64,000 nt of DNA, taken from NCBI GenBank assembly GCA_010015805.1, contig ML978121.1:186001-250000 (forward strand), in the 5' to 3' direction. The notes beneath the pieces were generated by a model that was given only the letters and a program-made list of their open reading frames with translations, did no database searches and was not told where the DNA came from. This document shows positions 1-64,000 of this stretch, in pieces. The position numbers and the translations under genes were made by a program. This DNA is from Rhizodiscina lignyota (taxonomy: Eukaryota). Within the stretch, counting starts at the first letter, position 1. Each line of letters opens with the position of its first letter.

Positions 1-1226
1 TCCGGCCCGCAGACATAGTATTGAGTCTTCGGGTTTCCGACATGCAGATCCTCCTTGCTGAGCTTATCCAGGTTCAGTCGTCCAGAATGGTGATAGTCAA
101 CGCCCTGCACCTCGCCATCCTTGAGATACTTGTTGAACAGCACAACCTTCAGGTTAGGATTTGCCTTTGCGAGATCTTGCATGTGCGCCTTGAACGCTCG
201 CAGATCAGAATGCCGCACACCGTGGATGTACGATATCGGCCTGTCCGACTTCTCGTCGATGAGCGAATTGAGGATGCTGGTGAGACACGTCAAGCCCACC
301 CCAGCGGAAAGCAGGACAACAGGCGCGTCCTTGTCAGCGCTCTTCGTGTCGAAGTAGAAGTCGCCATATGGATGTGAGACCTCGACGATGTCGCCCTCAT
401 TCCGTACGTCGTGCATCACGTTCGAGATGATGCCAGGATGTGTCGCGGCGCTTGGGTCATAGGGGTCGACCCCAGCCTCGCGCTTGACGCTCACGCGGTA
501 GGAGGAACCATTCGGCGCGTCAGATAGTGAGTACTGCCGCGGCTGGATGTGGCCTAGGGTTGGCACCAGCGTGCGGATGGAGATGTACTGGCCAGGGAGG
601 AAGTCTGGCAGCGGCTTGTTGCTTGCGTTCATGGGCTCGAGATAAAACGATGTGATCTCCTCGCTCTCCTTCACCTTGTGCGCGATCTTGAAGGGCGCCC
701 AGCCCTTCCATTCTCCGGCCTTGGCGTACAGCTCTGCCTCCTTCGCGATGCAGATGTCGGCGAGTTGCCAGTAGGCCGTCGCCCATGCTTCGGCGACGTC
801 GTCGGTCAACGCAGCGCCGAGGATCTCCTTCATCGCGGCTAGAAGGTACGTTCCCACGGTCTCGTACTGTTCGGGCCTGATGTACAACGAGGCGTGTCGC
901 TGGCAGATAAGCTCCACAGCGGGACCAAGGGCGCCGAGATTGTCGATGTTGGCGGCGTAGGCGTACAGGGCGCCGGCAAGAGCAGCGGGCTGTCTGCCAG
1001 TCTTCATGTTCGAAAGATTGAAGACGGTCTTGAGTTCCGGATGGGCGGCCAGCATGTTGCCGTAGAATCGAGTCGTTATCGTGGCGCCATGCTCTGCAAG
1101 AATCGGCACGGTGGATTTGATGATTGACACTTGCGCGGGAGTGAGAGAGACATTCTTTGGTCTGTAGGGTTCTAATGAGGCAGCGGGTTGAGGGGTATTG
1201 ATGGTCGCTGTATCGACTGTGGCCAT
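1..1226 (-). CDS. YHB1: Flavohemoglobin (nitric oxide dioxygenase); intronless here, 3' end outside the window
   Basis: Hand translation of the minus strand from ATG 1226 (context CCGCCAACCATGG) is open to base 1. Globin domain: SLTPAQVSIIKSTVPILAEHGATITTRFYGNML..HPELKTVFN..RQPAALAGALYAYAANIDNL..ICQRHASLYIRPEQYETVG. Then FAD-binding motifs PGQYIS, PRQYSLSD and VSVKRE, and NAD-binding SAGVGLT and YVCGP. The ORF track lacks it because the stop lies outside the window. Confidence 0.96.
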   Translation of the reverse strand, partial: MATVDTATINTPQPAASLEPYRPKNVSLTPAQVSIIKSTVPILAEHGATITTRFYGNMLAAHPELKTVFNLSNMKTGRQPAALAGALYAYAANIDNLGALGPAVELICQRHASLYIRPEQYETVGTYLLAAMKEILGAALTDDVAEAWATAYWQLADICIAKEAELYAKAGEWKGWAPFKIAHKVKESEEITSFYLEPMNASNKPLPDFLPGQYISIRTLVPTLGHIQPRQYSLSDAPNGSSYRVSVKREAGVDPYDPSAATHPGIISNVMHDVRNEGDIVEVSHPYGDFYFDTKSADKDAPVVLLSAGVGLTCLTSILNSLIDEKSDRPISYIHGVRHSDLRAFKAHMQDLAKANPNLKVVLFNKYLKDGEVQGVDYHHSGRLNLDKLSKEDLHVGNPKTQYYVCGP

Positions 1227-1359
1227 GGTTGGCGGAGATAAGATATGACTTGAGATTTGGTTGAGACGATGGGACATGTGCTATGAGACTAACTGTCGAT
1301 GTGGAAATGGAAGCGATTGTACAGCAAGGTAACGAGGAGATATATCATATCAAGAACAT

Positions 1360-1900
1360 TGTTATCCGCCGCGGACTTGTCTATGCCAAAGTGCTCTCTC
1401 ATGATACTCGCGACACTGCAGGAAGCGAATGAGGCGAGATTTGACGCGATGCACCAAGGATTGTCCACACTAAGGATTGCGATTCGCGATCTGAGCGGTC
1501 AAATTTCAATTGGAGCCTCGGAGCCTACCCGGCCGTTTTCGCAAGCACGAGGATGACCAAGCTCTCTATCATCATGGCTAGGATCGAGTTCGAAAGCACG
1601 ACTGAGACTGCATGCTCTTCCCGAGGCCCGGCGTCAGGGGCAATAACCATAGCGTAAGGGGTATCGTGCAGAAATCGCACCACCAAGACTTTTGCGGCTC
1701 GAAGGCGGAATTTCTCGTAAATACCGGAACATCTCGACTGCAAAGGTACGCGGAGAAGCATGAAAAGCCCACTCCGGCCGATATATGGAGGGAAAAATGT
1801 TAAAGTGGGCCAGAGGAGAGCGATGTTGCTACGGGTGGAGCGGTGGATCGGAGACGGCCAAGTGCATTTCTGAGTCAGTTCCCACATGGCATCTCCGCGG
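1360..1900. promoter_or_regulatory. Putative NirA/Nit4-type and GATA (AreA-type) sites upstream of flavohemoglobin
   Basis: CTCCGCGG at 1893-1900 matches the NirA consensus CTCCGHGG. A 7/8 match (GTCCGCGG, minus strand, 1369-1376) abuts GATAA (minus, 1362-1366). Confidence 0.45.
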
Positions 1901-2639
1901 GGAAATGGCGCCAACCTCTATCCAAATCCAGCGTGCAGAAACGTCCCCTTATGGCTGCTGTTCGTCGTTGCAGGCCATCTCAGCCCAGGTATTTGGAACC
2001 AAGCGAGAGATTGGACGCGTAGATAAGGCCATTATGCGGTTTGATTATGGATCTCCGGACGTCGTGTCGCGCACGGCTGGGGTATCGCACCTCAGATACT
2101 GATCGGAAGCAGAGGGCAATCCCGATCCAGCAAATCCCACTTCGAACCATCGAACTTGGCCGGTTCCCTCTTTACGAGCCTGGGTTCAGTTGGCAGCCGG
2201 TAGCACGATCTTCTTCTATTCTATCCGCAACGACTGATCACGTACTCGATGTTGTGGGGACCTTCCACAGCTCTCGCAATGGGGCGCAAGAGATGTTCGA
2301 ACATCGGCTTGTCATTTCTTGGTTGCTCCAGTACAGGTGCAAGAGAGCACGCCTCAAGATGCTTCATCGATCTCCATGGATTGCTCTGGAGCGAATTTGG
2401 GACATTGGCAGGTTGATTATATCTATTACTACGTATTGCATCTGGATTCGCAGCCGACCTGAAAATATACTTCGATACGTCCCTCGACCGGCGTATCTAT
2501 GCTGATGTCTTGGAGTTATGTCCAGCTGCGGAGTGGAACGTCCAAAGACGATTCTCCTTAATTTGCTATTGCTATTTTATGATCTTTAGGTGTCTTTTAG
2601 TTCCTAGTCAAATTTCTTTCTGTCCGTTATGTGTTCGTA

Positions 2640-3150
2640 GTGTCATTCGTAGGGTTCTTATTAGAATTTCTCTATTCGCGGAATTCACTCATCACGTTTG
2701 CACCGACTTAACGAAAATCCGTGTAGGAAGCATCACACATTGCAAACTCTCTTTCACATTAAGATTCTATTTGATTATTGATATGTCGTATACTCTATAA
2801 AGCGCCTTGCATGTCAAGCTTCTATTCGCTTATTCGCAGAATCTGCTCGATGCACTTGCGACGACTAGCAAATTTCATATATTTATTAGCCCTGTCTCCA
2901 ACAAGTTTCTCGAACTCGTAGGCGGAGATTTACATTCTGTTCGACTTCTACCGTATACACGTCAATGTCCCTTGCATGTTAGGGTTTTGTTTAATTATTT
3001 TCGTACTGTAAACAGCGGAAAGTACCTCATATGTCAAGCTTCTATCCCATTATTCACGGAGTCCACTCGACGTGCTTAAGCCGACTTAGCGAATTTCGTA
3101 TATGTACGGACGTAATTCTCCTATTTCCATCTGCGCTCTAAGATTTAAGT
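2640..3150. repeat. Degenerate ~55-bp-subunit tandem array (locus 1 of a dispersed family)
   Basis: Related subunit starts at 2761 (aagattcta), 2816 (aagcttcta), ~2870, ~2925, 2981, 3036 (aagcttcta) and 3091 (gaatttcgta). ccttgcatgt recurs at 2805 and 2970 (165 bp apart). 2812-2882 aligns with 3032-3105. Confidence 0.75.
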
Positions 3151-3514
3151 ATACATTGATACGATACTTTGGGGAAACTGCATTCGGTCACGTGAGCAGC
3201 GCATATCTACCTTTTTATTTACGCTGTAGCCATTTGATTACTTAAAAACGGTATCCTGTCAAAAGGTTACCTCGTGGATCTTTATTAACGTTATGGAAAT
3301 AATTACATCAACACCCCACTTTCCGCTTTTGCAGCTGTCGTACAGCGCGCTTAGTTGTGGCACAGCACTGAGCGTGCTTCGAGATTGCTACACCTCACTT
3401 CAGCAGTTAGGCAACCTTACTGTCGACATCGTCTAAGCCTCTGTTTTACCAACTCATAACAATTAACTCTTCACCTTTCAATCTAATACCCTCTAATCAT
3501 CAACTCAATCTAAA

Positions 3515-3829
3515 ATGGCGCACATCCTCACGTCTGTCAGTGGTTTCATCTGCAAACACCCTCGCGTCGCAGTTGGCGCGAGCTCCATGGCTCTCACGCC
3601 GATCTTGGTCTAGGTTGGATGGTTGCTCTCCCTCTTAAGGTCGTTGGCTTCGGATCTGGAGGAGTCGCTGCTGGTACGCTAATTTCATGTCGAGGATACA
3701 GATGGATTGCGAGCTAACAGAAGTTACCCAGGCTCCGTCGCGGCGTGGGCCCAGGGGACGTTCTACGGCGCTTACGTCCCGGCTGGCAGTGTGTTTGCTT
3801 TGGCTCAGTACCTTGGCGCAGTTCTTTAA
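3515..3829 (+). pseudogene. IFI6/IFI27 (ISG12)-like small Gly/Ala-rich membrane protein with a 1-nt frameshift near 3603
   Basis: ATG 3515 gives MAHILTSVSGFICKHPRVAVGASSMALTPI. After a frame change it reads LGLGWMVALPLKVVGFGSGGVAAG, then a canonical intron (3674-3731, GTACGC..CTAAC..CAG), then SVAAWAQGTFYGAYVPAGSVFALAQYLGAVL-TAA. GFGxxGVAAGSxAA...G.V.AGSVFA..Q.LGA is the ISG12 signature. Confidence 0.75.
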
Positions 3830-4095
3830 TCGAGTTGTGTAGAGGGCGGAAGGAAATCCGCTTGAAACTGGGCTGACATTTGATCGTCCGCTCCTCTACG
3901 AGGATACGAATCGATTCATGATACAAACGGCTCATCAGTGGCGGTGGAACTTTCGGCATCTGTTTGACACCGCGCAAAAGTGGCGTGTGTTGTGGAGCTT
4001 AAGGGTGGTGTGTGTTAGTTAGAACAATGCAATAACAGCTTTGGCAAAAATCCACCTTCGCTTACGCCGTCATATTTCACACCGTGACCCAGCGG

Positions 4096-4187
4096 CTTCT
4101 TCCCCTTCCCCTTCCCCTTCCCCTTCCCCTTCCCCTTCCCCTTCCCCTCCTCCTCCTTCTTTCCCTTCTCCTTCTCCTTCTCCTTCT
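4096..4187. repeat. Polypyrimidine microsatellite, (CCCCTT)7 followed by (CCTTCT)n
   Basis: About 90 nt of C/T only; seven perfect CCCCTT units start at 4102. Confidence 0.95.
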
Positions 4188-4642
4188 GTGACTGTTTAGA
4201 CTCCTCTTATTGAAGCTACTCTTGCTCTTCTTTAAATCACGATCTGACTTCTAACCCCTGCTATGATTCTTGACGACGTTGATGGCAATGAGACGGGGAT
4301 TACCACGGTGCAATGGAGAGCAGAATGCGGAATTGGAGAGTTGCAACGCAGACCGGAACACAGACTAGAGCTTTCACCAAGAGTAGACACATGTCTATAA
4401 GCTTGAAGGCAAGCTAGAACGGCAAGCAAGATATCCAAGAGGATTAAGGAGCTAGCAAATATTCAGTCTACGTAAAAGTTTCCAGCCTGGGTATCATTGA
4501 CCGCCCTTGATCCAAACTCCAGCATTCCACTGTGATCATTCGCGAAGCCCGTGATCCTCATAGCCGCTGAGTTCGGAACCATGGCTCATTCCTATCTCTC
4601 CACCAACTCTGTTACCACGCATTACGGCGTCGCGACGACGCG

Positions 4643-5008
4643 CTAGTTCAACTTCTTGTCTCCCACCTTCACCGTGTTGCCCTGGCGGCGTTGATATTGC
4701 AGGTACCCGAAGAAGGCGACAGCGATGACGGCCAGGACGAAGAAGTTGCCTAACAATAACGTCAGCGTTGAAACACTCTGCCGTCTGTATATAGTCTGCT
4801 ACCTACCGACAACGAACTTGCCCAAGCCTCCAGCAGCGTGGATCGTACCGCGCACAAAGTCGAGCAGAAACGTGATGATGCCCTGGGCGAAGTGGAAGAT
4901 GCCTTCAAAGGCGGTGCGGAAGACGTTGAAGATTGTCTGGATGATCGAGCCGAAGAGCTCGAAGACGGACGCGACGATGTCACTGAGAGATTGGACGATG
5001 GACGACAT
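4643..5008 (-). CDS. Small two-exon hypothetical membrane protein (~102 aa)
   Basis: Amphipathic helix MSSIVQSLSDIVASVFELFGSIIQTIF...GKFVVG; intron 4750-4806 (GTAGGT..CTGAC..TAG); then a TM helix and basic tail NFFVLAVIAVAFFGYLQYQRRQGNTVKVGDKKLN-TAG. Confidence 0.8.
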
Positions 5009-5854
5009 GGTGAATTTCGATGTGACTTGAAATGGGAACCAAGTAAGAAGGAAGATTGTGGGCAGTGGAATATCAAAGGAGCTCTGAGTGTGGGAGTCGA
5101 TGAGGTCAGTTGTCTGGAATGTAAAAAAGTGCCGAAGACGGACAACGACACAGTCGGCTAGGAGCCTTTCCTACTTATGGTCATGGGATCGTGTGACACC
5201 AAAATACCATGTTCTGTCGGCACGCAATCATGACGGCGATCGTGAAATGGCATGCAGGTTTGGCTTTTCCCATCTTGTAGCCAGCGAATCACTCGGAACG
5301 CGTCTGGGCTAGATCTGCGTTCAGGCTGACGCGCTCGCTATGACGTCACCGCGTCACGTCACGTGTTGGTGTGTGGAGTGGAGTGGAGGAGGCGCCGAGA
5401 CAAAATCAACACAGCAGAGGCCGAAGTTGCCCAACGCTAGCAGTTAGATTGCGGTGACTTCGACTTCCATTGGATGCGCAAATCCAGTACGGTTCAAGCT
5501 TCAGAAGATGCTCTTTGGACTTGTCGAAATTATGCGACGAAAGTCCTGCTTGCTAGCCCTAGACAAAGCGTATCCTCGGCACGCTTGGTGAAGGGCGAAT
5601 GACGTTCATCGCATCGCAGTGACTGCCGGTTTCTGAGGACAGACGGAAGAACCTTGATTGCATTTAGCGAGAAATTCGAAATGGATATCCAGAAACACCG
5701 CTCAATGCTCTTTCGCCGTCCATAAAGGACCAGGCCGCATGCAGGAAAAGAGGAACGAAGTCACAAGTCCAATGTGAAAGGCTTCATGCGTTGAAAGCCC
5801 ACCCAACAGGAAAAAGAAGATATCGACAACGAACGACAAGTAAGGAGTACTAAA

Positions 5855-8800
5855 TCATCGCTTAAACGCAGCCCTGACATCGCGCTCGCCCCAACCTAAG
5901 CTGCTCACTGATTCATCTCCTTCAAACACATCCCGCCTGGCTCTCTCCGCACGCTCTGCTATGTCAATGTATCGATCCTCGCATCTCTTGAGGACCTTGC
6001 TGATGAGATCACGGCAGAGACTTGGATCGTCACCTTCGCCAAAGTGCTTCTCCACACGCTTCCGCAGAGCATCAGCACCGCGCCGCATATCCTTCGGGTC
6101 ATGTGTGGTGAGAAGTTTGCGCAGCGTCGCCTTGGAATGCATGGAAGTACTGGCCGTGGTGGTTGTAGCAATCGACGGTGTAAGCGACAGCTGCGGCGTT
6201 GTGGTATCAAGGAAGTCCTGTGCACGCTATTAGCTAAGACTGTTGCAATGTATATAACCTGTGTCATCCGTCGACTTACCAGCAACTTGCCAAGCGGCCT
6301 CCTCACCACGCTATCAACATACATGCCCAAGTGTTCTTCCATTTCTTCCCTAGCCTTTCCTTTCCATTCAATCAGTACTGGATTGTTGTGCTCTTCCACT
6401 TCCTCGACGTAGTGGTTCATGTTCTCAATCATTGAAATATGGAAGTTCAGCGCCTCCTTGTCTTCGGGATCAGTCTGCGCAAGCGCACCCATGCCTTGTT
6501 GGCTCTGTAAGGCGAGGCCGGGACTTTCCTTCGCGATGGTTTTGAGGCTGTCAAACATCTGTTTGTTGATTTTGTTATATGCCTCGTCAACGATGTTCCT
6601 GGTGTCAGTCCGCTCGATTGCACCGCCAGAATTATTAGCATCAGATGCTGCCGCAAGCATGTTTTCGACTGCAGCAGAGAACGCGGGGAAGATACGCATG
6701 AAGTCGATGACGCCCTTGCGCTTCTTGATCTTGACCTTCGTCTCTTCGATCTTGCGAATCTGTTCATCCAGCACGCGATTGAATTGGATGGCGAGACCTG
6801 CGTGGACCTTTTGGAGAGTACGGAGGAGATACTCTTGGTTAGAATCTTCGAAACTGAGCATGCAGCGGTCAAGGGCCTGCATGATGCCGATGCCTTGCAG
6901 AGGATCTCCACTGCCCCAGACCGTAGTGGCCCACTGGACCATGTTATTTAGGTCTTGCGGCCAAAAACCCATTAGTTCCTCCATGATATCTTTGATCTTC
7001 TGCGCAATCGTGCGATCGGGCTCGACCGCTTTCCGCGCCATGAGATTCGTTCCTCGCCTTGCATCAGGTGGCGCAATCACGACAGCGTCGGGGAAGTCCA
7101 AGTTCTCTGTGCTGTTCGCATGGAAGAAGTCAACTATGAAGTTCTGCTCAGTGAAGACAAGCGGTGCCATTTCCTCCAATGCCCCGGCGAATGCCTCGAA
7201 GGGATAGAGTCGGCCAATCTGAGCCTTGTCGGCCTTATCGCCAGATGCATTGCGCAATGTCCTCGCGAGTGTCTGGCTTCGCTTGACAGTAAGTTTGCGA
7301 GCAGTTGTTCCAAGCCCTTCTGATTCTTTGTCTGCCGAGGTCCATAAGAGTTCCGACTCATCGCCTGAGGGTTTCCGTGTCATTCGCTTCCACGCGTCGA
7401 AGTTATTCTTGAACTCTTCCTGATAGACCGGCCTTACACGGAGCTGGTACATCCTGATCAAACTGTCCCAAGAGATCATATCGATCTCCTTTGTGAAGAG
7501 CATAAGCGGACTGTACTTCCACAGTGCACGCCTTGCAATGTCGTGCGCTGCGACGTCAAGCCCTGTGCTCCCGCTCCTGCGCTTGATTTCGTCCGTTGTG
7601 TCCATGAGGACGCGGGCAAAATCAAACTCCATGTATTGTTTCAGCCGATCAAGGAACATGGTGCTCTCAGAGATATAGTGTTGCCTCTTCTCCTGTAAGG
7701 CACGCATCTCTGATAGGTCGTCGCCGCCAAACCGAGATGTCTGTACGGGTCTGCTGCCGTTTGTCGACCGAATGTTTGGATCGATGGTGATCATGGCTTT
7801 GTATAACAGCATGAGAGCTGCCTCAATGGCTTCCAATCCCTCTTTCTGTCCAATCTGGCCATCTTTGAGCGCTGTAAGTTGCTGTGGAGCGATATCAACT
7901 GTTTGAATTAAGTTTTGCAACTCCGTCTGCAGCAACTTCTGATTTGCTGTCTGAACCTGAAGGCCTTGCGATTGCGCTTCGATGAACGCAATGTCTTCGT
8001 TAAGGCTCTGTGGCGAGGGTAAGCTGCATCCAAGAGATAGGTCAGGCAACCACCTACGCTTAATTCCACCCCATACAATGTCAGCAGTCCCTCTAGTTCC
8101 TCGCACTCTTGGATCGCTTTATCAAGAAGTTTCTCGACTTGCTCAACCCTCTCGTCCTGATGCTCCACGTTTCCCACACCTGTCCCAAGCCAGCTACCAG
8201 CCTCCACGCGCGCTAGCTCACGGCGCAAATCGGCTTCGATGAAGTCAAGCTTCTTACCCTGGAGCACGCTCCCCGTACCGCTGACGCCCCAACCCAAGTC
8301 CGACAGGATCGCGTCAAATTCCAATGCTCTTGTATCAATCAAACTCGACTCAATACCCAAACTGGATAGATACTTGGCCTGATATTGGGATCGTCTCCTC
8401 CTCTTTCTCGCCTCCTCTTTCTCCTCTAGCGTTCTTAGTGGAGGAGGCTCTGGGCTCGCTGATCTAGGCGCTGGTGGAGGTGGAATTACTGATTCTGGGC
8501 TCTTCTGGATCATAGGCGTTGGGGTTAATGGACTTGATACGGTGACGGATGGAAGATCTTCCGTAATGAGAGGCTGGACCGGTGTCGGTGCACCATCTCG
8601 CTCCTCTGCCATACTTTTAACCATGGATTCATCCGTTCCAGTTCGAGATAAAGGTGCTGGCTTTGGTGCCTGAAATACACCAGTGATACCATCTTGCTCG
8701 CCAGAGCCCTCTGCCTCCAACTTCTTCAGTCGGTCCAGTGCCCCACCAGCACGAGGTTTGAATGCCCCAGCAGATTTCGCGGCACTGGCTACTTTCTTCC

Positions 8801-10698
8801 ACTTGTTAGCAACCTCAACCGCCCCTCCCTTTCTCTTGAACATTGGTCCCAAGCCTGGTCGATACTCCTCCTCTGAAGCTGGAGATTGCACTGGTTCTGA
8901 CGATGAAGGTTCAGGTTCTTCAACCGGAGCAGGGTCCGGCACGGGTACGGGCACAGAGACTGGGGCAGGGGTTGGAGCAGGTTCTGGTTCACGTTCTTGT
9001 GGCGGTGGAGGAGGCGGGGTTGGCGTTGCAATCTTTAAAGGTGGCGGGGTGTGTATCTGCAGAGGAGCCGGAACCGGTACATCGCGATCATTAATAATCG
9101 GCGGCGTGGGAGAGGATACAAACCCTCCAGGCATTTTAGCCACGGCATCCAAACTGTCTTGGCTTGGTGGATTCCGTGTCTGAGCCAGATCTCTGTTATA
9201 TCTTGGGCTCGCCAAAGGCGCAGGAATAGCAGGGTCCCGAGGCCCGTCCTGCCCAATCATCGGAGGGCGACGTCTCTCTGGTGGTTTGGGCATGTCGCTT
9301 GGCATCATCTCTTCAGGCCTCGTGTCCTGGCTAGTCGACGGGCGTGCCCCTTGCGGGGAGCGATCTCTAGGACCTCCAACTGGACCGACACCGTTGGGTC
9401 CGTTGGGTCTGAACCGATCACCCGGTGCATTAGAAATCCCCAATCCATTGAATTTCCTAGAATCGATGTTCGCAGGAGCTTCCGGAGGTACTGGATACTT
9501 GGGTTGCCTTCGTGGCCCTCTTGAATCCATGCTTCTGGAAGAATCTGGGGATTCAGAACGCTGAATCATCATCTCAGATCGTGAAGACTGTGGTGTAAGG
9601 TTTCGCTGAGATGTCGCCACAGAAGACGTCCCTGTGCCACCGAGTGGTTGTGGTGGTCGCATGCCTTCTCGGCTGGGAGCTTGCCGGAGCAATTGTTCCT
9701 GCGATGGGCGGGGACGAAGTGGCCGTAGTGCATCCGGAGGTGGATACATGGCACCAGGAGGAGGCGTTCTGCCCTGTGCTGACGGTGAACGTTGTTGATT
9801 AGGCAGATGTTCCTGGCTACGAGTTGGTCGAGGGGGTTGCGGCGGCCGCTGGAAGCCTTGTGAAGATGGCGGAGGCGAAGCCATCCCGTTCAAGTTTGGA
9901 TTTGACATGTTTGCGGGTGGACTGAAAGGTGCCTGTCTTCCAGTATCCGGTGTTCTGCGTACAGGTGCCTGAGAGCCAGGGCCAAGGATCGCATCAAGTT
10001 CCCGAGAGCTGAATCCAAGCATTTCTGGCACCTTCCCTTGTGTGTACTTTCGGTAAATTTTGACCAAGCTTGCAATGAAGAAGTCCTTTTCTTTCGAGGT
10101 CCCCGCTGCCCAGAAGTATGGCTTCTGGATTGTGACCGTGAATCCAACATCGCCACCCCACTCTTTTCGCTGGTAGTCCTCATTGTTCTGCGGGACCAGG
10201 TGTGAGTACGACTCGATAGCGGTCAGATCCTCCAAATTCCACGATTTTCCAATGGAGAAGGTGCCATTTGGGTTCTCTCTGCCCTTGTGCATCCGAACTC
10301 GACCAGTGTTTCGTACTGCGACAACAATTATACGCTCTTTCTTGTTTGAAGGTGCCGAGTCTGGCGGTGGAGGCGTCTGTGGATATTGAGCGTCTTCGTG
10401 GATTCTGATATGGGTAATGTACGACTCGGCTACTAAAGCAGAAGAAAGTCAATAAATATCGAGGATAAGATATGTAGAGTCCCTTACATCCTCCTGAGGC
10501 ATCTTGCTTTGCAAAGCAGCTCTCAACTATCCTGCGCTTCTCATCTTCGAACTTCTCGGCGCGACTCAAGGGCACTCCCCCTCTGTTAGGCGGCGGTGAC
10601 ATTGCTGGAGAAGGTGCACCGGAGCCTCCGTTACTAAGGTTGGTAACAGAGCCATTGGGATGGCCTCGAGGCGGCAGAGGCCCCCTTCGCGGATCCAT
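5855..10698 (-). CDS. SEC3: Exocyst complex component Sec3
   Basis: N-terminal PH-like domain (FEDEKRRIVESCF..ESYITHIRIHED..GRVRMHKGRENPNGTFSIGKSW), long Pro-rich linker, coiled coil (LYGVELSSLNEDIAFIEAQSQGLQVQTANQKLL) and Sec3 C-terminal helical region (KIKKRKGVI, DPEDKEALNFHI). Introns ~10433-10487, 8008-8057 and 6218-6279. Confidence 0.95.
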
Positions 10699-11274
10699 TG
10701 CCTTCACGCGCGCCCCGCGCGCCCTCAAGAGACGATTCTATGTGGCTCTTGGTCTGATAGTCCGCTTCGATGGTCGTTGCAACATTACTGCCGCGAGTTT
10801 GTCGGAGAGACGGGCATGAAGGTCGAATACGCAAGCTTCTCGTCGGGGGCTGGCGGAGTTTACGGATGGTTCGCACAGGGCCTCCGAGTGATGGGAGACA
10901 CAAAGATGAAAGAAGAATATGGCCTTGAGCCGATCTCGAGGTTCAATGGTGAGGTAGACAGAGGCAAGGATGCGATGGGTGCTTTTGGCGTTGCAAACCT
11001 TAATCGTGTCGCTGTCTCTGCTGCCCATGGCCCATGCCTTTAGCCCATGCCCTGCTCTCACTGCGACAGGCCAGCACATTCACGTTGTTCCGCCCCGCTG
11101 CCGGCTCCGCTAAGCCTCTTTCAGCTAGTGCTGCTACCCCTGCCGAGGCGCCTTCCCTGCCAAAAATTTCCACACTTTGCAGCAAAGGCAGCGGTCAAAA
11201 ATACACTCGAGCTGCAACATCAACACTTCCTCCTGTAACATCGCCTCTCACACCAATTGCGCCCAGTCTCAGTC

Positions 11275-12684
11275 ATGAAGCAGCCGAAGAATAAAGCAAA
11301 ATATAACAAACGCAAAAATGCGCCCACCTCCGAGAAGGGCGCCGCTCCCACGCCGAAACCCGTCCCCAAACCCTCGAAATACGGCACTCCAAATCGCCAG
11401 GTCATGGATCTCGTTTTCAACTTTCTGAAGCAATATGGCTACAGCAAAGCTTGCCACGGCATTCGACACGAGACGCAGAGGCGAGAAGCACTCGGAGGAT
11501 ACACCAAGCCAGCGAGCTGGACTGGTCGAAGCAAAGGACTGCCGGGGCTAGAAAACATGTTCAAACAGTGGCAGAAGCGCGAAAAGAAGGTCATTTCACA
11601 TGGTGCGATAGATGGTGCTGGAGGCGATCAGGCAGCTATTGAGGCGGAGGAGGAGGATAGTAGCACGTCAAGCAGCTCTGGAGATGAAACCGATGATGAA
11701 TCCACAGACTCAGACGAATGGGAAAGCGATGCCAGTGACAGCGACTCCAATGAAGAAGGCGCAGAACCAGAGACAGCAGCACTCACATCAACTAAGTTGA
11801 CGATGGAAGCTGGGACGCCAACTTCACCGAACAATGTGGACAGCGATGTTGTGAACGCATTGAAAAGAAAGAGATCGTCTTCAAGTTCATCTTCAGAAGT
11901 CTCCACTTCGTCGGCATCAGATGAATCGGAGTCATCTTCCGAGGAGGAGTCGCTCGACGAACCACAGGCGAAGAAAATAAAGCAAGGTTCTAGCGTCTCT
12001 AACTCTGCGAGTGAAACATCATCGGCTGCGAGCTCCTCTGACGCCTCCTCATCGGGTGACAGTGACGACAAAGGCGAATCTAGCGATGCATCTGAGGAGG
12101 ATACGAAAGCTGGAAAGTCAACCAGGACGAACGTCGACAACGTCCCGAATCCAAAAGCCCAACGAAACTCCAATGGTTCGGACAGTAGCAGCAACGCCTC
12201 ATCTGACTCAAGTTCGCAATCAGACGACGGAAGTTCGGATTCGGAGTCTGAGAAATCCGCTCCAACACAGCCGACAACCACTGGAAACAATTCTGCCGAC
12301 GAGCAGAAGGCCTCTTCTGATTCCAGCGTAACATTAGCAAAGGCTTCTCCCGAATACCAACCTCCAATTGCCGGGGCAAAGCAATCCAAAGGAAAACGCA
12401 AACTCTCAACGTCACCCGACACGAGCGCACAAGATCAGAACCCGGCAAAGATTCCCAAGAAAAAGAATACGCCATTCAGTCGTATTCCAGACAACGTGAA
12501 GGTAGATCCTAGATTTGCAAGCAACGAATATGTGTCATATGATTATGCAGACCGTGCGTATCAGGATTTGAGCGTCACGAAAGGAAAGGGATTCACGAAA
12601 GAGAAGAACAAGAAGAAGAGGGGAGCGTACAGAGGCGGAATGATTGACATTCATGGCACAAAAAGCATCAAATTCGATGACTGA
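11275..12684 (+). CDS. SRP40: SRP40/Nopp140 (NOLC1)-like nucleolar Ser-rich protein
   Basis: LisH-like segment VMDLVFNFLKQYGYSKA, alternating Ser/acidic and basic tracts, and the SRP40 C-terminus PFSRI..YADRAYQDLSVTKGKGFTKEKNKKKRGAYRGG..SIKFDD. Confidence 0.9.
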   Translation: MKQPKNKAKYNKRKNAPTSEKGAAPTPKPVPKPSKYGTPNRQVMDLVFNFLKQYGYSKACHGIRHETQRREALGGYTKPASWTGRSKGLPGLENMFKQWQKREKKVISHGAIDGAGGDQAAIEAEEEDSSTSSSSGDETDDESTDSDEWESDASDSDSNEEGAEPETAALTSTKLTMEAGTPTSPNNVDSDVVNALKRKRSSSSSSSEVSTSSASDESESSSEEESLDEPQAKKIKQGSSVSNSASETSSAASSSDASSSGDSDDKGESSDASEEDTKAGKSTRTNVDNVPNPKAQRNSNGSDSSSNASSDSSSQSDDGSSDSESEKSAPTQPTTTGNNSADEQKASSDSSVTLAKASPEYQPPIAGAKQSKGKRKLSTSPDTSAQDQNPAKIPKKKNTPFSRIPDNVKVDPRFASNEYVSYDYADRAYQDLSVTKGKGFTKEKNKKKRGAYRGGMIDIHGTKSIKFDD

Positions 12685-13323
12685 AATTCTAGATTTACAG
12701 AATTGTCGGCTAATTGAACATTAGTCGTTGGGGTTGAGGAGCCTCATATTTGCATCGAGCTTCGACAGGGCTTCCGAGCATGTAAATTCCCTTAGAGCTA
12801 AGAACAAATGTCTATGAGCGTGCGCTTCAGAATTTCACGATCTAGCCAAGTCCAAAGATACTTTCTCTCCTCTTAAGCCGCCGTGTATGTTCGTTGCTGC
12901 TTCACCACTTGCCGCCAATATATTAAACTCTCAACGGCGTACAACGCATCGAGACCACGGTACGACAGGGCTTAGGAGGAGCGACGTATCATGGACATAG
13001 TGGGGTTTGTGATACATCCATGCAGATGAATTGAGTGGAAAGATTCTCTTTGTCGATTGGGAAGGATCGGAGATATGAGATACATATGAGATGGTATATC
13101 GAGACTCTGTTGTTCTCGGGATTGGATATTTCCTTTCCGCAAGTTGACCAGGACGAGAGGAAGGATAGAAGCTCTCTTATATTGAACAGACCGAATGACT
13201 TGTACACGAACGCAAATGCCTCAAAAGACACTGAATATGTCGTTTAACATCCAGGGAAGTCTACTCATCAACGCCCCCACCCCAGAGATTCTCCAATTTC
13301 GACAAAACCTGCAAAAGTCTATT

Positions 13324-14505
13324 CTATTGGCTCTTTGCTGTTAACGCTTGCGGTGCTCCCTTTTGTTCTCCAGACTGTAAAATCTTCTCGATAACCTCCA
13401 CATCCAGCGTAGCCTCCCGAGGGCTCAGCAGGGGGTCCGGTTCTCCGCTGAGGATGCTCTTTGCAAAGGCGTCCACCTCCTCTTTGACGCCACTCGACTT
13501 CTTGAAATCGATCTTGTCCTCAGCTCCCTTTTTCTTGACGATGACATCCACAGGCGTTGCTGCCACAGCACCATTCGTCATTGCAATCTCCATCTGTGCG
13601 CCGAATCGCACAGGTGATGCCCAAGTTGCGCTGAACGTGCCTGTTGTGCCACTGCTCGTTTTCATAGTTGCATTCACCGTGTCGACTAGGGGCAGATTAT
13701 CGTCGACCAGATTTGTGAATGCTGAAAGCTCCGCTAGTTCTTCGCCTGCTGCTGCGAGGAGCATCCGGATTCCAGCAGCATAGTGCACGCCGCCATCAAG
13801 CACGAAGCCTCCTTGGAATTCCGGGGTCTTGCGCCTGTGGATGACATGATCGTCAGCTCAATGCCAATTTAGTGCTCGGAACGACAGCAATAGGGGATCA
13901 GGAAGTATACCATTCTGTATGATAATACTCGCTAGATTCAGACATAAATCCAAATACCTCGAGACGAAACGTGACCAACTTCCCTCCATTCTGCTTCATC
14001 TCTTTCACTAGATCCGCTGCTTTCAGAAACGGCGCATAGTACCGCCAATTCTCTGCAACGCCCCATATTGGCTTCTGCGGAGAGCTGTACGCCTCGTACC
14101 ACTTGGTAAGCTCAAGGGCGTCCTTGACATCACGAGCAATTGGTTTCTCGCTCAGCACGTGCTTGCCCGCTTCAATGCATTGCTTGACTATGGCAGGCTG
14201 ATTATTGATTGGAAGAACCACAATGACGGCTTGAATGTCACTTCGTGAAAGAAGGGTCTTCAGCGTGCGATCTGAAGTGGGAGGATTGTCGAAGTAAACG
14301 CCGACAGACGAGTCGGAGACGACCGATTGTGCCGACTTCTCTGAGCGTGAGTAGACCGCTTTCAGTTCAAGGTCTGAACATGCTTGAACGGCGGGAAGAT
14401 GTTCTAAAGTATGATTAGATCTGTGATTGCCACACTTGCAAAATTTGATAATGCACCTGTTTTGGCAAATATGCCGGCACCCAGAATCGCAATGCCAATC
14501 GCCAT
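13324..14505 (-). CDS. Gfo/Idh/MocA-family NAD(P)-dependent oxidoreductase
   Basis: Rossmann start MAIGIAILGAGIFAKT|EHLPAV, AGKHVLSEKP motif and GGFVLDGGVHY. Two GT-AG introns (~14404-14456, ~13835-13909). Confidence 0.92.
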
Positions 14506-14889
14506 CGTGTACGCGAACCCGGAGGTGGTTACTGAATGGGTTATCTGGAAATGAGTGGGATTTTGAGATATCTGGAGGGAGTTGATAAGAGAAGAAGAAA
14601 AATTAAATTCAGTATACGAACTTGCGTGCTATGCACGGGAAGGTGTCCACAGTGGGGCGATCGCTTTCAACAAAAGTTGAGACCAAAATTCTGCTCCTTG
14701 AATCGAGCCAAGACACGCTCAGGATTATTTAATGAAGAACATGTCATATTGATATAATGCTAGATCGTCCATAACTGTACGCTGGTCCTCCAGTTGGAGA
14801 GGTGAAAGCAATCTGCTCTGCATCATCTTCAACGTTCGGAGAGTATCGTTATTTATCCTCTAAGACTTGATGTTCTATGTGCAGCCACA

Positions 14890-15200
14890 AAGTCCTTTGC
14901 GTGATAAGCTTGCACTTGATTGTTATCGGGATGTACTTATCGCTTTTGCGCCGACTTGGGAAATTTCGTACATTTACGCGTAGCATCATCTTCCAATCCC
15001 TCCCGACAGCTTAGAGAGGTATTTATTATCTCAAGTTTATATATGTATGCAGTAAACTCTCGTATATACAGATCTTTTATTCGATTATCTACAGAATCTG
15101 CCCAGTACGCTTGCGCTGACTTGACAAATCTCGTGGGTTTACACGCACTGCCTCTGGCGTTTCGCTCAGGACTAGCGACGGAGCAAATATTCCCTAAGGC
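14890..15200. repeat. Degenerate ~55-bp-subunit tandem array (locus 2)
   Basis: Subunit starts at 14906 (aagcttgcacttgattgtt), 14961 (aaatttcgtac), ~15016, 15071 (gatcttttattcgattat), 15126 (aaatctcgt) and 15181, in an exact 55-bp register. It shares cagaatctgc..cttgcgc.gactt with locus 1. Confidence 0.7.
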
Positions 15201-15329
15201 TTCTCCCACGCACATCGCGAAGTGTACTACGCCTTAAGCTGCTACCCCGCTAATATTCGGTTTGTAAAGCTGTATTCTCACCCATGAAAGGTGAGGTTCT
15301 TGTCCGTCGCGTATGCACGACTGAATCCA

Positions 15330-17300
15330 GGTCCAGATCTCGCGTGGCGATTGTCATATGTCAATTGACATTACAATGATGGTCTGCAATGTTGAGAGTC
15401 GAAACGGGAAGTTATCCCGCTGCTGGGTACCTGGCTTCAGTCGGTTGGTGTTGATTATTTTATATTGTGCGGGTCCTCCTGTTTGGAAGACTTTCTCTGG
15501 TTCTCTGGCCCATTGTGATGACATGTTCGGCTTCGCTGCCATGATGAAGGTAAGCCCACGCTTGCCATATTTGTCGATGCGTGAAATAAGATCTGAGTCT
15601 AGTCTAAGACGGAGGTTGTTCATGTGTAAAATAGCTAGTGACGACGACGCAGGCTTGCCCATTGCTGCGCCATCAGCGACGATGCATGCCCTGATGTCCC
15701 TGTTTTCTAGACATCTAACGATATGGAGGATCGCAATCAGTTGATGATATCGGATTGATGCATGTCCAATGGGAGCCGTGTTGGCCAGGCGTCGTCTCGT
15801 CTCGTCAACTCAACCTGCAATTCTTTGATGGTAGTGTCTAGGCTTATACCGCCGTCAAAGTCCGGGGTCGTTGTCCTGAACTACGTAGAGCCAGTTAGCA
15901 CAGCACTAGACATTATGTTCGCACAACACAATCACATACAATGTCCCTACGCTCTCCGCCATTCGGCGCTCGGTCGGTTGGTGGAAGAGTGCGATCGGAT
16001 CTCTAGCCTCGGCGATGACTTCGACTTCCGTACTCTCCTTCAAAGGCATCAGACAGTAATGCCGTGCTCTTTCAAATAAGTCACCTTCTTTCTGAATCGA
16101 GGCGTCTTGGTACATCTGCCTAGGTACCAACATTTTCGTTAGGTGATGGAGTGGGTCATCCAAGTATTGGCAGCCGGAAGCCTCGAACGACAGTTCAGCT
16201 CTAGTATGTCTGTCCCAATCCGCCTTGTTGAAAACTCGCGGATCTGTTGCATGTCAATCACGATTGAAAAGAGTTGATTGAAGGAAGGAAGCTCACTACA
16301 GGAAGTGTGAGATATTACACAGTGGCAAATGGCCCTAAGGCTAAGCGAACACCTCTGACATTACATCCGCTTTTCAGGCGTCGTCTCCGCCATCGTATAA
16401 TAATAGTCTTAGCCACTAAGACTTAAGTAAAGCTCGGGCTGCTCCTTCTAGTCGGAGCTTTCTGCGGCGACAACCTTCAAGCCCCAAGGGCGGACTGTCG
16501 GCTAATCATCGAAGACATCGAAGACGAGACTCAAAGTCACCCCTCGCAATTTCGGCCAATTTCCAGTTCTCTGGCACAGCAACTCCTGGGCAGAGTTCTT
16601 TCACCCTCTTCGACGGTTGCCAGCCTATGCCATACGCAAAGGCATATCTCACGGACCTGATGAAAGCCAGGATAGTCTGGATATGGATGGAGGTCCCTTT
16701 TCGGTACGTGGCGACGTTTACCGGCAACGATATGGTAGTCGATGATTACGAGTGTGAGCCAAGAGTACCAGTCGACCGTCGAAAGTTCCTGTGTGATGGT
16801 CGAGTTATGCCGTTCTTGGGATAAGAGGTTATTGTAACTTTGGACCGCGGCCGTCACTTGCGTGATTACGGTCTCCCAACGGAACCCTTTGTGGCCTTTG
16901 CTCTTCTGAATCAACTCGCGGTGAAATCGCGTAAAGGCAAGCTTTATCGGTTGGAAGTTGATAATCTCGTCGACCAGGCTTGTCGCCGAATTTCCGGTGC
17001 CCCAATGGGTGACAAACATATCAATCAGTTCTGCTCTCGTTGCGTTCCTGGGAATCTTTACTCGGAGATTTCTTATGACGGCAGACGGCACGAACACTGT
17101 ATCGTCTAGTGTTGTCTCCACAAGAGCAGCGCCGCCGATCTCGAAATTTGCCCACCTTACGAGGTCCAGGCCCCCCATATTACTGACAGGATCAAGTAAT
17201 CCTTGGTATCGATAGGCAATGGCACGGGCAGTGTCGCGCCGACGAATATCGTAGGGGAATGGTACCCAGAAAGGTAGTGAGATCGAGAATGCACACTGTA
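15330..17300 (-). pseudogene. Decayed multi-exon gene with a possible SNF2/SF2 helicase-like motif I relic
   Basis: Successive ORF fragments in changing frames (16537-17178, 15906-16163, 15354-15760) with intron-like GT..CTAAC..AG segments. One fragment reads IRYHQLIAILHIVRCLENRDIRACIVADGAAMGKP, resembling SNF2 LRPYQ...GCILADEMGLGKT. Confidence 0.45.
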
Positions 17301-18036
17301 TTTGGCGTAGCAGTTCATGGCTCTGAAAATGCCTTCAATCTCGGAGAGTCGAACACGTCACGCTCGCATGCGCAGTCAGGCAGCAATGCTCGCTAGGTAG
17401 TGAGAGTGAATCAGAACATGTTTGCACACTTGCTGAGGCGTGAGGATAACATACCCTGCTGGCGCACTTCTTCGCTATGTATTGGTGGATGATACGCAAA
17501 AGTCCGGATTTAACGCGCGAGCTTTTTGTAGCTGCCAGAAACACCCGATGAAGCTTGTGGAGGAAAGAAGAGATAGTGCCGTATGAGGCTCGTGGTAGGA
17601 ATGAGCTTGGAAAATGGAGCGAGACTCAATAATACAGAGTCCGTTGCAAGCGTAATAGTAAATGATCAAGTCGGAGACGCGTGTTTGAGAAGGCTTCTAC
17701 CCTTAATTTACTTGTTTGCTTGGTAGTAGGTTGCATCGAGCAAAACCTACCTTCTCCTTATTGTTCACGGATAGCTAGATTATAGTTCGAGCTAAGTGGG
17801 TCATTTCTTCTGCTTTAGCGTACCTGGTTTTCAGTTGCTCCTTGATCTTCCACAATCGGTTGTTGGCCAGCTAATTGACTGGCACATTACATATCCAGTC
17901 CTGTTTCATTCGCTATTTGAGCGATTCGTAAGTTAGAAACGACTTGGGAAGTTCGAGCCGATAAAATGGGACAGGTTTTCCCGTCAATGGTTCAAACTCT
18001 TTGGTCTGAATGTTGTCAAAGCGGTGTCCTGTCTGA

Positions 18037-19245
18037 TCAACCTGCGGCCCACAACTTCTTCATCGGATAAGCAGTTTCTGGATCCATATGCTTCTGAGAT
18101 GCTAGCGATGAGCGGGGATGTAGTTCTGAGGGGCTGGAAGCCTCATCCGGTTCCGTAATTGGAACCTCAATCCTGCGAGAGATCCGTCGACCATGTCGGT
18201 CACATTCCAGACCTGCACACTGCATAATAGCCCATCGAAGACTATCTATACCCATTTTTTGCACATGCGTATGCTTTCTACCACTGCCTGCGCTGACCGT
18301 CAAGATGTCCGCAAGGACAGTGTTTCCCTTTCTCTCCATGGTGATTTCGTCATATATCTCCTGCTGGCGGTCCTTCACAGTCTGCATCCCCTTTGTCAGG
18401 AAACTTGCGTCGGTTTTCGAGGTGGTACCACTCGGAAACAACAATTTGTCGGCCTTTGTCAAGATGATCTGATGCGGCACGCCCGATTCCCGCATCATGT
18501 TCAGGACGTCACGGTCGTTTGGCTTCAACCCACGCGTGATATCCACCAGCAGGAATGCTCTTCTCAATTGTTTTCGGACAGACAGATATTTCATGATTTG
18601 ACGTCCCCACTCTTCCTGACTTCTGGCACCATATCCTGGCATGTCTACAACGACAAGTCCGCCTTTTCCACACCATCTGCTCGGTCCTACCCACTCCACC
18701 TTTTTACCATCCTTCCATTCGGAATTCTTCACATTTACAATTTGCGGTCCTATCATAAAAGCGACCATTTCCTTCGTATGTCCTGGTATCTTGCTCGTAC
18801 GCGCTAGAACCTCCCGCTGGTACCCTCGAAAGACAGCATTGGCCAAGGAGCTCTTCCCTACGTTGCTCATACCCAGAAGAGCAATCTCAGGTGTGTCGGA
18901 CTTAGGAAAGAAGCGAAATGAGGGAAAGGAGGCGAGAAAGTTGGGAGCATGCTTGTGGAAGAATTTGGACGCGTAATCGAGCTGTGCCGTATTGGGAGGC
19001 TCGAGTACTTTGTAAAGATTGAGGTTGCGTTCAGACAATATTCTCTCAGGGCTGTGGGTTCGTGGTTCGCGCTCTTCTGATGCTCGTTCTGCTGCAGAAG
19101 TTTTGGAAGGTGACGACGGGGAAGGACGAGCGTGGGAGGACGAGGCTGAGGCGCTCACAGAGCGATTGAAGACAATTGGAAGGAAAAGTGCATTCTTCAA
19201 GCATCGGTTGCAAACGAATGGACGGAAATTCTGACAAGAGGCCAT
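18037..19245 (-). CDS. EngB/YihA (YsxC)-family GTPase, probably mitochondrial (MRX8/GTPBP8-like)
   Basis: PEIALLGMSNVGKSS (G1), SKIPGHT (G2), VVDMPGYG (G3), ILTKADK (G4). The N-terminus is Arg/Ser-rich and presequence-like. Confidence 0.92.
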   Translation of the reverse strand: MASCQNFRPFVCNRCLKNALFLPIVFNRSVSASASSSHARPSPSSPSKTSAAERASEEREPRTHSPERILSERNLNLYKVLEPPNTAQLDYASKFFHKHAPNFLASFPSFRFFPKSDTPEIALLGMSNVGKSSLANAVFRGYQREVLARTSKIPGHTKEMVAFMIGPQIVNVKNSEWKDGKKVEWVGPSRWCGKGGLVVVDMPGYGARSQEEWGRQIMKYLSVRKQLRRAFLLVDITRGLKPNDRDVLNMMRESGVPHQIILTKADKLLFPSGTTSKTDASFLTKGMQTVKDRQQEIYDEITMERKGNTVLADILTVSAGSGRKHTHVQKMGIDSLRWAIMQCAGLECDRHGRRISRRIEVPITEPDEASSPSELHPRSSLASQKHMDPETAYPMKKLWAAG

Positions 19246-19646
19246 GCCGGTCTGCACAAGACAGTTGGGGAGGGCGAAGCTCTGAAAATACCTAGCTTTT
19301 CAATGATGAATGCGGAGCTCGAGAAATTCTAACCAATCACGGCCACCAACGGACGGAACCACGGTCCCATCGCATCATGCAAACGGCCATGAAGACGTTC
19401 GCTAGTTCTTACTGTGAGAGTTAGCGATTTCGTTGCATTAGGGCAGATTCACAGAATTTATGCAACTCAGGAGTTAGTAGGCTTCTTGACGCGCCTTGCC
19501 GTGAGCAAGACATATTAGAGAGGATTATCATTACGAGGGATTTTCAGTCGCATCCGACTTGAGACCGGGCGCTTGGCACAACTATTTGTCGCGACGATTG
19601 AATCCAGCAGACATTTCCACCTCGATAGCATCAATCGTCTCTCACA

Positions 19647-20009
19647 ATGTCCGCGCATACGCCAACACTGCGTTCCCTCTATCGTCGAATCCTCCGCGAA
19701 CTCCCATCCCGCTCACACAATCAACCGCGCGGCCAGTCACTCCTTTCCAGTCCGTCTCCGCTCCAGCGCCATATACGCTCGTCTTTTACATCCGGTGCCG
19801 CCGAGAACGACGCAGATGCTGCATTGCCCCGGATCCAAGAAGCAGAGCAGTTCATAAAGTACATTCAGGCGCAGAGACTGTATGTGACATTGGTGGAGAG
19901 GTACAACCCAGGAATGAACATGAATGAGGAAGAGAGGGTTCGGTTGTCGGCCAGGAGAGTGGGGATGGATTTACCGGTGGAAGTGAACGATGGGAAGGAG
20001 AAGAGCTGA
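19647..20009 (+). CDS. FMC1: Mitochondrial ATP synthase assembly factor Fmc1 (LYR-motif protein)
   Basis: LYR motif LRSLYRRILREL and C-terminal QRLYVTLVERYNPG..EEERVRLSARRVGMDLP, typical of Fmc1. Confidence 0.9.
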   Translation: MSAHTPTLRSLYRRILRELPSRSHNQPRGQSLLSSPSPLQRHIRSSFTSGAAENDADAALPRIQEAEQFIKYIQAQRLYVTLVERYNPGMNMNEEERVRLSARRVGMDLPVEVNDGKEKS

Positions 20010-20925
20010 GAGGCCAGGGAGCCCGAGGATATGCGCAGTCTATTGCTGCACCATATCGTTGCAGCTCCGATGGATGCAATTGGCAATATGGCGAAACCAT
20101 CGGCCCAAACCCTCACTGTCACTGCTGCACCGCACAGTGGTTGCTATGGGATATGGTCTCGGAAGTGGCTATATCACCAGCGGCCTTCCACTGGCAATGG
20201 GCGTCGCATCAACCTGGCTCGGGGAAGACCAAAAGCTCGAGACTTCAATCCTCTTACGACGACCTGTTACTCTGTAGAGCCCCTTTTTACTCTCCTCATA
20301 GAGGTTTGTCATAAGGTCTGCAGTTGGGGTTGTGTTTCCTGCACAGTCTTTTTGTAGAGGCCTAGGATTTGGTCTCAACCATAGTATCGCAAACATGCTG
20401 TTGAACCCAACCGATCATCCACCTCATTTACGCGGCTGTGTCCGTGACCATCGATCTACCGAAGTTTGGATCTTCATGGACACATGAGTGTCTGGAAAAT
20501 GATTTGGCCGTTTGTGTGGCTCACCATCTCTGTCACCCTTCTGCCTGGAAAGTGGTAACGAATTCAAGAGATACCCGCTAGTTTTCATTAGAAGCCAAAG
20601 TTTAGCGTACATGAGGTTCCCAATGCCCAGCCTGATTTGTGAAAGTGGAGAGGAAGCGAAAACTCCATGACCACTTCTGTGGGGTTCCCATGTGTCGCCG
20701 CTCCAACGAAACGGACTCAGGATAGAGTCCCTCAAATGTTTGAAGCCGTGCCTTCAAGAAATCCCAGTTTATTCCCAACTCGGCAAAAGTGGTGTAGCCA
20801 AAAGGACTCAAAACCCCAGATCCCATGGATTTAGCGCACATCCTACCTTGAAAGCCAACCATAACGCTCATGTCTTCATTCTGTCCATAGTAGCTTGAAA
20901 ATGAGAACACATCCCTTCTCGAAAA

Positions 20926-23900
20926 CTACTCCTTGGGTTCAACTTTCACAGGGTCCTTCAGGCCCAACCAACTCTTCTCTTCCTTCTCAGCTGCTTCAAG
21001 TAAATCATGGACGGTGCCAGCCATTGTATCCCTCGCAGGCTTGACCAATGCCTGGAGTTCGTCGCAAAGTTGACGTCCTTCCTCGGAGTCCACAGCAACT
21101 CTAGCGTAGACATCTTGGAGATGGTCGCGGATCTCATTAAACGAATCGACGACACTTTTAATAACGCACTGAGTGCGCAGCGTCCGAGAAGCAGTGCTTT
21201 CGTCATGGAGTCCGCTCGGAATGCTTTTGAAAACATTGTCTTTTGACGTGAGAGCTTTGAGAAAGATGGTTTTCCGCTGATCGTGAGCCTTTGTGCCTGA
21301 TTAATGTTAGAGAAGAGGGAGTTGTGAGTTGAGGAATTCATCTACCTGTGATCTCCATGCAGTCTTCGTAAACCTCGGCCATGCGTGTCGACAAGTATGC
21401 GCCACCTTCGTCATGAAGCGCCTTGTTTTGGATGTTACTGAAGTGCGTTAGCAGTAGAACGAAGTACAAGACCGAATCGTCTTACACGAAATCTTCTTGA
21501 AGGCCAGCTCCGATTTCCTCGATCTCTCTTTGCAAGCCTGCAGAATGTATAGAAATGCTGTTGTAGAATTCCACGAGGCATTCTGCGTTGCCAGCGGGAT
21601 CGTCTAGAAAGGAAATTAGTCCAAGTCTAAGCGTCGAGTGTGAAAAGTCTAACCTTTGAACCGCTTCTTCAGTTTATCAAGAGCCGTCCTAGCAGCGTTG
21701 ATGAATTTGACAGTCCAATCGCTGCAGCTTTCGCACAAGTCGTCAAGAGACACCGTGAAATCCTTTCTGACAGCGTAAAGGAGCTGGTCGTTCATGTTAA
21801 GATCTTTGACCTTAGCGGTGCTGTGTTTTCCATATTTCCTTATAAACGCTCTGAAGGTCGCCGCCGGCATCTATGCTCTGTCAGTATCATGATCCCATAT
21901 GCGGGCATCAAATTCAACCGCACCTTTGCATGTACGAACCACCCCTCTTCACACTTCCGCTTGGCAACTTTGGTCCAGTATATCTCCTTCTTGTCTAAGA
22001 CCTTGTCAGTGTGCTCTTCGAAATGTGTCTGTTAATGAAAGCTACTCACTCATCTCATGAACAATGTTTGTCACTGGATTCTTAATAAGCTCCTCTGTGA
22101 GAGTGTCTAAGGTGTTTAGGAGGTCCTGGGAGACGTTAGATAATGCTCGGACTTCGATCATGTTGGAAAATACAATACCTTCTGGGTTGCGTTGATGAGG
22201 TTGTCCCAGTTTTCCTTCCGCTCCAAAGCGTTCACGTTACATAGTGACTCAACCTTGTTAAGGAGGGCCTGAACCGTGGAATGACAGTAACCCCTAAAAC
22301 GCTGGAACTTCACGCCGGCTGGCAGCTTGAGCAAATGTGTCCGCAAGTCTGGAATATTAGTACCCTGTACGGACAAGGGCGGAGCGTCGATCTTGTCGAA
22401 GCTACCACTAAGGTAAGTGTCGTAGTGCTTGTTCGAGACGCAGAAGACTTTGAGACTGCCCTTCGCTCGTGGAATTTCTTTCCACTTTGCCATCATTCGG
22501 TTTGTCACCTTCGCATTGCGGGCGGTAATGGCAATTTCTTGCAAGCTGAGAAAGTTAGCAATTGTCCTAGTTTCTCACTCATGGACGTACCGATTCTCGC
22601 ATTGCTTTTTTTCGAAATCTGTGGCGATAGGATTAGCTTTGGGAAATAGCAGGACGAGGGTGCAAACGAACTGAGCTTTGGTCTTCTGGTCCGTAAGATC
22701 AACCACGATGTCAGAGTCCTGCTGTTGTTTGGCGGCGCGGATACTCTTCTCAAGCTCTTTGAGATCTGCACTGATGACAGAAATTTCTTTTGACGCTCGT
22801 GCCCACTCCAATTGCTGCTCGCCTTTCAAGTACTTGGGCGCGGTGTTCAGCTCTTTCTATGCCAGGGTTAGTGCACAAATCAGTTGGTACGCAGACAATT
22901 CTTACATCTGAATTGGTGCAGACGAGGATGGTCTTGTTTATGCCGTGAACACGCGCTGCTCCTTGCAGGTGCTCATCCACTGTTGTATCTGTTTCCGCTC
23001 GTGTGATATCGCACACGATGATGCGATGAGAACAGTCCCGGAGAGTTTGGTACGTCGTCTCGACACGAAGTCGATTCGTATCAGTCGTTCCGGGAAGATC
23101 CATGAGCTTTATGCCTGCCTCGAGGAGCCTATGTGAGAAATGAATAGTCACTGACAGGACCCATGGCCAGAAGCAAGGCTCGCTCTCCTCGGGGATGAAA
23201 ACTGAATCTTCGTCAGCCATTTCCTTCCTTGTGGTAAATGGCTCAATCATCGTCATCAGAGTTGAGACGGAATCAGCATCCATAACAATGTTGCCATTGT
23301 CATGCTCGATCTTGTTCCACAAATTTTCCGTCATCGTATCAAGCTGCTCCATGATATCAGACTCGTGGTCCGCGGATTTGGAGAGGAGGAACGCTCGCAC
23401 GGCCCTGTAATTCTTGAATTCATCATGCTCCGAAAATAGGGTCGTCAAGTTCTCAATGGCGGTCTGAGCGTCTAACTTTCCATCAGGATCCTCGCCTTCT
23501 GTCTCATTGAGAGTTTGGTCAATCTCTTCATGCTCAATGTCGTCTTCATTGTCGCTATCCACAGCTCCGCCGTTAGGCAAATAGGCGCGTGCGTATCGAA
23601 TAAACTTCTTCGCCTGATTCTGCACCATGAGTTTGCATCCTGCCAGACTTTGAAGTTTAATCAGGGCCGAGAAGTCTTTGCCTTGCATTTCTGAGGCTGA
23701 GGCATAGCCTTGGATGACAGTCGTACAACTCCCGCCGCCGTTAGCCTTTACCAATGTCAGTACATATCATGAACAGTCATGAACGGGGCCAGTGTCCTCA
23801 CCACCGATGCAATCTCCTCTACACCGAGAAGATTGTTGAGCAGCGACGATTTGCCAACACCAGAACCACCGACGAGACCAACCGTGACCCTTGCACGATT

Positions 23901-24238
23901 CGTAATGGTTCGTGCATCTCTGATCTTTTGTGCCAGGCCTTCAATGAGTTTATCATTGCACGAGCTTCTCTCTATAGCTCGGAGAAATGGATCGAAGATG
24001 TGGTTCACAATCTCTTCTGCTTGTCTGAAGGATTCCAGATAGATAGAAAGTTTCGGCATTTCTTCGCGGTTCGGGTCATAGGCCTCGACCTCACCGCACA
24101 CCTCATCATCGTCCAGGTCCTCGTCTAGAGATGTAGCTCAGCGAGCTATTTAACCCGTCAGAATCGTCATTAAGACTTACATTTTCTCTTCCTAGTGTTT
24201 GGAGCCTCCACTCGGCCATCAGTTGGCAACACCATCAT
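20926..24238 (-). CDS. Dynamin-like P-loop GTPase (SLIP-GC/NUGGC-like), multi-exon
   Basis: G1 VGLVGGSGVGKSSLLNNLLG, G2 GGGSCTTV, G3 LMDLPGTTDTNRLR and G4-like CTNSD, then VFCVSNKHY...TNIPDLR and a helical C-terminus. About eight short GT-AG introns splice in frame to TAG at 20926. The start ATG (24238) is tentative and the splice near 22620-22670 is ambiguous. Confidence 0.8.
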
Positions 24239-25402
24239 GTGCAAGGGCTCCGTCCCTGGATGGTTACGTTGTAGTCGACTCCGAAGAAGTCTGAGGGAGT
24301 TGGGCAGAGGAAATCTTTGCTCCGGAAGGGTGCGTATGAGTTGAGCACAGGCGGGTCGCTGGATGGTTCAAGTGAGCTACTGTGGGAAGGCGTTCGTTGG
24401 GGTTGTGAAAATAGGCCAAGAAAGCCTCGGTGGCGGCGTGGCCACCCTTCTCGGGGCCGAGTAGTCCTCGACGCCTGTTGAAAATAGAAGTGTCAATTCA
24501 TTGCATCAAGAATATGAAGGAAGCAGAAAGACTTACTCGGAGGAAAGCTAAGAACGTGGTGGTCTTGTCTTGTCGAGTCGAAGTGCAAAGGCCGAGCAAG
24601 ATTAGGCGCTGAGAATGGAATTATAGAAAGAGAGATGGAAAGTTGAAGAGCTTGTATGAAGATGTATGGTGGATGAGAGACCTTGAAAGCGCAATGTACG
24701 CGGGGGGAAGAATTGTGAGGGTTGTGGGGGTTGCAGAACGCAGGTTGAGGAAGAGCGGTGGAAGAGCTTATAAGGTCAAGATCTGAGGCGAATGTACAGC
24801 GATGAGAGAAAAGTCAGAGATTTGGGAATGAATATGTAGTAGCTTGAAGGCAACCACTAAATAAGCTTTCGCTGAGAGGGAGTGAAATGCGTAGAGCAGT
24901 GAGTACTCGGCCTTGCTTGTAAAGTAAGATAGCCCCGCTCTCTGAGAGTGAAAGTCAGCTACGAGGTGCAGTACGGAGAGGAGCAGTATGGGCATTTGAA
25001 TTCGGATAAACGTGTCACTCCACCATCTGTGTGAAGGTGTGACGACACCGATAGCTTTTCGGAGCAATATACTTGGACGCGTAGAGGCCAATAGGCACGA
25101 GGTTGGGGACCAGCGACATTGTCTGCACATACAAGGCATCTGCAATGCGCTCAGCTAGTTTCACTCTAAAAGGAGACATGAATCAAACGGAGAAATAGAG
25201 CGTCAACAGGCGTAGAGAGGAGGTATGAACAGATGGACATCGATATGTCGTCCCCGTCTTGGCAGCGCTATTCCAAATACGATCAGACGTATCAGCCACA
25301 CCAGTGTATCTTGGCTCAGGGGAAACAATTCAATTGCTGCTACTTTACACTATGAAGGTTTCACATCTAGTATCGAAGATTTCAAGTTCGGCTCATTACA
25401 TG

Positions 25403-27057
25403 TCAACGTGGAAGCGTCATCCATTCAGGACGCCCTTCAGTGGCCCCAGGAGGCGGCGGTAGTACTGTGTCTGGCATAATTTCTCCTTCGCCTACGTCGC
25501 CCTGTTGCCCAGGCATTGGATTCATCGATTCCGTCTGAGGCATATTCCTTGTTGGTGTCTGCGGTTCCGGTTGAGGAGCTGGCGGTGCTTCTTCGTCTGA
25601 TTGCTTCTCATGGTGGAAACCAAGATGGTCCAAGCCCAGCGAATGCAGAATCTTCGCGGTCTTATCTCTCTGCTTTTGTCGGACCTCATGATGCGGGTTC
25701 TTTGTAGGGTCATTCCAGTCGTCTGCGTCTTGGCCGGGGTTGGCCATCTCGTACTCGAGCAGTTTGATAAACTTGTAAAAGGTGACAGCTATGAGTGCCC
25801 CAGCAATTGGACCGACCCCTACGCTTATGGTCAGTGCTATGCAAGCAATCGATGCTCACATGCTCACAATAAATCCAGTGATTCTTGTCCCAGGTGCCTG
25901 TCACAACAACTGGCCCGAAACTCCGCGCAGGATTCAATGACCCTCCTGTATAAAATACTCCGGCCAATTGAGCGATGAAGAGCGCAAGGCCGATGCCGAT
26001 TGGCGCGATGAAAGTCGACCTATGCTTTTCTTTCGCTAACATTAGGATTGTAAAGACGAGTTCGGCCGTCAAGAATGCCTCAATAAACACACCGCGGACG
26101 ACGGAAGTCGGTGCACTCAAAGTTGTGAGGACATTCAGTCGCGCCGGGAAGATTCCCATGACCATTGCCGATGCAGCGATCGATCCAACGATTTGACTCA
26201 GGAAGAGACAGATTGCCCTTAGAGGACCGATCGCTCCAACAAGCAGCATTGCTATTGTCACCTGCATTCTCAATCAGCGTATGCTCTGGAAGCCTTCGGA
26301 GGATGTTAAATCATACCGCAGGATTAAACAATGCTCCGCTGATTCGAAAGAATACCCATGCATTAACCATCAAGCTGAAACCAAAGCTCATCGCAATATA
26401 GAGCAGTTTCACCGGGCTGAAGCCAGTTGTCTCATTCGTGGTAGTGCCAGCCGGCGTATTACTCCCAATATTTGCAACTTCAGTCCCTGCGAAAGCAAAG
26501 AATAGAAACATGGTTGTGCCAACAAATTCACCAAGGGACGCCACAAAATGGTTCTTCGCTGTGCTATTCATCCACATCGTCCAAGGCAAGCCACCAATAT
26601 TGTTGTCGTTCGGTCGGCGTGAAGCCGCAGGAGTGCCCATGTGCGGAGGGTATGGTGAACCGTACGAGCGCTCGGAAATGGCATCAGCCCGTTTGAAGTC
26701 CCAAGACAATCGTGAAGAAGGTCCCAGTGGTTGAGGGACGAATCCCATCTTCCTTAGTTCCTTGACGTCATAGAAGGACAGATTGCTACCGCTGGCGCAT
26801 TGGCGATGGTTGGATTGAGAGACAGGCAGGTGTGTATTTGTAGAGTTGCTTCTAGACAAATGGCGGCCCCTCGGTGATTCAGGAACGCGAGCCGAGATGG
26901 AGTGCGAGATGCTGACCGGTGGATATGTATTTGTAGCAATGTGTGCTTGTCTGACCGTGTCTTGACCGTCCAGACTTCTCGTATAGCTTGTCTCTGCTGG
27001 CAGTTGCTGTTCTTGACCAGTCTCTTGGCCTTCTGCCATGTGTCTCCTCACGGACAT
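25403..27057 (-). CDS. Aquaporin (MIP family, orthodox fungal type) with long N- and C-terminal extensions
   Basis: KNHFVASLGEFVGTTMFLFFAFAG, ISGALFNPAV, TGGSLNPARSFGP, HWIYWVGP and YEMANPGQD. Introns 26262-26316 and 25819-25867. Confidence 0.95.
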
Positions 27058-29116
27058 TCTTTTCCTGGGTTCGCTGGAAATTGATGTTCTTCTGACCTTT
27101 CGCAGCCCTAAGAGGTCGAAAATTTCTGCAAGACCTCACGAGCTCGAGGAGCCTCCGCCCTCAAATACTACTTAATCACAGCGTAAGTTTTCTCTGGAGA
27201 TGTATAATTTAACTCCGTCTAAGGAATGCGGACGGGATCTAGCGCTGCTATGGCAACTGAAACCATCAACTGTATGTGCAGGAATGCAATTACGAACTGA
27301 GCCAATGGGACAACTGCCTTAAAGGTCTCGGAATCTTCATGAAGAGGAACAAATCAAACTACGCATGCAGAAGAAGTCCAGAACATTTTGAAAAGGAAAC
27401 AACTGTAGGAAGGTAACTTATTTGTTCGGAATTCCACTCCCTTCCAATTAATTTATACGAAGTAGCGCCGCTCCCAGCCCAAAGGCAAGGTAACGACGTT
27501 GACCCCGGAAGACCTGTATTGAATGATTTATAATTGAGAATCGATAAGCTCGGTTCTTGCCCATCTGCGGTGCTTGTTTGATCATGAGAATTTGAATGCT
27601 GCAGGGTGGTATCACGAAGCCGACCAGTACCCCGATGGTACCCCTCACGGGAGTGGTACCTACGATGCCCCGAAGTGTCCCAGTTGTTGACGATGGCCCG
27701 AGCTATTACGGTATAATTAAGAGGTTAAACTGATTGAGGGACAAAGCTTGGAGTCCAATGTGCATTATATCTCGGAGGATTCCAGATCCAATGTCGACGG
27801 TGAGAAATTTCATCATAGGTAGTTGAAATGTTGTGTAACAGTAGCCAATGAGCTACCGCATGAGTTGGTAGTTACAACATAAACAGACTTCTAGATCAGA
27901 GTTGTAAGAGGACGAATAGCGGGAGTGGAGTGATCGTCATATCCAGATCGTAGATCGTGTGGAAGGAGTAGTCGCATAGATAGGAAATTGTATCTTATGG
28001 AGGTAGAAGCCAAGTTCTGTCAGCATACAGGATCCGGACAGCCCGTTCAAGTTGGAAGTACGATTAAGAGAGCCTCTGCGCTGTAGACATTCCGACAAGA
28101 TGTGCACATTGGTCGCACGAGGCCGTATCGACGATACAGCCAGTTTGAAGATAGACGAGAAGGAGCTGCACCACTCATATGGCTGGAAGCAGTTGTATTG
28201 CCGAGACACATGCCAAGTACGCCTGTAAATAAGATCTGGTAAAGTTGTTTAACGCGAGAGAAAACACTGAGGTAGCTTCCGCAACAATGGAACTCGCACC
28301 TCAGGAAGAGTTCGAGCGGAAGAAATCGCTCTTTGAACTTGGTGAAATTGTGCAGCGAAATCCCCAAATATTCAAACAAAACTTTTCACATGTCATGCTC
28401 AGCCACCCAATAAACAGTTTGTAATTCAATAGCAAGGCTAGACGATAACTCCTGGTCCGTGGGAACAGTGCTTGAGCCGAACGGCCGAAATTGTCCTCCA
28501 ATTCCACTCCACGATGTTGTTCTTACAACCCGTTCATCAATTCTTTACCGTCTTCTGCGCAGATTTGTTATTTGTTGAACTGTCCTGTATCTACGAGGAT
28601 CTTAGGGATAGGCTTCTTGACATGCATGGACTGTTATCTCTACTGACACTGCTGAGGCTGCTCTGGACTCAGTTTGCTTCCACTTGGAGACCATCAGCGA
28701 CCCCAACAACGCTTAGTAGTCGACGACCAAGGGCATTCATAATGTACACTGGGTGAACATGTCCTCGCGATTTAGGAACATCACGAACCTAAGCGTTGTG
28801 GACTCTATATGTCATCGGACGTTGTATTGGTTTTTGCAGGAGTAACGCTCAGAGGTATTTTCTAGGTTAGAACAAAGAGCTTCGCCAAATCATCATAAAG
28901 CAGAAAAGCCCGTCATCAAGCCATCATGTCGTGAGAGCCGCCTGCATGCCAGAATGCCAGCTTGAGACATCGCCTCGACGCCGCCTGAATGCACATCCCA
29001 TCTACATTCCATCCCGGCCGTGAAGCATCTTGATTAACGTAGATAGCCAAAACAGCTCGACATATTCCACCCATTTTAAACCCACCCGACTCCTCTCTGC
29101 CTACGCTGCAACTCTA

Positions 29117-30608
29117 TCAGGACGCGAAAACCCGTACGTTCAAGTCTACGCTCCCTGTTGCAATTACACATCGAATGCCGACCTTCGTTGCCTCGTCTTT
29201 CTTAACCCCATTCGGCGCCCCGTTCGTATCTCCGTTCACTTGCTGAGGTTCCTTCATTATACCGGGCGCCCAGCGCATACAGCTGACGAAATGACCATGC
29301 GCATCCTCGAGTGTCTTGACACATTTTCCCTCCTGTGCCAAATCCCAGCACCTTATAGTCTTATCGTCGCCGCATGACAAAAGATATTTTCCGCCTGGGT
29401 GCCACACCATCGCTCGGACCCAGTTGTCGTGGCCAACTAGTGTTTTGATCAACGTGCCTCGGCCATCCCAGATCTTTATCGTTTTATCTCTTGATCCAGT
29501 TGCAATGAATTCTGCTGAACTGCTCGCTGCTGGGGCCTTCTTCAACCCTGCCAAAGCCGCTAGATGTGGATATGCAGCTGGTGGTGCTATAGCAACGCAC
29601 TCGATGACATGTTCATGCCCTGAGAAGATGCCTTTCTGTTCGCCAGAGGAAGGGTCCCAGAGTCTCGCTGTCTGGTCGTTTCCTGCGCTCACAAGCCATC
29701 GTCCGTCGAAGCTTGGTGACACGTCGCGAACCCAGTCGGCATGGCCACGTATTGTCTTGACGCAGTAGCCAGTAGTGACATCCCATACCCGTAACGTCTT
29801 GTCTCTGCTTGCGGATACTAGGAGATTTCCTGACATTGGCGCGCCAGCTGCCCCCGAGGGAATAAATCTTATTGCAGATACCGAGTGGTCATGACCAGGT
29901 AGCGTCCGAATGTTCTTGTACTCATCTGCAGGGTCCCACAGCTTTATTGTGAGATCACTCGAGCAGCTTGCTAAGAGTGTGCCACCCCTTGGGCCGCCAA
30001 AATCCACGTCCAGAACGCCTTTTGTATGGCCCTTCACCGTTCTTTCCAGCTCTCCAAGTTCCCAATCCCATATCTTTATTGTTGCGTCTTCTGAGCCCGA
30101 CGCAAGCGATGAGAAAACAGGGTGGAATGCCACGCAAGTGACAGGTGAGCGATGCGATTGTAGGGTGTGTCGCGCAGGTGATCGAGGTAGCCAAGTCGTT
30201 GGATCTGCATTTCGGCGTAGGAGAGAAGTGGGGGTTGTGGAGTCGAGTTCGGCTTGGAGAGTTGAATTTCGTGCTTCGAGATCCATTATCTGTGGGTGGT
30301 TGCGCCATTTAGTCCACAACGTCAATCTATGTGAAGGTGAGAATACTGATGTACCTTCTTCTGCAATCTGACCACACTGGTCCATTTCTTCTCCAAAAGG
30401 CCCTCATACTTCTTTCGTGTAGCATCGTCGAAGCTGTCGCCTATTTGCAGCTCCTCTCGAAGGGCCGCCGCGCTGTTTGGAAGGTTACAGGCAGAAAGGT
30501 AGGCAATTATGGACTTGTGACTGCAGTGTAGTCAGCTCGAGATAGTGATATGCCGCGCTTGTAGGCGTACAGCTCCTCTGCTTGCCTGCTCGTGAGAAGC
30601 TGGCTCAT
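29117..30608 (-). CDS. nudF: NudF/LIS1 (Pac1) dynein regulator: LisH, coiled coil and WD40 repeats
   Basis: [21 protein letters not shown]...[20 protein letters not shown], then [25 protein letters not shown] and seven WD repeats. Two introns (~30523-30570, ~30292-30353). Confidence 0.97.
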
Positions 30609-31365
30609 GTCGTGTGATTGGTCAAATCCTTCTTCTCCAGCGGCACCAGGCCCAGATTGTTTTGCTCATCCACAGGCGTTATATGTTTCGTGAGATTCGC
30701 CCGATCCGCCCTGGCACGTGAAGTGTAAGGTGCAGTTGATGCAGCGGTGGAGGGAGAAGGGTGGCCTGCTCGTGCTTGCGATTTTCTCCTTTTGCCTGCA
30801 GATTGGGGCTCGCGAGCGTGTCGATGCAGCAGGAGAAAGGTGGTGCTTGTCTGCTGGAGAAAACCTTGAACGATATAATCAAAGACGCGCGCTCGGGGAA
30901 TTTTGTCTTGGCTGAAAGTGGTTTGAGTGAATGTTCTGGGACGCCGATAGTCTCTTGGTGGTGACGGTTGCCGGGCCGTGACGTTTTTATCTGGGGTCAA
31001 AACATTGCTGCCCACTGCCAACTCTTAATCTACCTTCTATATCCCACCGCCACCGCCTTCGCACGCCGAAGTCGCGACAATTTTATGATCGCATACGAAT
31101 TGCAATTACATTTGCTCACAATACGCGTCCATATCGCGTCTTCTCGCAGTCTCACAGGGCGCCTTGTTTATAACCCTGGCGACAGGCTCCTCATAAATAC
31201 CGCAAGACCCGCTTGCGACTGCCTCAACATTTCAGACAATCTTCGGTCGCGCGATCACGAGAACGTCTAGAAGAGGCTCTTGATCCCGAGATAAACACAC
31301 TATCAGCGCGCCCTGTTCGTCACCGAATCTGCCTACCGCTATTTGAAGACAGTCCAGCCGTAACT

Positions 31366-34300
31366 ATGGCCGACCAAGAGGAGGACTTTAGTTCCCTACC
31401 ACTGACGGAGAGATGGGTACACAAGAACTGGAAAGTGCGGAAAGAAGCGTACGAGGCTGCGGCAAAGGAGTTTGAGAGCGCGCAGTCCGAGAACGACCCC
31501 ACCGTTCGCACGTTCACAAACGATTCTTCTTTATGGAAAGGCGCTGTGGGAGACTCAAACGTGGCGGCGCAACAGGAAGCGCTGGGCTCGTTATGCTCAT
31601 TCTTGCAGATTGCTGGGACACACGGTTGTACGAGGTACGTTTGAGCTCGATGGACCTATGATGAGGCCCTTTATTGATGAGAAGGTACGCAGGACGCGAA
31701 GCCTTACTATTGTTCCAATAGTAGAGAAGGGCCTGGCAGCTACACGACCGGCCGCGAAGCAAAAGGCCTTGGAAGCGATATTACTATACATCGAGCTCGA
31801 CAAGCCGGACCCTATAGTCGATGAGCTACTACCTCTCCTCTCACACAAACTGCCAAAAATAATTGTTGCCACGCTCTCCGCGTTGAGGGAAATATATCAC
31901 GCATATGGGTGCAAGACTGTTGAGCCTAAGCCCACTCTCAAGATTTTACCAAAGGTTTTCGGCCATGCAGACAAGAATGTCCGAGCTGAGGCGCAGAATC
32001 TTACGGTCGAGTTTTACCGATGGCTCAAGGATGCAATGAAGCCTCTTTTCTGGAACGAACTGAAACCACTCCAACAGCAAGACTTGGAGAAACAGTTCGA
32101 AAAGGTCAAAGACGAGCCACCTCCAAAGCAGGAGAGATTGCTCCGGTCACAGCAAGCTGTGGAAGAAAGAGCAGTAGAAGGTGGTACGGATGGCGCCGAT
32201 GTCGATGATGTTGGAGCCGAGCCCGAGATTGACCTCGAGCCCGAATACATGGCAGTCAATGTGATGCCAAAGATTCCGAAAGATTTGCAAGACCGGATAG
32301 CTTCATCGAAGTGGAAAGACCGGAAAGAAGCCCTGGATGATTTACATACAGCAATCAACCACCCCAAAATCGAAGATGGTCCCTTTAATGACATCATCCA
32401 AGCGCTGGCAAAGTGCATGAAAGACGCGAACATCGCTGTCGTCACAGTTGCGGCCAACTGTATCGAAATCTTTGCGCGTGGACTCAAGAAGGGCTTTTCC
32501 AAGTACCGCAACATTGTCATGTCACCCATGATGGAGCGCCTGAAAGAGAAGAAGCAGTCAGTTTCAGACGCCATTGGTGCTGCATTGGACGCAGTCTTTG
32601 CCGCCACAAATTTTGGAGACTGTCTGGAAGAAATCTTGGGCTTCCTCACACACAAGAACCCACAAGTAAAACTGGAGTCGACACGGTTTCTCATTCGGTG
32701 TCTCAGGACAACACGGGAGGCACCGCAAATACCAGAGGTCAAATCAATAGCAGACGCTGCAACCAAGCTCCTCACAGACTCACAAGAAGTGCAACGATCA
32801 GCCGGCGCGGAAGTTTTGGGCACACTCTGGAAGATCATGGGCGACCGCATTATGAACCCTCATCTCGACGGTCTTGACGAGATTCGCAAGACAAAGATAA
32901 AGGAGTTCTACGAATCCGCCGAAGTAAAGGCCAAATACAAGCCGAAGAGTGCACCGCCTCCAAAAGCTGCGCAGGGGGGATTTGGCGCAAAGAAATCCGG
33001 TGGGGGTCCAGGGAAGAAACCAACTCTAGGAAAACGACCCACACCCGCAGTAGCAGCCCCACCGGCAGAAGAAGAACCGGCAGCAGCACCTCTCGCTCCC
33101 CGGCCCACGAGCAGACCCGCATCAGCGGTGGCTGGTGCATCGAAGCTCATTCGCCCCAAGTCTGGCATCGCCGCACCGGGCTTGAAACGACCTGGTGGTA
33201 TCCCAGGCCCATCATCAGTATCTGGAGGTGCTTCTCCTCGTCGTGCTGCCCCTCCCACGCTGGAATCAGAAGACGAACTGTCGCCACCTCGCGCAGCACC
33301 AGCGACCCACAAACTTGGCCTAGCTGGTCGTGGCCTTACTGGCCGACCATTGGGCAAACCCGTCGCGGAACCCACGCCTGTATCCCCTCCTGCGCCACCT
33401 TCCGGCCTAACAGGCCTGGGCACAGCTGAGCGCGCCGAGCTTGAGGAGCTGCGTGCGGAAGTCGAAAGCCTACGCCGTTCGAATGAAGAGCTCAAACAAG
33501 AGCGCACGAAGATGTCGAGTCAGATCAACGAGCTGCAAAATCAGAATGCGCAGCTCATAGAGGACCACACGCGCGACGTGCTGAGCATCAAGGCAAAAGA
33601 AACACAGCTTGTCCGCGCACGATCTGATGCCGAAGCAGCGGAGCAGACGGTCCTCAGTCAGCGGCGTGAAGTCGAACGGTTAAAGAGAGAGATGGGTCGG
33701 TTAACGAGGGGAGATCTTGGACCAGTCTCGCCACCGTCGTCCTACACGCCATCTATGACGGGTGATATTTACAACGACCTCAATGGCGCCACGTTGAATG
33801 GTGCAGGCGGTCTGGCGAGGAGTAGGAGCCAAGCTGGAACAGGCCGGCCACCGTCCCTGATTCTCGAACAGCAGCAAAGAGAGGACGGCATAGGTAAGGA
33901 AAACTTTGCATCTGAGACAAGTGTCCTGGGGCGTAATAAGCTGAGCCCCGTTCGCGGTCCAGGTCTGAGGTTAGGCGGAGCGGGAAGCCCGACAGGAGGG
34001 AGAGGTGGACTCGGCTTGGGAGGCCTGGCGGGAGAAGATGGAGGACTCAGCAGAACAAGCAGCAGTGCTTCAGGAACCAGTGGGGCAGCATTGTCCGGGA
34101 ACGGAGTTGGCGCTGGTGCTGGTGGAGCGGAAAGCTGGAAGAGGGCGGCGGAGGTTACGCAGAATCTCAAAGCAAGGATCGAGCTTATGAAGGTATGTGC
34201 CGCCCTATTTGCCACTAATTCTTCCCCCGCACTACCTCTACTTCTTTCCAGCGGTGCCGCGTAATGCGCTGCAATGGATGGCGTCAGACGTCGTGCATAT

Positions 34301-34409
34301 CTCTTCCAAATCCCCGGAATCCGGCAAGACCATGCTGTGCTACCGACCTCACATTGCTGACATGGTTGTTTTCCTGCAGGCTAAGCAAGGTCTTTCAAGA
34401 CCGCATTGA
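31366..34409 (+). CDS. STU2: XMAP215/Dis1-family microtubule polymerase (Stu2/AlpA)
   Basis: TOG1 (HKNWKVRKEAYE..DSNVAAQQEAL), TOG2 (SSKWKDRKEAL..KDANIAVV), basic linker, coiled coil (LIEDHTRDVLSIKAKETQLVRARSD) and C-terminal ESWKRAAEVTQNLKARIELMK|AKQG. Introns 31635-31692 and 34193-34379. Confidence 0.95.
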
Positions 34410-34799
34410 CGGGACTGATTTGCAGCGCGGGGTGTACCTTTGATTTCAGTTTCTTGCCTTCCGCATGTCTTTCGCCCTGCATACCGCCATAGTGGGGATG
34501 GATCGCTGGATATGAGTGTGCTTAAAGAGCTTGCATCGTCATTGGCGTTTTTCTCACTTTCGTCTCGTGCTTGGGAAGTCTCCATTCCGCAAAAGAGGGG
34601 ATGAGTAATGTCCTTCAGGCTGCTGTTGGCTTTGATATACGCAGTAGTTACTATGATAACGCGCTTGTCGATACCCACTGGCTAGTCTCTTAGAAAGGAG
34701 TCTCGCTAGTTTACATTCTGTCTTTAATTATTCATAATAATGCTACTTTGAAATATTTTCGGTTCTCTATGACCGATATGTGTGTAGCAAACCCGACCG

Positions 34800-35055
34800 C
34801 GCGAGCACGCGTTTGGTTGTGCGCAGAGTCCACTCAACGCACTTACGCTAGACTTTGGAATTCCACGTATTTAGTTGTCTAGCATCTGGCGGTGAGCATC
34901 CTACCGTGAATAGAGGCGCAAATTGTCATGTCTCTCCATGAGAAATTACGGGCTCCTTCTATCGACCGAATCTGAATTTGGCTATGCGTGGAGTTTATTT
35001 AATATACCCACGCTAGACTTAGGAATTTCAGCTATTCAGTCGCTTGACCTCTTGC
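34800..35055. repeat. Two degenerate copies 165 bp apart (locus 3 of the dispersed family)
   Basis: 34813-34887 and 34978-35052 align without gaps (core acgctagactt.ggaatt.ca). gagtccactcaacg matches locus 1 gagtccactcgacg (~3059). Confidence 0.75.
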
Positions 35056-35129
35056 TGAGAAGTGAGAAAGAGTTGATGATGATGCATTCGAGACACTTGT
35101 ACTTGACTAGACATGCTATGCAAATGATG

Positions 35130-35440
35130 CTCTAGGAAGACTTCTCGACTCCTCCAGCACCCTCAGAGCCCTTCCGCTCCTTCGCCTTCTTCTTCTGCTC
35201 CTGGATGGGCCCCAACTCCGCTGATAACTCTTACTTCCTTAGCTTCTGTCCCGGCGTGAGGTATCCGTCCACCTCCTTCTCCACCTCTATCTCCTCATCT
35301 GCGTCTGGGACACCCGTCTCCCTGAGCTTCGCCAAAGTGGCCGGGTCCAGATCTGATTCTAGGATCCGCTTCTCATCTACTTAGCACGCTCGTCGCACGC
35401 TCGGCTCGTCTTCTGCTTCTAGTTGAGCTTGCGTTTCTGT
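35130..35440 (-). pseudogene. Decayed charged (K/E-rich) coding fragment, paralogous to 44510-44710
   Basis: Minus strand reads KRKLN*KQKTSRACDERAK*..KRILESDLDPATLAKLRETGVPDADEEIEVEKEVDG, with in-frame stops. Confidence 0.55.
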
Positions 35441-36123
35441 GTACATGTTCGCCCTCGTCCGGTTTCGGTTACGCGGGTCTCCAACGGAAGTGAAGGCGAT
35501 GCATGTCTTGGAACAAGAGCGCTGAATCGTCCACATCTTCTCTCTTACTGTCAACCTGTATTATATGAATCCAAAGGCTTGAGGCAACGGATGAGGGCGT
35601 CAACTTAACCTTGGACGCCATCTCGGGAGATCGACGATAACGAAGATCATCATTTCCGTCCCCAGACGCCTCCTTCTCAGGTAGCCGCCAAGGGTTCGGG
35701 AGCGCTTTTCAGCCTTGTGGGTCGAGCGTTAGCGTTGTTGTCTCGCTATCGATTTCATGCGAGTCATGAAAAGCAAGGGTAGAAGAGTTGCAAAATGCGC
35801 AATAATATGTGAGCGAGTATTTTGCGTATTACCCATTACAGACATTATCCCAAGAACGGCCCCGGCCTCTATACGGCGCAAGGACCCGCCGGGTGCAGGT
35901 TTTAATAATATACTCCCAATAGCTCTGACAGTTCCCAGTTTATGAAAACTCCAATGTGGCCGACGCCGAGCGACGAGGTCGGAGCAAAGTTTGCATAAAG
36001 ACAAGATGCTGAATCCAATATCCTTTTCCCGATGCTCCCTTATTCTTTGAAAACGCAATCCGACGAGGCGCGATGAACAAGCGAGGCATAAAAAGCACAA
36101 AGCCCGAAATGCGCAAAACCTGT

Positions 36124-37571
36124 CTAGTAGAGAATACCACCAGCAGTCTTGCATGACTGCTTGAGGGCAGCAGGAGTGGTCTTCCTGGTAACAGTGATAC
36201 TGAGAGATGATTAGCACATGCGCATAGATATGTTTGGAAATAGACACGTACGTTGGGTAGTAGGTCGTGGAGATGGTAGTCGTCTTGATCGTGTACTTGA
36301 CGACTGTGCGAGTCGGGGTGGGGAGCGTAGTGGTGACATTGGGAGCCTTCGTCTTGCCCTTGATGACAGTAACAGCAGCGGGAGTGCTCGTCGTGCTGCT
36401 GGTTGACGTAACTAAATTGTTTTAATCAGTACAAAATTCTCAATGTGAAATCGCGTAGACTCACCAACGAATGTAGCAGTAACCGTGGCTGCGGTGTAAG
36501 TCGATGTGACAGTTGGGTAATCTGCAGCGTTGGTATCGGTGATAGTGTAGGTTTCCGGATCTGGCGCACGCCTGTCGAACTGGTGCAGGCTGTCGAGGTA
36601 TTTGGCACGCTCGGAAACGAACGCCTCTTTGTCGAGGATGTCGACGCCACGACGGTCCTTGGCGAGACGGAATTTGGCCTTGCTGGCAGCAGACGTGGGC
36701 TGTACTCCAGGAACGGTGATCTGGAGTCTGCAGGTCTTGTCGGTGGTAGTTGGCTTGTGTGGCAGATGGCAGCTCGGCGTAACAGTCTTGGTTGTCTTGA
36801 CGACACTGATCTTTGGCTTGACCTTCGTGATCGTGAACAGGGTCGACGTGGTGCTCTTCGTGACCTTCTTTGGAGTAACCTTCACCGTCTTCGTGATCGT
36901 TGTCGACGGGACGGTCGTTGTTGGCGTAGCAGCCGTAAGAGTGCTGACATACACGGATGTAGAGGTAGAACCTATCGAGGGTCAGCATTCGCGCGAATAG
37001 CCATAAAGCAGGCGACTTACTATCCTGAGGAGTAACAGTGGTTGGGATCACAACAGTGGGTGTGTAAGTTGTTGTCACTTGGGGGCCAACGGAGAGTGAG
37101 AAATCTCTCTCGTATCCGATTGGATCGCCGTTGCCGTTGTTGCTGATGATGATCACAGACCAGTAGCCATCAAACAACTGGTCCTTGTCGGTCGGGCTAC
37201 GAGAGAGTCAGCAATGGATAGGAAAAATATATCAATGTAAACTTACCAAGTTGACATCTGATTAGTGTCATCTGGAGTCAGGCTGGTGTCGGAGCAGAGG
37301 ACCTGGTCACCATTTGGATCGACGAAGATGTTGCTCGCCGTATCGTTGTTGCAACCTAAGCGTTGATTAGACTTTTAATTGGAAAACTTCGCATTTGTGA
37401 TCGCTTACCCTCGAATTGTGACACGAAAGTGAAGGGATCCGTGGAAAGACTGTTCTGGAAATAACTACCACCATCCTGAAAGTCCATACCAAACGAAACG
37501 CAGTCGGCAACAGCTCGCTGAGCGAACAATGCCGCAAGGGCGGCCTTGCTCATGAATGAAAGAAGCGACAT
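36124..37571 (-). CDS. Secreted Thr-rich (mucin/cell-surface-like) protein with a small N-terminal Cys-containing domain
   Basis: Signal peptide MSLLSFMSKAALAALFAQRAVA, domain DCVSFGMDFQDGGSYFQNSLSTDPFTFVSQFEGC..WSVIIISNNG..YERDFSLSVG, T/V-rich tracts and dibasic RR sites. Five GT-AG introns; ends CKTAGGILY-TAG. Confidence 0.85.
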
Positions 37572-39899
37572 TGTGAGTGAAAGAATGAAGCTTCAAAGAA
37601 CGAGTGACTGGTACAAACAGTATGATGTGCAACGAGGGCTAGCAAATGGTGACGAAGGAGATATTGGACCTTTATGGTAGCAGCGTGCATGCACTGGGCT
37701 GAGCCTCTGAGGACAAGGCGACGTACCCTGGCCCGGTTGAACATTCCACGCTCTGGCCTTGTCAGAGTATGAGGCCCAGGACGTCCGCAAGCTCTGGCTC
37801 CATGGAATGGTCGGGCGGCGTAAGGAGACGCCGCCGAGCTCCACGATGTCTGGTGAGCCGAGCTCGTGTGGCCCGCTGGGCGGCTTGGAAGCCGGTATGG
37901 TGGCGTCAGCGAGACCACCTGCATCGTCAACATGCTCTGCATCGACTAAGGAGAGGTAGTGCAGAGGGGACAAGCCACCGGTTGCCATAGGCATGTATTG
38001 ACGCGCGTGGAGTAGGGAAGACCTAAACCCGATCAGTGGCGAAGGATTGCTTAAGCACTGTCCGACTATTGAAAGAGGAAATACGGTAGCGAGAAATAGC
38101 AACGCATGGCATGGCGGGTCGGTGGAGAGACAGTGAACGTTTATGGCTAACTTAGGCGACGAAACCGTTGAAAGTCAAAGTTACTCGCCAGCACACCGAC
38201 GAGGCGGCTCGGAAGACGCTGGAGGACTCCGTTCCAAGGTCAATAGCCTCACATTTCGGCACAACGAATGCATAAAGGATGCTGGATGCATGTGCACAAC
38301 TCCCTGCTGCTGCATCTTCAAGTCAGCAGTACGCAATTGTCCGATGGCAGCTAAGTCGCCGCACCTTCTCTCGCTAGGCACGGCCCTAAATTTGGAGCAC
38401 GTACCTGCTGATCGCTGCATGGCACCCCTGACTAGCCACCGATTCGGACGATCGCAGGAACTCGACCACCAGCCAGTGCACTTTCTCGAGCACGTTGGGA
38501 GTCTTGGGACCGACTGTTCTGCCATGTTTCAGCAAAAGACTGCGCTTAGCCGCTTAGCAATTGTGCAGCTGGAATTGTCGAAACCGTCGAAATTGTGCCC
38601 CTGTCTCAGAGTATAAAATTTGGGGACTTATGCTTTCTTCCATCTGTGCGCCACGCATGGTGATCTCTTCGTCCAGAACACACCACGCACTTTGCTCCAG
38701 CCCAACAGCAGTAAGCCAAGCGAGAAAAGTACTTCGGAGTAGAGTGACTCAATTGGCTGAGCGTTACACGGACGGCAGACAAGCATTCGCTAGCACGATG
38801 GAGGCCCTGGCAAAGGGAAGGTGCTAGACTCCGGAGGTCCTGGTGGGGAGCCACAGTATCCGAGCTCCCGGTCCGTGGCCCTGCAACCCTGTTTGTTCGC
38901 TACCCCAGACCTTGGAAAAGCCACCATACACCTCAATTATCGTGCGGGTGGAAATGGCCCAGCTTAACGAAATGACAGGTGACGAGAAGACGGCAGCCTC
39001 TTCTCACGCCGATTTGGAAGCAAAATATTGAGGCTCAAGTTGCCGTGATGTCGCGACGTGTGTAGTTTTCGGAGAATCAGGGGTAGCTATGCAATACAAC
39101 GTGGACTATGCATCGCAACTTCACGAGACGCAAGTGAAGTGGATCGTGAAAAGCTATTAATGGCAGAATACACCGCAGGAGCATGGTCGACCGGAAAATT
39201 GGTAGAGATCGTGCTCTGTTAGTGGTGAGAGAAGGTAGATGGCCGTTTGTGCAGATCTGGCGATGCGGCTAGCACACGCTAGCGCTCTTGCATCACTAGC
39301 CTATCTAAACCTCCGAAGGATGAGTTATCATTACCCATGTACTTGCTTCTACACTCGACGAATGTTCTATCGATTTCCCCAGGAACTAAGCAAGAGCTGC
39401 TTGGTTACGATGCTGACGTTCGGAGAACCTCAACCAGAATACATACCTCCAGACCTAAGCGATGGTCTTGCGATCTCTGGGCGTGCCGCGCAAGTCGACA
39501 AGAAACCTTTCAGGGGCAGTCGCACCTACGCGTGTTTACAAATTTAATGGGATCACCTAGAGTCGGTGCAATACTGTGACACCATTTAACTCGAAATTGA
39601 AGTCAGTGAGATGGAACGTGCAAGCGAAAGCAAAAGTTTGATGTGTATGAGCGGTTGCACGTTGCTGGTCGGCGTTCCATTCCAGGCGCGCCGATGTTGC
39701 GCCACCAAAAATAGACACACGTGATCCTCAACCTCGATCATCCCGCTTCTTGGACAGCTCACTCGTATGTACATCTGCAGGTGTGCATGGCTAGCTGGCC
39801 GCCGACGCAGTTGCAGACCCAATTCTTTTCCATTCAACGTTTCTGAATGCAGCATCCAGTGGATTGAGGTGCCCCAAAACCCACGTCCTTGCGAAGCTA

Positions 39900-39945
39900 C
39901 ATACCCAGACATACCCAGACATACCCAGACATACCCAGACATCCC
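39900..39945. repeat. Perfect 10-bp tandem repeat (CATACCCAGA)x4
   Basis: atacccagac occurs four times in tandem at 39901-39940. Confidence 0.95.
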
Positions 39946-41323
39946 ACAAACCTGGAGAGCTGGACAAACCCCTGCATGTGAAAAGCGACAAATCCCTCGT
40001 ACCATCCCCCAGCGCGCCAGGACACCATTGTGGCCCTCACCACCGCAGCCATCGGTGGCACCGTGGCAGAGATCATTCTAGTCAGGGGACTCCCGCGCGT
40101 CGGGAGTGATGACGATGTGACAAATGCTTTATGTGCCTGACCGTCGACCGCCTGGAATCTGTGCCACATCGCGAGGAGCTGTCAAACTATGTCGTTGGGC
40201 TGCTGGGAACGTCGATCGTGCAGAATCCAGTCATTCGGTTTGACTCTGTTGCACTGCCTCGGAGATACATTTGCGTCAGAGACAGCGCGAGCATCGCAGC
40301 CAGCGCCATGTTCCTGCGTCTCGCGAAGCAAGGTAGGCTCATTCAATTGCATCGCGCTTGAATGGCAGCAGTGGACACCGCGATTCCTTCTCGTGGCGGC
40401 CATGCACGAAACACGGCATGCCAGATGCACTCGGCTGTCTATCGATATGCAGCTGAACCAGCTTGCCACAGCACCCAACGTCGAGACGAATGCAGCAGGC
40501 GCTATTGCTTCTCTTGGGATGTGGCTCTCCACCGGCAACTCGTAAGGTATAGTCCGATGCTGCGCATCTCCTGCATGAAGGCTCAAGCCATACCCTATAC
40601 AGCTGTACGCCACCTCCCTGGTTGTGAGACTGGGCCAATGACAGACCACCTCCCTGGCCCTGGCTTGCGGCACAGTCTGTCCATCTCCCGCGCGTGCGGC
40701 GTGCCTGACTTTCGACCTCGACCATTGTGCGCCGCAAAAAATGCTCCCTTCGGCGCCAATGCTTCACACTACGAACGGCATGGCTTTCTCGTGGACTCTT
40801 GCCCGTGGCCATCGACGCAAGTTCAACCGTGCAAGGCCCAGAACGACTGCTCGGACCCAGCCTTACGCATGCCACCGAGCATCCACCTCGCTTTCCCATG
40901 CCTCATGAAGCCTTTGCTATTCTGGTCAATTCCGTTGCCAGGATGCTGCTTTTGACTCTCCGAACCGTCTGATGGTGCTAACGCTGTTTTGCACTCTTGC
41001 TGCCGTCTGGACGAGCTGAACAATTTGGCGCCATGGCAATTGGCTTCCCCGGTTTTGTACGAGCATTTGCACCATGGCCTGCTCTACCGGGCCTCTGTTG
41101 AGCATGGTAGCTGCACGATCCAGGTGCGCCTTCGGGAGACTGTAGCACCATATATCTATGCTTTCCTCAGACTTCATTTCCTTCCTCATCAGATCACTGC
41201 CATCTGTGCATTTGTCGAGAGACTTCATTCGCTTTGAGCCTCTTTGACACTCTTTCGTTCTGATCTGTTCTTCTCGCTATCATTTAATTCGTCACATAGT
41301 AGTCTCTTCCTTTTCCCTCCAGC

Positions 41324-43262
41324 ATGCATTTCTCGCAGCTGGTTGCCTCTTGCCTGTTGGGGCTCGCCACGAGCTCCCTGGCAGAGATTATTCCTGCTGA
41401 TCACTACCTTTGGGGACCTGGTGGAGCTGTTAATAATGCGAAACTTGAGAAGCGTGCGACTACTACAACTAGCTCAGCTTCGACAACGTCGAGGGTGGCC
41501 GATTCTGCTTGTACCAATGGCGCTCTAACGAGAAGCTGCTGGTCAAGTGGATATAGTGTCGCGACTGATTTTGACTCCAAATGGCCAACTACGGGCCAGA
41601 CGCGATCTGTAAGGCAATGCAGTGTATGCAGATGGATGATGTCTAACATGACTTATAGTACACCCTGACCGCGACGAACACTACTTGCAATCCTGACGGC
41701 AATGGCGACCGCATCTGCTTGCTTTACAACAATCAGTATCCCGGTCCTACCATTTGGGGTAATTGGGGTGATACCATCTCTGTCACTGTCAAAAATGAAA
41801 TGCAAGACAACGGTACTAGCATCCACTGGCACGGCATCAGACAGCTCAACAGCAACACGCAAGACGGTGTCAACGGTATCACTGAATGCCCTCTGGCACC
41901 AGGTGACAGCAAGACCTACACTTTCAAGGCCACACAGTTCGGCACGAGCTGGTACCACTCCCACTTTAGCGCACAGTATGGTGATGGTCTGGTCGGCCCA
42001 ATTGTCATCTATGGACCTTCCTCTTCGAATTATGATGTCGATCTGGGCCCATTCACAGTCTCTGATTGGTACTACAAGACAGCCTTCCAGATGGAAGCCA
42101 TCTCCAATGTGCTCCTTCAGCAGGCATCTCCACCTCCACCAGCAGACAACATTCTTGTCAACGGCACGGGGAAGAATACGGCTGGCGCTGGCAGCTACAC
42201 CAAGTACACCATGACCAAGAACAAGAAGTATCTTCTCCGTCTTATCAATACTTCTGTCGACAATAACATTCGCGTCTCTCTCGACGGCCATAACCTCACC
42301 GTTATTGCTGGTGACTTTGTCCCGGTCAAGCCGATCACGAAGCAGTGGGTCTTGCTCGGTATTGGCCAGCGCTACGAAGTTATCATCACCGCCAACCAAG
42401 CTGTCGGCAACTACTGGTTCCGCGCCGAGGTTGCTGCGGACTGCGCTAGTGCCAACAACAACTTCGGTCGTGCCATCTTCTCGTACACCGGTGCCGCCAG
42501 CGGAGACCCAACGACCACTGCTTATGACACTCCTACAACTGGCTGTGTTGACGAGTCTCCTCTCGTCCCTTGGGTCACCAACACTGTTCCCAGCACCAAC
42601 TTCATCTCTCAGGCCAAGGAACTCGACGTCAACATCAACGTTGAGCAGATTACGACTAATAACCAGAGCATTGTCGTATGGGGCATCAACATGACCGCCA
42701 TTGACATTGATTGGGAGAAGCCGACCCTGGAGTACATCAAGACCCAGAACACCAGCTATCCTTCTGCTTACAACCTCGTTGAGATTCCCAACGGGCAGAC
42801 TGTAAGATTCTCATCAGAGCGTGCACCCTGTTCATATACTGACATTTCCTACAGTGGACGTACTGGATCATTCAGGAAACTGGTGGTGCCAACACCCCGA
42901 TCCCAATTCCTCATCCCATCCATCTTCACGGCCACGACTTCTACATTCTCGGCTCTGGTTCCGGAGTTTTCGATCCTTCCTCCCAAGCATCTTCTCTTGC
43001 TTTCAATAACCCCTACCGCCGCGACGTCACCTTCCTTCCTGGCGGCGGCTGGGTGGTTATTGCTTTCCCCACCGACAACCCGGGTGCTTGGCTCATGCAT
43101 TGCCACATTGCGTGGCACGTGTCCCAGGGTCTTGGTGTCCAGTTCCTGGAGAGCAAGGCGAGCATCAACCTCCCTGACAGCACTTGGGAGAAGACGTGCA
43201 CAAACTGGGCCACATACTGGGACAAGGGCACGGCGTACCCCAAGTCGGATTCGGGTCTGTAA
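41324..43262 (+). CDS. Secreted laccase / multicopper oxidase (AA1, ascomycete type)
   Basis: Signal peptide and LEKR propeptide site. All four Cu motifs are present: SIHWHG, WYHSHF, HPIHLHGH and WLMHCHIAWHVSQGL. C-terminal DSGL. Introns 41609-41658 and 42802-42854. Confidence 0.97.
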
Positions 43263-44509
43263 ACTACTCGTCGTTCTCGCGCTTGATTCCCCGCAACTTG
43301 GCTGCGCTTTTGCAACTGTCGCTTCTTCGATTGAGTGCGGCATCCATCACTTACGGAAGACCAAAAAATTGGCTTGGAGCATCGGACCTGGGATATTTTG
43401 CTGCTTCATTGCGCTGTGGATATGGGTTTAGATCGTCGATTGTCCTGTGATATTATCGGGATAGGCGGGCGTTCACCAAGACAGCATGCTGATGCGGCCA
43501 TGATACATGTGGCTGCGCGTAATCATAAATGTTAATGTAACATCCATTCTCTGGCGCCGTCTTTTGCATCCGTTCTTTTGCGTGCTGGCCGTGGTGCGCT
43601 GATGAGCTCGTGATTGTCGCGTGTCTTGATATCCTGTCTCGATGGGTGCAATCTTTGGGTTGACCAGCACGATGGTCTTCCAATGATATCGTCCAGTTCC
43701 GTGGTGGTGAAACACCACTGTCCAGACTCCATTGGCAACGGCTCCAACTCCCCAAAGAGTCTCCAGAATGATCTTGTCCAGGCTGGCATGGTATTCCACA
43801 TTTCGGAGACGATCGATTTGTGAGAAGCTGCTCGAGGTGAGCGCGAAACAAGAAGAGCGACCATCGACGGATTTGGGGTTTCTTATAATTCTCACCTGAA
43901 TTCAGCTCGCGCGGTAAAATAAGCACATTTGAGCACTTTCGCCTGTTCTGGATCCTGGCATGCAGCCTGGTGGTGACATCGTGTTGCATTAGTGCTCGGA
44001 CCAGAACATTTTAAATCAACTTCACATGAAACAATTGGAGAAACATAGCGATAATATCTATTTTGAGATTACTTGACACGTTGCAGTATTAACTGTGGGA
44101 AGAAACTGTCGCCTTCCTACGTAACTACCGGGACACTCGTTTCCCAGTTGTGGAAAGCCGGCATCATCCGGGATCGTGAAAGCCGGCATATCAGATTTGA
44201 GCACATTAGAGCAATAGATCGATTCCCTCTCATAATATCTCTATAGCACATTCACCATCTCAATCTCCCAGCTACCTCGGAGGTGACGACATAGTTAACC
44301 ACAGCTTTCAAGACACTGAACAGCTACGATGCAAAGCCTCTCTGACTAACAAAGTATACAAGTTTCTCAACAGTCTCCTCCTGTTATATACACTCCAATG
44401 AAAGTACAACTAAACTTCTGAGATTGTCTCGCTAACCTTGAAGTGTGAGAGCTGCTCGCCTTGAGCATTACGGCCACGCCAAAGTCGGCCACTCCGAAGC
44501 AGTCTGCTG

Positions 44510-44710
44510 GAAAGAAGCGGAAGCTCACCGACAAACAGAAGCCGAGCCGAGTTTATGAAGAAGGCGACAAGCAGACGAAGAAGCGGATCCTATAAGCGGA
44601 TCTGGATCTGGCGGCGCTGGCAAAGCTGAGGGAGCCTGGTATACTGGATGCGGATGAAGAGATGGAGGTGGACAAGAAGTAGCCGGACGGCTTGCTCGCA
44701 GGCCAGCTAT
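44510..44710 (+). pseudogene. Decayed charged coding fragment, paralogous to 35130-35440
   Basis: Reads KRKLTDKQKPSRVYEEGDKQTKKRIL*ADLDLAALAKLREPGILDADEEMEVDKK*PDG, with in-frame stops. Confidence 0.55.
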
Positions 44711-45834
44711 TTTGTCACTCTCGCCGCTGCCAGTATCTCCTGCAGAACTCGTTCTACCTCCACTCTGTCCTTATCCTCTCGCGGCGAAGGATAAGGATCA
44801 GTCTTCTCGGTCCAAATTGCCGTAGTGTCTTTAAAGCGGTCAGCTTATCCATTTGCTTGAGGCCGCTTGATTCATTTTTCATGTGGATTTGTCACTCACG
44901 CCTTTACTGTCCACGCCCAAATTCTCAAATGCTTCTGTCAATCTTCCGAACTTATTTCTTGTCCTCTTCTTCGAGAACTTCAGCACCAGCTTCCTTCGCA
45001 TCCGCGCACGCCGACGGTAGTCAGCTATCACTACTGCTCTGCCCGCTCCGATGGAAGTCCGGCGTTTCGAAGGTGTGGTTCGTCTTACGGCCTCCTCCTC
45101 CGGACGTTGTGATCCAAGTGACTGCGAGTGCACAAGGCGAGCGGCCTTAAGGTATATCGAACCGCAGGACCGACATTGCGGTTGGTAGCACGGCGAAGGC
45201 GAGAGACGGATACTGCTGTTCGTGAAGATGTAGCGTTGGGCTTTGCGCCGACAATCCGTCGAGCGTTCTGGAGTCATACTGCTTCTTCGAAGAATCTGGA
45301 CTGATAGTTCGAATGAAAGGCAAAAGATTGACAAGAAAAAATATGAGAGCTGCAGTTTCGTCAATGACAGGGCAGATTCAACTCTTAAGAAACCGAACCG
45401 TGTATTTTCGGCTTCCCTTCTGAGCGATGAAATGACAGAGACATTTGACAAAGCCCGTGTGGGACATAGCTTCATCCAAGAACAAAGAAAGCATCGTATA
45501 GTCACAAAGCCGTGGCAAAGTTTATGCAGTCTTCTCTGTTTCTGGCACGGTCACTCACCTTTGTCTCGCATCCATCACCGAATAACTAAGAAAGACGTCT
45601 CTCAAATTTGGCAGCCCAAGTTCGCCGATCGACCAAGTCAGGGAACTTAGGGGAGGCGAGGGTGGTGAGCTTGTTATATCTTACGGTGGCCATTCCGCAC
45701 CGCCGTACTCGTCATCCTTATGTGTCCGACTTCATCATACCTCGTCATGCCTCGCGATGCGTGTCCTACAGTTCCAGTACAAACAGCAAACTCTGTGCAG
45801 ATATCGGGACGCCCAGCACGTATGTGATAACTGA

Positions 45835-46500
45835 TCACTGCACGTGTTCTTTTTCCTCTGCTTTCTGTATGCGAACCATGGTGCCGGTAATTAGAGCTCC
45901 AATTAATGCGGAGGCAAGCCCAAACCACCAGATGGTCCTGATGCTGTCCAGTCCGATTTCTCCAGTGGGGAGTGCATCAACCTTTACCCCTATTGAGTCG
46001 CTTAAGGACGTCATAACGGCCATACTCAAACTCTGTACAGTGACCAGCAATCTCCCAGCGGAGCCCTGGTATGATCTGGGCACGCTCGAGGTGATGAAAA
46101 TTGCCGCTGCAGCAAAACTCATGTCTGTGCCAAATGTTGCGAGGGCGACTCCCGGCATTGACAGCGCCCAGTAGAACAATGGGACGGGCGACACGTTGTT
46201 CCACAAAATCAAACCCTCCGAGTATTAAGAATCCGAGAATAATCAGGCAGTATATATATGGATTCTAGTGAGCAGAGGAGCCTGCGTAAGTCCAAAAAGG
46301 AGCAAGCTACAGCCTGTAGACGACATGAAGGTGCCAGCATAGTCGAACTGGCGTAAAGAAGGTGCCTCGGCGTAAGACTGTCACTGGCCGGTCGCAGAGA
46401 AGGAACGGTGAGATAGGTAGCAAGAGCGCAAATAGCAAGAAAGATCGAAATGCTTCCAAACATCCAGGGGAGATGTGCGCTCAAAGCTCCCCCTTGCAGG
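45835..46500 (-). pseudogene. Truncated, internally deleted MFS transporter (DHA2/Atr1-like) relic
   Basis: C-terminal helices YWALSMPGVALATFGTDMSFAAAAIFITSSVPRSYQGSAG..IWWFG. An upstream out-of-frame piece reads GGALSAHLPWMFG..LTVP. The N-terminal half and several middle helices are missing. Confidence 0.7.
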
Positions 46501-47006
46501 CAGAGTTCATCCAGCCGCATGTCTTCCCCGCGTACCACCTCAGGAGCCAGTTATACACGCGCAATGAGCAAACTCGTACCCGGTACATTCTGCACTCCTT
46601 TCTCTGAGCCTCCGATGGCGTAGGTCCTCGTGTCGTTCGATGAGCCAGAAAGGTTTGATGCACTCGTTGAGATGGTTGAGATGGTTAAGGATGAATCGCC
46701 GACCAGGTCAGGTCGCGGTGGAACGAAATCCAATGTCTCCAAATACTCTTCCAAGTGATCTTCCGGCTCGCCTTGTGCGTGATCGATGGCGGAATTCCAC
46801 TCGTCCACATCGACTAACCAAGGCTCTTTGTAATAACCTGTGCGGAATCTAAACAAAGATCAGCTTCGATTACTCAATCAAATCTAGTCATAGGGAGATG
46901 TACATTTTCCATATGGCTCTCTCCCATAAACTGCATAAACTGGTAATTGCTGAATGATGTATGTGCCGTCGAGATGGGAAGTATGTTCTTTGCGTCTGAA
47001 AGCATG

Positions 47007-47378
47007 TTAAAGTGGCTTCTTGTTCCTACGATAGTAGTGATGGCGGGCTCGTACCAACTGTAGAAGCTTGAACCATTTCTCTTCAGAGTAGTCCTTCTCC
47101 TCTACTAGCCTTCTAACGATGGGTGTTATGATATCTTGTCGGCGTCGTTCCTTGTAGGCTGCTCTGTTCCACTTGGCTCGTAGCTTCTCACGCTCGAGAT
47201 ATCTCGAGCGATTCTTGACCATTATATGCCAACAGTCGCTGCAAAATATCGCGATCGCGGTCGCAAGGATCAGAAGCATCGGGATTGCGAGAACGGCTAT
47301 GCCGATGCTAAGTATGGCTACTCCAGCCGTCTCTGCGGTAGTGTTCCGTTTTGCTAGAGCATAATGTATTGGCGCCAT
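47007..47378 (-). CDS. Orphan single-pass membrane protein, possibly continuing via a frameshift and intron into 46551-46850
   Basis: MAPIHYALAKR (KR site), hydrophobic GVAILSIGIAVLAIPMLLILATAIAIFC and a basic cytosolic tail. ATG context CCAACATGG. Confidence 0.4.
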   Translation of the reverse strand: MAPIHYALAKRNTTAETAGVAILSIGIAVLAIPMLLILATAIAIFCSDCWHIMVKNRSRYLEREKLRAKWNRAAYKERRRQDIITPIVRRLVEEKDYSEEKWFKLLQLVRARHHYYRRNKKPL

Positions 47379-48392
47379 GTTGGTGTCGTAGTGGATCTCT
47401 CTTGGTGCTCGCTCGTTAAGGACGTATACCCTACTGACTTTGTGAAATGCGATGATGAAGCTAGGATGTTATACGAAGGCAAGGAACGATTGAAAGCGGT
47501 ACTCGCATCATTTTTATTAACACTAGTGGATTTTCAACGGAACAATAGAACGCTGTGCAACATTTGATGATGGTACCTGTTCTTTACGATTTGGAGTATA
47601 ATGATAGGTTACAGTCTATGCCCCTACGTGGGTAAAGCGGAGATACTTGCGTCGCCGAGAGAGAAATCAGCTCTCCAATCACGAGAGCCAAATGCTAAGC
47701 GATTTCGACGCGCTTCAACAGTTTCAGACAATTTTACAGCCTAGAAGTGCGTAAAGAACAGAAGGCGGGGACTGATAGAGGGGATTGTTGAGCTTAAACG
47801 AGGTGCACGTACGAAAAGTAACCACTCGGAGATGTGAGAGATAATTCGATTCACTCAAACCCTGGAGTTGATTTCTCTCTCAGCCGCACAAGTAAGATAT
47901 AGATATATACCATCGTAGTCATTTCGAATGCCCGTCGCCTACAGGGGCGGAGGCTCAGCTCGGCTTGGTAGGCTAGGAGGCTGGCGTGGGACGAGCGCTC
48001 GCGCGATCCCCAACAGGCCGCGAGCTGGGCGCAAAATCACGAGTCCACGACTGCTTGGCTGCTCGCCCTCGTCGTGGGCGTGCACGCGCTCAGCAGCGCT
48101 GCAATTACTGTAGGACATTGCTCCTAAAACAAAAGACCATGAATTTTCTCGCTGCATGGGGCTTCTCGCTGCATAGAGACCACCATTAGTCGAAGGAATA
48201 TCAAATTGCAATACCAAATTTTTGTCATAGCAAAGGACCTACCTGATATAATGTCTGGTCAACGCAGACGATTGCATCTGCACAACGAAAACATTTCGTC
48301 CGGTGGATGGACCGAAATAAGCAAACTCTGGGTAGCGTCCCGTTGAATAAGACCGTACAGGAAATTACGAAAAGGATCAGACTTACTTACCT

Positions 48393-49475
48393 TCATTGCC
48401 GACCCATGGATTTGACTTGCTGCTCGGCGAGCTGGAACGTCCAAGCATTACGAGAGCGCAATAGTGCATGAAAGGGTACCGCGCTCCTCCGCTTAGATGC
48501 CTCGAACATAGCATGGCTGAACTCCTCGCTGTCGCTGAAATTCAGCAATTGCAGTTCCCGGTGTAGCGGCTCCGTCGGAGATAGTTCACTCTGGAGAAAC
48601 TCCCCATCGCTATCCTCCGAGACGGCTTCGCACGATCTCAGACCACATAGCTGGACCAGGGCATCCCTATCTCCTTGTCTCTGCTGCGCCCACATCCTCT
48701 CTCGATCCCGTAAATGACGGGCCCTGATGCCGTGGATTTCGTCTCCTGGCAGGACAAAGAGGTTGGTGCCCAGACGGGAGCCGAGCTGTATTGCGATTGC
48801 ACCCATTTCGACCTCGAATTCCTCTCGCTTCTTGACAAACTTCGCATCCAGTAACTCATCAAGGCACACGGAGCAAGCGAAGCCCTCTGGGACAACACTC
48901 TCGGGTAGCTCTGCATCAGTCAGTGTCACAGGAACTTTGAAGCATGTTCGACCACATCGGGTCGGGAGCGGGGTGCGAATGAGATGTCCACAATCTCGCA
49001 GACGGTGATGTGTACTTCTAGTTCCATCACAGGGCTCATTGAAAATGCGCTCGAAGTATCTTGGGGGGAAGGCTCCTGTTGGAGGCTCTGTGAAATCCAG
49101 CACGCCCGGGTGAGCTCGTAAAGGAAGTGCAACCTGGGTTGGAGTACTCACATACTTGGCACTCGGCCGTCTCGGACGGATTGGCAAAGAAGATAGAGAT
49201 TGCGGGAGTGTGGCCTGGGTCGAACACCGACGAGCTGGCATTGGCTGTGTCTGACGAATCGTTAAAGATAGATTGAAGTTCTCCATACTCGAATATGTCG
49301 CTGTCGCTGCTAAAGTTTCTTCAAGATTAGCTAGGGGAAAAGAGAAAAGAGGCACCTTACCCGACATAATATTGAGAGAAAGGAGATACGAATCTCCAAA
49401 TTTCAGGCGACAGTAGGAGCTGAATGAGATGGATCTTCGGAAGGAGAAGCTTGCCGGATCCACGGTCGTTGCCAT
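48393..49475 (-). CDS. Orphan protein with a CGH/Cys putative Zn-binding motif
   Basis: 360-codon ORF containing PC..HHRLRDCGHLIRTPLPTRCGRTC...FACSVC followed by a helical region. The true start is uncertain. Confidence 0.6.
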   Translation of the reverse strand: MATTVDPASFSFRRSISFSSYCRLKFGDSYLLSLNIMSGKVPLFSFPLANLEETLAATATYSSMENFNLSLTIRQTQPMPARRCSTQATLPQSLSSLPIRPRRPSAKYVSTPTQVALPLRAHPGVLDFTEPPTGAFPPRYFERIFNEPCDGTRSTHHRLRDCGHLIRTPLPTRCGRTCFKVPVTLTDAELPESVVPEGFACSVCLDELLDAKFVKKREEFEVEMGAIAIQLGSRLGTNLFVLPGDEIHGIRARHLRDRERMWAQQRQGDRDALVQLCGLRSCEAVSEDSDGEFLQSELSPTEPLHRELQLLNFSDSEEFSHAMFEASKRRSAVPFHALLRSRNAWTFQLAEQQVKSMGRQ

Positions 49476-49972
49476 TCGTCGGAATATATATTGACTTCCT
49501 GCGGAAACTAGATTTTAACAATATTTTCACAATGTATCTAAACAACGTTAGGAGCTCACCAGTTCCATTGTTACATTGTGCCAAAAGTGCCAAGCTCGTC
49601 GTGTCTAACCACATAGCCCTGCATGGCTTTGGGGCTTTGTTGGAGGAACAAAGGCTCCCGCAGCTGCTATATCGAAGACGACAGAACAATGTTAGGCTTG
49701 CAACGGTGTGAGAAAAACCAACATGCGCACAATGATGGAACGCACCCAATGTTATAGGCGACAACGCTGATTGTAGAAGACATGACGTTCGTTGACTGAA
49801 GGTATAAGAAAGGACGGACCCTGGGTCATATTCAGCCGCAGTACCAAAAAATTGTCCTCTCGAAGTCAGAGATTGCGCCGCCCTCAATCTCTAGTTACGA
49901 AACCTTTGAACTCGACCCTGTATCGAGCCAGTTCAAGAAGGTAAGTTCACACCTCAGATCGAATCAACACCA

Positions 49973-50542
49973 ATGGCCCACTTAGGGCCCACATACACGT
50001 ATATCCCAGGCCCCATGTGCTGGAAGTGGTCCGCAGAGTTCCACTTGTTGCAATGTGGACATTACGTTAGCACTAGCCAGCCCCAACCCTGTGCCCAAAA
50101 CTGTGCACAGTCGTGCTCTGTTTATGACGCGTTTCACTGCATGCAGTGTGTGAGCACGCAGGATATGATAGGCGTCCACCCCGGGGAAATTGCTAATATT
50201 CAAAGTAGAATGCGCCCAGCGGTGGCCGTGTCGAGTGCGTACGCTATGAGGCATAGGCTTGTTGGAACGGGGACTCAAAGCAGGTCGCCGGGTCGGATTA
50301 GTCTGGAAAGGGACAACCGCATTCTCTACGGCAAGAAACCCCACTCTACTCAAGGCAAGTTTGGTCCATCCAAGGTATGGGAGAAGCCACGCGCTGATCG
50401 TATGCAGGGCGTGACCAAGACCTTCCGCCTTGAGTTTGATAATGATGGAGATGTGGTCATGCAGGAGGAGGCTCCCGATTCGAGTTTTATCATGGCCTTC
50501 ACAGGAACTGGACTCTGTCAACTTAGGAAAACAGGATTTTGA
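49973..50542 (+). CDS. Orphan protein with the same CGH/Cys motif
   Basis: 189-codon ORF containing MC..FHLLQCGHYVSTSQPQPCAQNC...FHCMQC. ATG context CACCAATGG. Confidence 0.6.
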   Translation: MAHLGPTYTYIPGPMCWKWSAEFHLLQCGHYVSTSQPQPCAQNCAQSCSVYDAFHCMQCVSTQDMIGVHPGEIANIQSRMRPAVAVSSAYAMRHRLVGTGTQSRSPGRISLERDNRILYGKKPHSTQGKFGPSKVWEKPRADRMQGVTKTFRLEFDNDGDVVMQEEAPDSSFIMAFTGTGLCQLRKTGF

Positions 50543-51295
50543 TACCTAGTTGGTTGAGGAAGGATATGTTGTAGTAACTCACCTTATAAAGGGATGCTGT
50601 CAATCTTGAAATGCCAAGTCCCCTTTCCACAAATTTTGAGTTACCTCGAGGGTGATCAAATAGTGACCGCCGGGCAAGTTGTAACGCCCAAGGGAGAGCA
50701 GTTCTTGCACTTCAAGGCGAGTGAGACTATCTCTGAAAGCTTCGTGCTATGTTCTTCGGAGTGTATATGACAATACTACACCGTTGAACCCATCGTACAT
50801 CTTAATAGTTCTAGAGTGTCCTAGCTGTTCAGCATCTTGAATGCTGTCGCCAACATGTGATCACCCTAGAGGCTAGGTTCTTAACGTAGATGTTATCGTT
50901 GTCTTCAGACGGAGTACTGTAACCGAACTCCTCGGAAAGTAACAGATTGTTGGTCGGTGCTTAGCTTCCGTTCGAGGGACAGAGTCGACATTATGTGAAG
51001 GCTTCTAATGTGCGAAATGAGGGCCTTTCTTTGAACGGGGTACGGGTCGTGATTAAGGTGTGGCGTCGCGTCGTGCTGCCGGCAGGACGGAGTATGCCGT
51101 AAGCGAAGCTCATTGGATGGATCTTCGATCGAGTGCGGCTTTAACTGCATCACTACCACCTGCGACGCTGCAAAGCACTTTTCTCCTCCCGTCACTTCCC
51201 GTACGTCATTCGCTGCTTTCAGAGTGTAATGAGCACTCTATTGCCTTGCACCTCTGCAATATCACTTATATGTTAAGGCGCTCAGACAAGTGACG

Positions 51296-54200
51296 ATGCT
51301 CGCCTCTTTCAGAAACTGTGGCTGCCGCGTGGTGGCGCGTGGCGGTTCTGCGGGAGCGAGCTATAGCATTGCGACGAGACCGTTTCCCAACTTCGCGTTG
51401 AGCTCGAAGCGCAGAGCGTTGGCACTGACACCGAGGTATTCCCAAAGCCGCAGCTATGCCATCGCCGCGGAGGACACGGACAAGGGCGTGGTGAGCTTCT
51501 TGACTGTGCCGGTGGAGCTCGTTTGGGAGCAGCTTCTAACAACTATGGTATAGGACCCGAACGACTCCTTCCTCCAAGGCAATACGGCCAACTACGTCGA
51601 CGAAATGTACATGCAGTGGAAGCATGACCCTTCGAGCGTCCATGTGTCTTGGCAAGTCTACTTCCGCAACATGGAAGACGGCGACATGCCCATGTCCAAA
51701 GCTTTCCAACCACCCCCTACGCTCGTCCCTAGCCCCATAGGCGGAGTACCAACATTTACACCTGGCGTAGGCATGGCAACTGGACAAGGCTCGGATGTCA
51801 TGAACCATTTGAAGGTCCAGCTGTTGGTACGCGCATATCAGGCCCGAGGCCACCATAAGGCGAAGATCGACCCACTTGGAATTCGCAATACAGAGGCCGA
51901 TCGCTTTGGATACAGCAAGCCAAAGGAATTGGATCTGTCATACTATCAATTTACGGACAAGGATCTTGACCAAGAGTTCGAGTTGGGACCTGGTATCTTA
52001 CCACGATTCAAGACGGAAACGAGGCAGAAGATGACTCTGCGCGAGATCATCGATGCTTGCGAGAAAATGTACTGTGGTTCTTATGGTGTCGAGTACATCC
52101 ACATTCCGGATCGAGAACAGTGTGACTGGCTTCGCAATCACATTGAAGTGCCTCAGCCCTACAAATATTCGGTCGACGAGAAGCGTCGTATCCTGGACCG
52201 TCTTATCTGGGGCTCCAGCTTTGAAGCATTCCTTGCTACGAAGTATCCGAACGATAAGCGCTTTGGTCTGGAGGGTGGCGAGACCCTCATTCCAGGCATG
52301 AAAGCTCTGATTGACCGCAGCGTGGACTATGGTGTCAAGGACATTGTCATTGGCATGCCCCATCGTGGCCGCCTGAACGTGCTCAGCAATGTCGTCCGAA
52401 AGCCGAACGAATCGATCTTTTCCGAGTTTTCCGGTACTGCCGATCCATCTGACGAGGGTTCTGGTGATGTCAAATATCACCTTGGTATGAACTTCGAGCG
52501 TCCGACTCCATCTGGCAGGCGAGTCCAGCTTTCTCTGGTCGCAAACCCATCTCACTTGGAAGCTGAGGATCCTGTTGTGCTGGGCAAGACTCGCGCAATT
52601 CTCCACTACAATAATGATGAGGACGAAGGTCGAACGGCTATGGGCGTGTTGCTTCACGGAGACGCTGCATTTGCTGCCCAAGGTGTCGTGTACGAAACTA
52701 TGGGATTCTATGCGTTGCCCAAATACCATACGGGCGGGACTATCCACATTGTTGTAAACAACCAAATCGGATTCACGACTGATCCCCGTTTCGCTCGATC
52801 CACACCATACTGCTCGGATATCGCGAAGGCAATCGACGCTCCTGTCTTCCATGTCAACGGCGACGACGTAGAAGCAGTGACTTTCGTGTGCCAATTGGCT
52901 GCGGATTGGCGTGCACAGTTCAAGAAGGATATTGTCATTGACATGGTCTGCTATCGCAAGCAGGGCCACAACGAGACTGATCAGCCATTTTTCACACAGC
53001 CTTTGATGTACAAGCACATCGCCGAACAGGAGCCATCGCTGGACAAATACGTCGACAAGCTTCTCGCCGAGAAAACGTTCACGAAGGACGACGTCGACGA
53101 GCACAGAAGGTGGGTCTGGGGCATGCTCGACGAGAGCTTCAACCGCAGCAAGGACTATCAGCCGACCGCTAAAGAATGGCTGACTTCGGCCTGGAATGGT
53201 TTCAAGTCGCCTAAGGAGCTCGCCACTGAAGTTCTGCCACACTTACCAACGGCAGTTGAGGAGGATAAGTTAAAGCACATTGCAGAGGTCATTGGGAATG
53301 CGCCAGAGGGTTTCCAAGTCCACCGTAACCTCAAGCGTATCTTAGCGCAACGCACAAAGACCGTTGCGGATGGCAAGAACATCGACATGTCAACCGGCGA
53401 AGCTCTCGCCTTCGGCACACTTTGCATGGAAGGGCATCATGTGAGAGTCTCGGGCCAGGATGTGGAGCGCGGCACATTTTCACAACGACATGCTGTGCTG
53501 CATGATCAGGAGAACGAATCGACATACACTCCGCTTCAGCATGTTGCCAGCAACCAAGGCACATTTGTGATCTCGAATTCTTCGCTAAGCGAATATGGAG
53601 TGTAAGTGGATCTCGGTTTAACTTTTGTTCGCGGCTGACATGGATGCAGGTTGGGCTTCGAGTATGGGTACTCGCTGTCCTCGCCCAACGCACTGGTAAT
53701 GTGGGAAGCACAGTTTGGTGACTTCGCCAACAATGCGCAATGCGTTATTGACCAATTCATTGCTTCTGGTGAAGTGAAGTGGCTGCAGCGATCGGGATTG
53801 GTGATGAGCATGCCGCATGGCTACGATGGGCAAGGTCCGGAGCACTCGTCCGGAAGGATGGAGAGATTCTTGCAGCTGTGCAACGAAGATCCACGCATCT
53901 TCCCCTCGCCGGAGAAGCTTGATCGGCAGCATCAGGACTGCAACATGCAGATCGCGTATCTGACTAAACCTTCCAACACCTTCCACATTCTGAGGCGTCA
54001 AATGAACAGGCAGTTCCGCAAACGTAAGTGACTCCTGTGACCCATTTATAACGGGTGCTGGCATGTGCTGACCTACATCAAAGCTCTCATTCTTTTCTTT
54101 TCCAAGTCGCTCCTGCGCCATCCGCTGGCACGCTCCAACCTCGAGGAGTTTACCGGAGAGTCGCATTTCGAGTGGATCGTCGAGGACCCAGCGCACGAAT

Positions 54201-54625
54201 CGGGCGAAATCGAGCCCCGCGACAAGATCTCCCGTGTGATTCTCTGCAGTGGACAAGTGTACGCCGCTCTCGTCAAGCATCGATCTGACAATAAAGTGAA
54301 CGATGTTGCGATCACTCGCGTCGAGCAGCTGCATCCTTTCCCGTGGGCGCAGCTGAAGGACAACCTTGATTCGTACCCGAATGCGCAGAACATCGTTTGG
54401 GCACAAGAAGAACCCCTCAATGCCGGAGCGTGGAGCTTTACGCAACCACGCATCGAGACTCTCCTCAACCACACTGAACATCACAATAGACGGCACGTAA
54501 TGTATGCGGGGAGGAACCCTAGCGCAAGTGTCGCTACTGGCATGAAGAGCGTGCATCAGAAGGAAGAGAAGGAGTTGCTCAACATGGCGTTCAGCGTGAA
54601 GCAGGACAAGCTGAAGGGGGAGTAA
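51296..54625 (+). CDS. KGD1: Mitochondrial 2-oxoglutarate dehydrogenase E1 component
   Basis: Presequence, then [34 protein letters not shown], ThDP motif [39 protein letters not shown] and [13 protein letters not shown]. Introns 51491-51553, 53602-53649 and 54024-54083. Confidence 0.98.
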
Positions 54626-55062
54626 TTTTTTGGGATCGTTCTGAGTACCTATTGCATGCGAGGCAACTTCTATACCAGCTTTCAACGCGGCGAGAGGCAA
54701 GATGGAGGAGGTGATGATGATGCGGTGATGAGGGTACGTCAAAGTTACGATTCTTAAGGGAGTGGACAAGTTGTAAAATAGAAACAAGATTCCCCGTAGC
54801 CGAGTGTGTGAAGGCGTTATATCGTGAAGTTAGCAAACATTTCAAATTCAAAAGTTTTTGTGTCTTACAAGTATTTCGACATTTTACACGCCTTGTTTAG
54901 CTGGAGGGGAATTCATGTTGAAGCGTCGGGCGCATCTCACAAGGACCCGCCACCGCCTGCAAGAACTCGACGCGGCGCAACGCGTTCCCGAGCCTGCAAG
55001 ATTGAAGAGGCTCTGCGACGTGAGCTCAGGCACCACCATCGCTCCTTCTTCTCTCCCCAAGC

Positions 55063-57176
55063 ATGTCAACGACCTCGACGAGGGCTTCTACATCATACAA
55101 GAAGCAAGATGGCATCCTCGCATTGGCTAAAGACCGGAAGACCGTGGTTTGGACCCCCGCCGCTCCGCCGAATGCGCCGCCGGCCTTGACTTTGCTGGTT
55201 CAGAACATCTCGAGTAGGCCTCGTGTTTCGCTGTAAATATGGACGTGTATATGTGGATTGTGTATTGACTTTATCATTGATTAGATCTTCAACAAACGGG
55301 TGCAGCAAGCGCAAAAGTCTCGATCAAAGTATTCGTCCAGCGACCCGGCGCCCCAACCCCAGATACGTACGTCTTCAACTTCACATCGCCAAAGGATGCT
55401 CGTGCGGAACAGGTGGCGATTACCGATGAGCTGAAGATCGCTATTGAGGATGGCAAGAAGCAGAATGAAGAGATGCAAGTGCATGTGGAGACGCCTGGAC
55501 CAGCTGGCGACGCGGAGTCAGGCTCAGCAGCGATGGTGTTCGCCAAAGCGGTTTCTGGGGCATCGAATAAGGACGAGGATGCGATGCTGGAGGACTCGAA
55601 GTTGATTGCGGACAACAAGTTGCAAAGGTCACTGCTTGAGGCGAATCCGTCATTGAGGCAGAGGTTCAACGAGAGCCTCAAAGAGAAGCCCGAAAGCATC
55701 ACCATGTCCCAGTTCTCGATGCAGTTTTGGTCAACAAGGGTGCATCTGCTTCGTGCGCATGCTGTAGAAAAGAGCCAGAGCCAGGGAGCGTACAATGTGC
55801 TATCTGAAGTCAAGCCGAAAAACGTGGATGGCACGATTGTGCTCAACCTCAGCAAAGAGCAAATCCAAATCATCTTCAAACAACACCCGGTCCTCCGTCG
55901 GGTATACAACGAGGTGGTCCCTAGATTGAACGAGAGCGACTTTTGGGCGAGATTCTTCCAGAGCAAGCTCTTCAAGACTCTCAAAGGCGAGAAGATTACA
56001 GAGATCGATCATTCGGACCCGGTCCTGGACAAATTTCTCAACTTCGACGAGGATGCAGAGCGCGGAAGACAGTTGACTCTCGCTCACATTCCTCATTTCA
56101 TTGACCTTGAAGGCAATGAGCAAAACCACAGTCAGCGGAAGGGCAACGCTCCAGACTGGACGATGCGACCCACTGCGCACGACAAGGTTCCAATCTTGCG
56201 TGCTCTCAACGATATGAGTGAGAAGATGATGGCGGACGTGCAACCATCTGATGCCGAGGCTCACGCACCTGCTGGTATGGACGAGGATACCTTTAACGAG
56301 CTTCAACTTCGCGATCTTCAGAGGCAGTCAGAGGATAACCGAATCATGCTGCGCATAAAAGACCAGGCGCATTTCCTTGCAGGCGACGGAACAAACACTA
56401 ATGGTATGTCGGATGAAGCCGCGCTCTTCGCCAAGCAGTCACCGACCAAGGTGCTGTCGGTTTTGCAGCAAGACTTAAAATCAAACTTCCTCGGCCCTGA
56501 TGGCGGCTATGGCGTCAATTTGGAAGCAGCGATTGGCGTACATGATGACAGCTCTTCCGATTCCGACTCTGATTCCGGAAAGAAGAAGAGGAGAGCAACG
56601 CGTGTTGGCAGCAAGGCGGCCCGCGCCGCTGCAACTACTCATGTCATGCAGCTGATCCGCACCCGTCGCGAACAGACATCCACCTCCGACTTCTCTTCCT
56701 TTGATGCGCCGACAGGGACCTTTGCCCCCCTGTCTTCCGCGGCCGCGGCCTCGGAAACCGGCTTGTCCACTCATGTGCTTGACCAGCTATCGATGACGCA
56801 TAACACGACCATTGAGTTCTTGCACTACTTTTGGGTAGTTTTCCTCTCTGGTGACGCCGATCGCGCGCGCGAATTGGCGACGCTGGCACAGACCCTTGAG
56901 AAGAGCATCACCAGGATCGATGCCGTCGGCGACGCAGCTGAGAAAGAGCGGGAAGAGCGGGTGGAAAAGTTGAGGAGGCATGCAGAGGAAGTTGAAAAGA
57001 GAACGGGCCGGAAGCGTAGAGTCGACATTTCGAGTGTGAGAGGTGGAAAGGCGGAGGTGATGCGGGTGGCTGGACCAACCTTGAATGCAATCAAGGATTC
57101 GGTCGAGAGATACAAGGCAGAGCTGGAGAAGCAGACGCAGGCAGCCCAGAGACTATCATCTGGAGCAATATCATGA
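55063..57176 (+). CDS. TFB1: TFIIH p62 subunit (Tfb1): PH and BSD domains
   Basis: Exon 1 MSTTSTRASTSYKKQDGILAL..VVWTP; intron 55214-55284; then NLQQT. BSD motifs QFWSTRVHLLRAHA, GAYNVLS, QIIFKQHP and EsdFWARFFQS; C-terminal THNTTIEFLHYFW. Confidence 0.93.
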
Positions 57177-60140
57177 CGCTACATGAGTCAGACCAAGAGG
57201 AGTACTGCTACTCTTGGAATAGCAAGGACATGATTGAACTCGCATTCACCATCCGGCAGAATTAACGAGGCTGTAGGATACAGATCATCATTATGGCAGA
57301 AGGAATGGTAAAGCATAGCGCTGGCGTTGGATGTATTCATAGAGATCGGCTTTCAGCAAGTAGATAGCTGCAGAATGAGTCTACAAACATCAAATGTAGA
57401 AAACTGTCTCTCGACCGCCTGATCTAGACCTCCTGCTCAAGGTATGCAACGGGGAGGATATTTATGACGACCATATTCAAACCAACTATTTTTGAAATCA
57501 CAGCGTATGTAGTGCAGATCTTGCAGTATGCTTCCTTCCGTTGCGTCGTGCCAAAGCACAAGACGCAATCCCCCAAGCCTTAGTAACATGTTCTCCTGCA
57601 TCTCCGCCCGTGACTGATGCTCGTTTGAAGGGCCTGCATACGCCATATGCACAAGACATGCACGTACGTTTGCCTATTTCGTTTTAGCTGTGGCTGGAGC
57701 TCGCTCTGGCAAGCACCAGCAAGCCACTCCGTATCCACGGCCGATGACACTGCAGCGCCCTCCCTTGCGAAAATGCATTGAAATAGCACGAGCCGCTTCA
57801 TGCGGCAAGAATCGTATGACGATTCGGATTGAGCGACGAGGTTCCCCAGATCGGTTGGACCACACTCGTTGCACGCCTTCAGGCGCGTGGGATACAGAGC
57901 CTCACAATCCAAGATCGGCGGCGGCGGCTTGCGTCCGACGATTTTCGGACAACCAATGAGGGTGGATAGTGGGTCGTGGAGCCTCTTGGTCGTTTGCTAA
58001 ATTTGAAGAAAAGAGATGGCAAAGAGGCGAAAGCAATTGAAGACATGGTGGAGCGAAGAGCTCATGTCCTACGCAGCAGAGATCGGCCACGTCATTGCCG
58101 TCATTGTGCTTTGGGGCGGACGTCTTCCCTGCGTCGGATGCATCCGAGAAACGTCAAGGCTAGGCTATTCGACGCGTGCAATCTCCCTCTGTCGAGTGGG
58201 AGCAATTCTGAAACTGCTGTGATGCGTCCCACTTCGGGTGTATTAAGCCGCAGGCGCGCTCGACGTGAAAGGTGGTGCGCGTCGTGGAAAATTTTGCTGG
58301 AAACAGAGCCCGATCAACGGGTCCAGACCAGTTGATCTTCTTCCATGGCGCTGTTCATCATTGCAACTGCGCCTCACTGATCCCGGGGTGTTGAAACGAT
58401 GCTGGTCGGCCCTTTTCCCAACTGTTTCTCGTCCAATGCTGTCGAGATGGCGCGTCATTGCCCCAGGGGTCCTCCGTTGCTCTGGCGAACAGACCCTGGA
58501 TTTGATTCAGGCTCGCGTGGGTCTTTTGCACGTGGCAGACGTGTATGTGGCGTCGCCGTCTTTAAAGCACCGGCGCGCTGGGAAACGCGGTCCGCCTTAG
58601 CTCTGGAGATCCTGCTCGTCCGGGAGAAGTAAGGAGCAAATCCTCTGGCCATGGGCACCCGCTCTGTGGCTCAGCAACATGATACCACAGTTCTTTTGAC
58701 AACGGTGGAGGGCATGGCGCATTGGACATGCAGGTCATAGAGCGCCTAATCCCCGCAAAATCAAGCCGCTGGGATGCCGCTCGTTTTTCTTGCAGGATAT
58801 AAGCCACTTCACAGTCGATCGGTGTGCAAAATCAAGGCGGGCATTCCAAATTATTTTTTCTGGTGCTGCCTCCTCCGGATCGAACTTATGTCGCTGTGTT
58901 CCGCGTCGAGCTGTCCGGACACACAGCGGGCGTGAAATGCGTGGAACGGAATCGTACTGGGACTAAAGAAATGCTACCAGCGTCTGCAGCTCCCCGACAC
59001 GTCACATGGCATCACGTATGGATGTGAGCACTGGCAATGGGGAAATGAAGTTCCTTTGCTTTATATATCTTCACCGTCTGTGCGGACGGCGAATGGCTTT
59101 TGGGCTGGGTTGTTTTGTACCCAGTGGCCACCGGAGCTCCACTTCTATCTCTCCAGGGTCCTGGCTCTGCGCCGGGAATCCTGCCCTTGCTTTGTGCTTT
59201 CCTGCATTGTTCGCTTGACATCATCCCGAGCATTAAAAGGCTTGCTTCCCTGATTTTTCGTTCGAGCCTTCTCTGAGCCTTCTGTCCGCTGGATTCGAGT
59301 TCTGAAGAGCATGGCATGATGGTTCGGGGAGAAGGTGTGCAGCGCCGATCAATGTACCTAGTACTTGGGTGGCACGTGTGGAGCTCTCGGAGAGCAAGCT
59401 ACTCACCACGAATATGGATGGAAATGTTTTAGCATCGTGACATTGTCGTCGATGCTTGACCTTCCCGTCGATGTACTGATACCACTGCGACCCTTCACGC
59501 CCGGGCCGGTAAATACGGCTGTGGTATATCGTGAGTACTTGATGTCTCATCATTGTCCCCATAGCTAACAACCGAGAACAGCTAAAGCTCAAGGAAAGTT
59601 TTCCATAACCGTCTCTCGTCTCAAGTGAGTTGTCTTGACTACTCCTGCCCGGTAGTCCAACAAATGATATTCCCGGGTAATTTATATCCAATAACACAAG
59701 TCCTTTTCCATAACACCACGCTATGTCCGCCCAGTCAAAATCATTTTGCATGTGACCAATAAATCGTTGCTTGAGGTCTTATACTTGGTAACGAGTAACG
59801 CCGAAGATCTCGTACGGAAAGAGCTTGGAAATCGTTAGGGAATTCGGAAAGTCTAAACGAGCGAGCTTCATGCGCGTTCACAAAAAGGAAAACGGGGCTC
59901 CGTATGCACAGCATCTTGAAAGGCTGTTGTTGCTTCGTGGATCGTCACATCGTCGAGGTCTAGGCTGATACTCCGCCAAAGCCGAGCCGCACTGGAGAAT
60001 CCAAGAGGCTTCTAAAGATCACCACGACTTAGTTCGGAGGTTCTTCTTCAGGTAATTGAGGAGAATGTAACGCAACGATGGCTCAAGGAATAGGATCACG
60101 TACCTTGGAAAGTTGGATTGCTGCCTTACCGCATCCCGCT

Positions 60141-60847
60141 CTAATGGCCACCACCACTACCACTCGCTGAGTCTCGTGCTGGATCATAATAGCCTCTGGA
60201 ATTTCGACTAGGCAGGGCCGTGTGGTCCGCTACTGGAAAGAAAGAGGATATTAGCTATGCTTCTCCAATGGCCAGCCACACAGGAGCTAGACGAACAGCT
60301 TATGGTATTGGTTGGGGATGTTGGCGCGCTTCCAGCGCTGCTGGCACTACTCTCACGAGCTAGCCTACCATTGTTGCGACCTCTGTTCCGAGTATCGCGG
60401 TACCGGAACACATGCCAAAGAACCCAGCGGATAATCCAGTTGTCGACGTTGCCTTGCTCATGAGTGCGGCCATAGTCGTACACCTGCTGAGTCTCAGGCG
60501 AAGCATTCCGCCATATCAGCATGACCTCGTTGTAGAGAGCAGTCTCAGTCATCTGGCTGGATGAATACGGTGGCCTGACTTTGGAGTCATTCCTGGCTTC
60601 GGCATTCAGATTAGAGCGGTCTGCGCTCAGTGCCTTGCGAGCCTCGGAAGCCTCGTCCTACACAATGGTCAACAACCTATTGGGAAATCGAAACAAGAAA
60701 GGCTGATTCACGCACCTTCATGAGATTGTATAGGCGCTTGTGGCCCTCATTCTTCTCGGACCAGCCCAAGTGCTTGAAGAAGTCAGACTTGGACCTGCTC
60801 TGCGCAAGTTTCGGCAGCGGTTGAACTTGGTGCTGATGAGACGACAT
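60141..60847 (-). CDS. Conserved-looking fungal hypothetical protein (three exons)
   Basis: MSSHQHQVQPLPKLAQSRSKSDFFKHLGWS..RLYNLMK|DEA..PPYSSSQMTETA..DNWIIRWVLWHVFRYRDTRN..|..YYDPARD. Introns ~60659-60715 and ~60233-60296 are canonical and splice in frame. Confidence 0.75.
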
Positions 60848-63800
60848 GACTGTCACGGGTCCCCTGTATTCCGGCAAAAAGGCTATATCAGATTCAGATG
60901 TCCTTTTAGGGCTGACGGTCAAGGAAGAAGTGGCCTGTACGAAGACCCTTATCCCAAGCGGAAGAGACAACACACCTTAAACTGCTGACGAGATAGGTGG
61001 GAGACTGCAGGTGTTGGTAGTGGTAGCTAGCAATCGCTGCCATGGTTGTGGTGCAGGAAGCGCTGCGAATCACCGGTCCCTCCCAGTGCTCACGGGATTC
61101 CTTGGGGCTGGGGTAGGTCGGCGATCTTTGCCTTCTTTCTCGATCGGTTGTCACCGCGGACGCACAGAGGACATCAACGAGTTACAGACCGGCTCCGCAG
61201 CGAGTGAGGCAGGCTGCAAGACAATGTCTGCGCGCCTTGAGTACGACAGGGGTATGGGTGGGTCGGTTCGCGAGGAGGTGGAGAGTAGGACGAAGGCTCG
61301 AGAAGACTGCAAAGGCAGAGGTGGCAGGAGTTGCTTTGGGCTTAAGCACAGAAAATGATTTTCGCGGAGAGGCAAAATGACGAATGTGCTTCCAACGCAG
61401 CGGGACGATCTTGCAGGCCGCGAAGGATGTATTTCAATGATCCTGAAAGGGGCCTGCACGAGCTGGACCAGATTCTGCAACTAACATGATGCGTGCCAGG
61501 ACAGCGTGTCGAGGGCAGGCGAACCCGCGCGTCCCAAAGGAGCGAGAAGCGAGACAGGACAACTCTCCGCGCAGCGCTTTTCTGCTTCACTTCTCCTGCA
61601 TGTCCACGCGCCTGTTTAGGTGCAGCCGAGTGTCCACCACGCCATTGACTGCCCGCTTAGCCGTTGCAGACGGTTGTGGGCAGAAAAGCATCAGAAAGGC
61701 GGGTATAGGAGTGCTCGGCGCAGCCTTACTGGGCCGCCGTTCGTGTGGTCGACGCTAAACAGACCCAACCCCGGACTGATTCGAGCCCCATCCCAGGGCA
61801 AGACGGGCAGGGCATGCTGGCCATGCTATTTCTCAGACTTATTGCTTTTCTCCAGCTTGCACCATGAAAAGCGGCATCGCGGTGCGTGCGAGCCCTGCTC
61901 GGTCCGACCCACTGTGCAACCAGCGACTGGACCTCGTGTCTACAGATCGGATGGGAAAAGCGACGCGGGTGCAGAGAGGCACGCGGCTCATGCATTTGAG
62001 ATGGTTGAACGGCGTCTCGCTGCCGCACTAAGGCGTGGTAGGTGCCGCAGAGACGCCGTTGACGAAAGCACCGACACTGACTCAGGCAGGCGAAGGACGA
62101 CGCTTCCATTCTTCGAACGATGTGCTGCGTCCCACTGCGCCGTGACGAAGAGGCCACACGGAAGATTTGCACAGCGATCACGCATGTATTGGACGCCATG
62201 CCAGGAGATGGGAGCTCTTAGCCCCATCTGAGAGGGCTATCAGCGGGGATGGACAGCGTCGTGGAGTGAGCATCCAATGGCGCGCGATGCCCGCCTTTTC
62301 CCGCAGTACGTCCACTATTTGGAAGCAGGCCGGCCGGGCATAACGCTGCTCAACGGTGATAAGAAGCAACGACGTCTCTGGCCGTTTTTTGGACCGCCGT
62401 CTCGCGTGGCTGTCCCCACTTTAAGCTTTCCATGACAGCCACGCGAAGTTCTAGCGCGGGCATCTAACGCAATCCGCGTCGTTCTAGGTTGAACCGCATT
62501 CGCGCGCTGGGCCGCAAGCTGGAGGCCTTTGGGCTGCGAGTTCGACCCGTTGGAGACGGACGCACCATGCGCTTTCCTCTTTCGGCCGTACTAAGTCTGG
62601 AGCGGTCGATCGCAGCCACACGATCGTCGTCGTTCCATCCGGCCCTTTCCAACCACGCTGCAAATCATCATCTCAGCACGATCGATGCCTCGATATGGCC
62701 CATCGGCCTCTACCGCTGGTCCGAAGAGACACCTGTCCAGAAGCCCTGGCCTGCTGTGGCTCTGCGGTTCATCCTGGACTGTGGCTAGCCACACGGCGTG
62801 TCCGGAAGCAAGTCGACAAGCGATCCCTTAACTCTAACTTAAATTCCGCAACCGGAGGCGGTCCAACTGACTTCCAAAGCGCCCTCTCAACGTTCGTTCT
62901 CGAAGACGCCATAGCGCGTGGAACAACCGAAGCGCCGCATTAGGCCGCCCGCGCTACCGCACTCTGACAGCCTTTATTGAACACTAGCCCTTCCGCTCCA
63001 AGCCAGGCGCCACGTGGTGTGGCTGAAGGCCGGGCATGAAAACTGGGCGCAGGTGACTTTCATCGTATGATTTCAGCTGTCAGATTGCGCTTTGAAAGGC
63101 GCACTTGTCGATTGGCAGGGCGCGAATATCAGCGTGCGATGTCTCGGCCTCGCTAGAGTTGTCGGTACCACTGCTGGCATTGGAGCGTCGCATGTTCACG
63201 CTCGACTTGACTCTCCCGAGATCCAACCCCGGCCACTAATGCAGCAGCACAGCCGAGCGAAGAAACTTTTCTCGGGGGAGAAGGTTTTCTCGGAGCATGC
63301 GGAAGTTGTGGTGTGGTGCAGCAAAACGTGGATGTGAACACTATCCGATGCGCTGCAGTGCGCGAGTATTTTAGTGTGTGGCGTCTGGGCCCCTTGCTAA
63401 GGTCAGCCCCATTGGAACGGTAGGCGCCGAATGGCGGAGCTGATGCACGCAAACTCTATCAGATAACCAGTGGGTAGAGGATTTCAGCCAACCTCGCATA
63501 TGCAAAAATCTGGAGAAGAACCCAGGCAGCTAAATGACTCGTAAAAGGCCCGATTACAGTAGCACGCGGCGAAACGTGTCTTGAGGAGAAGTGCTGCGAG
63601 CTCGATGGACATGGGATTTCCATCCAGCATCGCTCTGCTGAAGCCGCGATTCACGTCTCAGCTCACGACGAGACGCCTGACTGGAGCGAGTCCAAATAGA
63701 GCAACGTTTAGCGGTGTGGTCGGCCCGTGTTCGAGACGTACGATGGATCAGATCACATTTGCATGTAAGCGAAATACCTCCAACCAGACGGCTAAAGGGC

Positions 63801-64000
63801 CCCTGTCGTGAGGATTGCAGACGGCGCAGACGCATTCGTGAAGTCAGAATTGCATCGGCGGCGTGGTTGTGTAGTGGCAGTGAGCGGAAGCCTGCAGCTG
63901 TTATTGAAGTATGTAGCGCTGTTTTGAAAGCAGTTTGACGTTGCACAGACGACTTCGACGTGCTCGCCTCAGCAGCTGCAGCGGCGATGTGGGCGAGTGT

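What the first reader, a model, noticed from the sequence alone, without database searches (positions are those of the whole stretch)
2640..35055. Cryptic dispersed intergenic repeat family with 55-bp subunits and a 165-bp higher-order period
Seen: three separate intergenic loci (2640-3150, 14890-15200, 34800-35055) share a degenerate unit, roughly AAGCTTCTATTCGATTATTCGCGGARTCYRCTCGACGCRCTTGCGCCGACTTRG|GAATTTCGTA. Subunit starts keep a near-exact 55-bp register (2761, 2816, ~2870, ~2925, 2981, 3036, 3091; and 14906, 14961, ~15016, 15071, 15126, 15181). Like subunits recur at 165 bp (2805/2970, 14906/15071, 14961/15126, 34813/34978). All three loci have the same orientation. Weaker possible copies lie at ~17940, ~24810-24850 (minus), ~50737-50800 and ~59820-59880 (minus). 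Inference: spacing is much better preserved than sequence. Since 55 bp is about five helical turns and 165 bp is about one fungal nucleosome repeat, this could be a selected chromatin element (nucleosome phasing, boundary, replication origin) rather than an ordinary minisatellite. Alternatively it is the subterminal array of an old mobile element. No gene call explains it.
Basis: partly seen in the sequence, partly recalled or inferred. Interest (0 to 1): 0.8.

Follow-up and report, generated by a model that had tools for sequence, protein, structure and literature searches.

The report
Gene-facing fossil 55/165-bp repeat in fungus
A wood-dwelling fungus carries a few hundred worn copies of a nucleosome-length repeat between its genes; they look like remains of an old jumping-gene family, yet they mostly point the same way towards the end of the neighbouring gene, which is unexplained.

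Summary
The repeat is real and genome-wide. The three arrays hold seven ~70-bp cores. Pattern searches of the genome (a Dothideomycete; PAC1 99% identical to Rhizodiscina lignyota) gave 69 vs 1 and 107 vs 0 control hits; I collected 181 units at 115 loci. Of 63 spacings, 36 lie within 1 bp of a multiple of 55, mostly 165 and 220. The four 'weaker copies' are not members.

Selection on the sequence in place is not supported. Even the best columns are only ~83% conserved, the closest sister loci match equally in core and spacer (~70%), indels occur, and length spread resembles a decayed MITE control. Three loci share a junction with that MITE. Most likely these are relics of tandem arrays carried by an old mobile element; the carrier and its ends were not found.

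One surprise remains: the gene on the unit's 3' side points towards it at 71 of 85 callable loci, replicated in held-out loci and absent in the MITE. No match was found in 697 kb of metagenome DNA around PAC1 relatives. The scan had noted the MITE before; I found no note on this repeat.

The parts
2640..3212 (+). Array A: three cores plus intervening 55-bp subunits and a ~100-bp 3' tail shared with two other loci
   Evidence: profile hits; colinear with G000:C12:802210 up to about window 3212; the end of the tail also occurs near C22:71013
2658..2728 (+). core A1 (has a ~6-nt length change)
2761..2815 (+). 55-bp subunit preceding core A2; 56-58% identical to the subunits at 2925 and 2981
2816..2886 (+). 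core A2
2925..3035 (+). two related 55-bp subunits; the extra one makes the 220-bp spacing
   Evidence: 53% identical to each other, null 99th percentile 44%
3036..3106 (+). core A3
14906..14976 (+). core B1
15071..15141 (+). core B2, 165 bp after B1; faces the end of a minus-strand ORF at 15357-15809
34803..34873 (+). core C1, ~540 bp behind the Stu2/XMAP215 gene
34968..35038 (+). core C2, 165 bp after C1; faces a minus-strand coding-like stretch
44276..44722 (+). copy of the ~232-bp MITE family (control family), with 185 bp of other DNA inside its right end

Best explanation
The arrays are decayed remains of an old, now inactive mobile-element family whose internal or subterminal DNA was a tandem repeat of 55-bp modules grouped in threes (165 bp) or fours (220 bp). 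Shown: a genome-wide dispersed family; growth in 55-bp steps; subfamilies; arrays copied as blocks; even decay of roughly 15-17% per copy. Inferred: the modules diverged inside the active element lineages, where short motifs (probably binding sites for an element-encoded protein) and their spacing were kept; copies then spread and decayed neutrally. Inferred, not shown: the polarity towards gene 3' ends comes from oriented insertion, or from loss of copies whose 3' side faced a promoter. The carrier was probably a DNA transposon linked to the ~232-bp MITE family, but it is not identified.
For: Family size: 69 vs 1, 31 vs 3 and 107 vs 0 control hits; 130 units at 81 loci vs 0 in reversed DNA; 181 units at 115 loci; capture-recapture ~230 units at ~180 loci, probably low. 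Subfamilies: a 19-unit clade with support 0.985 on a star-like tree, 81% of length in terminal branches. Block copying: C2:3053541 and C4:686756 are colinear over ~290 bp with unit 1 matching unit 1 and unit 2 matching unit 2; other pairs are colinear over 120-400 bp with indels. Uniform decay: the 16 best columns match consensus in 82.7% of cases, variance 0.0107 vs binomial 0.0089, 12 of 181 units perfect vs 8.7 expected. In the 5 sister pairs with spacer identity >=0.65, best-column identity averages 0.70 and spacer identity 0.68 (my averages of rows). Conservation does not differ by orientation (0.84 vs 0.80, p 0.26) or by distance to the gene (rho -0.09). Indels: in 40 held-out loci found by the left block alone, the right block was in register in 20, shifted in 4 and unrecognisable in 16. 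Length: 25 of 36 spacings of the 165 class are within 1 bp, vs 10-16 of 26-27 for the MITE over 165 columns (p 0.02-0.59). MITE link: MITE sequence lies directly 5' of the first unit in 5 of 115 loci, three with the same orientation and a homologous linker; the MITE body itself forms a ~166-bp tandem at C4:2050371.
Against: No shared termini, target duplications or flanks were found for most loci. MITE inverted ends are not enriched around arrays: 8 and 7 outward vs 6 and 5 inward of 115. MITE and unit profiles are not significantly similar (best p 0.025 of 4 tests). Five abutting MITEs against roughly 2 expected is marginal by count (my estimate). No Helitron or MULE domain was found in the genome, and only one pogo-type fragment, far from arrays (the Helitron search rang in no control either). 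There are no young copies: at most 62% identity over 165 bp. Over all 14 sister pairs the best columns are still more alike (0.73) than the variable ones (0.48). The polarity is not shared by the MITE (13:10 and 17:9) and has no demonstrated cause. Gap-free-ascertained cores show 5 indels in 85 units, 460 substitutions per indel vs 20-47 for the MITE; ascertainment explains part of this, perhaps not all.
Confidence: 0.62

Rival explanations
1. A host-used, polar cis-element at gene 3' ends, possibly domesticated from a transposon: a terminator, roadblock or chromatin boundary in which a sequence-specific protein reads the core, with one unit per nucleosome.
For: The gene on the unit's 3' side points towards it in 55 of 64, 39 of 43 and 27 of 28 callable loci at three thresholds, vs 47-50% at random intergenic positions. 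Replicated 19:7 and 17:3 in 40 held-out loci. Tandem contexts 28:6, p 2e-4. 29 of 39 'towards' ORFs have Pfam hits vs 0 of 4 'away' ORFs. Both subfamily groups show it, 9:2 and 62:12. Column conservation is uneven and is the same in 36 units not picked by any pattern, r 0.89. 165 bp fits the 161-166 bp repeat length of Leptosphaeria.
Against: Binomial decay of the best columns, and no better conservation in the favoured orientation or close to the gene. Stop-to-core distance ranges from about 0 to 1085 bp. Only ~180 loci, a small minority of intergenic regions. Array A itself faces the 5' end of a small Ifi-6-16-like gene. No match behind Stu2 orthologues of other fungi. The 220 and 110 steps are not nucleosome multiples.
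Confidence: 0.17
2. Sequence-defined replication origins or fork barriers lying behind genes.
For: Intergenic (1 of 81 and 2-3 of 40 loci overlap coding-like DNA, vs 54% coverage in a 90-kb sample), polar, rich in convergent gaps, spread over most contigs. Recalled, from no call: polar barriers built of ~55-60-bp repeats (fission-yeast RTS1) and long origin motifs in some yeasts.
Against: Not AT-rich (47% GC). Sparse and uneven: 0 units in a 90-kb unbiased stretch, 7 in this window. Neutral-looking decay. The literature search for the RTS1 analogy returned nothing.
Confidence: 0.05
3. Retroelement remains (solo LTRs or LINE 5' monomers with internal tandem duplications), whose promoter or poly(A) signals explain the orientation bias.
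For: Orientation bias relative to genes is typical of retroelements (established knowledge). Sister blocks are about 240-390 bp long.
Against: No reverse-transcriptase or other element gene among 42 neighbouring ORFs on the 3' side (5'-side neighbours were not scanned). No shared flanks or poly(A) ends. Growth in 55-bp modules and the junction with a terminal-inverted-repeat MITE point to DNA elements.
Confidence: 0.11
4. Relic of a repeat-protein gene, micro-exon array, or structured/Pol III RNA (5S- or tRNA-derived).
For: 165 is a multiple of 3; 55 bp is near the fungal intron length (recalled); one 5S gene sits inside an array.
Against: 55 and 220 are not multiples of 3. Information is flat across codon positions (0.69/0.66/0.59) and at most 27 of 59 units are open in any frame. 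No consensus RNA structure. No Rfam hit. Similarity to the genome's 5S genes is at shuffle level, 11.7 vs 11.3 bits.
Confidence: 0.03

Closest known systems
Cg_HINE: satellite-like arrays carried by non-autonomous Helentrons in Crassostrea gigas (PMC7492417; passages read)
   Same: Short dispersed arrays of nucleosome-length monomers (140-180 bp there, 165/220 here) outside heterochromatin, falling into subfamilies.
   Different: There the monomers cluster at >=70% identity and sit between conserved flanks with subTIRs, a microsatellite and a 3' palindrome. Here units average 36% over 165 bp, have a 55-bp substructure, show no such flanks, and are polar relative to host genes.
VANC-target tandem repeats in Arabidopsis VANDAL (Mutator-like) elements (PMC5735166; passages read)
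   Same: Non-coding tandem repeats in which short same-orientation motifs are multiplied by repeat gain and loss; a model for why motifs and spacing would be kept within element lineages.
   Different: No transposase or binding protein was found here; MULE domain search negative; the copies are old fragments among host genes.
~232-bp MITE family of this genome (earlier scan note e1-7578723; re-collected here)
   Same: Similar age (19-27% from consensus), intergenic, physically joined to repeat units in five loci, itself forming a ~166-bp tandem in one locus.
   Different: It has clear inverted ends, no significant profile similarity to the unit and no polarity relative to genes.
Fission-yeast RTS1 polar fork barrier (recalled; no paper seen, search empty)
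   Same: Polar, built of ~55-60-bp repeats.
   Different: A single locus with a known Myb-type protein; nothing here tests barrier activity, and no sequence comparison was possible.

Membership tests
Helentron/HINE-borne satellite-like arrays | short dispersed arrays of 140-180-bp monomers | tested here: met
   arrays of 1-6 cores; 36 of 66 spacings in the 165 class
Helentron/HINE-borne satellite-like arrays | conserved flanks with subTIRs, microsatellite and 3' palindrome | tested here: not met
   all-against-all flank alignment of 115 loci found only pairwise or subfamily matches; decay could hide short ends
Helentron/HINE-borne satellite-like arrays | autonomous Rep/helicase partner in the genome | tested here: inconclusive
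   PF14214: 0 matches, but it rang in no control genome either
MITE / terminal-inverted-repeat DNA transposon derivative | terminal inverted repeats bounding the arrays | tested here: inconclusive
   no enrichment over 115 loci; MITE end present 5' of units in a few loci
MITE / terminal-inverted-repeat DNA transposon derivative | target-site duplication or empty sites | not testable with these tools
   ends undefined; no second strain or close relative available
Mutator-like element with motif-bearing tandem repeats (VANDAL type) | MULE transposase and long terminal inverted repeats | tested here: not met
   PF10551: 0 matches in the genome, rang in 3 controls; only 2 inverted array pairs
Nucleosome-positioning sequence | unit length equals nucleosome repeat length | tested here: inconclusive
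   165 fits 161-166 bp in Leptosphaeria; no value for this species; 220 does not fit
Nucleosome-positioning sequence | ~10.5-bp periodic A/T and G/C dinucleotides | tested here: inconclusive
   peaks at 10.5-10.7 bp with permutation p 0.03-0.04 in 3 of 7 tracks, not the strongest peak in the WW or SS tracks
Nucleosome-positioning sequence | phased nucleosomes in vivo or in vitro | not testable with these tools
   no MNase data in reach
Selected host cis-element | motif columns evolve more slowly than spacers after dispersal | tested here: not met
   closest sisters 0.70 vs 0.68; binomial decay at 83%
Selected host cis-element | non-random position and orientation relative to genes | tested here: met
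   71 of 85 callable loci face a gene end; held-out 17:3
Selected host cis-element | kept at orthologous sites in relatives | tested here: inconclusive
   no hit in 697 kb of metagenome loci, nine of which show the Stu2 C-terminus; these fungi are distant
5S- or tRNA-derived SINE / structured RNA | similarity to 5S or Rfam family; conserved fold | tested here: not met
Repeat-protein coding relic | codon-phase conservation and open frame | tested here: not met
RIP-mutated repeat | TpA excess and CpA/TpG loss | tested here: not met
   product index 0.85, substrate index 1.14, GC 47%; transitions 748 vs transversions 627

The most novel reading that the evidence does not exclude
A transposon-derived, nucleosome-length polar element has been recruited, or at least filtered by selection, at roughly 200 gene 3' ends of a filamentous fungus. 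It would act as a sequence-defined terminator, boundary or origin read by one protein, a kind of element for which my searches found no description in these fungi.
Probability: 0.17. Interest if true: 0.8.

Novelty: new variant of a known kind. Interest (0 to 1): 0.42.

Why it matters
On the likely reading, this is a fungal case of satellite-like arrays spread by a mobile element, a pattern described in oysters, with an unusual 55-bp modular build. It is so old that ordinary repeat finders miss it: Tandem Repeats Finder reported none of the arrays and a BLAST-type search found only the query. The replicated polarity towards gene ends is the part a specialist would want explained. It implies either a targeted, oriented insertion mechanism or a strand-specific effect on transcription. 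If the arrays are functional, they would give ~180 natural, directly testable sites for sequence-defined termination, boundary or origin activity in a filamentous fungus.

Tried and rejected
Exon/intron or repeat-protein origin: no codon periodicity or open frame. Structured RNA: no consensus fold, no Rfam hit. 5S origin, suggested by a recalled resemblance: shuffle-level score against the genome's own 5S genes. A Ulp1-carrying transposon at the six-unit array: the Ulp1 gene sits among ordinary host genes and no transposase was found. Palindromic or dyad structure of the unit: best inverted self-correlation 0.19, with several centres scoring alike. MITE-unit homology and shared inverted ends: not significant. 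RIP: indices normal. The 20-fold indel deficit was largely set aside after the held-out test. The 3' tail of array A gave no further BLAST-level copies. Paper searches for a description of this repeat found none: searches returned 0 papers, one search returned unrelated listings, and one search listed 10 papers naming the species, none about repeats by title (listing only). Dfam and Repbase were not available. A motif scan of outside collections was not run, so presence in other fungi rests only on the loci. Scan look-ups by sequence or relatives were blank.
Full report
Setting. The window holds ordinary fungal genes, among them Sec3, SRP40, PAC1, Stu2, a multicopper oxidase and TFIIH p62. PAC1 is 99% identical to a protein named from Rhizodiscina lignyota, with other Dothideomycetes next. 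The genome has 33.4 Mb in 33 contigs and the window is C1:186001-250000.

The observation. Tandem Repeats Finder reports none of the arrays, but direct-repeat search and dot-plots recover them. There are seven ~70-bp cores: three in A (158 and 220 bp apart), two in B and two in C (165 bp apart). Like subunits are 49-69% identical against a null of 31%. The extra 55 bp of the 220 spacing in A is a second copy of the subunit that precedes the core. None of the four weak sites scores; one is a MITE copy.

Genome-wide extent. Three degenerate patterns gave 69, 31 and 107 hits against 1, 3 and 0 for the reversed pattern; the two largest sets are evenly split between strands. A matrix trained on 644 kb of fetched loci found 130 units at 81 loci and none in reversed DNA. 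Forty more loci, taken from the 100 listed of 107 left-block hits, brought the set to 181 units at 115 loci; 6 of the 40 had no unit above threshold. Five further listed loci could not be fetched. Capture-recapture gives about 230 units at 180 loci, probably an underestimate. Of 63 spacings up to 450 bp, 36 are within 1 bp of a multiple of 55; 36 of all 66 are in the 165 class and 15 in the 220 class. The profile is most self-similar at lags 55 and 110, and one subfamily shows up to four plain 55-bp units in a row.

What it is not. It is not coding, not a structured or catalogued RNA, not 5S-derived and not RIP-altered. It is intergenic: 1 of 81 and 2-3 of 40 loci overlap coding-like DNA, against 54% coverage in a 90-kb sample.

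Is the sequence under selection in place? At first it looked so. Cores average 47% identity between loci yet align almost without gaps, with 460 substitutions per indel against 20-47 for the MITE. That set was collected with gap-free tools. In 40 held-out loci chosen by the left block alone, the right block was in register in 20, shifted in 4 and unrecognisable in 16. Four of 24 does not differ significantly from 36 of 119 MITE blocks (p 0.22). Spacing is tighter than MITE length, but only moderately: 25 of 36 vs 10-16 of 26-27 within 1 bp.

The low average identity mostly reflects old differences between unit types. There are subfamilies, and sister loci are colinear over hundreds of bases, with indels, through cores and spacers alike. 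In the five closest sister pairs the best columns (0.70) match no better than the spacers (0.68). Over all 14 pairs the best columns do exceed the variable ones (0.73 vs 0.48), but barely exceed their value in unrelated pairs (0.69). Each unit misses about 17% of the 16 best columns, with near-binomial scatter and no dependence on orientation or distance to the gene. This is what neutral decay of copies from several master sequences predicts.

Link to a mobile element. MITE sequence abuts the first unit in 5 of 115 loci. Three of these share orientation and a homologous linker, so a MITE-plus-units composite was copied at least three times. At C4:2050371 the MITE body is itself tandemly repeated at ~166 bp, and at C2:2942762 in shorter steps. 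In the window a MITE copy carries 185 bp, 73% identical to window 35258-35438, inside its right end, near where the units join in two composites. The units may thus be captured filler rather than native parts. Against a general link: MITE ends are not enriched around arrays, the profiles are not significantly similar, and no candidate transposase was found. The carrier remains unidentified.

The unexplained part. With codon-scored ORFs as gene proxies, the neighbour on the unit's 3' side points towards the unit in 55 of 64 callable loci of 81 (39 of 43 and 27 of 28 at stricter thresholds), against 47-50% at random intergenic positions. The held-out set gave 19:7 and 17:3, and the pooled set 71:14 with 30 of 115 uncalled. 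The 5' side (61:38) behaves like the MITE (30:19); 3' side vs 5' side p 0.002; tandem contexts 28:6. Pfam confirms 29 of 39 'towards' ORFs and 0 of 4 'away' ORFs; all are ordinary host genes. The caller misses small intron-rich genes. Array A is an exception of this kind: it faces the start of a small Ifi-6-16-like gene (weak Pfam match, E 0.009). The true ratio may therefore be lower. Oriented insertion or removal of promoter-facing copies would explain the bias without present function; neither is shown.

Other species. Eighty metagenome loci around PAC1 relatives (697 kb; 413 kb from the 46 best-ranked hits, nine showing the Stu2 C-terminus behind which array C lies) gave no hit. These fungi are distant and the sample is small, so this excludes only broad conservation at that site.

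Literature. I read passages only of PMC7492417, PMC5735166 and bioRxiv 10.1101/2021.04.16.439968 (its supplements were not seen and do not bear on the quoted values). Searches found no description of this repeat; most subscription journals, Dfam and Repbase were out of reach. RTS1, yeast origin motifs, Pack-type elements and retroelement orientation bias are recalled, not read.

Verdict. This is a real, apparently undescribed family with the stated 55/165-bp build. It is most likely a fossil of transposon-borne tandem arrays (0.62), with a replicated polarity that keeps a functional reading open (about 0.2 for terminator, boundary or origin together). Novelty: new variant of a known kind. Interest 0.42.

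Noticed in passing
window 44276-44722 and 35258-35438: The MITE copy carries 185 bp, 73% identical to the minus-strand coding-like stretch beside array C, just inside its right end: a Pack-type capture of nearby gene DNA.
   Followed up: partly
G000:C2:3053617-3053736 (L199): An intact 5S rRNA gene sits inside a three-unit array, same strand, stretching one spacing to 345 bp; 1 of 10 5S loci examined.
   Followed up: partly
L018:5990-7200 (G000:C2:2465992-2467200): Longest array found, six cores spaced 164, 166, 290, 220 and 165 bp, ending about 300 bp behind the stop of a Ulp1 protease gene with unusual alanine-rich and short peptide repeats.
   Followed up: partly
G000:C2:2942762 upstream 1.2 kb (L061) and C4:2050371 (L112): The MITE body forms its own tandem arrays, ~85-110-bp steps at the first locus and ~166 bp at the second.
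   Followed up: partly
window 3516-3830: Small intron-containing plus-strand gene with a weak Ifi-6-16 (IFI27-like) match, E 0.009; missed by ORF lists.
   Followed up: partly
window ~3165-3212; G000:C12:802210 and C22:71013 flanks: A ~45-bp segment with a central palindrome is shared, at 78-85%, downstream of three arrays of the window's subfamily; a possible element end. No further copies at BLAST level.
   Followed up: partly
G000:C1:1440976-1442238 and C8:1386767-1387526: The only two inverted arrangements of units among 81 loci.
   Followed up: no
window 4099-4186 and 39899-39946: A 6-bp pyrimidine tandem repeat (14.7 copies) and a 10-bp tandem repeat (4.9 copies).
   Followed up: no
window 29120-34264 and metagenome loci L253-L290: The divergent PAC1-Stu2 gene pair is kept in many other fungi.
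   Followed up: no
G000:C8:651429-651593: The only pogo-type DDE_1 fragment found in the genome.
   Followed up: no
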